Assembly (NCBI RefSeq): GCF_902459465.1 | Contig: NC_047063.1 | Span: 18,910,001 to 18,974,000, forward strand | Length of the DNA: 64,000 nucleotides | Reading direction: 5' to 3' | Origin: Asterias rubens | Taxonomy: Eukaryota | Shown here: in pieces, positions 1 through 64,000 of the stretch | Numbering within the stretch: position 1 is the stretch's first letter | Layout of the letters: each line of letters begins with the position of its first letter | The notes under the pieces: generated by a model | The model's database searches: none | Seen by the model: the letters and a program-made list of their open reading frames with translations, nothing else | Told to the model about the DNA's origin: nothing | Position numbers and translations under genes: made by a program

Positions 1-111
1 TGTTCGCACTCATCGGAAAAAAAGATAAAAGAGTTTCGCGGAGAGCGATTACATTCACACTCCTTAGAAAATAAAGGTGTGGTTTGTAGTTTATTTTTCA
101 AGTAGAATACA

Positions 112-3100
112 TTAACGTATCTTCCTTTTCTTTGCTGCTACTGAAGGCTGCGGCCGTGCCTTCCGTCGCCTCCTGTCCCGTGAGCGGTTGGTGGTCTTTT
201 TGAGTCGCCCGAGAGGGACCCCCTGGCGCCGTTTGATTAGGGTGTGCTTCTCCACGAGGCTGGCCAGCTTTCCCTGCTCAGCCAGCATGGACAGGAAGGT
301 GCAGATGAAAGGGTCGTAGTTGTGGGAGCGACGGCAATCGTCAATCTGGTAGGGGGAAAAATAACAATAATAATCAGTCATTTTGTTCACATCTAATCCA
401 CTTTGTAATTACTCCACATCAAAGCAGTAAAATACCACGGCCCAATTTCATAAAAGCCTGTAAGCACAAACTTGTGAAGCACAGACAAATATTGCTTAGC
501 AGAAACTGGTTACCTGTCAAAAGTCCATCAAGTAACATTGTTGTGACCGGTATCCAACCCATTTCTTTGCTTAGCACAGATATTTTCTAAGCAGTATTTT
601 TTTCTGAAACTTTATGAAATTGGGCCCTGTATGTACTGTCCCCTGGATCTAGTTAGTGAAAAGGGGTAGTTCCAGCTGATTTCCTACCCTTCCACTTAGG
701 TCATTCAATAAGCAGAACTACTATGTAAGTAGATTCAGAACTTCATGTAAGTACGGTAGTCTCGGTACTGTAGTCTCCAGAATTCTGAAATCTACTCTGT
801 GGCAGCAGAATAGTAAACAAGACCAAAACAACAAAATCTACATAGGAAAGTAGATATTATACACATGTTGTTACTGCAAACTCAATACACATTGATGACA
901 CATTATATCATTAAAGACACTGAACCCTATTGGTAATTGTCAAAGAATAGTCTTCACATTGGTGTATCTCAACATATGCATGAAATAACAAACCTGTGAA
1001 AGTTTGTGCTCAATTGGACATTGAAGTTGCGAGATATTAAAGAAAGAAAAAAAAACACTTGTCGCACCATGGTCACATGAAGTTGTGCGCTTTCAGACAC
1101 TTGATTTCAAGACCTCAAATTCTAAATCTGAGGTCTCAAAATCAAATTTGTGGAAAATTACTTCTTTCTCGAAAAACTACGGCACTTCAGAGGGAGCTGT
1201 TTCTCACAACAGCTCCCCATTAGTAGTAATCAAGAAAGGTTTAATGATAATAATTATTTTGAGTAATTACCAATAGTTTCCACTGCCTTTAAAACTTTTA
1301 ACGAAAATGAAATGTTTTACCTTGTACTTATTCCTCTTCTCATTTTCGTCCAGTAATTTCTGCTCGTAGACATCTATCTCTGCCTCCACACTCTTCAGTA
1401 GCTCTAACAGATCCTGGTTGAAGACAAAAAAAACAAAAAAAACAAAACCTCTACAGAAATTGTTGTTGCTTTTTGGAAGAGAACATTTTTTTCTCCAAGG
1501 AAAATACCTCAAAAGTAATCTAATAAGTTATCCCATTGAGAGCCGTACAAACAAGGGCACCAATCAACAGGCCTGGCATTTTGTGTTTGAGAGGGCAATG
1601 CCATTTTCATTTTGCAAAGGGCACTTTCACTAGGAAAGTCTGTGGGGAACTTTAAAGGGGCACCTACATTGTAGGCAAAGACCTGGGGAAACAGGCTTGG
1701 CGAATTCCCCGAAGTGTGTAGAAGTTTACACTCGTAAAAAAGGTAGTTTACGAAGCAACCTAGCTAGTTATAATTATTTCACATAAATGTAAGATCAGAC
1801 ATCCATTCTTCACGATGCTTTTAAGCATTTCAAGAAGATACACAGTGAAGAAAAGAATGGACACAATACACTGAGTAGGTTTGGGTGAATTTTCCTGTAT
1901 ACACCTAAACCAAGTAGTGCACTCCTTTTTGTCAACCATATCTCAATAAGGGAGAGGATTGAGAGAATTCTGAGTGGGCTGAGACAGAATTAATTTTTGG
2001 CTGCTGAATGCGCCGTAGCACCTTGTAAACCCTTATAAGGTGCTACATAATTGGGTCTCAGAATTCATAACTTCAATTACCTATCTTTCTGTATAAACGC
2101 ATTTATTAAGCGCCTTGAGTACCTTGTCGGTAGATACATGCTCTATATACATTGTAAGACTTTTGACATTATGAGACTTTGATATTATTTGATTATTTTG
2201 ATATTATTTGATTATTAATAACTTTTGTTCATAAATTAAGCAGTTTGGGGTTGGATGCTCCAACGAAAGCTGAGACAGTCTGAGGAATGGTCTCTATATG
2301 TATGCCTGATGAACAGAGATACATGTATAATGATGTAAAGCGCCTTTACCAAGCTACTAGATGCGCTTGATGAGAACCTAGTAGAAATAATATTATTTTA
2401 GTTACTACACTTATGATACGAAAGAAAGACTTACTCGTTGAGCAAAAGGAGGTTTTCCATGTTGTGAGAGCAGCAAGGATGGACTTGCTTGTGCAGCAGG
2501 CATGCCTAAGGATGATGAGCACATTGCATTGTTCAATCCCAGTGTATCCCCTTGTGAAGTCGACGACACCATTGAAGTCGAGTCTGGCAATCCATCAATC
2601 GATGCCCTCTTCAGTGCAGATCTCCGGGTCTGTATAAATCTCCCGCCCGATGATCTGGCCCTGGTATGCCCCTCTGCCACCGATGCTTCAAGCTGGGCGT
2701 TGAGGTCTGTGACTGTGCTGGACTTCCAGTGTTGGAACTTTAGAAGCTTGGTCATGTTTGGACTGCAGGATCGCGAGGCAGTCGCTGAGCAGATAGGCGA
2801 GTTAAAGGCACTACCCATCTCCGAGGCAGTGTCGGTGCTGCCCGAACTGGACGAGGGCGAGGGCATTTCTTTATTCTCAAACACCGTCTGAATGCTAAGC
2901 TGCTTTGACATATCATATCTACCATCGACAGTCTTTGGTTGTGAATGGATCTGAGGATCTAGACCCTTCTCCTCCTTAAAAGTTACTCGAAGTATGGAAG
3001 ACTCTCCCCTGTCCGCATCGCCGACGTTCTTCTTCAAGATACTCTCCGTCTTGTAGTCTCGAGAGCGTGCATTCTTCCCATCTACATCACTTTCGTCATC

Positions 3101-6100
3101 GGTGAGGTAGTTGCTCTCCGATTCACTCGTGGAGGACGCCGACGAGAGTGCGGAGATGTCATCGTCTGACATGAGCGGTGACTTGGCATAATTGTGACTA
3201 TCCAAAGCTGGGGGTAATCTGAGGGGTGTAAAAGATGGGAAGAGGTTCTAAGTCTCTTTTGCTATTTGATGCAGTACAAGTAGAATCATTCAACATCAAA
3301 CCTCTCATTCTTGTTTTGTTACTACTCAACAAACTACTTTAAAACGGAGGGGCAAGAAGGAAAAACAGTCAGGAAATAGAAAAACAATAGTCATGACTGC
3401 TATGGTTGTGTAACGCATGTAAAATAACCCAGTGCACTTATCAAAAAGAGAAGGCACATTGCACCACAGCACCTTGTGAACCATTCAACGGTGCTTTAGA
3501 AGAATAGGTCTCATACATGCACTTCAAAGGATAGCTCCACATACCTTGCAGGAAAAAATACTGAGCACTTTGATACGCCCCTTAGAATTAGATTTAGATA
3601 AGAATTATTTATTTAGCCAGCGTTAACAAGTTTAAAAACCAAAACATCGAAAAATTGTAGTGCACCTCAAGCTCTCTAGAATTTACAATGAACAAAATTA
3701 CAAAAATTACTAAATTACTTTATTAGGGGCAAGAAGTTAGTCTCTCACCACTGGGATGAGTTCAGTGGTCTGAGAGCTTTAAAACATAGTCATCTAGAAT
3801 GCAGCAAGATAAAAAGTTCTCTTACCTATAGGGTTGGAGTGTCTCGAAACTCTTTATTTTCTTGGAATGTTTTTTGTGCTTCTTGTGTTTCTTCTTCTTT
3901 TTCTTCTTCTTTTTCTTAGAAGCAGAGGAGGAGCTCCCTTGGTGATGATCCTTGGAGGGATTCCAGTCCGGATCTCGGAGCTCCCTCGGTACAAAGCGTC
4001 TGGCGTTGGGAACCGTCTGATGGGCAGGCAACGGTTGATGTGTGGACGCCTCGCTCGTGGTATCCGGTAGGTGCATCGGGGTCACTGGTTTATGTGTGGG
4101 AACCAGACTGTGAGCGGGGAGGGTTGGAGGGGAGGGAAGCGGTTGGTGCGCAGTTGTGTCGTGATGGCGCATTGGGCTAGGGGCCCGCATGGAGTCCGCC
4201 GACGTTGGTTCCGATTCAGACATTTGTAGGGAGAGCTGATGCTTTGCCTCGACGAACAGATGAGGATGGGTAGCCTGAATTAACTGCGGGATATGATCAA
4301 AAAAAAGTGTTTAGGTTGGTTTAGAAAGTGGGCGGGTTAATAAAAGGATGAACTACATTCTTTTTCCTAAACCTGAAAAACTTAAAAACATAAACTTAAA
4401 TTGCAATCTAACAATAACAAGCTAAATTAAAAGTGAATCTATCGCAAAAATTCTATATAAATAATATCTATACATAAAAATAGTATTAATTATATTGTTA
4501 TTTGATTACTTTCCTTTCCATCTTTGTTTTTTTTTACAATGCATCCCAGCCTTTAAGCTTTTGCCGTTCATGCCTACAGTCTCAGTCTCTGCATGTATTA
4601 ACTGATCAACATTCAAGTTACTTATTTTGATTCAGGTATGGGAATAAATATTGACGATTGAACCTGATTGAACCTAAAATAATAGAGTACATTTAAAATG
4701 CACCATATCTGTCATAAGTAATACTCCTGGCGCAAGAAAACTATAAAACGTTGCGGAGCTTGTTTAGAATATTTGTAGGGGGTGAAGCAGCCATTACACA
4801 ACACTGGACACTATTGGTTATTGTCAAAGACCAGTCTCCTCACATAGTGTATCTCAACATTTATATATTTATGCATAGAATAACAAACCTGTATAAATTC
4901 AAGCTCAATTTGTCACTGAAGTTGCGAGATAATAATGGAAGAAAAAACACCCTTGTCGCACAAAGTTGAGTGCTTTCAGATGCTTGATTTTGAGACCTCA
5001 AATCTAAATCCGAGGTCTCTAAATCAAATTCGTGGAAAATTGCTTCTTTCTCGAAAACTATGTTACTTCAGAGGGAGCCGGTTCTCACAAAGTTTATTCT
5101 ATAACAGCTCCCCATTACTCGTTACCAAGTAAGTTTTTATGCTAATAATTATTTTGAGTAATTACCAATGGTCCAAACTGCCTTTAAAGGGGTACATTAT
5201 GAGGTGGGGGCATACTGCTGCAAGACCATGCCAGAAACAACAGGGGCAAACCCCTTCTCTTTACTTTACATTAAGTGGACTAGCTTAAGGACACAGTGTG
5301 AAGACAGAAACTTAAACCCATACTCTGCTGATCAGACCCACCAGAGCTCAAGTATGGTGTGCTTGACCGCTCAGTGACCACATGCCACGGTTGTAATTGT
5401 TATATTGTATTGAGCAAAAGATAGTTAATGGCTTAGCAGAGTCTTCCTTGATACCATACATTACATGAATGCATCAATATAAACATATTATTTAAACGCA
5501 CATCAAATAAACATTTGAGAGAACATTTTGACTATCCAAAAAATTAGCCGCCTGAACTCGGCCATTGAGTGTATAATTTGGTTTACCTGATCCAAAGCGT
5601 CAAGTATAATCTGTTTGTTGTTCTTGAGGGTGTCTAGTTTCTGCTCGTAGGATTGGCATCTGTCACCAACCACGGCCATCAGGTTAAATCGGATGTCAGA
5701 CGATCCACTGTAAAAGTCAAAATTTAAATAATAAAAATTGAAGATTCTTACAAATAGGTAGATATTTGTTCCTTGGAAAAAGAAGAAACAGTTTATTGAG
5801 TACAAGGGGCTGACCTTAAAGTACAGAATAATCTACAGAAGACTTTTCAGGCTATGGAAAGGTTTGCGGTAACACCATGAGTTGGGGTGGTTCTAAAAAG
5901 AACCGTTGTTTTCAACTCGACGTTTCGATCAGTTCTTTTCAGAACCACCCCCAACTCATTAAAGATAGTCATTACATGGTGTTACTGCAAACCTTTCCAT
6001 ATCGTATTTCCACCATGCAAAGTTTCAAATCCTACTTTTCAAATCAGCAAAAATTAGAAATCAGACTTTAAAACAATGTCATACCTTAAGACATTCAGCA

Positions 6101-9100
6101 AAATGTTTGCTTTTTTTTCACTCAATTGCAATTATGCAAAGTCAGAAATACATGTACTGACCCCAGACAGTTTCAAACTAAGCATAATAATATAATTTTT
6201 TATTAGTAACAATGATTTCTGCTGCACCAATTCTGCCTAAAAGATGCTCAACAGTTTGTTCACAAACAATGTAGACGATGTGAAGTTTCAGTTGAACCCG
6301 ATGTCGGATGAATTAGAGGAAGTTTTTAAACAAAGCTTCAATATCCTCCTACCCTTCGTTTTCCAGTCTCTCTCCGATAACTCGTCTAAACTTCTCTGTC
6401 CAGTCCTCATTCTCTCCCCACAGTCCTGAAAATCCACAAAATATTGAAATTTGATGATTTCATTTTTAGACACTCTGGTGATTACAATCAATCATTTATT
6501 AAAGCCCCAGGGCAAAGGCAAAACCACGACCAGCAGCCAATTACACGAAATGCTAGGATTTATCCTATCTCAAATTAGGATGGGTAACCCATCCTAAGGA
6601 TGGGTTCAATGCATCCTTACGTCTTTAGATATGAAATTTAACTCATCCCAAGTTAGGAGATTTTGTGAAACCGTCTCAGGGCCAAGACCAAGGTTTGGCC
6701 CATTAGTCCTGGTCATGGTGAAGACATTCAATAGGAATTTGAATAAGCTTTCAAATTTATCTTTTATTTTTTCATTTATTATTCGTGTTTTACGGTTTAT
6801 CTGCTCTCTTGCTTTTTTGTATTGTATCAGGGCCAAGACCAAGGTTTGGCCTATTAGTCCTGGTCAGGGTGAAGACATTCAATAGGAATTCGAATAAGCA
6901 TTCAAATTTATTTTTTATTTTAAATTGATTGTTCGCGTCTTCTTTAATATTTTATGGTTTATCTGCTGTCTTGCTTTTTTGTGTTGTGTATTTATTTTTA
7001 TTATTTTTTTAATTTGTAATACATGTTATATGGTAATGTGCAAACCAACGAAATGATTTTCTTGCTGGCATGACAACAAAATAATATTGAATTTAATTGA
7101 ATACTGCAGTTCTTGTGTATATATATTGTTTGTGTAATTGCTTTTTACTTGCGATCTTTTGTTCTAATTTTTACTGCAATTTTAGAGTGTTTTATGTATC
7201 ATATATAATGGTGTTCTTTGTATGAGCTAGGTTTGGGAGGGAACATCTTTTTTGATGACAATTTTTTTACTTTTGCCCTTCCCTGGACGACCTGTGCTTA
7301 ATTTATTGTTTGTCTGAAGTATTAAAATAAAATTAAATAAATAAAGGTCTCGGAAGAAAACACCAAATCCCAGTGCATTTTGTGAGAGTGCTTCTCGTCT
7401 GTAGTTTAACTTATCAGGGTTTCCCAGCAAGGAATCTCAAGGGGAAGTGGTTAATAGTCAATAACCAATAATCAATACTCACCATGATCGATCGGGTGTG
7501 GTTTCAAGCCATCCAGTTCTATCAACCTGTCCTTGATGGGTACGTAGCTGACAAAGTGAAATGTCTCCCTCGCTCTGGTTGTTAAGATCCCGATCTGCTT
7601 CTCCGGGATTTGTCTCGGCTCGGGGTGGGCGTGGGAATTGTGGATCTGAGCAAGCTCGGGGACATTTCCAATGGCATAACCTTTGTTCTGTTTTTTTTTA
7701 AAGAAAAACAGAACAAATATGAGGATTGGGTTTTAAATTTGAACAATAATGCATTTCTGTAAAACATCAAGTTATTATACCCAAACAAATAACAAAATAA
7801 ATTCAAGAAGAGATTTTACCTCTGGACCAAAGTCCCTTGTATAGTCTCTGAGACTGCTGAGAGTTTCTCCGAGCTTTATACTGGGGCAGTTTAATAACAC
7901 ACTGAGCAGTGCATGGGTAGCACATGAGTTAGGTACGATCTGTACATGAAGAAACAAAATCAAGTTGGAACAAATAATAAATCTATAAAAATAAACACCA
8001 AAATATGAAATAAAATTTAAATTTGCAGTCACTTATTTTTTTTTCGAAAAGTTACCAAATTCTGTTCTGTTTTATAATGAGGTACACAGTTTAAAATTGA
8101 AACTGTTTTTAACTGTTAACCTGTGTCTCATTTTGCAAGTTTGCCCAAAACAAGGACGAAAAACATAGAAATGCAGAAACTCTGTGGAGCTGAGGGTAGG
8201 AATTGATATTCCTCTTAAAAGATGGCAGATCACGTAGCATGAAGGGAAACATGCACCAGGCAAGGAGTTCCAAAGAGATGCAGTACGAGGGAAAAAGCTA
8301 CTGGAGTAAGTAGCTCTTTGTTCTATATCTCGGCACAGCCACAGTATAAAGATGAGAACAAGCAGAATGCCTGGTCTCATGCTCAAACACCCTGACAGGA
8401 GGAACGAGGTTGATAGACTGATTTTAGAACATTCACCATGGAAATATCTGTAAATATACTCATTACATTATGATACTCAACAGAATAGAAAGATAGTTAC
8501 TACAATCAATGTCAACAGTTAAACATCATCTTATTGTGTTTAAAGATATTATACAGTATCAGTAAGGTATTGTACAGTGTTGTAGCTAGACTAGTTTTAG
8601 TGGTGGGCTCTAAATCCAATTTAGTCCACCAAGGGCGAGCGGTTCAACAAAATGATTCATGTTTAGATATGGGGCCATCATTGCTGAAGTGCAATCTGTG
8701 CTGTGCAGCACAGTGTATTTTGCTCAGAGTGCTGGGTGAAATTTGTTAGTTCTGGGCAGGCCCGCCCCGCACCCCCATCGTGGCTACAACACTGGTATTG
8801 AATTTCAATTGAAAAACACAAGACCGCTGGACTTGTCCGATCACGAGTTTAATGGCTTCAGCCATGTGGTCATGCCTAAAATTTGAGCCCTAATTGCAGT
8901 TTGGTTCAAACCTCCTACGAATGCGATGCAAATTTAGACCTCCCCAATTCGCAACGAACAATGCAGAGGAGTTGAGAGGCGCTGAACTCATGCATAACAT
9001 TTGAAGGGTAAACAGAGCTGTATCACCAATGTCGCTTTGCATGAAGCATTCGCCGGAATATCAACCGGCAGACCTGACACTTCACACGGAGGCAACGAAG

Positions 9101-10999
9101 GCAATTGCCTCAATGCCCCCTGGTCATTGCCTTGGTGCCCTTGAAAAGCTTCACAGTAGAGATTTACAATTTCCTCATAGGATGCCCTTTTCCAAAGGAG
9201 AAAATGCCTTGGTGCCCTTGCCCTTTCCAAACCAGGCTTTACTCATCTCACCTGATGGGCAAAGAACATATCACGAGTCGCTTGGATATCCGTCAGGTAC
9301 GCCTCGTCACCATTAGGCTGGACCTTCCGACGAGCCCTCCTCTCCTCAATCCATTTGAAGAGGAAGATAAACCCGTAGACAGGGCCCTCGATTGGTTTCT
9401 GTAGATCATAAATCTCCTCCACCTGCACTCCTGTCACACCTGATGTCGGACAAATCAATCAACAACAACATTTACATAATAAATAGCTGATAGAACACAC
9501 TATAACGATAGAATTTGTTTATACTTCCAACATGTACTTTATGCATAGAGGAAGGACCAAGGTAGGGGTCATTGTTTGGTTTTGTAAACATATTGCTGAC
9601 TTACTGGTAAAAGTGTCACGAAAGATACAATCATTTCTGAATCGTTTCTCAGATTCAAATGTTTTTACTGATTTCTAAACAACAGAGGCATTTCAGAAAC
9701 TTTTTTTAACATAATTTGAAACTGTTTATTGTACACAACTTGTAATATTTAATTGAACTGCACAGTATTTTCTGGAGTTCCGGGGCAGTGTGCTCCTCTA
9801 CCTTTTTCTTATACTCTTATTATAAAGGCCTATGGGCCTACATTGTTGTGAGTGCATTCAACTGTTCAAATGTACTAATAAAAATAAATGCTTACCAAAT
9901 TCTTCAACCAGTAATGTGAAGAGACCTGTGTAAAATTTAATACAAAATAGATGAACTACAAATTTCACCAAACAATATTGAAAGAAAACAGTTTTGATAC
10001 AAATGTGTAAAATTGAAACACAAAGTGTTTTTTATTATTATAAAACAACCCAAACTTTGTAATTTTAAAAAGGTTTGTTTAGTAGCCTAAAATAAAATGA
10101 GTAATTACACAAAAATGTTTTCTGCGGGTATAATGGTAACGTCCATGACGCCCAGGTACGTCGAAAGACAACAAGGCAGATATTACCGGTCGTTACTAGC
10201 CCACCTTGTTGAGCTGTTAATGGCTCCGCTTTTAACATCGGTCTCATCACTGTCACCATTACAGCCCACCTTCGATACATGTCTTAAACGCTAAGTTTTC
10301 AAAGGTCGCAAAATGCATGGTAGTTTGATTGCAAATTTCTCCCATTTAAAAAAGTCCTATACTACTCCAACATACCTCGTTTTATTCCTTACATTTGTGG
10401 AATTACTATGACACATAACAGGGCTTACTAAATGATGACTTTGTCCAGATGTGATGATTTGAAAATTGGTCCCAAAAATCATGTACAAAAATTACATTTA
10501 ACGTGACATAATCTTGGGCGCCGCCATGTTTTAATGATTCTCCTCCCTGTTGATCGGGCTACGGTCGTTACTAATTCGGGGTAATAAAACAACCCTATTT
10601 TTACAATTTTAGTAAAAAATGTAGTTTCTCAGTTAATTAAAAATACAACCTTTTCAACACAGACAGGTTCAGGTTGAAAGTGATTAAATGACCCTTCCTT
10701 CTGCATATAGTTTACGGTTGGCTTATGTTCAAATGTTCTATAGTATTAAAGTGCATTTAACATTGGAATTGTGGTGAGTTGTCGTGAGGGGTCGGTATTT
10801 AATATTATTAGTGCGACCGGTTCCACACAAAACATTTTCACGAAACTAGTGCAGTGTGATTTGACGTGCAAAAAAACAACATTCGATTCGAGCGAGTAAT
10901 TTCCACTAGACATGCTAGAGAAGCCTTTTTAGATACTAAACTGAGCAAATACGTTGACTTACCAGGATCACTCTCAAGCTCAAGCCACCCGTCGTTCAT
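112..10999 (-). CDS. BAP1: BAP1/calypso ubiquitin C-terminal hydrolase, 11 coding exons, 780 aa
   Basis: Exons in transcript order: 10963-10999, 9896-9925, 9252-9439, 7820-7939, 7483-7687, 6353-6425, 5587-5707, 3826-4283, 2435-3218, 1321-1413, 112-345; 2343 nt in total, all GT-AG and in phase. Begins [38 protein letters not shown] catalytic motifs are FAHQ, PNSCATH, FHFVSY and ELDG. The C-terminal ULD ([13 protein letters not shown]...[25 protein letters not shown]) is followed by a basic NLS tail. Confidence 0.97.
439..626. mobile_element. MITE with TIR GGCCCAATTTCATAAA (a split copy spans about 13185-13635)
   Basis: GGCCCAATTTCATAAA ... TTTATGAAATTGGGCC. Confidence 0.72.
915..1288. mobile_element. 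Kolobok-type MITE (about 380 bp), BAP1 intron 10
   Basis: TTAA|AGACACTG...CACTGCCT|TTAA; TIR core GGACACTATTGGTAATT; RR...YY termini with TTAA TSD, as in the Kolobok superfamily. Confidence 0.8.
4801..5183. mobile_element. Kolobok-type MITE copy (left end damaged)
   Basis: Same internal sequence as 915-1288; right end CTGCCT|TTAA. Confidence 0.78.
5270..5392 (-). mobile_element. Degenerate tRNA-derived SINE fragment
   Basis: Minus strand reads ...GAGCGGTCAAGCACACC...CTCTGGTGGGTCTGATCAGCAGAGT...TGTGTCCTTAAGC, a SINE head and core pattern. Confidence 0.55.
6553..6670. repeat. Interspersed repeat fragment (related copy 63730-63880)
   Basis: Shared TCCTATCTC...TAGGA.G.GTAACCC.TCCTAA...GATGGGTTCA...AAGTTAGGA...GTGAAA. 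Confidence 0.6.
6677..6989. repeat. Direct tandem duplication of about 151 bp in BAP1 intron 5
   Basis: CAGGGCCAAGACCAAGGTTTGGCC...GAAGACATTCAATAGGAATT begins at both 6677 and 6828. Confidence 0.85.
8130..8420 (-). mobile_element. CR1-group LINE 3' fragment in BAP1 intron 3
   Basis: Translated [17 protein letters not shown], typical of the RT ORF2 tail; a related fragment (GAGGAATATCAATTCCTACC) occurs on + near 35440-35560. Confidence 0.72.
8575..8794. mobile_element. MITE with TIR CAGTGTTGTAGC
   Basis: CAGTGTTGTAGC ... GCTACAACACTG. Confidence 0.6.
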
Positions 11000-11418
11000 C
11001 TTACAATAACAAATGATAACAGTTCAGTCTCCATAAGTTGTCTTTTACGACGGCCAAAAACCACAAACCTGACAAAATGTCAAAAACAAAACACGAGTGC
11101 AATCAACATTACGCCCTCTATTGCTGGATGCTTCTCTCAAAATAATGGTGCGCCAAGTTATTAGACTGGCAAAAATAGTCTTCCCACTTGTTCTCTATGT
11201 GCATATAATGGCTGGACGGCGTGCGGAGGCTTTGAAAGTAAAAGTTACGCATGAAAGTTTTGGGTTTTTTAAATTACCACGTCCTGGAGGTTATTAGGTG
11301 TTCGGGCCAACAGCCCAGATCACCTCTTATTTTTGTTCAGTTTCACATCATCGGAAAGGTCATTAAAAACTCCGTAAACGTCTCGAAGACATGACCCCAT
11401 TTTAACCTTGTCTTCCGG

Positions 11419-12015
11419 TGTCAGATGCAATTGTGTCCGCCATGCAATACTGGACACTTTTGCATATGCAATCGTGTCCGGGGCTATGCAAAAACCGTCC
11501 GGCGGACATGTACATGACTGTCACGTAGTGCGTGTAAGCGAGCGTGCATGCACTGATATGCAGTATGAATATTCACGTATTTTATGATTGCAGCGAATAC
11601 CAACGGCCGAACATTTCCCATGCCATTCATGGCATGCACTTACTGACTTAGCTTGTAAAAATTGGCGAACGTGTTCCGTTGACCAAGCGCGTTTAATTTA
11701 CTGCAAGGACGGTTTTGCACGGGGGCGGACACAACTGCATATGCAAATGTGTCCGGGCGGACACAATTGCATCATGCAGCAGCGTCCGGGAGACACGATT
11801 GCATATGCAAAACCGTCCGGCGGACATTATGCAATAATGTCCTCGGATAGTATTGCATAGAGGACATAATTGCATGCGATACCGGTTCACAGGTGCATCA
11901 TGCAGCAGCGTCCGGGAGACACGATTGCATATGCAAAACCGTCCGGCAGACATTATTGCATATGCAATAATGTCTTCCGAATAGTATTGCATAGAGGACA
12001 TAATTGCATGCGACA
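11419..12015. mobile_element. Non-autonomous Ginger1-like TIR element upstream of BAP1
   Basis: CCGG|TGTCAGATGCAATTGTGTCC...GGACATAATTGCATGCGACA|CCGG; long imperfect TIRs; right end of about 125 bp tandemly duplicated. The superfamily label rests on recalled TGTNR-terminus and CCGG-TSD rules. Confidence 0.65.
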
Positions 12016-12595
12016 CCGGTTCAAAATTGAGGTTGAAAAATTCCACCATTGGTCGTGCGTAAAGATTTTACACATATAACACGTGTGTATGTCGCCTCCC
12101 GATCCCCTCCTCACCTTCTCTCTTGCGTTCATGCGCTTTTATTCTTCTCCGTTTTTGGAAGTTTTCTTAAAATAAATAGATAAATAGGTGTATAAATGGG
12201 TACATGAGAGGGCAGAGACAGTGGTGTATTTGATTATTCCCTTAGCACTGAATTAGACACTTTCTTGAGGTAGTATGCTCCCGGGGAGTTGCGAAAGTTA
12301 GTAGAGGAATGGTCTAAAAGTGTGCCCGATGAATGTTGTAAATGTCAACCTTTAACTCCCTGCAGCTTGGACTATTGTACATCCATGTTCGGCCTTAGTA
12401 GGAACGACAGGATCGAAACGTCAGGTCATTATTAACTTCTTCTACTTTTTTCATTCGAATAAATGTTAACCATTTTGCACACAACAAGACACTCAAAACG
12501 TATAACTTACGTCAGTTTTGTAGTTTATTTGGAAAAGCACTCGTAACACCATTTTGCTCACATATTAATGAAGAAACGTCAAGCTCGCTACTTAA

Positions 12596-12937
12596 AGGCA
12601 CTGGACACTTTGTAAATACTCAATATAATTGTAAGCAAAAATAAACTTACTTGCTTAACGAGCAATGTTAATAGTAATAAAAAAAATTGTGAGAAACGCC
12701 TTTAAAGTAATGTAGTTTTTCAAAAAGAAGTAATTTCTCACTTAAGTAGTTGAATTTAATTCGAAACCTCAGCTGAGGTTTTGAATTCAAGCATCTGTAC
12801 GACAAGGGTGTTTTTTATTCCATTATTCTCTCCAACGAAGTTCAAACAAAGTTCCTTTTTTTTAATGCACAAAGATAGGGGCCTACACCAAGTGAGAATA
12901 CTGGTCTTTGACAATTTACTAAAGGTGACCAGTGCCT
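12596..12937. mobile_element. Kolobok-type MITE copy, degenerate
   Basis: TTAA|AGGCACTGGACAC...CCAGTGCCT; family internal motifs present. Confidence 0.72.
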
Positions 12938-13666
12938 TTAGGGAAAGTGTCTTTGAATTTTGACAACCATGATTGCAAATCAAGATCTCTGACACATTAA
13001 AATAGTTGCAATGTATTCACCTGATGAATTCCTATCTTTGGTAAGGACGGACAGTATTATTTTATATTAAAACAAACATTGCTAAAAAGCTATTCTAAAA
13101 AAAATTAATGACGCTTTTAATTAAACAAATTTGTTAGATAATTTAAAATTTAAACAAAATACTAAGCATGCTTTCATAACAACCTGGACCCAATCGCATA
13201 AAACCTCTAAGCAGAAAATGCTGCTTAGCACATTTCTTAACTAAGCAAACGAAACAAACAACAAGCGAGTTGGGGAACAAGCATCCAGCAATGTAAACTT
13301 GTGTGCGGATCCCTTGCTACACGGTAGCTAACGGTCGTATGGCTTCTGACTGGCACCCGGAACAACGAAAACAAAAGGAAGACTGCCACATAGATAGATG
13401 TGTTGGCAAAGCGCCGGCACGTTAATCCAGAGGTCGTTAGTTCAATCACACTCAAGCAAACTTTCAATGTTGGTTCCCCTTGTTGCGGGAGGGGGGGGGG
13501 GGTGGATGGGGGAGAGAATGTTTACCGTCATGGGAATGGACAGGGGGTGGCCCAAGCATTTTGGCCGGGATTGTAGATTGGTCGGGGCTTCGCATTTATT
13601 TTTTGCGCTTACAAGCTTGATGAAATTGGGCCCATATGAATTATATAATTATCTTCAAGTTCAAGA

Positions 13667-16600
13667 TCAGCGGTTCTTTTTGTGGCCTAGATACCCACTG
13701 GTCTTGTCTAGCTCCTTCTGTGCGCGGTTCAACTCCCTCCAGGATTGTCTGATGAGGATGGGTGGGACAATAACCCAGGGGGCATTGAACCCGATCACAT
13801 ACAGCCAGAAGTAGTAGGGGTGGAACCTCGGCCCGTGGGCGAAGTCCTCAACGTACTCGGTAATGAAGTAGATGAGAACACCTGTTATATTATTGATAAA
13901 GAATGATGGAGATTAGTAGGAGTCGAGTTGATATAAATAATAGGCGAAATAAACTAATTAAACTACTCTAATTTTGTATTCTATATTTTCACTAATTTTC
14001 TTTTAAAACTGCATATCATTCATGGACAAAAAAACACATTTCAAGGGACATTTTCCACCATGTCAACCTTTAAACCAACATTGTGTTAACGTTATTTTAA
14101 TCTTACAACATTGCTGTGTACATTGTACACATTTTAACATGAAATAGAACTGCACTGAAAAAAAACTAGTGTTAAAGCTGTGTTGTCACATAATATATAC
14201 CTAAAAGAGAGTCCAAATATATACCCAAGTGTTAAACTAACACTAATTTCTGCCAACGTTACATTTGTGCTATTATAACATACTATGAAGTTAATTTTGG
14301 TTCTCTCTTAGTTAACTATAATGCGACAACACCCACGGTGTAAATTCAACGCAACAGTTTTTGCAGTGTAGCACTCAGTGTTTATGTAAATAAGAACATT
14401 ATGCAAATCCTACTGTTTCTTCTTCGTTGAACCGATACATCGTCGGAATAATGACAAAGCACAGTACAGATAATTCAAACACTTTTGCCTACCATAAAAC
14501 TGGCCAATCGAAACAGCCAGTTGCATCACGTGGCGCATCGAACTTCTATTGAGAAACGCCCACACCGTGATGAAACATCCGGGACCTTCTAGCCATGCAG
14601 TTATATTCTCCAAAACAATGGTGCACGTATCGTTTCTGTACAAAACACACACAATTAGTTGAAACAATATTCTCACTTTTATTTGTTACAATTCATCATG
14701 TTTGTCCACTTTGCGAATAAATCGTGTGTTAAAGGCACTGGACACGGTTGGTAGTTGTCGGTTGGTAGTTGTCAAACACCATTATTCCCACTTGGTGGTG
14801 TATTCCACATAAAACTAATAAATAACAAACCTGTGAAAGTTTGGGGCCAATGGGTCATCAAAGTTGCAAGAAAATAATAAATAAAAATAAAAAAATATAG
14901 CCAGTAATTGTGTTGCTTTCAGATGCCTTGCAAAGACTTCAGGTGTGGAGTCTTTGTCTTGGTCATATTCAAATTATCAAAAGTGAAAATTACCTCAAAA
15001 ACTAGGTTATTTCATCAGAGGGAGCCGTTTCTCACAATATTGTATACACAGCTAGCTAGCCGTTACTCATTACCGAGTTATGCTATAAGATAATACACAT
15101 TTTGAGTAATTACCAAACATTTCCAGTGCCTTTAAAGTCTGTTGGAAATTGTCACACGGGGTTATCTACAGGTGACAAGTTCAAGGGAAAAAGGTTATAT
15201 CAGAAGACAGTGATGTATATTTACTAACACTGGTTAATGTTATTTAAATGGAAATAATGTTTCACAGACATTTATTAATAGACATTTCTGAGCAGAAAAA
15301 AAAAACATTTTGTGGGAAAACCCGACATTCAAAATACTTACGAAACATATCGGCTGTCCCCCTTGGCGTACTCTTTCCCTAAACCAACCGAGATAAAAAA
15401 GAAGGGGAGAAATAAACCAAGATAACCAATTCAGTCAATAAGTTGTATCAACGGGCAAAATACATGTATATGATATATAAATAATAATATAAAATATTGC
15501 CTATAAATAGAATACCTTATTATAGTGGTCATCGGAAAGTTCAATAAAGACCCTATTGTTCTTCTGGTACTAGAACATAAGTCGAATGTAGAGTTTGGTA
15601 CAATTCCATGTTTTTTTAAGCAGAATGTTTGGTTAAAATGCTGCTTTATTATCGAAAAGCAGGAAACCAGTCAGTCCCAGTCACAATGGTTTGCAATGGT
15701 ATTTTGGCTGGTACCTTACCCTGTAAGCAAACTTGCTTTTGCTTAGCTATTTTCTGTACTGAATGTATTTTTTCCAAACCTCGGCTTCCTTTTGATATTG
15801 GAATCACCATACAAAATGCTCCAAAATTAATGGCGACACCCGCGGAGTAGCAGGAAATGGTCACGGTTTTTTCCCCCCAAAAAAAAATCCCTAGCAGAAG
15901 CTGGACTTCATGATTTGTAATAAAATCCACAGCTCAAATGTAGATATTATTAAACTTTCTGGTTCGTACCAACTTCTTGTAATGTACATGTATATTGTAT
16001 GAATGATTTTACCCCATAACCTCTGGATTTAGTTTGGTGTGGTTCCCACAGTTCGGTTCGGCCATATCGATTTGACCATACAAGTAAGGATTTAAACCTA
16101 ATCCGTATGTAAATGTGATATCCGCACAAAATAATATAAATGAAATCAATTTCAAAAGACCTCTTTTCCCAATCCAGTTATAAGAACAATATTAATTTCG
16201 TGAACACGCATAGAATCCCTAACGCACTGTAAAGATAAATTAGTCAAAACGACGTAAGTTAGTCAAGACATCATGTTGACTAATAGTCAGCCAACTTAAG
16301 TCGTTTTTACTAATTTATTTTTACAGTGCGGTACAAAATAGCTTTGAGATTAGTATTAGATTATTTTATCTGACACAATACAACTAATATTGTGTATCGG
16401 TTCTTTTTATAGTGCAATCTATACGAGACGGCACTAAGTGGACCAAAGTTCTTGTACCAACAATGCAGTATGTCCAAACTTAGGTTCAGACAATGGGCCT
16501 TATCAAGAACCCACCAATATAATAATCTCCTCATGTAAATATAGCACAGAGGGAACATCTTTTAGAGATAATTTTTTTTAATATCACTGCCTTAATTCTG

Positions 16601-18226
16601 TTTAATGACTTGATGCTTATTTTTGTCCGTGTTTGGCCTTTAAGTCGGAACAATGCTCCTTTGCCATTCTAATAAAAAAAGATTGAAACAATCACACCCT
16701 TGAGTTAGTAAAGCACTGATGAGCAAGAGATAAAAACTAAATGCAATCTGGAGTTACCTTAATCAGATTCAGGAGCGTATAATTCATAACTAAGCCCCCC
16801 CCCCCAAAAAAAAAAGAAGTTGGTCGTACGGGTTTAAACAAAAAAAAGAGGATGGGGGTCTTTTTCAAATAATTTCTCTCAAAGGTGGACGCTCAGCATT
16901 TTAATTCTAACTGGCTACCAATTTCAGTTTAAAGTCACCACTTACTTTTTAAATATCGTAAAAAGTTCTTAAAAGATTAAATTTGGCGGGAAAAACAGAA
17001 AGTTTGTCTTTTTGAAAAACAAAAACGTTAAAAAAAAGAAATATATTAAAAAGGGTGCGGCAAAAAATAAAAACAGAATGAGGGAGAGGACAATCAACTG
17101 GTATCTTTTGTCATGAAACCTTATCTGGCGGGATTGTGGGGGAAAATATTCCACTTCAAAAAGGATCGCATTTTAAGTTTTTCAGAAAAAAAATATGAGA
17201 TTGTTTTTATCACACAGTGTATTGCAGAAGATGCAGTTAAACAAATTGCCCGACGTTTCGACCTTAGCAGAATCTTTAAAGGAATGTCATATCAGGGCTG
17301 TATGCTTCGTTTTTGAAAGGGCAAGGGCACCAAGGCATTTTTTTCTTGGTAAGGGGCAACCTATAATGTAAAATTGCAAATTTGTACTGGAGCATTTCAA
17401 GGGCACCAAGGCCGAACCAGGGGACCTCCATGGGGACACGGAGGCAATCACCTTCGTTGCCTGTTTTATAAGTCCCTGGCTTTGGAAAGCAGTTTGCAAC
17501 AGCTATATTCAAATATTTTCTAAAAATGTATACATTCAAACTGCCATTTTTGTCCACTATCCCACAATTGCGTTCTCTTTTATATAAAAAACACATCTTA
17601 AGTAATAACTTCAGGAAGGAACCGTTCAAATGTGTTTGAAATGCAGAAGTCACCCCGCTACCACATAATAATCCGCGGTTCTCTCTGATCAATCTTCAGA
17701 AACGACTACAGCAAGTCTAGTAGTGTCAGACGGCCTCGTTCAGCCTTCTGAAACACCGGCCGGTAACGCGGTGTACATGTGTTAGCCATTGTACATGTGT
17801 AAGTGCACTTGTCTGTGTACGTTACATGTCCAGAGACAGAGAGGCTAGCTGGCCACACGCAGACAGCATGTATGGCATACAGTCTAGTCTACTAATTCTA
17901 CCTCCATGGTCTTACTTACATATTTGAGCTAGAATATCGTTGTGTCCTGCCACTGTACCGCTATTCAGCGTCAGATATCCCTCAAGGATCAAGTGGATGC
18001 TACCACTCATTCCAAACCAGCATAGAACAGCCCTCTCGTCCAGCCGAAGTCGGCGACCGAATCGATCCTTTCCAACCACCATCCATGTTATCAAATAAAA
18101 CACAACAAAGAAGGCTACAACAACGGAGAGAATTACTTCGACTGAGCGTGAGTTATCCACGTAATGGGGTAAATGAAGGTCCAGTGGATAGTATGGATGG
18201 GAAACGTTGTCAGTAGAAGGTGCCAT
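13667..18226 (-). CDS. EBP: EBP-family sterol delta8-delta7 isomerase, copy 1 (most divergent paralogue), 233 aa
   Basis: Exons 17920-18226, 15342-15378, 14493-14635, 13667-13881 (702 nt). Motifs HPYYP, IHLILEG, WKEYAKGDSRY, LENIT, GQFYG and FNAPW; C-terminal KKNR* is a KKXX ER-retrieval signal. Confidence 0.95.
14733..15131. mobile_element. Kolobok-type MITE copy, EBP1 intron 2
   Basis: TTAA|AGGCACTGGACAC...TCCAGTGCCT|TTAA. Confidence 0.78.
17290..17480. mobile_element. CAGGG...CCCTG MITE family (other copies 9075-9240 reverse, 1545-1685 and 55920-56030)
   Basis: Recurrent AAGGGCAAGGGCACCAAGGCATTTT...AAGGGCACCAAGGC strings. Confidence 0.6.
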
Positions 18227-20424
18227 CTTTGAATTGAGAAAGAACTCGCCCTACCTACCCCTGCTATACCAAAAACACTGATGGGAACTTTTTGAAGTAC
18301 GGTACTTTTCACCTTGCCTTACAGAGCAATGGTTGTGACGTAATCTGCGAACCAACACTGCACTCTCTCGTCGTCATGTACTACACGGCTTGTGTACGTG
18401 TATTGTTATAACAAGGCGTGATCTTTAGATACAACCCCCCTCTACTGTTCGGATCTTCTCTATACTACTTATGTACACAGGCACTGTACACATTGTACAC
18501 GTGAGCTATGTGGATATAAATAAATAGTGGGACGATTTTCAAAACCATAAACTTTACCCAGTCTCTTTAATAGTGTTCCATTTCTACCCTGCGTAGAAAA
18601 ATACATTTGCAATTAACCGACTGTTATCATAATCGACTTCCTTTGTTGAATCAACGAAATGAACGGCATGCATGGGGATCTTGAACTTGAAATAAAGTTT
18701 AAACTTTGTTTGTAATCTATTTATATGTATACAGTTTTTCTTTGGGACTTGGACGTTGGCTAGTTGTGAAGATCTCCGCTGGATCCGGAAAAAAACTTCT
18801 CTCAGCTCACGGCAACGTGTTCCTTCTACCTCCATGCTTTAAGTGGTCGCATTATGATTTAATTCTACAGACGACGATGGCAAGTTGTTCAAGACCTGGA
18901 GCAGTTCGTGTTAGCCTGAACATCTGACGTCACATTTCAAGTGAGCAGTTCGTTAAAATAGCGCCCTCTGGATTTGTTTTATGCCAAATTGTTAGGTTGT
19001 ATAGACTGGTCCCCTTGTCATCTTCCGCAAGGATAAAGACAGCTGGGCCTACTTGCTTTTCAGAACCAATCATTGATAAACGTGCAGCGACGTAAGCTTT
19101 CCATATATGTGTTTTGATTGGTCCGAGGTGGTGTGGGTGGTGCAGCTGAAGCAGATCACTCGGACCAATCAAATAATACATTCTTCGAGTTGGGTGATGA
19201 CTGGTCCATAAGGGAATGAAATCTTTACATGAAAACTTTCTTTGGAACAGAGAGAGTCTATGATTAAGTCTGTCAGTGTACAGATTCAGCGGATTGTGGG
19301 GCATTGAATAGGATCTTGAAACAGACCCTGATATTAATTGATATCATTGCTTAAAGTGACCAAAGAGCAAGGACCTTTCTCTTTTCCCTTTCCCTTTCTA
19401 TGAAGTGGTAGGACCAAAGATTATCCAATCAAACTCGTTGTTACATCATTTGAAAGAGCATTGACTAAGCTTTGCTATCCCGAGTGAAACGTTTTGGTTG
19501 GCTTTGCAGTTCGTGAGTTACACTAACAACAACGCATCGCGACAGCAAACTAATAATATTGACAAAAACAAACTCGCCGTTACAAACAGAAATCTACCGG
19601 ATGTAATTTTTAACGAGATCTTGACAGGTCCAATGTTTCATTTTCATTGATTTCATTTCACTTATTAATTGCACAGGTAAAAATTCAAGTACAGACTATA
19701 AGAACAGTAAAAGAAAACAAAAATATGCACCTATAGGCGAGAGAGAGAAACAAAAGTAGCGCCCTTAAAAAGTGAGCTAAATTTCTATCGAGTTAACCTC
19801 CTGTTCCGACCTCTAGAAAATAAAATTTACATTAATAGTTATGTCAGGAACAAAAACTAAACTTTCCTGAATAAAACTTATTAAATAAATGAACCGTTTT
19901 TGAGATAACCATAAAAAACTGTAAAAATTTAGCATCTTTGGGGCCAGATTTCCAGCACTTTTGCCTGCGTAGTAAACAAACCAATGGGTTTGTGACAATT
20001 CAACCAGGAAAGATTGTCCAGATCCACAACGATTAGTTTTGACACGGTTAGCTTTAGTAGTTGGCTGCCGATTGAGGATATCAAAAACATTCTCACTATC
20101 CAAACATTGCTTTCTGCATGTAACCTTCATAACAATGAGTGCTTTGGGACGCCCATCTGGACTGAAGAAGTGAGCAAAAACAAAAATTACTACTACTAGT
20201 TTTATTGTTATTCTATCAAACACTACCTGCACTATACCTGCCGTGGCTGTACGGGCGGAAACAAACCTGACAAAGTAAATAATAATATAATATACAAGAT
20301 TTATAAATAAATGGGCTATTTATTGCTGGTAGTTAATTGTTTCATACAGAATCAAAGAAAATGGCAATGTCAACAAACTTTTTTAGTCGGCACACCTCAT
20401 TCTAGCGGTATCTCTTCCGGAGGG

Positions 20425-20930
20425 AGGTGTGCGTGCCGGTGTGGCGGTTTCAACTTTCCGCTGTGTTCAGTTTTCCGAATGACCAAATACGGTAGCATTA
20501 CGTCATGCGATGCCTGCGCACAGCAAGCGAAAGTAGTCCGTTTTTAGTGCCGTATTGAGTCATCCATTACCCTCCGGTAGCTGTCATGGCGGCGTCCACG
20601 AGTCGAGTACAACTAGCGGCAAACGCGTGGATCGTATGAGTTGTTTTTTATGCAAGCAGAATGTGACCTGCCTAAAGTTGTACCCATGAATACATGTAAA
20701 GATGGGGCAAGAGATTATGTGACTACACAGAAAAGAATCGTAATATAAACAATTTGGGGGTCACTGCTGAGAGAACTACAGTACTCGCCAGGGTACTCGC
20801 GGCGGTATCTGACAGGTCAACCGGAAAACTGAACACGCCGGAAAGCTAAAACCGTTTGAGCAACGTGTCGAAATTTCCGGCTACGTCACCCGGAAAACTG
20901 AACACGGCGGAAGTCTGAAACCGCCACACC
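20425..20930. mobile_element. Inverted-repeat element
   Basis: CCGGTGTGGCGGTTTC...TGTTCAGTTTTCCG mirrored by CCGGAAAACTGAACAC (twice)...GAAACCGCCACACCGG. Confidence 0.6.
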
Positions 20931-20940
20931 GGTGCGGCAG

Positions 20941-21241
20941 GAGATGCTGTGCCCCCCCCCCCAGCATACGGCGAACTTCGCACAAACCTCTTCTGATAGC
21001 GCCCTCTTTTGAACCATCCTCTTTCATTCAGCCTATGTTAATTCCCCATAAGGGTGACAGTATCCCCGGCAGACAGATATCTCTTGGCACTGATGTGTGA
21101 CATGGGATTCTGTCCCCGGCGTTTCTGTGTGCCCTACCCCCATAACGACGAAGTGTGTACAAACTATTTCTGATAGGTAGCCTCTTTTCAAATCCTCCTT
21201 CAGCCCACGTAACTTCAACACGGGGGGGGGGGCAGCATCTC
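20941..21241. mobile_element. MITE-like repeat (related sequence at 39785-39960 and 41850-42050)
   Basis: Ends GAGATGCTG..C-run / G-run..CAGCATCTC; the body GATAGCGCCCTCTTTTGAA.CATCCTCTTTCAT recurs at 39809. Confidence 0.55.
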
Positions 21242-21317
21242 GTTGGACTGATTCCCCTGGGACCATGGCGCACTGATTTTGAAGCATGCAATAAGTGCAG
21301 TAAATGGTGTTTGTTAA

Positions 21318-21704
21318 AGGCAGTGGACACTATTGGTAATTACTCAAAATAATTATTAGCATAAAACCTTACATGGTGACGAGTAATGGGGAGAGGTTGA
21401 TGGTATAAAACATTGTGAGAAACGGCTCCCTCTGAAGTGACATAGGTTTCGAGAAAGAAGTAATTTTCCACGAATTTGATTTCGAGACCTCAGGTTTAGA
21501 ACTTGAGGTCTCGAAATCAACCATCTAAACGTACACAACTTCGTGTGACAAGGGTGTTTTTTCTTTCACTATAATCTCACAACTTCGTCGACCAATTGAG
21601 CTCAAATTTTCACAGGTTTGTTATTTTATGCATACTTTTTTTATGTTGAGATACACCAAGTGAGAAGACTGGTCTTTGACAATTACCAATAGGGTCCAGT
21701 GTCT
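21318..21704. mobile_element. Kolobok-type MITE copy, downstream of EBP2
   Basis: TTAA|AGGCAGTGGACACTATTGGTAATT...GTCCAGTGTCT|TTAA; near-consensus. Confidence 0.85.
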
Positions 21705-21913
21705 TTAACACGGTTCGCCGTTTTGGGACAGAATTTCCGGGAGACAAAATCTTCTACCACACCGGTACACAGTGATGACATAGTTACACTGTTAACTACA
21801 GGATGGCGTCCATCTTGGCAGCTTTTTTGTTAAACTATACTAAGTTTTTCCAAAATGTGCTTGGGGTATTTTTCTAAGGAGACGTGACTTTGTACTCCGT
21901 TTGACTCACTCGT

Positions 21914-24006
21914 CTATTTTCGTTTTGAGATACCACCTTTTACTGGGTTGAATCCAGTCTCTTTGTCCAGGAGCCGCTGGGCCAGGTTGAGTTGCTTCCA
22001 GGACTGATAGATTAGGATTGGAGGCACCACCAGCCATGGTGAGTTCATCCCGAAGAAGTAAAACCAGAAGTACAGAGGATGGAACCGGGGACCGTGGGAT
22101 AGACCGTCGAACATCTCGGTGAAGAAGTACAGAAGTGTACCTGAGTGTGTGGGATCGAAAGAACAATTTATTCAATCATAATTGCCTATAGACACCATTT
22201 CAAAATCTCTCGTTCAACTTTTGAAAATTAGTCATACATTGCATCACAGGGACATGGACGTTTTCTTTAAGGCAATGAGTAGGTATACATATTCAAAACG
22301 GGGACCTTTAACAAAAGAGGACAATAGAGTCCTTGGTTCGGGATCCCGAAGTCCACAGTTGGAAAAGTGTAGAAAACCAATGGGATCTGTTGCCCCCCCC
22401 CCCCCCAAAAAAAAAAAGTGTAAACGACAGAGGGAAAATGAGGTCCACGGTTGTAAACAGCATTATTTTTACCCGGTAACAACAGACTGATTAAAAACAC
22501 TAAATGACACTATCTCACCGTAGAATTGACCAATGGAGACTCCGAACTGGAGCACGTGACGCATTGGGTGTCTGTTTAGGAACGCCCACATGATGAAGAA
22601 ACATCCGGGACCTTCTATCCATGCCGTCAGTCCCTCCATGATTATAATACAGGCATCGGACCTGCAAGATAATGTGTACTTTTTATTATTTTAAATTATA
22701 GGCGGGAAAGTGTTTCGCAGTTATTTGATGCAATATCCCGTGTCCAAAATCGTCACCGACGCCCTAAACTTTTGCATATACGTCATAGTACGTATGTACA
22801 ACAGTAAATGCAATAGGAGAAGACGGCGCGTCGCGGCGTTTAAAGGCACATTTTCAGTGAGCATTGTGAGAAATGTCTTTCGATAAAAATAAATTGTATA
22901 CTTACTGCACATATCTGCTATCTCCCTTTGTGTACTCTTTCCCTGTAATAACAAAGGAAACGCTAACAATGTATTCTGCCAGTCTTGCTCATTATTGTGA
23001 CACCCCAATGTGTGTAATTACTTCGCTATGTTGAACCCTATCGTGAAAAGTGGTCACCCAAAGTTCAAAGAATGTTGCATCAATGTTGGGTAACAGTAAA
23101 AACAAAACAGAAATTATAAATGACATAAGGATTGCGGTCACACCATGTAATGACTATCTAGGCTATATGAGTTGGGGTGGTTCTGAAAAGATCCGTTGGT
23201 TTCAACTCGATGTTTCGATCAGTACTCTGATCGTCTTCTCTACGCCCTCTCCAGACAGCTCATCAAGTTTGTTAACTCTGCGCCATAAATAGCGAGTGAA
23301 AGTCTGTACATAAAATTAAAGTTTAACGTTTTTTATAAATTTTGTAGTGAATCCTGCGTTATTTTGTTCGGGGTTGCTGTTGATGTACTAATTCCAAATA
23401 CTGTTTCAATACAAGATCTTGAATACCATTATTCACGTATTTGGGGGGAAATGTATACTTTTCACAAATAAAACCTTAATGAAAATGTTGCAGTTTGGGC
23501 AGACATTAATTTTGTTCCACTTGCGGCAAAATCGTGAATTAATTCGGAGGAAATTTTGCAAAATATGTAATGTCCCTTGAGAGACAAGGTAAAGGTTTAT
23601 TGTATGGGCTGGAGTTGATTACTTGGCTTATATCAATTAACTTTCAAATATAGTTGATTTTTATTTTCATGTTTAATTGATATATTTTTTTTGTAATAAA
23701 CACTGACTCACACATTTGTGCCAATAAGTTGTTGTCTCCGGGAAAGTTGCTGCTATTCATACTGATGTACCCCTCCATGATCACGTGGATGCAACCACAT
23801 AACCCCCACCAGCACAACGCAGCCTTCTCCCATGATCCTAGGAGACGGTTAAACCGGTCCTGCTTCACGAACTTCCAGAAACACACGAAGATAACAACGA
23901 AGGAGCCCAGAGTAATTGGTGTGACGGCAAGCCCGAGACTGTTTTCCTTGTAGTGGGGCACTTCCAAGCCCAGTGGATAGTACGGATGAGACACGTTTGA
24001 TGTCAT
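21914..24006 (-). CDS. EBP: EBP-family sterol isomerase, copy 2, 233 aa
   Basis: Exons 23712-24006, 22906-22942, 22519-22661, 21914-22140 (702 nt). Motifs HPYYP, IHVIMEG, WKEYTKGDSRY, MEGLT and MNSPW; ends ISKRK*. Confidence 0.94.
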
Positions 24007-26184
24007 GGTCACAGTTAAGAGTATCACACTAAAGACCAACCTCTGGTTTTAAAACCTTCGTTCCGAATGATTCTTATTTCCTCGGTAACTCTGTTTTGTT
24101 CTTTATGCTTATATCACTTTTGTACATGTTTTGTTAAAAGCAAAATCGAAAAGTTTAAGGTCGAAATGGTTCATTAACTAGGAACCCGCATCTTCTAAAC
24201 GTAGCTAAGCTATAAACCACCCAACCATTCGGGGAGAGGTTCATCAAATTGTAGGAGGCCTCGTAATTGTGAGAGGAACTTTTTTGGTTTCTACAGTTCA
24301 GACATTAAGGGGCATTGTCACACCTTGACACAACTTTTACAGGCAACCAACTGCAGCGCAGGCTACATGACCACTTTTTGTAGTACATGAGTCATTCTTT
24401 CAAACAATGTCATACGATTCCAAGAATGAAATATAACAACTCACAAGTGTTATTGCCCTTTTCCTTGGACATTGCATGGAACATGATGTCTGCAAAATGC
24501 CTCGTGTGACATGGCCCTAAAACTGTAGCCCTGGCGGCCTTACACTTTCGTATTATACTACAGTGACGGAGGAAGAGTCCTGCTGTATAGGGCTACCTAA
24601 ATCTTGTACTGGAAGGACATTCGTTTCAACGGAGATACTTTGAAAACCTGTTTAAAATGTGTTCGTTTATCATATATGTAAATATTGTACATTTTTGAAT
24701 TGTTTGCAATAATCGTTCAAAAAAATAGGCCCCACCCTCAAGGTTTTGAGACGGCGTTGCGTCAAAATGGCAATACTTTGACGTCATGTGTGGGAGTTTG
24801 TTTTGTTATATCTCCAAGCTGTAACACAGCGGCTCTACGAAACTAAGCTCCCACATGACCCAACGTACGGGGTGACCGTACACAAAGCTTTTTGCGAATC
24901 TGTTTTGAAAATACCTGAGAAGGGTATTCAACATGATTGTGGTTTTTTTTAACAATTAAAATCTGATATGAACAATATGAACTCATCTTCCCTAGGCTTA
25001 TTGCTTGAAACATTTTAAAATAGTTTTCAAGTAGGTCTTTCACTAATGTTGGGTGCGTGTGGCGTATGGCTGTGCTTGGTGTGCACATATTATTATAACT
25101 TTCCTGCAATAGCGCCACGTACTCCCTTTGTAGCCAAATTGCAACATGGACATCGTCAAAAAGGTATGATACAGAGTATGCAATCAAAAATCACAAGTAA
25201 GATAGTAACAGCACAAAGACTGACTAGTTTCTTAACTGCATTAGTGTCGTAGCAACAACTACCTAATCAGATGCAAATTCACAACGTTTCAAAAAGTATC
25301 GCACACGGTTGCGCATAATAATATTCGCCAATAAATCCACAATATCGCATTGGGCAAGTATTCGCGTTGCGATGTCCCTCCAGGGCAACCATATTAATGT
25401 CTGAAATGGACCGTTCCGGCTTTCCACTAAGCTCCGCCCACCGCACACGTGAGCATGCACGATTCTGCCGCTCATGCTAAATATACGCTCACGCAAAACC
25501 GAGTTTGTCCGACCACAATCATTGCTGTGATTGGTCAAATGGGTGAACGCGCACAGTTTGATTGACAGGCCGGATCGGTAATTTTTTTGGAGACACATTG
25601 TGTACAAAGTGGGCGTGGTTTGGGGTAAATATCTACGGTTTTGGAAGAGCGGATGACAAAATAAGGCCACCGTAGTTTCTTAATGGCGTCACGCTATGTA
25701 GTATAAGCACTTCATATATCAAAACTTTCAGGCAAAATATTCTTACAAAATGTAACAGCCATTTTCCGTGAAACCTTGCACAACTTATTTATAGACACAC
25801 ATCCACAGTGGACTTTTGTCTCTTCACCTATAGTTTGATTTCACGCTATAATTCAAAGAAACGTTTTGTTCAAACGTCGTGCCATGATGGAAACAATCTC
25901 GTCTATTTTAGCAGGTCCAAAAGTTCTAATACACGCGAGACGTGCACAGTCTTATAACAGTTTATTTTTGTGTTCATTGGTAATTTTACGAACCATTCCA
26001 TTATATGCAAAATTAACCCCTACCTGCAAATTATTACGTGTAAGACAGTACGACCGGAAGGCATTTTGGGAAAAACACCTTCGCAAACTATTCTGAATCA
26101 AGGTTACTTATTTGCTGGTACTAAACAAGAGCTTCTTCACCAGAAAATATAACAATAGAAATAAAAACAAAACAAACGACCACA

Positions 26185-26198
26185 TACAACAACACAGC

Positions 26199-26232
<34 letters not shown>

Positions 26233-26545
26233 GAATAACAACTTCTTGAATCGTAAAACTCATAATCATAGACACCAATGTTTGTAATCAGAGAAATTGG
26301 CTGTAAGTATNNNNNNNNNNNNNNNNNNNNNNNNNNNNNNNNNNNNNNNNNNNNNNNNNNNNNNNNNNNNNNNNNNNNNNNNNNNNNNNNNNNNNNNNNN
26401 NNNNNNNNNNNNNNNNNNNNNNNNNNNNNNNNNNNNNNNNNNNNNNNNNNNNNNNNNNNNNNNNNNNNNNNNNNNNNNNNNNNNNATCAAACAAATCAAT
26501 AAACAAACAAACAAACAAACAAATAAACAAACAAACATACAAACA
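26185..26545. other. Assembly gap (175 N, 26311-26485) flanked by (AAC)n and (AAAC)n microsatellites
   Basis: N run counted directly; AAC repeats about 26185-26235, AAAC repeats 26486-26545. Confidence 0.98.
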
Positions 26546-27469
26546 TAGAAAATAATGAACTCAAACAAGCTTTCAAGTTGGAATTGTTAATAATATTATT
26601 GCTTTAATACAGCTTCAACGAAACGTCAGAGATTTTCAACTCTGCAAACTATTTTTTGTTTCGCATTGATTCAATTTATCAAATTGTTTTGCTGGTATTG
26701 AACAAAGTCATGCTTAACAATAATGTAGAAATATAGAACGGTCGACAAACTTTCCAGTTTGATGACTGAACTTGCTGGTAGTTTAAATACCTTCGTGGCA
26801 TAGAAAACAATCGTAAAGTCAACAAACTTTCCAGCTCGCTTCTTATATATTGAGGTCTGGTTGCTGGTGTTAAATATCAAACAAAGTGGAGATGTCAACA
26901 AACTTTTTCGATTTAATATTTTGTGTGAATTAATTTGCTGACGCTTGATTGTGGCTTTATTGTACAAAAATAATATTAATTTAATTTTTTGTTCAACCCC
27001 AAAAATCAAAAATAATATTAGTATAACTAGGGGTGTTTTATAGGAGTAGAACCCTCGTGATCTTTGGTGCTGTGAGATAAACCTATACGAAGCACACAAA
27101 CAACCTAATAAGTGGTTTTTTTCAACACATTTCTAAACAACATATAATAAACCAAGTTTATATAGTATATGTATAATAATAAAGCATTTCAATCCAAAAA
27201 TATCTATGAAAGTTTCCACCATTACCGACTTTATACTGTATAGAAATTGTGTGCAAATCTGAGAACATTTTTAAATCGTTTGAAATCTTATGCTGCTCAC
27301 GTATACTCTCATAAGTTGTGCTTACACTCCACACTAAAACCTACACATAACACAATTCATAATCAAGTGCATAAATTGTTTATAATAAAGTTTTTTTATT
27401 TGAACTTATGATACATTCACCATACTAGCCAATAATCCAATGGAGAGAAGACGAGAAAGAGAGATCTTC

Positions 27470-27630
27470 ACTTATGGTGTTGGAAGAAAACCAAAGGGAA
27501 CTATTCAAGAGAAAACCCACGCAATCAGGTAGGGGCTGAATCTCAATCAACATAGTGCCACAGAGAGGATTCGAACCGGGACCTATACATAGAGGTGGAA
27601 GGCGAGGGAAGCTACCACTATGCCAGCCAG
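27470..27630 (-). mobile_element. tRNA-derived SINE
   Basis: On the minus strand, A box TGGCATAGTGG (27615-27625) and B box GGTTCGAATCC (27567-27577), followed by a non-tRNA body. Confidence 0.7.
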
Positions 27631-27672
27631 ACAACCCACAGATAAGTTTTTTCGAAGAGACATCTTCTTTAA

Positions 27673-28054
27673 AGACACTGGACACTATCGGTAATTGTCA
27701 AAGACCAGTCTTCTCACTTGGTGTATCTCAACATATGCATAAAATAACAAACCTTTGAAAATTTCAGCTCAATCGGTCATCGGAGTTGCGAGATAATAAT
27801 AATAAAATTTAAAAAAAACACCCTTGTCACACGAAGTTGTGTGCGTTTAGATGGTTGATTTCGAGACCTCAAGTTCTAAATCAGAGGTCTAGAAATCAAA
27901 TTCGTGGAAAATTACTTCTTTCTCGAAAACTGTGTCACTTCAGAGGGAGCCGTTTCTCACAATGTTTTATACCACCAACCTCCCCATTACTCGTCACCAA
28001 GTAAGGTTTTATGCTAATAATTATTTAGAGAAATCACCAATAGTCTCCACTGCT
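27673..28054. mobile_element. Kolobok-type MITE copy, 45 bp downstream of the EBP3 stop
   Basis: TTAA|AGACACTGGACAC...CCACTGCT|TTAA. Confidence 0.85.
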
Positions 28055-28098
28055 TTAAACCCAACATTATCTTCTACATCATTTTCACTCTTAAAAAC

Positions 28099-31000
28099 TC
28101 ATCTAATTTTTTTTGAGACACCACCTTTAACCGGGTTGAATCCAGTCTCTTTGTCCAGAAGCCCCTGGGCTAGGGTGAGTTGCTTCCAGGACTGATAGAT
28201 TAGGATTGGTGGCACCACCAGCCAGGGTGAGTTCATCCCGAATACGTAAGTCCAGAAGTATATAGGGTGGAACCGGGGACCGTGGGATAGACCATCGAAC
28301 ATCTCGGTGAAGAAGTACAGAAGCGTACCTGGGTGTGGGATAACAAAAGATAGTCTTGACTTAGTTTTCGAATGACGTTAGCTTCAGCGGAGCAGGACTT
28401 TTTATGACAGCAAACATCGCTGCAGGAACTAGGTTTGTGGTGAGAGTGCGCGGCATTGTTTTGGTTTGTTTAGCACACAAGTCAGTGGCTAGTGGCTAGT
28501 ACCACACGAGGCAAAGGATAGTGGCTAGTACCACACTAATAGTATAATGGCTGGTGGCTAGTACCACACGAGGCAGTGGCCAGTGGCCAATACCACACTA
28601 GAAGTGGCTCAGAGTGGCTAGTACTACACTAGTTAGTGGCTAGTGGCTAGTACCGCACGAGGCACACCTATTTGCTAATACCGCACTTATAGTAATAATG
28701 GCTACTGGCTAGTACCACACGAGGCAGTGGCTAGTGGCTAGTACCGCACTTTAGGCAGTGGCTAGAGGCTTGTACCATACCAGTAAGCGGCTAGTGGCCA
28801 GTGGCTAATACCACACTAGCCAGTGGCTAGTGGCTAGTGGCTAATACAACACTAGCCAGTAGCTAAATGGTACAGCTTGTTTCCGCGTTCGCGTGTAAAG
28901 AAGCCTTGGATACTTTGAAAGTCGTATGAAATAATAATTGTACTGCTCGAAGATAAAAGACCGGATGAAAACAATGACAGTAACTTACCGTAGTATTGGC
29001 CAAGGGAGACGCCAAACTGGAGTGCGTAACGCATTGGGTGTCTGTTAAGGAACGCCCACACAATGACGAAACATCCGGGACCTTCAAGCCATGCCGTCAG
29101 CCCCTCCATGATAATAATACAAGCATTTGCCCTGAAATATCAACCATTATATTTTTCTATTAACTTCATATTCTTTTAAAAAGAATTCGGCACACAGTCA
29201 GAGTATGTCATGAGAAATATAATTGGCCATTGGAAAATGTGACAAGAACTACAAGCATTTTTGTCAATACATTAGAGTTGATTTGGTATTGGACATTCAG
29301 TTCAAATAGGTTTGTACATACAGCGAATGTACACTTTTGCTTTTTATTTATATTGGACATTAAACATTCACATACATTTTGTACAGTAACAGCAGGCCCG
29401 AGTAAAAGTGTACCATTGTATACTTACTGCACATATCTGCTATCACCCTTTGCATACTCTTTCCCTGTAATAACACAGAAATATTTTGAAATATGTTAAT
29501 TACACTGATAATTATTTATGTGACTTGACGCGAATCTGAGCAGTGGGACCCGTGAAAGTGCGCGATTTTGTCTCCGTTACATGTTAAAGGCAGTGGGCAC
29601 TATTGGTAATTACTCAAAATAATGATCAGCATAAAACCTTTCTTGGTGACGAGTAATGTGGAGAGGTTGATGGTATAAAACATTGTGAGAAACGGCTCTC
29701 TCTGAAGTGGAGTAGTTTTCGAGCAAGAAGTTATTTTCCACGAATCTGATTTCGAGACCTCAGATTTAGAATTTGAGGTCTCGAAATCAACCATCTTAAC
29801 GCACACAACTTCGTGTGACAAGGTTTTTTTTCTTCTTTCATTATTATGTTGCAACTTCGACGTCCAAATGAGCTCAAATTTTCCCAGGTTTGTTATTTTA
29901 TGCATAATATGTTGAGATACACCAAGTGAGAACACTGGTCTTTGACAAATACCAATAGTGTCCAGTGTCTTTACAGAATGAGACGTGGTTCCAAGAAAAC
30001 AATGCTGGAATTCGCGCGAGACTTGAAGGCAGTGGACACTATTGGTTATTACTCAAAATAATTATCATCATAAAACCTTTCTTGATTACAAGTAATGGGG
30101 AGAGGTTGGTCGTATCAAACATTTTTCTTTCATTCTTATCTCGCAATTTCGACAACCAATTGAGTTCAACATTTCACAGGTTTGTTATTTTGTGCATGTT
30201 GAGATAGTGAGAAGACTGGTCCTTTCTGAGCAGGGTTAATTATTTACTGTGAATTAGTTATTTACCAGGAAATTCGCCCAAAAGTTCCTGGGATTCTCCC
30301 GGGAAATACCTATAGCGTAAAAAGGGTTTTTGATTGTAGTAGAGAACATACTTGCAATGAGACACATACTTTTAACGAGCTTATTATTGCTAATGCCAAG
30401 ATCATCGGCAGGATAATCATTGCCTGAGGTAAGAAATCTGACGTGGTTATCGTCTGCTAAAAGGGTGACCATCTATTGTGCTTCAAAAATATGAATGATA
30501 TTTTATAGCTCTTTCGGTTCCAATGAGGCGGTTTGATTTAAATCCGTATAGGCATGAAGATGTTTGCATTGACTTGTTATAGATATAAGTAACGTTCATT
30601 TCAATGTAACCTGGAAACAACTTTCAAGAGCGCGAAATGGGTGCGAGGGCTAATACTGCTTTTCTAGGATAACAAATCTGTTGTACCCGTTGAATTTTTC
30701 TTTCTTAAAGGCAGTGGACACTGGTAATTACTCAAAATAATTATTATTATAAAACCTTACTATTGGTAACGAGTAATGGGGAGAGATTGATAATATAAAA
30801 CATTGTGAGAAACGGCTCCCTCTGAAGTGACGTATATAGTTTTCGAGAAAAATGTAACGTTCAACGAATTTGATTTCGAGACCTAAAGTTTAGAATTTGA
30901 GGTCTCGAAATCAAGCATCTGAAAGCACACAACTTCGTGTGACAATGGTGTTTTTTCTTTCATAGTTATCTCGCAGCTTCGACGACCAATTGAGCTAAAA

Positions 31001-31581
31001 TCTTCAGAGGTTTGTTATTTTATGCATATGTTGGGATACTCCAAGTGAGAAGACTGGTTTGTGACAGTTTACATGTTTGCAACTTTGGGAAACCGTGGGT
31101 ATAATGTCGATTGGTTTGTTTTTACGTACGATGCTCCTTCGAGACAAGGATTCGTTTATACCATCATCAATTTTAGAGTTAAAATGATGGCGTTCTATTC
31201 TCAGTGTATTATCATCACCAAAACAAAAACTATCTTTCGGTTTTTGTTTTCTGTCTTTCTTTTTCATTCCAAAAACGGACACTTACATATTTGCGCCAAG
31301 AAGTTGTCTTCGCCGGGAAAGGTTGTGCTGTTCAGGCTTACGTAGCCCTCTACGGCCATGTGGATGCAACCACACAACCCCCACCAGCCCAGCGCTGCCT
31401 TCTCCCAAGAACCCAGGGCACGGTCAAACCGGTCCTGCTTCACGTACTTCCAGACGGCCATGAAGATGAAGAAGAAAATAGTCAAGGCAATGGGTGTGAC
31501 CGCGTTGCCGAGACTGTTTTCCTTGTAGTGGGGCACTTCCATCCCCAGTGGATAGTACGGATGAGACACGTTTGAAGCCAT
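28099..31581 (-). CDS. EBP: EBP-family sterol isomerase, copy 3, 234 aa
   Basis: Exons 31287-31581, 29428-29464, 28989-29131, 28099-28328 (705 nt). Motifs IHMAVEG, WKEYAKGDSRY, MEGLT and MNSPW; ends SKKIR*. Confidence 0.94.
28484..28865 (+). repeat. GTGGCTA-based minisatellite with higher-order units of about 30 bp, EBP3 intron 3
   Basis: AGTGGCTAGTGGCTAGTACCACACGAGGC repeated with variants. Confidence 0.92.
29588..29970. mobile_element. Kolobok-type MITE copy, EBP3 intron 1
   Basis: TTAA|AGGCAGTGGGCAC...GTGTCCAGTGTCT. Confidence 0.83.
30027..30221. mobile_element. Kolobok-type MITE, internally deleted and truncated, EBP3 intron 1
   Basis: AGGCAGTGGACACTATTGG start, with family sequence to about 30221. 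Confidence 0.75.
30709..31068. mobile_element. Kolobok-type MITE copy (right TIR lost), EBP3 intron 1
   Basis: TTAA|AGGCAGTGGACAC start followed by the family body. Confidence 0.8.
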
Positions 31582-33590
31582 GATTACAGGAGTTACAGTC
31601 ACGACGTACGACCAACTTTAAGGTGGCGGCACTTCTGTTCCGAACGACTAGTTGCACCAAGACTAAGTGGTGCACCGAGCTTTCTTGCGCTTATAAGCAA
31701 ACTCCTTGTGTTCAAGGATACCACTTGATGACATGGTAATGTATAGCCCGCATCACAGACGAAGTTCTCAGTATCATACGAACAATTAAATTTATGAGTG
31801 TAGGAGAGATAACATTAATGATTATGAGTTGGAATCTGGCATGTTCCATTCAAGAGGAACTCAAAAAGAGTGGGTTGCTATGGTAAAGAAAATTAAACCG
31901 ACTCCAATGTTCTGAGTAAAATTTATAAATGAATTTTCCCTCATCTTGCAATCTTCGTGGAGTGGGATCTGGACTTAATTATATCTGGTAACGTTTTTTG
32001 TTAAACCTTTGTTATTGATAGCTTTCGGGGAACTCGTTGCACTATACTGTCAGTTTTATTCAGTCATAAGCACAAAACGCCATTAGACAAAAAAAAAACA
32101 GACATCTAATCTTCCATAAACATTTATTATGACTAAAACTACGGCATATTATAATACTTTACTCAAGGTTTGTGCCCCTAATTGCCAATATTTACGTACG
32201 TATTCATTGTTTTCCCGTACTGTAAAAAGGTACGTAAATAATGACAAAATATTTACGGTTGGTGCCCCAAATTTAAAATAATTTATCTAAATACATTATT
32301 TGCGTAAAATACTTAATGATTTGTGTCCCTAAATGCAGATACTTGCTTATTGTTACGCATTTGTTCTACGAAATTATCTCTTAAATCGTCAAATAATTAT
32401 AGCTATAGCACTTTGAGTCGCCCCTCAATGTCATGATGAAGTGCTATTAAAATAGTAACGAAAGCATGTTGCACTTTTCCAAAAGTCGCCAAAACGCATG
32501 CTACCTAATTATAAGAAGAAAAGAACACTAAAAGAAGCGAACTTAATATTATTGGAGTGTTCTTGCAAACACAGCATTCACCACCTATACTGGTGCGGGC
32601 GGAAGGACCTTATAAAAATAAAATAAAACTCTCTGATAGTCGTTCAATTTGATGACATCGTAATTTATTTGCTGGTATTTTGATTGCACCGTGCTCTTTC
32701 TTAAGTAAAACAAAGTAAAATTATGGTATAATGTCAACAAACTTTTCATTCTTGTGAATTTTTTTGATGACGTGTTCTATTTAAAGCTTTATCGAACAAA
32801 TAAAATCAGAGAGAACTGAGTATACTGTCAACAAACTTTTTAGTCGTATGAATACTTTGATAATAATAATAATAAATAATAAAAGGTATTTATAATGCGC
32901 TTTTCCAAAACATGATCAAAGCGCATAACAAAGAATAGGATAAATTAAAACTTGCAAGAAACAAATCATTAATCTACTATTTAGGAAAGAAATGAGTGTT
33001 TAAGCTGAGTTTTATCGGAAGAAGAACGGAGTCCTGGACGGTGAGTTTGGCGAAGATGAAACATTAGACAGATAAGATTAAAAACATAGAAGAGTGTTGA
33101 ATTTGATGCGCTTCTCCATGGAAAGACGGTGTAGTTTTGCGATAAAGAGATATTAAAAGTTTTATGGTGCAAACAAAATCAGAGAAAACTATTCATAAAA
33201 ACAACTATTTGAAAGTCAGCAATTATCAACTGTAGGTGGTTTTGTTTTTGTTAATTAACGCCTGTATGATGGCTCACTCTGATTTTTTCAGTTGAAATTG
33301 AAAACTCACCAGTGATTGTCTTTCAACAATCACAAAAAAATTAATTCTCACTATTCGATCGAGTACTTGTCTTGAAGGTGGCAAGCATACTAAATAGTTC
33401 TATGTTTTTACTGTATGCATGCGAACATTTGATTAATAATACCCTTTATGGGATCTCATTAACTTTGATTAATTGGATTGGATTGGTTTGAATTAAATCG
33501 AATCGAATCGAATCAAATCGAATCAATGGGTACCTTTTGTAGGACACCAAACACAATGTCCACAGATTTACATGACGTTAAATGTGTTGT

Positions 33591-33835
33591 GTAACGCATG
33601 TAAAAGAACCCAGTGCACTTATCGAAAAGAGAAGGGGTACGCCCCGATGTTCCTGGCTGTGGCTGCTATATGCGCCGTTATCACCTTGTAAACCCTTATA
33701 ATGTGCTAAATAATTGGGTCTCAGAATTCATCACTGCAATAACCTATCTGTCTGGAAGTTTGTAATTTACTCAGCGCCTTGAGTACCTTGTTTGGTAGAT
33801 ACGTGCGCTATATAAGACTTCGATATTATTATTAT
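33591..33835 (+). mobile_element. Interspersed SINE-tail-like repeat (other copies near 1990-2150, 3410-3560 and 36284-36350 reverse)
   Basis: Shared strings GTAACGCATGTAAAA.AACCCAGTGCACTTATC and GCGCCTTGAGTACCTTGT...GTAGATAC, ending in ATT repeats. Confidence 0.7.
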
Positions 33836-34663
33836 TATTGTATTTTGCTTTGCTTAGCCGCAGATCGAACTTTATTACATTGTTGGCCAAGAAACCCTTG
33901 AAATAAATGTTGTCTTAAAAAATAGTTCACCATACTTGACGTAAAGATAATGGGTGCATTTCAGGCGGTGACTGTTGGATGTAAGAAGTGCTATACTATG
34001 TACTTAGACAGGTCCCCTGTCTTTAGGATAAAAACAGGTACTTTCTTTTCAGCACCAGTGATTTTATTTAATACAAAGTACTGTCATTGGATAAACGTGC
34101 AGTAACGTGAGCATTACATGTTGCATTTTGATTGGTCTGAGGTTGATGTTGATGCAGCTGAGCAACATCACCTCGGACCAATCAAAACACAGATATGGAA
34201 AGCTTGCTTTCGGCGTCTGCATGCAATGTCCACACGGGTTTTGTGCAGGCTACATGTACATGTTTTAATAATCAATGTTACTATAGGATTTTAGTTCGTA
34301 CGTTTTTCCATGTGAAATGGATGTAGATGACAGGTGATTGACTAGACTTGATTCAAGTACCAGTCTCGTGTGAGAGGTCCCCCAACGTATTATAAAACCA
34401 CACGTAGCATACACAGTACAGTGCGCCGTCACTGTCAAAATGTTGAACAGGTTTGGGATCGCAGAGCATCACAAAACAGTATTTCTCTGGGGATGGCACG
34501 GGATTGGGACTTGAGTCAAGTCTGGGTGATTACGGACGGGGATTGACCTAGGCTCAGAGGCCACTCTTTGGCGTTTACTCGTGAGCCTCGAAGTGTGACG
34601 TCAGTTGTTCAGGCTGTACTGTGTATCACTATAATATATCCCATCAAGCAGCATCTACTACCA

Positions 34664-34880
34664 TACCGAAAGGTTTGCGGTAACACCATGTAATGACTGT
34701 CTCTATAATGAGTTGAGATGGTTCTAAAAAGAACCGTTGGTTTCAACTCGACGTTTCGATCAGTATGCTCTGATCGTCTTCTGGAGAAAGATTCTAACTC
34801 ATTAGGGATTGTCATTACATGGTGTTACCACAAACCTTTCCATATCGTATTTCCACCATTCAAAGTTTCAAATCCTACTT
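34664..34880. mobile_element. Hairpin repeat family with a one-sided extension, Penelope-like (other copies 5853-6040 and 23128-23240)
   Basis: Inverted arms GAAAGGTTTGCGGTAACACCATG / CATGGTGTTAC..CAAACCTTTC; a shared 3' tail TCGTATTTCCACCAT.CAAAGTTTCAAATCCTACTT in two copies; internal GACGTTTCGATCAG motif. Confidence 0.6.
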
Positions 34881-35671
34881 GGCATCTACTACCTTCCTTT
34901 TTTGTGACGGTTGGCCTTTCCAATGTGAAGAAGTACCACGACAGAATACAATTCTGAACAAGAAATTCAATTTGAAAACGCTATTTATTGTGCGGGTATA
35001 TATTGACATTGCTCATTTAATACAACATTAAATAGAGTGTTATTTTGGAATAAAGTGGATTCAATCTAAATATAGTTTTTTTTAGTAGAACAATCATTCT
35101 TAAAGCTGACAACTATCGTACCAAAAGAATTATAAATTGAAAGTGAAAAATTATAGCCAACTCAAGGGGTGCAAAATCAAAGTATTTTATTTTAATACTC
35201 CCAAATAAAAAAATAACATGGTGTGCTTTTAGCTTTAGTGTGAGAGTCCAAGTGTATTGGCGTCATTAGTAGGACATTGTTTTTATTAGGGTTCATTTTT
35301 TTTATGTGGGAGGATGAACAATTTGTCATTGTCAAGTAAGGCTGATGATAATATCTAGCTTGCATTGTGTGGAAGGTTAAAATACCACCCTGAATACAGC
35401 AATATTGAGACACTATTTGTGTACAATCTAGACTGTTTTATGAGGAATATCAATTCCTACCTGCAGTGGCTCTGAGTTCTTTCTACTTGAAATGAATGAT
35501 TTGCTTGTATAGCCCCGTACCAAGAGTGGCTTCTTCCCGTTTGGGGGCGAACTTTCATACAATAAAACTAAAAAACACCGACACAAAATGGTGCAATATA
35601 ATAATTATCTTCTTTTTAACATGCAAATTATCTTCTATACACAATCATATAGCAATAACTATAATATCGAA

Positions 35672-36283
35672 GTATTATAATAATATTGATAATTAACCAT
35701 TCTTATATAGCGCATAACACATAGTAATAAAACATGTACCTAAGCGCTCTTGAGAAAAATACAACAGAATACAACGACAAGATGTACTGGGTAACAAACA
35801 AAATGGAATAATTAAATGTTAAATAAGTTCGTCTTTAAAGCAATCTTGTACTTAACAATGGAGTCTATGTTTTTTAGTTGTTCTGGGAGATTGTTCTATA
35901 AAGTTGAGGCAGTGTGAACGAAGCTGCGTTCACCATATGACTTGGTCATCACTGGTGGATGGAATAACAAACAACTTTTTCTTATTAGAACGAAGATTTC
36001 TAGAAGGTGTGTACAATGTTAACAGCTCGGTCAAATAAGGAGGCGCAAAATCATAAAGACATTCATAAGCTAACAACACTATTTTGAATGTAATGCGAGA
36101 GTGAATTGGCAGCCAGTGTAAGTCTCTTGGGATAACAGACACAGATTCATGTTTCCTAATACGATAGATAAGACGAGCTGCAGAGTTCTGCACAACCTGC
36201 ATCTTCTGCACTTGACGAGCCAAAATCCTAGAAAGGAGGCTATTGCAAAAATCAAGGTGACACACTACAAAAGCATGAATCAA
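35672..36283 (-). mobile_element. 5'-truncated L2/CR1-group LINE 3' end
   Basis: ORF2 C-terminal motifs LDFCNSLL, VQNSAARL, LHWLPI..RITFKI and APPYLTELL; 3' UTR ends GCGCTATATAAGAA plus ATT-type repeats. Confidence 0.85.
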
Positions 36284-36357
36284 ACAAGGTACTCAAGGCG
36301 CTGAGTATTATACAAACTTTCAGAAAGATAGGTGATATTGAAGTGATGGAAAACAAC

Positions 36358-38506
36358 TCATCTATGTTTTTTTGAGAACTCTTTTACTGGGTTGAATCCA
36401 GTCTCTTTGTCAAGGAGCCCCTGGGCCAGGTTAAGGTGTTTCCATGACTGATAGATTAAGATTGGAGGCACCACGAGCCAAGGTGAGTTCAAGCCGAAGA
36501 CGTAGCCCCAGAAGTACAGAGGATGGAACCTTGGGCCGTGGGTTAGGCCGTCGAACATCTCGGTGAAGAAGTACAGAAGCGTACCTGGGTGTTGGAAAGC
36601 AAAAGGGTTTACTATTTTAAAAACCATTATAGCTGTTTTCCCCCAGTGGAAATAGTCTGGTTCCTTTTTGAACATAATGTAAACATTCATTACTCAGTTA
36701 ATGAGTATACAGGGAACGTGACCAAGATTGTGGCTCCATGATAAGACTTAAAACATAAGACACAAGAAACTGTATATACTCTCCTAAAGAAGAAATCACA
36801 TTGCTCGCACATTTTTCAAAGCACAACAAAACATCAAAAAGTTAAAACAATTACAAAAAGACAAAAACATGTAGTGAACATAATGTATAAACATTGACTT
36901 CTTGATGTGAACATATCCAAAGGTAAAAGACCGGTTGAACGATTAAACTCACCGTAGAATTGACCAATGGAGACTCCGAACTGGAGCACGTGACGCATTG
37001 GGTGCCTGGTAAGAAACGCCCACATGATGAAGAAACATCCGGGACCTTCTAGCCATGCCGTCAGTCCCTCCATGATTACAATGCATGCATCAGACCTGAA
37101 ATATCAACCAATTTTTCGTATTCATTGACAATGTTTTTTTTTTTTTAAGAATAACTTATTTCCAATAAAAACAGTAGGCGCCTGGGTTCTTATAAAGAGC
37201 TCTCACACAGGGCGTATCAAAAGCGATTATTATATATTTTTTTTTTCCCGTAGGCTGCAAAAGCTACGTTTTTATTTCAGAAACTTATGCCGTGCTGCAA
37301 CAACTGGGGTAATAAAGTTGATTCTCTTGGTATTGATATGTGACAACGCCGACACGGTGTTAATTTCACGAACGATACTGGGGATAAATAACACCATGTT
37401 GGTGATGTCCCATATACAGATACCAAGAAGAATCATTTTAACACCCCAGTTTTTGCAGTGTTACACCATGCAAAAAATGATGGTTTTACAAGGTGCTATG
37501 TGGCGCAGCATGGCCGATTAGACCAAGAACACCGGAGCGAACCCAATATAGAGATCAGTGGGCGAACCCCTTCTGGCTAGTGTTACTGGGTTCCTTTTCA
37601 TTCGTTATACACAAAATCATGTGCACTTTTGCATCGAGTTTATTTTGATTTCGGTGATAGAAACGAGCAGTTGGTGATTTGGAAGTCATCTAAACACTCT
37701 AATGTTCCGATATTGAGATAGTAAACCGGCTGTAAGATTCATGCTGGTTTGAAATTGATAAAAAGTTAGATTTCTGTTTCAGGTGGAGGTTTTTTTTTCT
37801 AGATTAGAATCGATCCATTTGTCTTTACTTACTGCACGTATCTGCTATCTCCCTTGGTGTACTCTTTCCCTGGGATGAAACATGAAAACATTATTATAAT
37901 CACAAGCATAAATGTATTTTATGGCAACTTTAATTTTAATAGCTTCATTTTTGTAATGCTTTCTGTAATTTATGCGGATTTCTTAATTGTACCAGATACC
38001 CTACTTTTGTCATATTAGATGGATGGACTAACACAAACAACCATTATTTATAATCATCTCTGCAACTTTTTGTTTATGGTGATTCTGCTTAATTACACCT
38101 TTTTAAAGATAATTTGTACAACCATAATTATTAAGTTCATTTTTTGCAGTTTCAGCGTTTATAATAATGTTTTACCAATCGTGTTGGTTGTCCTCTTTTC
38201 CAAACACTTACAGATTTGCGCTAAGATGTTGTTTTCCCCAGGGAAAGTGCCGCTGTTCATGCTGACGTACCCCTCCAACACCATGTGAATGCAACCACAT
38301 AACCCCCACCAGCACAGCGTAGCCTTCTCCCATGATCCTAGAAGACGGTTAAACCGGTCCTGCTTCACGAACTTCCAGAAACACACGAAGATAACAACGA
38401 AGGAGCCCAGAGTAATTGGTGTGACGGCAAGCCCGAGGCTGTTCTCCTTGTAGTGGGGCACCTCCAAGCCCAGTGGATAGTACGGATGAGACACGTTTGA
38501 AGCCAT
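36358..38506 (-). CDS. EBP: EBP-family sterol isomerase, copy 4, 233 aa
   Basis: Exons 38212-38506, 37833-37869, 36953-37095, 36358-36584 (702 nt). Motifs IHMVLEG, WKEYTKGDSRY, MEGLT and LNSPW; ends SKKHR*. Confidence 0.94.
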
Positions 38507-39302
38507 GATTACACAGGAATTATCCAAAACACAGTGAATACGGACGATCAACTAAGGTTTGAAAAAACTTTCCTATGAAAGCTTTATAATATATTCTCCA
38601 AGATCCAAAATGCCACCGGCCGAATGGGATAGCCAAGGGTAAAATATGCACCGATGACTACTTGACCAAAGTTGTGGGTGTGATGTGGGTTTTTTTTTCT
38701 CGCAGCAATAAATGTTTGGCGATTAAAGTACCCGCATTTTCCAAGCCCAGAGCTCTGATTTTTGGTTCTACAATCAGTTTGGGTTTTCATGGTAGGACAT
38801 GCTTGAATAAAAAAAATGCTGCACTGATTTTGCTTTGTAAAATTATTGGTAATGCCCAAATGAAATAAAACATACCACCACCACCACCAGTCTGTTTGAG
38901 TATTATATACTACCCGTATTTATAACAAAGCAGGAAGGAATTAAACACTCAATGTGTTTATGCTTTTTTTTTTTTGCTGGCAGTTGTAAACTTCCCGGCC
39001 GAATGGTCGCATAAATAAAAAATAAAAAATAATTTGAATTATAAGAAGTTGATCATCGAGAGTGTAGAATTCTGTAACTGCCATTATTACACATTAATAT
39101 TATGTTACAGTGCTGCTTGTCTTCGGGTAAACTCGCGCCGTCAAGATCTAAACTTCGCATCCCGCCATCGCAGGGTTTAGTAATGTTTGTATGGGGCCGG
39201 TGTGGCAGGATATTCTGTCCCCACAATCAACCTTATCGCAAATACTCGGTATGGTACCCGCACAATGTACGCGGAATTAGGTGAATGCTGGTCTCGTTGT
39301 CG

Positions 39303-39410
39303 GTCACTTCGTACCCAAGTCACTTCGTACCCAAGTCACTTCGTACCCACATTGTCGTACCCAAGTCACTTCGTACCCAAGTCATTTCGTACCCGAGTCA
39401 CTTCGTACCC
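39303..39410 (+). repeat. 16-bp tandem repeat (GTCACTTCGTACCCAA), about 7 units
   Basis: Direct reading. Confidence 0.92.
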
Positions 39411-39989
39411 CAATTGTATGAATCTGACAGAATTGGCAGGCCTTCAATATTTTCTTTCATGTGGACAATTAAAAACGACTTGCGGGAAGATCAGAATAAA
39501 TATTCCTCACTAACCTTTGTAAAAAAAAGTGTCCGGTTATTATTATCTTTGCTGAATTAATGTTCTTCACTTTGACGCGATTTTCTCATGGAGTCATGGG
39601 TTGCGTTTTTGACTTGTCCGACGGAGATTGGCACGCATTGAGGTCATATTTTACACGAGCTTTTCCTCCGTAAATTGGTAAATTGGTAAAAAAAAAAATT
39701 AAATTTGATAGCTAGCTGGACCAGCATGCACCTCATTCGACAGTGTGCGCTTGCGCAATGGTTTTTTGCGAAAAGGTCTATGGCAAACTGTGTACAAATC
39801 TCAACTGGATAGCGCCCTCTTTTGAATCATCCTCTTTCATATCCCTAGCCATGGGGGACAGTTTATCGGGGTCATAAATTTATAAAGAAGATTCTGTCCC
39901 TGGTCGCAGATTCTATCCCTCCGTATGTACCAGACTATTAAGAGGGAGAGAACAGTGCGTCGGCATTAAACAACATTGTAGGTCCTTAA

Positions 39990-40158
39990 AGACACTGGAC
40001 ACTATTGGTAATTGTCAGAGACCAGTCTTCTCACTTCGTGTATCTCAACATTATGCATAGATAACAACCCAGTGAAAATTGGAGCTCAATTGGTCGTCGA
40101 AGTTGCGAGATAACTAGGAAAGAAAAACACCCTTGTCACACGAAGTTGTGTTCTTTTA
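39990..40158. mobile_element. Kolobok-type MITE, truncated half
   Basis: TTAA|AGACACTGGACACTATTGGTAATTGTC start. Confidence 0.78.
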
Positions 40159-40252
40159 GATGTTCCTGGAGATTTCGTGACCCCCCCCCCCCCCCCCCCC
40201 ATCGTGTGGTGACAAACTGTACAATATTCTTTCGATAGTCTTGTCGTGCCGG

Positions 40253-40668
40253 TGTCAGATGCAATTGTGTCCGCCATGCAATACTGCCCGCTCCAGACAC
40301 TTTTGCATATGCAATCGTGTCCGGGGCTATGCAAAAACCGTCCGGGGCTATGCAAAAACCGTGACTGTACGTATGTGTGCGCGTAAGCGAGCGTGCATGC
40401 ACTGAACCTACGTATGCAGCATGAGTATTCACGTATTAATATGATTGCAGCGAATACCCAACTGCCGTACATTTCACATGTCATTCATGACATGTACTTT
40501 TTGTAACAAAAATGGCGAACGTGTTCATTCGACCAAGGGCGTTTAGTTTACTGCAAGGACGGTTTTGCACGGGGCGGACACAACTGCGTATGCAAATGTT
40601 TCCGGGCGGACACAATTGCATTATGCAGCAGCGTCCGGGCGGACACGATTGCAGAATTGCATGCGACA
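40253..40668. mobile_element. Non-autonomous Ginger1-like TIR element, second copy
   Basis: CCGG|TGTCAGATGCAATTG...GAATTGCATGCGACA|CCGG; same body as 11419-12015, with different flanks. Confidence 0.65.
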
Positions 40669-41429
40669 CCGGCCATCGCAATTTCCTGCCGTTACGTCAT
40701 AGCAATGTCGACAATGCGACGCGTACCCGTCGACTGAACAAAAACGTGTGCACTTTTGTTTTTGCAAACTGTGCCCAAGTCAACAACGATCATTCACAAA
40801 AATAATAGGCGTGGATCCCAACCTGCTGGGCCCGTAAAAATTAATGTGAAACCTACCGGACCTATTGTAAAATTCATAATTAGACTGCATGCATTCATTA
40901 ACCAACAAAAAATTGATTGACCCATGAACCATTTTGAGAATGGTGGACGTACTGTACTAACACTATTAGGTTTAGGTTATTTGTATACACCCAACCAAAC
41001 CAAATACAAAGATGAAATAAAAATGTGTACATGTAAAAATTACACTTAAGGAAATATCAAGGCCAGTTGAACCAGGTTGACTGTGACAAAGCTAGTTGTT
41101 TGTTTTTAACTTATATTATTATGCATGGCCCACATGGAAACAGTTCTTTATACTGATTTGGCTAACCCTTGGTAAATAAAGTAAATAAATAAATAAATAA
41201 ATAAAGCTTGGTCACGAGGTGAAATCTTGGTTTATCGCACGCCCTGAGCATAAAGGTGACAGCTAAATTATTATTAATTCCACATAGCCACACCCCCTCT
41301 AAGTCATAGCCCGTTACATTAACAACAGAGGGCGCCCTTGTTGTTACGTAAACTCCCCTTGCCTTCGGTGTATCACACCAAATGGTGTAACGACGTTTTC
41401 CCCAAGAATGATTGTTTTCCCACAATGAC

Positions 41430-41488
41430 ACAGTAACTGGATGTTTGGCCATTTCAACAACTGGGCTTGACAATTATTAGAGAACTTG
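41430..41488 (+). other. Putative 5'-UTR exon end of the FMO gene (left boundary approximate)
   Basis: Consensus donor TTG|GTAAGT at 41488/41489. A pyrimidine tract plus CAG acceptor at 42104-42105 lies 14 nt before the FMO ATG. The pairing of the two sites is inference. Confidence 0.35.
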
Positions 41489-41550
41489 GTAAGTACAGTT
41501 TAACGATACATTTCACTGTATTGTTCCATTGATAAGTTCTCTTCTTCGAC

Positions 41551-41707
41551 ATAAGGTTTATCGCGAATAGCAAAATATCAGGAGAGGGCGCTGTTGAACC
41601 TACACAAAGGCATAGGCGTTGCGTGCGCGCGTCGTAGAAACTGCAGAGAAACCGCCCCATATTCCTTCCCACAATGCATTGCGTTTCTGAATCGCGATAA
41701 ACCTTAT
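41551..41707. mobile_element. Short MITE (second copy about 50172-50349)
   Basis: TIR ATAAGGTTTATCGCGA / TCGCGATAAACCTTAT; the body AGAGGGCGCTGTTGAACC.ACACAAAG is shared. Confidence 0.65.
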
Positions 41708-42119
41708 GGTTTAGTCACGGCTTGATCGTTAAACGCACATCTTAACTTTGTCCGCGCGCTATGGAAATTTGTCCGCATTCTTTACTAAAAAATCGCTAAA
41801 CACGTTTCTTTTTTTACTTGGCCTAAGGGTCGTCGTTCTGCTATAATCTGGCAGAAGATTCTGTCCCCCCATGGCGTTTCTGTCCACCCATAAATATTAG
41901 CGAACTGTGTACAAAACAAGCTATTGATACAATTAATAATAATAGTGCCCCCTTTTGGATCTCCACCAGCCCATGTTAATTTTCCACATGGGGAACAGAA
42001 TTTTCAGCAGGTGGAGTTCCCTAGGAAGCAGGCACAATATACACTAACACTGCCTTTTTTCAGTATGACAAAATATTTTCTTTCAAATTTTCCTCTTCAA
42101 ATCAGTCGATCCAAACATC

Positions 42120-45100
42120 ATGATCAGAGTAGCAGTTATTGGTGGCGGACCTGCCGGTTTGTGTGCTGCAAGGTATCTAGGCGCTAAGCCCGATGTATTC
42201 AAGTTCGTCGTCTACGAGCAGACAGATGACATAGGAGGCGCTTGGGTTTACACGGATGAAGTAGGCACCAATAAATATGGCCAGCCTGTTCAGTCAAGCA
42301 TGTACAGCAACCTCAGGTAAAGTGAGAGTCAGTTCTCAAGTTTTTAGGTGGTTACATTCTGGACTTGAAGTTTACACTGGAGTTACAGGCTTAAGGCCAG
42401 TGATTTTAGTGTCGGGCCAGTAAACTCATGAACGGAGGAAGTCCGGTGGTCAACAAGGCGCTTGGGTAACATGGACGAATAGGCACCAATAAGTATCCCA
42501 GTTCAGTCAAGCATGTACAGTAACCTCAGGTAAAGTGAGAGTCAGTTCTCAAGTTTTTAGGTGGTTACGATCAGGGCTTGAAATTTACACTGGAGTTGCA
42601 GGCCTAGGGCCAGTGATTTTAGTGTCCACCTAGTAAACTCATGAACGGACTGATTTTTTCAACAGACTGACTTTATAGTCCAAATTCAGATCAAATCTGT
42701 CAAAATTTGTGTTTAATAAATTAATTTCTGAATTGTCTTTGACCTGTGTAGTGATTCCCAAAATGTGGTCCTGTGTGGACAGTTCAACCTTGCATGTACA
42801 ACTACATGTATGTACACAAAGGGTAATGTTGGGTTTCCTTGTAATAGCAAAAAAAAATAATTATTCTATGTTGATTTACACTGATTTTGTTCTTTTTTTT
42901 TCTTGTAAACAAGGTTATTTCAGCCACTCAGGTGGCTGTCAACCATGTATCTTTTTGTAAACAAGAATTATTTAAAACAAGTTTATGATTCCATTTTTAA
43001 TCACTTGCATTAATTCTTTAATCACTGTAGGACAAACTTACCCAAGCAAGTGATGATGTTCCCAGATCTTCCCATAGATGAGGGCGGTAAAACCTCATTC
43101 ATTACACACTTTGAAGTCCTCCAGTATCTTAAGCGATATGCAACAACTTCCAATGTATACGACAAGTTGAAGGTGAGTCAATGACCAATTTTTATTGTAA
43201 AGGTATCAGATTTTGTCCCTTAAAAAACATTTCATAGTTTTCATCGTACCTATAGGCCTGGGCGCCTAGTGACACTTACTACTCTACTAGTTGCGACTAT
43301 ATTTTAATTGCCAAGATGCATTGCGGCATATTGCATGACGCAGGCACAATATAGTAAAATTCACACTTATCTGTATCACTACTCCCCTCTAAACAAGCCA
43401 ATCTCCTTCCACAAGTTCTGTCCCTCCCATCAACTCTGCCCCTCCCATCAGCTCTAACCCTCCCACAAGGTGTGCCCCTCCAATAGCTCAGCCCCTCCCA
43501 CAAGCTGTGCCCCTCCCATCAGCTCAGCCCCTCCCATCAGCTCTGCCTCTCCTATCAACTCTGCCCGGCCCTCCCATCAGCTCTGCCCCTCCCATCAGCT
43601 CTGCCCCTCCAATCAACTCTGCCCCTCCCATCAGCTGTGCCGCTCCTAGCAACTCTGCCCCTCCAATCAACTCTGCCCCTCCCATTAGCTGTGCCCCTAC
43701 CATCAGCTCTGCCCCTCCCATCAACTCTGCCCCTCCCATCAACTCTGCCCCTCCCATCAGCTCTGCCCATCCCATCAGCTCTGCCCCTCCCATCAACTCT
43801 GCCCCTCCCATCAACTCTGCCCCTTTCATCAGCTCTGCCCCTCCCATCAACTCTGCCCCTCCCATCAACTCTGCCCCTCCCATCAGCTCTGCCCCTACCA
43901 TCAGCTTTGCCCCTCCCATCAGCTTTGCCCCTCCCATCAGCTCTGCCTCTCCAATCAACTCTGCCCCTCCCATCAGCTCTGCCCCTCCCATCAACTCTGC
44001 ACCTCCCATCAGCTCTGCCCCTCCAATCAACTCTGCCCCTCCCATCAGCTGTGCCGCTCCCAGCAACTCTGCCCTCCAATCAGCTCTGCCCCTCCAATCA
44101 GATCTGCCCCTCCCATCAACTCTGCCCCTCCAATCAGCTCTGCCCCTCCCATCAGCTCTGCCCCTCCCATCAGCTCTGCCCCTCCAATCAACTCTGCCCC
44201 TCCCATCAGCTCTACCCCTCCCACAAGGTGTGCCCCTCCAATCAGCTCAGCCCCTCCCACAAGCTGTGCCCCTCCCATCAGCTCAGCCGCTCCCATCAGC
44301 TCTGCCCCTCCCATCAGCTCTGCCTCTCCTATCAACTCTGCCCCTTCCATCAGCTCTGCCCCTCCCATCAGCTCTGCCCCTCCCATCAGCTCTGCCCCTA
44401 CCATCAGCTCTGCCCCTCCCATCAGCTCTGCCCCTCCAATCAACTCTGCCCCTCCCATCTTTCTGCCCCTCCAATCAACTCTGCCCCTCCCATCAACTCT
44501 GCCCCTCTCATCTTCCCAAAAGATCTCCCCATACCATTTCGCCGTTTAACTTGTTTCAATCCTTTATTCCATGTTTGCTTCAGATTCCTCAAACCTGAAA
44601 AAATACGTTTAATTTACTTGTAGCTGCTGACGAGAGTAGAGTCTGTGAAACCGGTCACCAGTGACAACAAGACATCATGGGAAGTCATTGTAAAGAGTTT
44701 GGACAACCCAGACGCTGCACCCCAGGTCAACCAATTCGATGCTGTGATGGTCTGTAATGGGTAAGCATGTTTGAAAATTACTTTTTACCAAACTTTTTTA
44801 ATGAACGACTATGGGTATTGACATACTAGTGAGACCTCCAAAATTAGGGCTAAATTATAGCTCAGTTAGTAGAACACTGGCACGTTAATTTGTGTTGGGA
44901 ACCTCTCACACAAGAACGGGACTTGAATCAAGTCTAGGTGGACAACTCAAATCAGTTGAGTGTAACCCTCGCCCTGAAGTGACGCTGTGATCTAAAAACA
45001 AAATGTACGTAAAAAAAATAAGCAAAAAGGGTCTTAAGATACCAGTATGCAATTCTTAAAGGCAGTGGACACTATTGGTAATTGTCAAAGACTAGCCCCA

Positions 45101-47241
45101 CTGGAAGGCCAGAGGATTTAAAGAATGGAGTCGCACCCGGTTTTAATGTATGAAGATTTTAATAAATCAGCATTCAATTCTGCAATAAAACAAACAAAAT
45201 CCAAGTACATGAATGAGTGCACATACCATAACTCAGAATACTGCTAAATAGTCTTAACACGTGTACACAGAAAGATTATTACAGTCCAAACATCTGAAAC
45301 AAGTGAAAGTAATTAGAAACATAATGATTTTTAAACGGAAACATTAACTTACTACTGTGACCGGATACAACTAGCAGATCAGTAACAGTTCAGCAACAAT
45401 AGTTCAGTCCAGTTAAACAGCATACAGTTCAGTTAATCAAACGGTAATCCCCTAAACAAAAGGAAAACATTTTAAATACAGGAACCTGCCATGTATACCA
45501 CATTTACCCTGAACAAATCACCATTAAAATCAATAAGATCATGCCCAACTGATTTACAGTAAACAAATCCTGGCCTCGATGATACTTGCTCTAGAATATT
45601 CATAAATTCTTACATAAGCAGAACTTGTAACTTGGAACCTTATAAAACGGATTTATAAACATCCGAACTTTAACCTTTGAACTTTGACGTGCATCAAATG
45701 CATGTACATGTAACATATTACAACTTCTCAAGTGAGCAGAAAAACCGTTAGAACTATCTTTAATACTACGAAACTACTGAAAGTCTTGGCCAACAATACA
45801 ATTCTATAACACTCACCCTAAACGCCGATCAGTAAATCTAAGCAGTATCAGTACAAATTTAAGCAGTTTAGATAACCTTTTATATCAGTAAAGATATCGA
45901 GAAATACAGTTTCTGATGCGTTTATCGGAAAACGGTCGCCAAGTATAGCGCCCTCAAGCGACAGTTCGTAATAAACAAAACTCGACGAAACACCCACAGT
46001 TGGTGTATCTCAACATATGCATAAAATAACAAACCTGTGAAAATTTGAGCTCAATTGGTCATCGAAGATGCAAGATAATAAGGAAAGAAAAAACACCCTT
46101 GTCACACGAAGTTGTGTGCGTTTAGATGGTTGATTTTGAGACCTCAAGTTCTAAATCTGAGGTCTCGAAATCAAATTCATGGAAAATTACGTCTTTCTCG
46201 AAAACTATGGCACTTCAGAGGGAGACGTTTCTCACAATGTTTTATACCATCAACCTCTCCCCATTACTTGTCACCAAGAAAGGTTTTATGCTAAAAATTA
46301 TTTTGAGTAGTTACCAATAGTGTCCACTGCCTTCAAACAGAAAAATACTTTATTAGTTTCCTACATCTATTTTAAAATTTCAATAATATACAAAGTATTT
46401 TTTTAAATCTCTTCCCTGCAGCCACTATGCTGTGCCAAGGTTCCCCGATATTCCCGGTGTGGACTCCTTTACCGGTAAGCTGCTTCATAGCCACGACTAC
46501 CGGCATCCCGAAGATTTCAATGGGAAGACTCTACTGATGTTGGGTGCTGGAAATTCTGGTCGAGATATTGCTATGAATCTTTGCCCCAATGTAAAGAAAA
46601 TATATCTCAGTCATCTTCACCCAGCTATTGAGTGTCCGCTGCCTGATAATCTTATACAGGTACCTGATATAAAACATGTTGAGGAGGAGACAGTTGTATT
46701 CACAGATGGCCGGAGTGTCAAGGCAGACGTCATCATGTTGTGTACCGGTTACGAGTACACCTTTCCATTCTTGAAACCAGAATGCGAAGTCGAGGTTGAC
46801 AGAAACCGTGTCACACCTCTCTATAGACATATCATTCACACACAGTTCCCTTCCCTCTCCTTCATTGGTATACCATGGAAAGTCTGCCCCTTCCCGCAGA
46901 TAAGTTGTCAAGTACGTTTTGCCATGGCCGCCCTAGACGGCACAATGAAACTGCCCAGTCAAACTGAAATGAACGCCGACATCCAAAAGGACTACGACCA
47001 ACGGCGTAACAAGTGGAAAATGCCCCACCGCTATGCTCACATGATGGGTGGGCTGCAGTGGGACTACAACAAGGAGTTACTCCAGTTGGCTGGTGTGGAT
47101 GATGATATCCCACCAGCCATTATAAAACTGTATGAAAAAGTAAGTCAAGTTAGGTCAGCGGACCTCATGAACTACAAGAAACATAATTTTGAGCTGACCA
47201 ACAACATGGAAGATTGGAGAAGCATCGAGTCAGCAATGTAA
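42120..47241 (+). CDS. Flavin-containing monooxygenase (class B; invertebrate FMO / GS-OX-like), 431 aa
   Basis: Exons 42120-42316, 43031-43172, 44624-44760, 46422-47241 (1296 nt, in phase). FAD motif VAVIGGGPAG, SSMYSNLRTNLPK, FMO fingerprint FTGKLLHSHDY, NADPH motif GAGNSG and a second flavin motif CTGY. Confidence 0.95.
42456..42649 (+). repeat. Tandem duplicate of the FMO exon 1/intron 1 junction
   Basis: Copy of 42236-42436 that includes CCTCAG|GTAAAGTGAGAG; second donor at 42529/42530. Confidence 0.9.
43410..44511 (+). repeat. 18-bp minisatellite (CTCTGCCCCTCCCATCAR)n, about 60 units, FMO intron 2
   Basis: Direct reading; occasional 17-bp units and variant blocks (CACAAGGTGTG, CTCAGCC). 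Confidence 0.97.
45060..46332. mobile_element. Kolobok-type MITE interrupted by an 891-bp insertion, FMO intron 3
   Basis: Left part 45060-45101 and right part 45993-46332 rejoin into a consensus element. Confidence 0.82.
45102..45992. mobile_element. Probable solo LTR (891 bp)
   Basis: Starts TG and ends CA; flanked by a perfect 5-bp direct repeat CCCAC (45097-45101, 45993-45997); no ORF. Confidence 0.7.
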
Positions 47242-47853
47242 TTAAAAATTGTATCATTGATGTAAAATGATAAATGCAAAAACAAACTGTTTAAAACTTT
47301 CAATCCTTCAGGTATTGTGCTCCTTCCGTAGTTTAGTACTTCCAGCTCTATAGCTGACTTTTCTGGAAGCAATGTAACACCTCATTCCCCCATTGCACAA
47401 TTTTTATGACAGGATTTTAATATTTTTGATAAGATTTTATATTGTTGATGAGATTTTTAAGTCATTGCGAATCCTTTGTGATTTGCAAGTGAAAGACTTA
47501 TAGTTCCTTGCTGTGCTGAAAGACTGAAACAGCTTGATGTCCATTGGCTCTAGGTTTTTTTGTGGACAGAACAAAAATTATTGATTCATTCTTAGATGAC
47601 TCTTAGGATTGGTCAAAGCCATAGGTGTCCAGTGTGTTGTTTCTGTGTTATGCGCTTATTAAGAGCCCAGTACAACTGGTTGATGGGAATGGGTTTGTCA
47701 CATTGTTTTTGACAGTAGCTGCTGAATGTGTCGCAGCATCTTGCAACAGATCGCCGCTATTATTTTCAAATAGTATTTTACTGCATAGTTTACCCTTTTT
47801 GAAGTATCTGCAGGCATGATATTCTGATTTCAGATTTGTTTGCCCTTTGTTAA

Positions 47854-61352: not shown

Positions 61353-61673
61353 AGGCACTTGACACTATTGGTTATTACTCAAAGTAATTTTTAGTATAAA
61401 AACTTAGTTGGTAGAAGCAATGGAGAGCTGTTGTTATTATAAAACATTGTGAGAAACGGCTCCCTCTGAAGTAACATAGTTTTTGAGAAAGAGGTAATTT
61501 CTCCCTCAAATAGTAGAATACGTCAGCTGAAGCCTGTTATTATGCATCTGAAGCGAACAAAGTAATGCAACAAGGGTGGGGTTTTCTTTTCTTTCAAATC
61601 TTCACATGTTTGTTATTTTATGCATGTGTTGAGAATATTGGTCCTTGACAATTACCAAGCGTGTCCAGTGCCT
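61353..61673. mobile_element. Kolobok-type MITE variant
   Basis: TTAA|AGGCACTTGACAC...GTGTCCAGTGCCT|TTAA. Confidence 0.8.
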
Positions 61674-63228
61674 TTAATGAAAATGTTGAGATAAATTTGG
61701 ATTTGAACAAAGAAAAAGAGTGAGCTTACCAAAGACAATTAAAATCTTACTAGTTGTAAATAGTTCAATTTGTTGTGTCGGCTCATAAATTCAAAGAAAA
61801 TGGGTACACATGTAGAGATGAAAGCGTATACAGAATTACCATATTACCAATAATGCGTTATGTCTTGAATGTCATGCGAATTGGGACAGGGTGCGCAAGA
61901 CCAAATTGGTCGGTGCGATTTGTAGCATCAAAATTCTATTCAAATTCGTGTGTGAAGTATCACCTGGGTAATATACAGGATTGGAAGAGCTGATAAAATA
62001 GTCGTAGACAAAGTTCGTCTGTTGTGTGATCATGTACATGAAGTACTACAAACCTTTACAAAATTTCATCGTAATCTGTTTTGTGAGTCGGGGAAAAAAC
62101 ATGCACAAATTCTCAGCATGCTGTGAACACATTTGTCCTTATTGTTGTATCAACCGAAAACAGCTGCTGCAAATTTTTTTAAGGGTGTTCAGATACAGTT
62201 TTCCTGAATATGACTTCATTTAAGAGGGGAATGTTTTACAAAAACAAAATTATAATATGAACTTTAAAATCAATTAGCTTTTAATCAATGACGTTTTTAC
62301 ATCTCCCAATCCTGAACAATGCCTTCTAATTTGGTTGTCGATGTTGTCATTTTTTTAGGTACAGATTTTGTGCACAATGACTTCATGTCAGAGGGAAATT
62401 TTTTCCCATAATTTTTGTTTTATTGATCAGCTCATTAATCAGTAAGCTTTCCGCCTAAATTTAAAACAATGATGGTTTGTATCTTTACCAATTATATGAA
62501 AGTCCTACCTTTCACGGAGTCTCGACGAAATCAACTATTCCAGAATTAAGTTTTAAACCAATCCAGTTTCTCAAGTGTTTTAGGACCTGTGGTCATCAGA
62601 ACCCATTTTCAACAATATTCAAGTGCAAACTATATCAGTCTACATGGGCTTGGACCAGAAGCAATTTTTTGCTGAACATTACAGTTGCCATTCTCAAATT
62701 CTCAAACACATTCCTGATGTTTTTTAACAGAATTCCCTTTTTCGAATCGATTTTAATAGAACAACTAAAATTCCCTATTGAAAAGCACAACGACAGTGGC
62801 AATTTCGTAGTGCATAACACAATTTGCGGGCCGGAAGAAGCCAGAAAACCCTGTGTAGCAGGCTGTATATTCATCACCACTGTGCAATACGTCTAAGAAT
62901 CACTTTTGCACAACGATCATTGAAAGCATTGCTTTAGTATAACAATCCTATAAATATTGCTTTTTACATCGAATATTATTATACATATTGTACATGTACA
63001 TGTATATAGAATGCCATTGGATGTATTGTGTTGAATAATATTAAAATGCTTAATGGTGCTATAAAAACTAAAGAGCCTGCTTTCTTTTATTCATAAATTA
63101 ATATCAATTAACCAAATTAATTTTGTTTTGTTGCACAAGGCGTTCGCTAGAGATCACCAACTAAGTTCAAATTGGTCTGATAAACGGTCATAACTTAAAA
63201 ACTACAACTACCGCCCTCATCTGGTTGT

Positions 63229-63344
63229 GCACACAACTTCGTGTGACAAGGGTATTTTTTCTTTCATTATTATCTCGCAACTTCGACGACCGATTGAGTC
63301 CAAATTTTCACGTCTTATGCATACGTTGAGATACACAAAGTGAG
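63229..63344. mobile_element. Internal fragment of the Kolobok-type MITE
   Basis: GCACACAACTTCGTGTGACAAGGG...GAGATACAC matches the family body. Confidence 0.7.
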
Positions 63345-64000
63345 CCACGTCTGCTGCTCAGGAGGGATCTTTATGGAGGTCCCTCTGTATCCTATACTCT
63401 GTTCCCACAGCTCCATGTTGAATTCTCTTCCACTATCTTTATTGTTGTAGATGAAGGGATATCATATTAAGTCAGCTTGGAGACAAGTGCGCGTGCTCCT
63501 GCCTCCTGTACAGGGGGTAAGGCATAAGAAATAAAAAACAAAATGTTATAAGAACTTTCACACACATTTCTTTGAGTTTTGTGTTTCCAGTAAAGTAGCA
63601 ATTTAAATGAACATGACAAAATCTGATGGAGCAACATTTAACCTTCTATGTGTAGGTGTTAACGCGAAGCTCATAAACAAGAATTGCGCTCAGTAGAAGT
63701 GATCAGCCTGTCCAGCCCGTTGTTTGGACCTGCAGCCGATTTCGAAACGCTGGGGTTAGTCCTATCTCGAGTTTAGGACGAGTAACCCGTCCTAACATAA
63801 GATGGGTTCATTACGGAACTTATCTCGTCCTAAGTCCTAAGATTAATCCTAAGTTAGGAAGAGTTTGGTGAAATCCACGGCTGGATCCTCATTTCTTTAT
63901 TCTGGTTGGTCCAGTAGTCGAAAATGGCGTTATAATGACGTCACAGTGTGTAACCTTTGCCTTGCTCCCGTACTACAAAACTGAAGTGTGTCCCCCCCCC

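What the first reader, a model, noticed from the sequence alone, without database searches (positions are those of the whole stretch)
13667..38506. Four intact tandem EBP (sterol delta8-delta7 isomerase) paralogues: a candidate sterol/saponin-tailoring expansion
Seen: four same-strand genes with matching exon structure (295-307 / 37 / 143 / 215-230 nt) and open frames. All keep the residues equivalent to human EBP H76, E80, E122, T125, N193 and W196. Established: EBP is normally a single-copy housekeeping enzyme; sea stars use delta7-sterols as major membrane sterols and make steroidal asterosaponins with a delta9(11) double bond. Inference: if this is a sea star, the expansion may supply delta7 sterols (saponin self-resistance) or new double-bond isomerase activities for saponin biosynthesis.
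Basis: partly seen in the sequence, partly recalled or inferred. Interest (0 to 1): 0.82.

Follow-up and report, generated by a model that had tools for sequence, protein, structure and literature searches.

The report
Four working sterol-isomerase genes in starfish
The common starfish carries four intact, selectively maintained copies in a row of the sterol double-bond isomerase gene EBP, an arrangement shared by other sea stars but not found in the sea urchin or feather star examined; this makes them concrete but unproven candidates for the unusual sterol chemistry of sea stars.

Summary
The window is Asterias rubens: copy c4 is 100% identical to XP_033647706.1. Four intact EBP genes lie on the minus strand between 13667 and 38506. 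Their coding exons measure 295-307 / 37 / 143 / 215-230 nt, with GT-AG introns throughout. All four keep H76, E80, E122, T125, N193 and W196, and also D108, W101, Y104 and Y111.

The assembly gap (26311-26485) is intergenic, in simple repeats between c2 and c3, and touches no exon.

All four genes are already annotated in RefSeq as "EBP-like", and each has a one-to-one orthologue in A. amurensis. dN/dS between the two species is 0.06-0.13.

Acanthaster planci and Patiria miniata each carry three linked copies. A sea urchin and a crinoid show one.

The tree gives two starfish clades. Clade A (c1) is one gene per species, sits beside BAP1 as in the crinoid, and keeps ancestral residues. Clade B (c2-c4) is starfish-specific, was re-duplicated separately in each lineage, and carries fixed changes (F69W, T118I, L152F, L32T) in the helices that hold the catalytic residues. 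An FMO gene lies next to clade B in the three genera examined.

RNA evidence is good for c1, indirect for c4, ambiguous for c3 and missing for c2.

The link to saponins or delta9(11) chemistry remains an untested hypothesis. I found no paper describing this expansion.

The parts
13667..18226 (-). EBP copy c1 (clade A, ancestral type), 233 aa, = XP_033624091.1
   Evidence: Exons 18226-17920, 15378-15342, 14635-14493, 13881-13667. Pfam EXPERA/EBP on exons 3 and 4. Orthologue in A. amurensis with dN/dS 0.126. An RNA-run contig ends exactly at the exon 1 donor, with depth 1502 against about 14 in the flank.
21914..24006 (-). EBP copy c2 (clade B), 233 aa, = XP_033645996.1
   Evidence: Exons 24006-23712, 22942-22906, 22661-22519, 22140-21914. 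dN/dS 0.087 against A. amurensis. Exon 1 had no depth in the four runs laid. The intron 3 joint was seen, but with only 23 nt on one side.
26311..26485 (.). Assembly gap, intergenic between c2 and c3
   Evidence: Only N run in the window. Flanked by simple repeats. No exon within 1.6 kb. No gene is called in the corresponding A. amurensis interval.
28099..31581 (-). EBP copy c3 (clade B), 234 aa, = XP_033647705.1
   Evidence: Exons 31581-31287, 29464-29428, 29131-28989, 28328-28099. dN/dS 0.118 against A. amurensis. RNA-type runs hold 0.25-0.28 of its words, but intronic repeats may account for part of that.
36358..38506 (-). EBP copy c4 (clade B), 233 aa, = XP_033647706.1
   Evidence: Exons 38506-38212, 37869-37833, 37095-36953, 36584-36358. 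100% identical to P0223. AlphaFold model matches human EBP 8W0R with TM 0.82/0.89. dN/dS 0.057. RNA-type runs hold 0.24-0.28 of its words.
42123..47241 (+). FMO-like monooxygenase gene, head-to-head with c4 (context; conserved neighbour of clade B)
   Evidence: Pfam FMO-like, E 2e-30, on the last exon. Exons mapped by tblastx with the A. planci FMO locus. FMO lies next to the first clade B gene in A. planci, A. amurensis and P. miniata.
112..8032 (-). BAP1-like ubiquitin C-terminal hydrolase gene next to c1 (context; ancestral neighbour)
   Evidence: Pfam Peptidase_C12 and UCH_C on two ORFs. The single EBP of the crinoid Antedon also lies next to a Peptidase_C12/UCH_C gene.

Best explanation
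The region holds a real, conserved family of four functional genes for EBP-type sterol isomerases. These are ER membrane enzymes that move the ring double bond from delta8 to delta7, by protonation at C9 from His76 and deprotonation at C7 through Glu80/Glu122, with Trp196 stabilising the carbocation.

c1 is the descendant of the ancestral single-copy gene. It keeps the ancestral residues and the ancestral neighbour (BAP1), and it most likely serves de novo sterol synthesis.

c2-c4 belong to a sea-star-specific clade B. This clade arose by tandem duplication before the Asterias and Acanthaster/Patiria lineages split. It was then duplicated again separately in each lineage, with some gene conversion. 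All its copies are kept under purifying selection.

Clade B retains every catalytic residue but has fixed changes in the helices that carry them. The most likely reading is therefore that the paralogues still catalyse acid-base double-bond migration in sterols but have divided the work by substrate and/or tissue, in an animal whose sterol pool is dominated by delta7 sterols.

Shown here: gene structure, family membership, fold, catalytic residues, conservation, selection and synteny. Inferred: the enzymatic activity of each copy, the division of labour, and any link to delta7 sterol supply.
For: Gene models are intact and identical to the RefSeq proteins.

Family, fold and catalytic residues:
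- Pfam EXPERA/EBP hits on the exons.
- Best PDB sequence hits are human EBP only.
- The model of c4 matches 8W0R/6OHT at TM 0.78-0.89, rmsd 2.2-2.7 A, 41% identity.
- H76, E80, D108, E122, T125, N193, W196, W101, Y104 and Y111 are invariant in all 17 echinoderm sequences. Their roles are documented in PMC6549186.

Selection and age:
- dN/dS among the clade B paralogues in the window is 0.14-0.25.
- dN/dS between A. rubens and A. amurensis orthologues is 0.126, 0.087, 0.118 and 0.057, with Fisher p from 1.5e-3 to 2e-11.
- Paralogue similarity is limited to exons and dS is 0.34-0.77, so the duplicates are old.

Phylogeny and conserved sites:
- All asteroid EBPs form one clade (100/99). Clade A (96/92) has one gene per species and clade B (100/99) has 2-3.
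- AU tests reject one-to-one orthology between the Asterias and valvatid clade B copies.
- Clade B alone changes L32T, F69W, T118I and L152F at sites at least 90% conserved in 131 other EBPs. W67 and I116 of c4 sit 7 and 4 residues before H74 and E120 in the same predicted helices.

Synteny: the order FMO, clade B copies, clade A copy is conserved, and the urchin and crinoid loci hold one EBP.

Transcription:
- c1 is transcribed.
- Clade B cDNA fragments spliced across exon junctions occur in JGI data from another asteroid (P0290, P0291).
Against: No enzymatic data exist for any copy.

Expression of c2 was not detected in four runs. The evidence for c3 and c4 is only the share of 31-mers held by runs whose RNA nature is guessed.

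The clade A stem (0.15) and the whole asteroid stem (0.54) are also long, so c1 is not a slow-evolving 'pure housekeeping' copy.

Lineage-specific grouping of clade B copies can be produced by gene conversion as well as by independent duplication, and mosaic dS suggests that conversion happens.

The claim that the substituted residues line the pocket rests on helix periodicity, not on measured distances.
Confidence: 0.6

Rival explanations
1. Dosage or redundancy only. All four enzymes carry out the same canonical delta8-to-delta7 step, and the copies are kept because sea stars need high flux to delta7 sterols or because expression is partitioned without any biochemical change.
For: All catalytic and H1-helix residues are invariant. 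Purifying selection is strong and similar on all copies. Gene conversion between copies is typical of families kept similar.
Against: Clade B has fixed, clade-wide replacements at four positions that are otherwise at least 90% conserved across animal EBPs. Clade B has been kept distinct from clade A since before the split of the sampled asteroid orders. Pure dosage duplicates rarely stay 55-58% identical and intact for that long.
Confidence: 0.2
2. Neofunctionalised steroid-tailoring enzymes. Clade B copies, perhaps together with the neighbouring FMO, act in asterosaponin or polyhydroxysteroid biosynthesis. Possible activities are forming the delta9(11) bond from a C8/C9 carbocation by loss of H11, or hydrating 5,6-epoxides as mammalian EBP does together with DHCR7.
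For: The expansion is restricted to asteroids among the echinoderm loci seen. The FMO neighbour is conserved next to clade B in three genera and absent next to the urchin and crinoid EBP. Fixed changes lie in the catalytic helices. Sea stars make delta9(11) steroidal saponins and delta7 sterols (PMC6627624; PMC9236903). The chemistry is plausible from the EBP mechanism (PMC6549186; the extension to delta9(11) is my inference).
Against: There is no biochemical, co-expression or tissue evidence. The correlation rests on a single evolutionary event. FMO lies 3.6-6.5 kb away and is not a known steroid enzyme. Published work explains sea-star delta7 sterols without EBP. No other saponin-type genes (P450, sulfotransferase, glycosyltransferase) are in the window.
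Confidence: 0.13
3. Non-catalytic role. Some copies act like vertebrate EBPL or as binding proteins for cationic amphiphiles, with no isomerase activity.
For: EBP binds many amine ligands through the same residues. The EXPERA family includes members without isomerase activity (my knowledge of EBPL and TM6SF2).
Against: The full proton-relay set and the H1 residues needed for catalysis are invariant. The sequences group with EBP proper, and their only solved-structure matches are human EBP.
Confidence: 0.05
4. Artefact or decaying copies. One or more copies are assembly duplicates or young pseudogenes.
For: An assembly gap lies inside the array. c2 transcripts were not detected.
Against: The gap is intergenic. 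Introns and flanks of the copies are unrelated. All four have intact one-to-one orthologues with GT-AG introns in a second species, and dN/dS is 0.06-0.13.
Confidence: 0.02

Closest known systems
Human EBP (3-beta-hydroxysteroid-delta8,delta7-isomerase; PDB 6OHT, 8W0R)
   Same: Same Pfam family and same fold (TM 0.78-0.89). About 41% identity and similar length (233-234 aa against 230). All residues shown by mutagenesis to be needed for isomerisation are present. The coding part is in four exons.
   Different: Four linked genes instead of one. Clade B carries L32T, F69W, T118I and L152F at otherwise conserved transmembrane positions. Activity is untested.
Vertebrate EBPL and other EXPERA proteins (TM6SF2, TMEM97/sigma-2)
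   Same: Same superfamily (EXPERA). An example of an EBP duplicate retained with a changed or lost activity.
   Different: The starfish copies group with EBP proper and keep the catalytic set. TMEM97 (7M93) matched the model only at noise level. Whether EBPL lacks those residues was not checked here.
Sea cucumber oxidosqualene cyclase duplication (LSS to parkeol synthase plus lanostadienol synthase; PMC9236903)
   Same: Duplication of a core sterol-pathway gene in a saponin-producing echinoderm class, linked there to delta7/delta9(11) products and to self-resistance.
   Different: That case is proven biochemically and concerns another enzyme and another class. Here only the genomic pattern is shown.
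Amphioxus EBP paralogues
   Same: An independent lineage-specific duplication of EBP in a deuterostome (two well-separated amphioxus branches).
   Different: I have no evidence for a tandem array or for a conserved neighbour there. It shows that EBP is not strictly single-copy in animals.

Membership tests
EBP (sterol delta8-delta7 isomerase, EXPERA superfamily) | EXPERA/EBP domain (Pfam PF05241) | tested here: met
   Exons 3 and 4 of c4 and c1 hit PF05241, three of the four above the gathering score; c1 exon 4 scores 25.6 against a cut-off of 25.7. The full-length proteins carry PF05241 in the database.
EBP (sterol delta8-delta7 isomerase, EXPERA superfamily) | Catalytic and ligand residues H76, E80, E122, W196, N193, T125 | tested here: met
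   Aligned to 6OHT for c4. Invariant in c1-c4 and in 13 other echinoderm EBPs. Roles are described in PMC6549186.
EBP (sterol delta8-delta7 isomerase, EXPERA superfamily) | H1 lid helix residues W101, Y104, Y111 | tested here: met
   W99, Y102 and Y109 of c4 are invariant across the 17 sequences. Their requirement is stated in PMC6549186.
EBP (sterol delta8-delta7 isomerase, EXPERA superfamily) | Five-transmembrane-helix EBP fold | tested here: met
   The AlphaFold model of c4 (pLDDT 74.7, pTM 0.71) matches 8W0R_A at TMq 0.82 / TMt 0.89 and 6OHT_A at 0.78 / 0.87. No other fold scored below E = 1. Only c4 was modelled.
EBP (sterol delta8-delta7 isomerase, EXPERA superfamily) | Groups with EBP proper in a family tree | tested here: met
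   The asteroid sequences nest inside the echinoderm EBP clade (99/96), among named deuterostome EBPs. EBPL sequences were not included, so separation from EBPL rests on residues and on PDB and database hits.
EBP (sterol delta8-delta7 isomerase, EXPERA superfamily) | C-terminal di-lysine ER retrieval signal | tested here: inconclusive
   c1, c3 and c4 end in a KKxx pattern. c2 and its A. amurensis orthologue end in SKRK, which does not fit the strict pattern. The motif rule is from my own knowledge.
EBP (sterol delta8-delta7 isomerase, EXPERA superfamily) | Delta8-to-delta7 sterol isomerase activity | not testable with these tools
   Needs yeast erg2 complementation or an in vitro assay.
Metabolic gene cluster for steroid saponins | Several different pathway enzymes co-located and co-expressed | tested here: not met
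   Only EBP copies and one FMO are linked. The other neighbours are BAP1-like and BORCS6-like genes. Co-expression was not testable.

The most novel reading that the evidence does not exclude
Clade B EBPs are a sea-star invention that redirects the C8/C9 carbocation of the EBP reaction to new outcomes: the delta9(11) double bond of asterosaponin aglycones, or epoxide opening toward 6-oxygenated steroids. Together with the conserved neighbouring FMO they would form the core of the first animal steroid-saponin gene cluster.
Probability: 0.1. Interest if true: 0.85.

Novelty: new member of a known kind. Interest (0 to 1): 0.5.

Why it matters
How sea stars build their delta7-dominated sterol pool and their delta9(11) steroidal saponins has been debated since the 1970s, and no sea-star enzyme beyond lanosterol synthase has been characterised. 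A sterol double-bond isomerase that is single-copy in a sea urchin and a crinoid has been triplicated or quadruplicated in sea stars. The copies have been kept under selection across distant sea-star orders and have changed in the helices that carry the catalytic residues. That gives four short, easily expressed candidate genes with a ready-made assay (yeast erg2 complementation plus GC-MS). If the copies differ in product, this would be a second, independent example in echinoderms of a core sterol gene duplicated to serve defence chemistry or self-resistance. If they do not differ, it is an ordinary dosage family.

Tried and rejected
- The exhaustive representative search with exon 1 alone returned mostly exon-sized ORF fragments from unspliced gene calls. 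It served only to reach a full-length urchin EBP (P0010), which then led to the annotated starfish proteins.
- The first attempts at reference syntax failed.
- Literature searches for EBP in starfish, asterosaponin genes and related terms found no report of the expansion. Table S18 of Li et al. 2018 lists EBP only as present.
- Rfam found nothing in the window.
- A look-up of the A. planci clade A protein found no record, so its neighbours were not seen. P. miniata supplied the order instead.
- The single read-laying run (6 kb limit) could cover only c2 and part of c1. It did not show c2 exon 1. The c2 intron 3 joint has only 23 nt on one side and may come from a paralogue, so I do not count it as proof of c2 expression.
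- The word shares for c3 may be inflated by an abundant intronic repeat.
- Holothuroid and ophiuroid EBPs did not appear among the listed hits, so copy number in those classes is unknown.
- I considered and rejected assembly artefact and pseudogene readings.
- I did not try to measure distances in the model, because no coordinates are returned.
Full report
**What is there.** A six-frame ORF list showed four sets of EBP-like exons on the minus strand. I rebuilt one copy by eye from the sequence. tblastn with that copy then found exactly four complete sets of four exons, and nothing else above noise in the 64 kb. Enumerating GT/AG boundaries gave one homologous open model per copy:
- c1: 18226-17920, 15378-15342, 14635-14493, 13881-13667 (233 aa).
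- c2: 24006-23712, 22942-22906, 22661-22519, 22140-21914 (233 aa).
- c3: 31581-31287, 29464-29428, 29131-28989, 28328-28099 (234 aa).
- c4: 38506-38212, 37869-37833, 37095-36953, 36584-36358 (233 aa).

The only N run (26311-26485) lies in simple-repeat DNA between c2 and c3, more than 1.6 kb from any exon. It therefore has no bearing on any reading frame.

**Identity of the genome and of the genes.** A full-length sea urchin EBP was reached through an exon 1 search. It led to annotated starfish proteins. c4 is 100% identical to an Asterias rubens RefSeq protein on a 25.66 Mb chromosome. [quoted passage not shown] The genes themselves are thus already annotated; what is not described is the pattern they form. 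Pairwise identities are 88.8% (c2-c4), 81-82% (c3 against c2 or c4) and 55-58% (c1 against the rest).

**Family membership.** Exons 3 and 4 hit Pfam EXPERA/EBP. Each large exon of c4 finds human EBP in the PDB, and no other chain below E = 0.2. After allowing for the +8 offset of the 6OHT chain, H76, E80, E122, T125, N193 and W196 align to identical residues. In an alignment of 17 echinoderm EBPs these columns are invariant, as are D108, W101, Y104 and Y111. The roles of these residues are documented in PMC6549186: His76 is the proton donor, Glu80 and Glu122 the acceptor relay, Trp196 provides cation-pi stabilisation, and the H1 aromatic residues are also required. An AlphaFold model of c4 (pLDDT 74.7) superposes on human EBP at TM 0.82/0.89 and rmsd 2.2 A, with no other significant fold match.

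**Are all four functional?** Similarity between the copies stops at the exon borders, and dS among c2-c4 is 0.34-0.77, so these are old duplicates and not assembly artefacts. dN/dS among the three clade B copies is 0.14-0.25.

Asterias amurensis has four one-to-one orthologues in the same order and orientation. From its DNA I rebuilt the four coding sequences. All match the annotated proteins and all have GT-AG introns. The values against A. rubens are:
- c1: dN/dS 0.126.
- c2: dN/dS 0.087.
- c3: dN/dS 0.118.
- c4: dN/dS 0.057.

Pooled, there are 50 synonymous and 16 non-synonymous differences, where neutrality predicts about 3.5 times more non-synonymous than synonymous. Fisher p ranges from 1.5e-3 to 2e-11. 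Every copy, including c2, is therefore under purifying selection.

**Evolutionary pattern.** In a maximum-likelihood tree of 37 EBPs, all 14 asteroid sequences form one clade (100/99) inside an echinoderm clade with urchins and a crinoid (99/96). Two subclades follow.
- Clade A (96/92) has one gene per species and contains c1.
- Clade B (100/99) has three genes in each Asterias species and two each in Acanthaster and Patiria.

The Asterias clade B copies group together (99/95), and so do the valvatid ones (91/86). AU tests reject trees that pair c3, or c2 plus c4, with either valvatid clade B gene (p below 1e-4; the groups were named after seeing the tree).

Gene order supports separate histories. 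In Asterias all copies point the same way, whereas in Acanthaster and Patiria the second clade B gene is inverted. Gene conversion also plays a part. dS between c2 and c4 is 0.14 in the first 60 codons but 0.75 in the next 43. c2 and c3 are unusually similar in exon 4. c4 shows two to three times the dS of the other orthologue pairs.

**Which copy is the original?** Three observations point to c1.
- The single EBP of the crinoid Antedon lies next to a Peptidase_C12/UCH_C (BAP1-like) gene. In the window the same kind of gene lies next to c1.
- At four positions where 131 other animal EBPs are at least 90% identical (L32, F69, T118, L152 in human numbering, read through the 230-aa hamster protein), clade A and the urchins and crinoid keep the ancestral residue. 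All ten clade B sequences have changed, to T (V or I in the valvatid B2 genes), W, I and F respectively.
- The clade B stem is longer (0.34 against 0.15).

In the c4 model the changed residues lie in TM1, TM2, TM3 and TM4. W67 is 7 residues before H74, and I116 is 4 residues before E120, in the same helices. By helix periodicity they should face the same side as the catalytic residues. This is an inference, not a measured distance.

**Neighbours.** An FMO-like monooxygenase gene (exons 42123-47241, plus strand) lies head-to-head with c4. An FMO gene also lies next to the first clade B gene in A. amurensis, A. planci and P. miniata. It is absent from the 10 kb flanks of the urchin and crinoid EBP. 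The order FMO, clade B copies, clade A copy is conserved. The earlier scan note s1-151173 had flagged the FMO. I confirm the gene and add that the linkage is conserved, but the spacing (3.6-6.5 kb) does not suggest a shared promoter.

**Expression.** Only one read-laying run of 6 kb was allowed, and I used it on c2 plus the 5' part of c1.
- c1: one run has a 332-nt contig that ends exactly at the exon 1 donor site, with depth 1502 against about 14 in the flanking DNA. Another run has a 965-nt contig whose length fits a full spliced c1 mRNA. c1 is clearly transcribed.
- c2: exon 1 had no depth in any of the four runs. The predicted intron 3 joint (22140/22519) was seen in two runs, but with only 23 nt on one side, in a stretch nearly identical among c2-c4. 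c2 expression therefore remains open.
- c4: two runs guessed to be RNA hold 0.24-0.28 of the words of the c4 stretch, close to its exonic share.
- c3: the same runs hold 0.25-0.28 of the words of the c3 stretch. That stretch contains copies of an abundant 390-bp repeat, which may explain part of the share.
- Other asteroids: spliced clade B cDNA fragments exist in JGI data (P0290, P0291).

**Interpretation.** Sea stars have delta7 sterols as major sterols and make delta9(11) steroidal saponins (PMC6627624; PMC9236903). The current published scheme derives sea-star lathosterol from cholesterol by 5-alpha-reduction and a Rieske C7-desaturase and does not mention EBP. Li et al. 2018 record EBP only as present. 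I found no paper that reports the expansion.

The data fit best with a family of active isomerases in which an ancestral-type gene is accompanied by a sea-star-specific, repeatedly duplicated clade with an altered cavity. That points to division of labour by substrate or tissue. Pure dosage is the main rival. A direct role in saponin or polyhydroxysteroid chemistry is chemically conceivable, because the EBP carbocation could lose H11, and because mammalian EBP with DHCR7 hydrates sterol epoxides (the latter from my own knowledge). The asteroid-specific FMO linkage adds to its appeal. But it rests on one evolutionary event and no functional data, so I give it about 0.1-0.15.

**Verdict.** The genes are new members of a known family. 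The notable part is the conserved, selected, asteroid-wide array with a derived clade.

Noticed in passing
window 14762-15135, 21310-21708, 27669-28060, 29582-29973, 30701-31069: A roughly 390-bp interspersed repeat (67-90% identical copies) sits in introns of c1 and c3 and downstream of c2 and c3. Contigs of RNA-type runs cover the copy at 21250-21850 at word depths up to about 1.5 million, so it belongs to a very abundant, transcribed repeat family (SINE-like). There was no Rfam match.
   Followed up: partly
window 42123-47241 (+): An FMO-like monooxygenase gene lies head-to-head with c4. An FMO gene is likewise next to the first clade B EBP in A. amurensis, Acanthaster planci and Patiria miniata, but not next to the urchin or crinoid EBP.
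   Followed up: partly
window 112-8032 (-): A BAP1-like ubiquitin C-terminal hydrolase gene (Peptidase_C12 and UCH_C exons) lies next to c1. The crinoid Antedon has the same kind of gene next to its single EBP, although in a different relative orientation.
   Followed up: partly
window 43500-44620: Long low-complexity tandem repeat with strong negative GC skew (-0.25 to -0.31 over 42-46 kb). It gives 130-360 aa ORFs of repeated Pro/Ser/Ala/Leu units in several frames on both strands, and it lies inside an intron of the FMO gene. It looks like a minisatellite, not a gene.
   Followed up: no
window 53630-54412 and 57313-57594 (+): A 260-aa serine-rich ORF without a Pfam hit is followed by an ORF with a borderline hit to the BORCS6 C-terminal helix (34.5 bits, cut-off 35). 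This is probably a BORCS6-like gene.
   Followed up: no
window 36358-38506 against L006 10001-12626: c4 differs from its A. amurensis orthologue at dS 0.16, two to three times the value for c1-c3 (0.05-0.08), and exon 1 is only 94.9% identical. Within A. rubens the first 60 codons of c4 and c2 are nearly identical (dS 0.14). This suggests a gene conversion between c2 and c4 in one lineage.
   Followed up: partly
window 21914-21930 (c2 C-terminus): c2 and its A. amurensis orthologue end in SKRK rather than the KKxx-type ending of c1, c3 and c4. ER retrieval might therefore differ for this copy.
   Followed up: no
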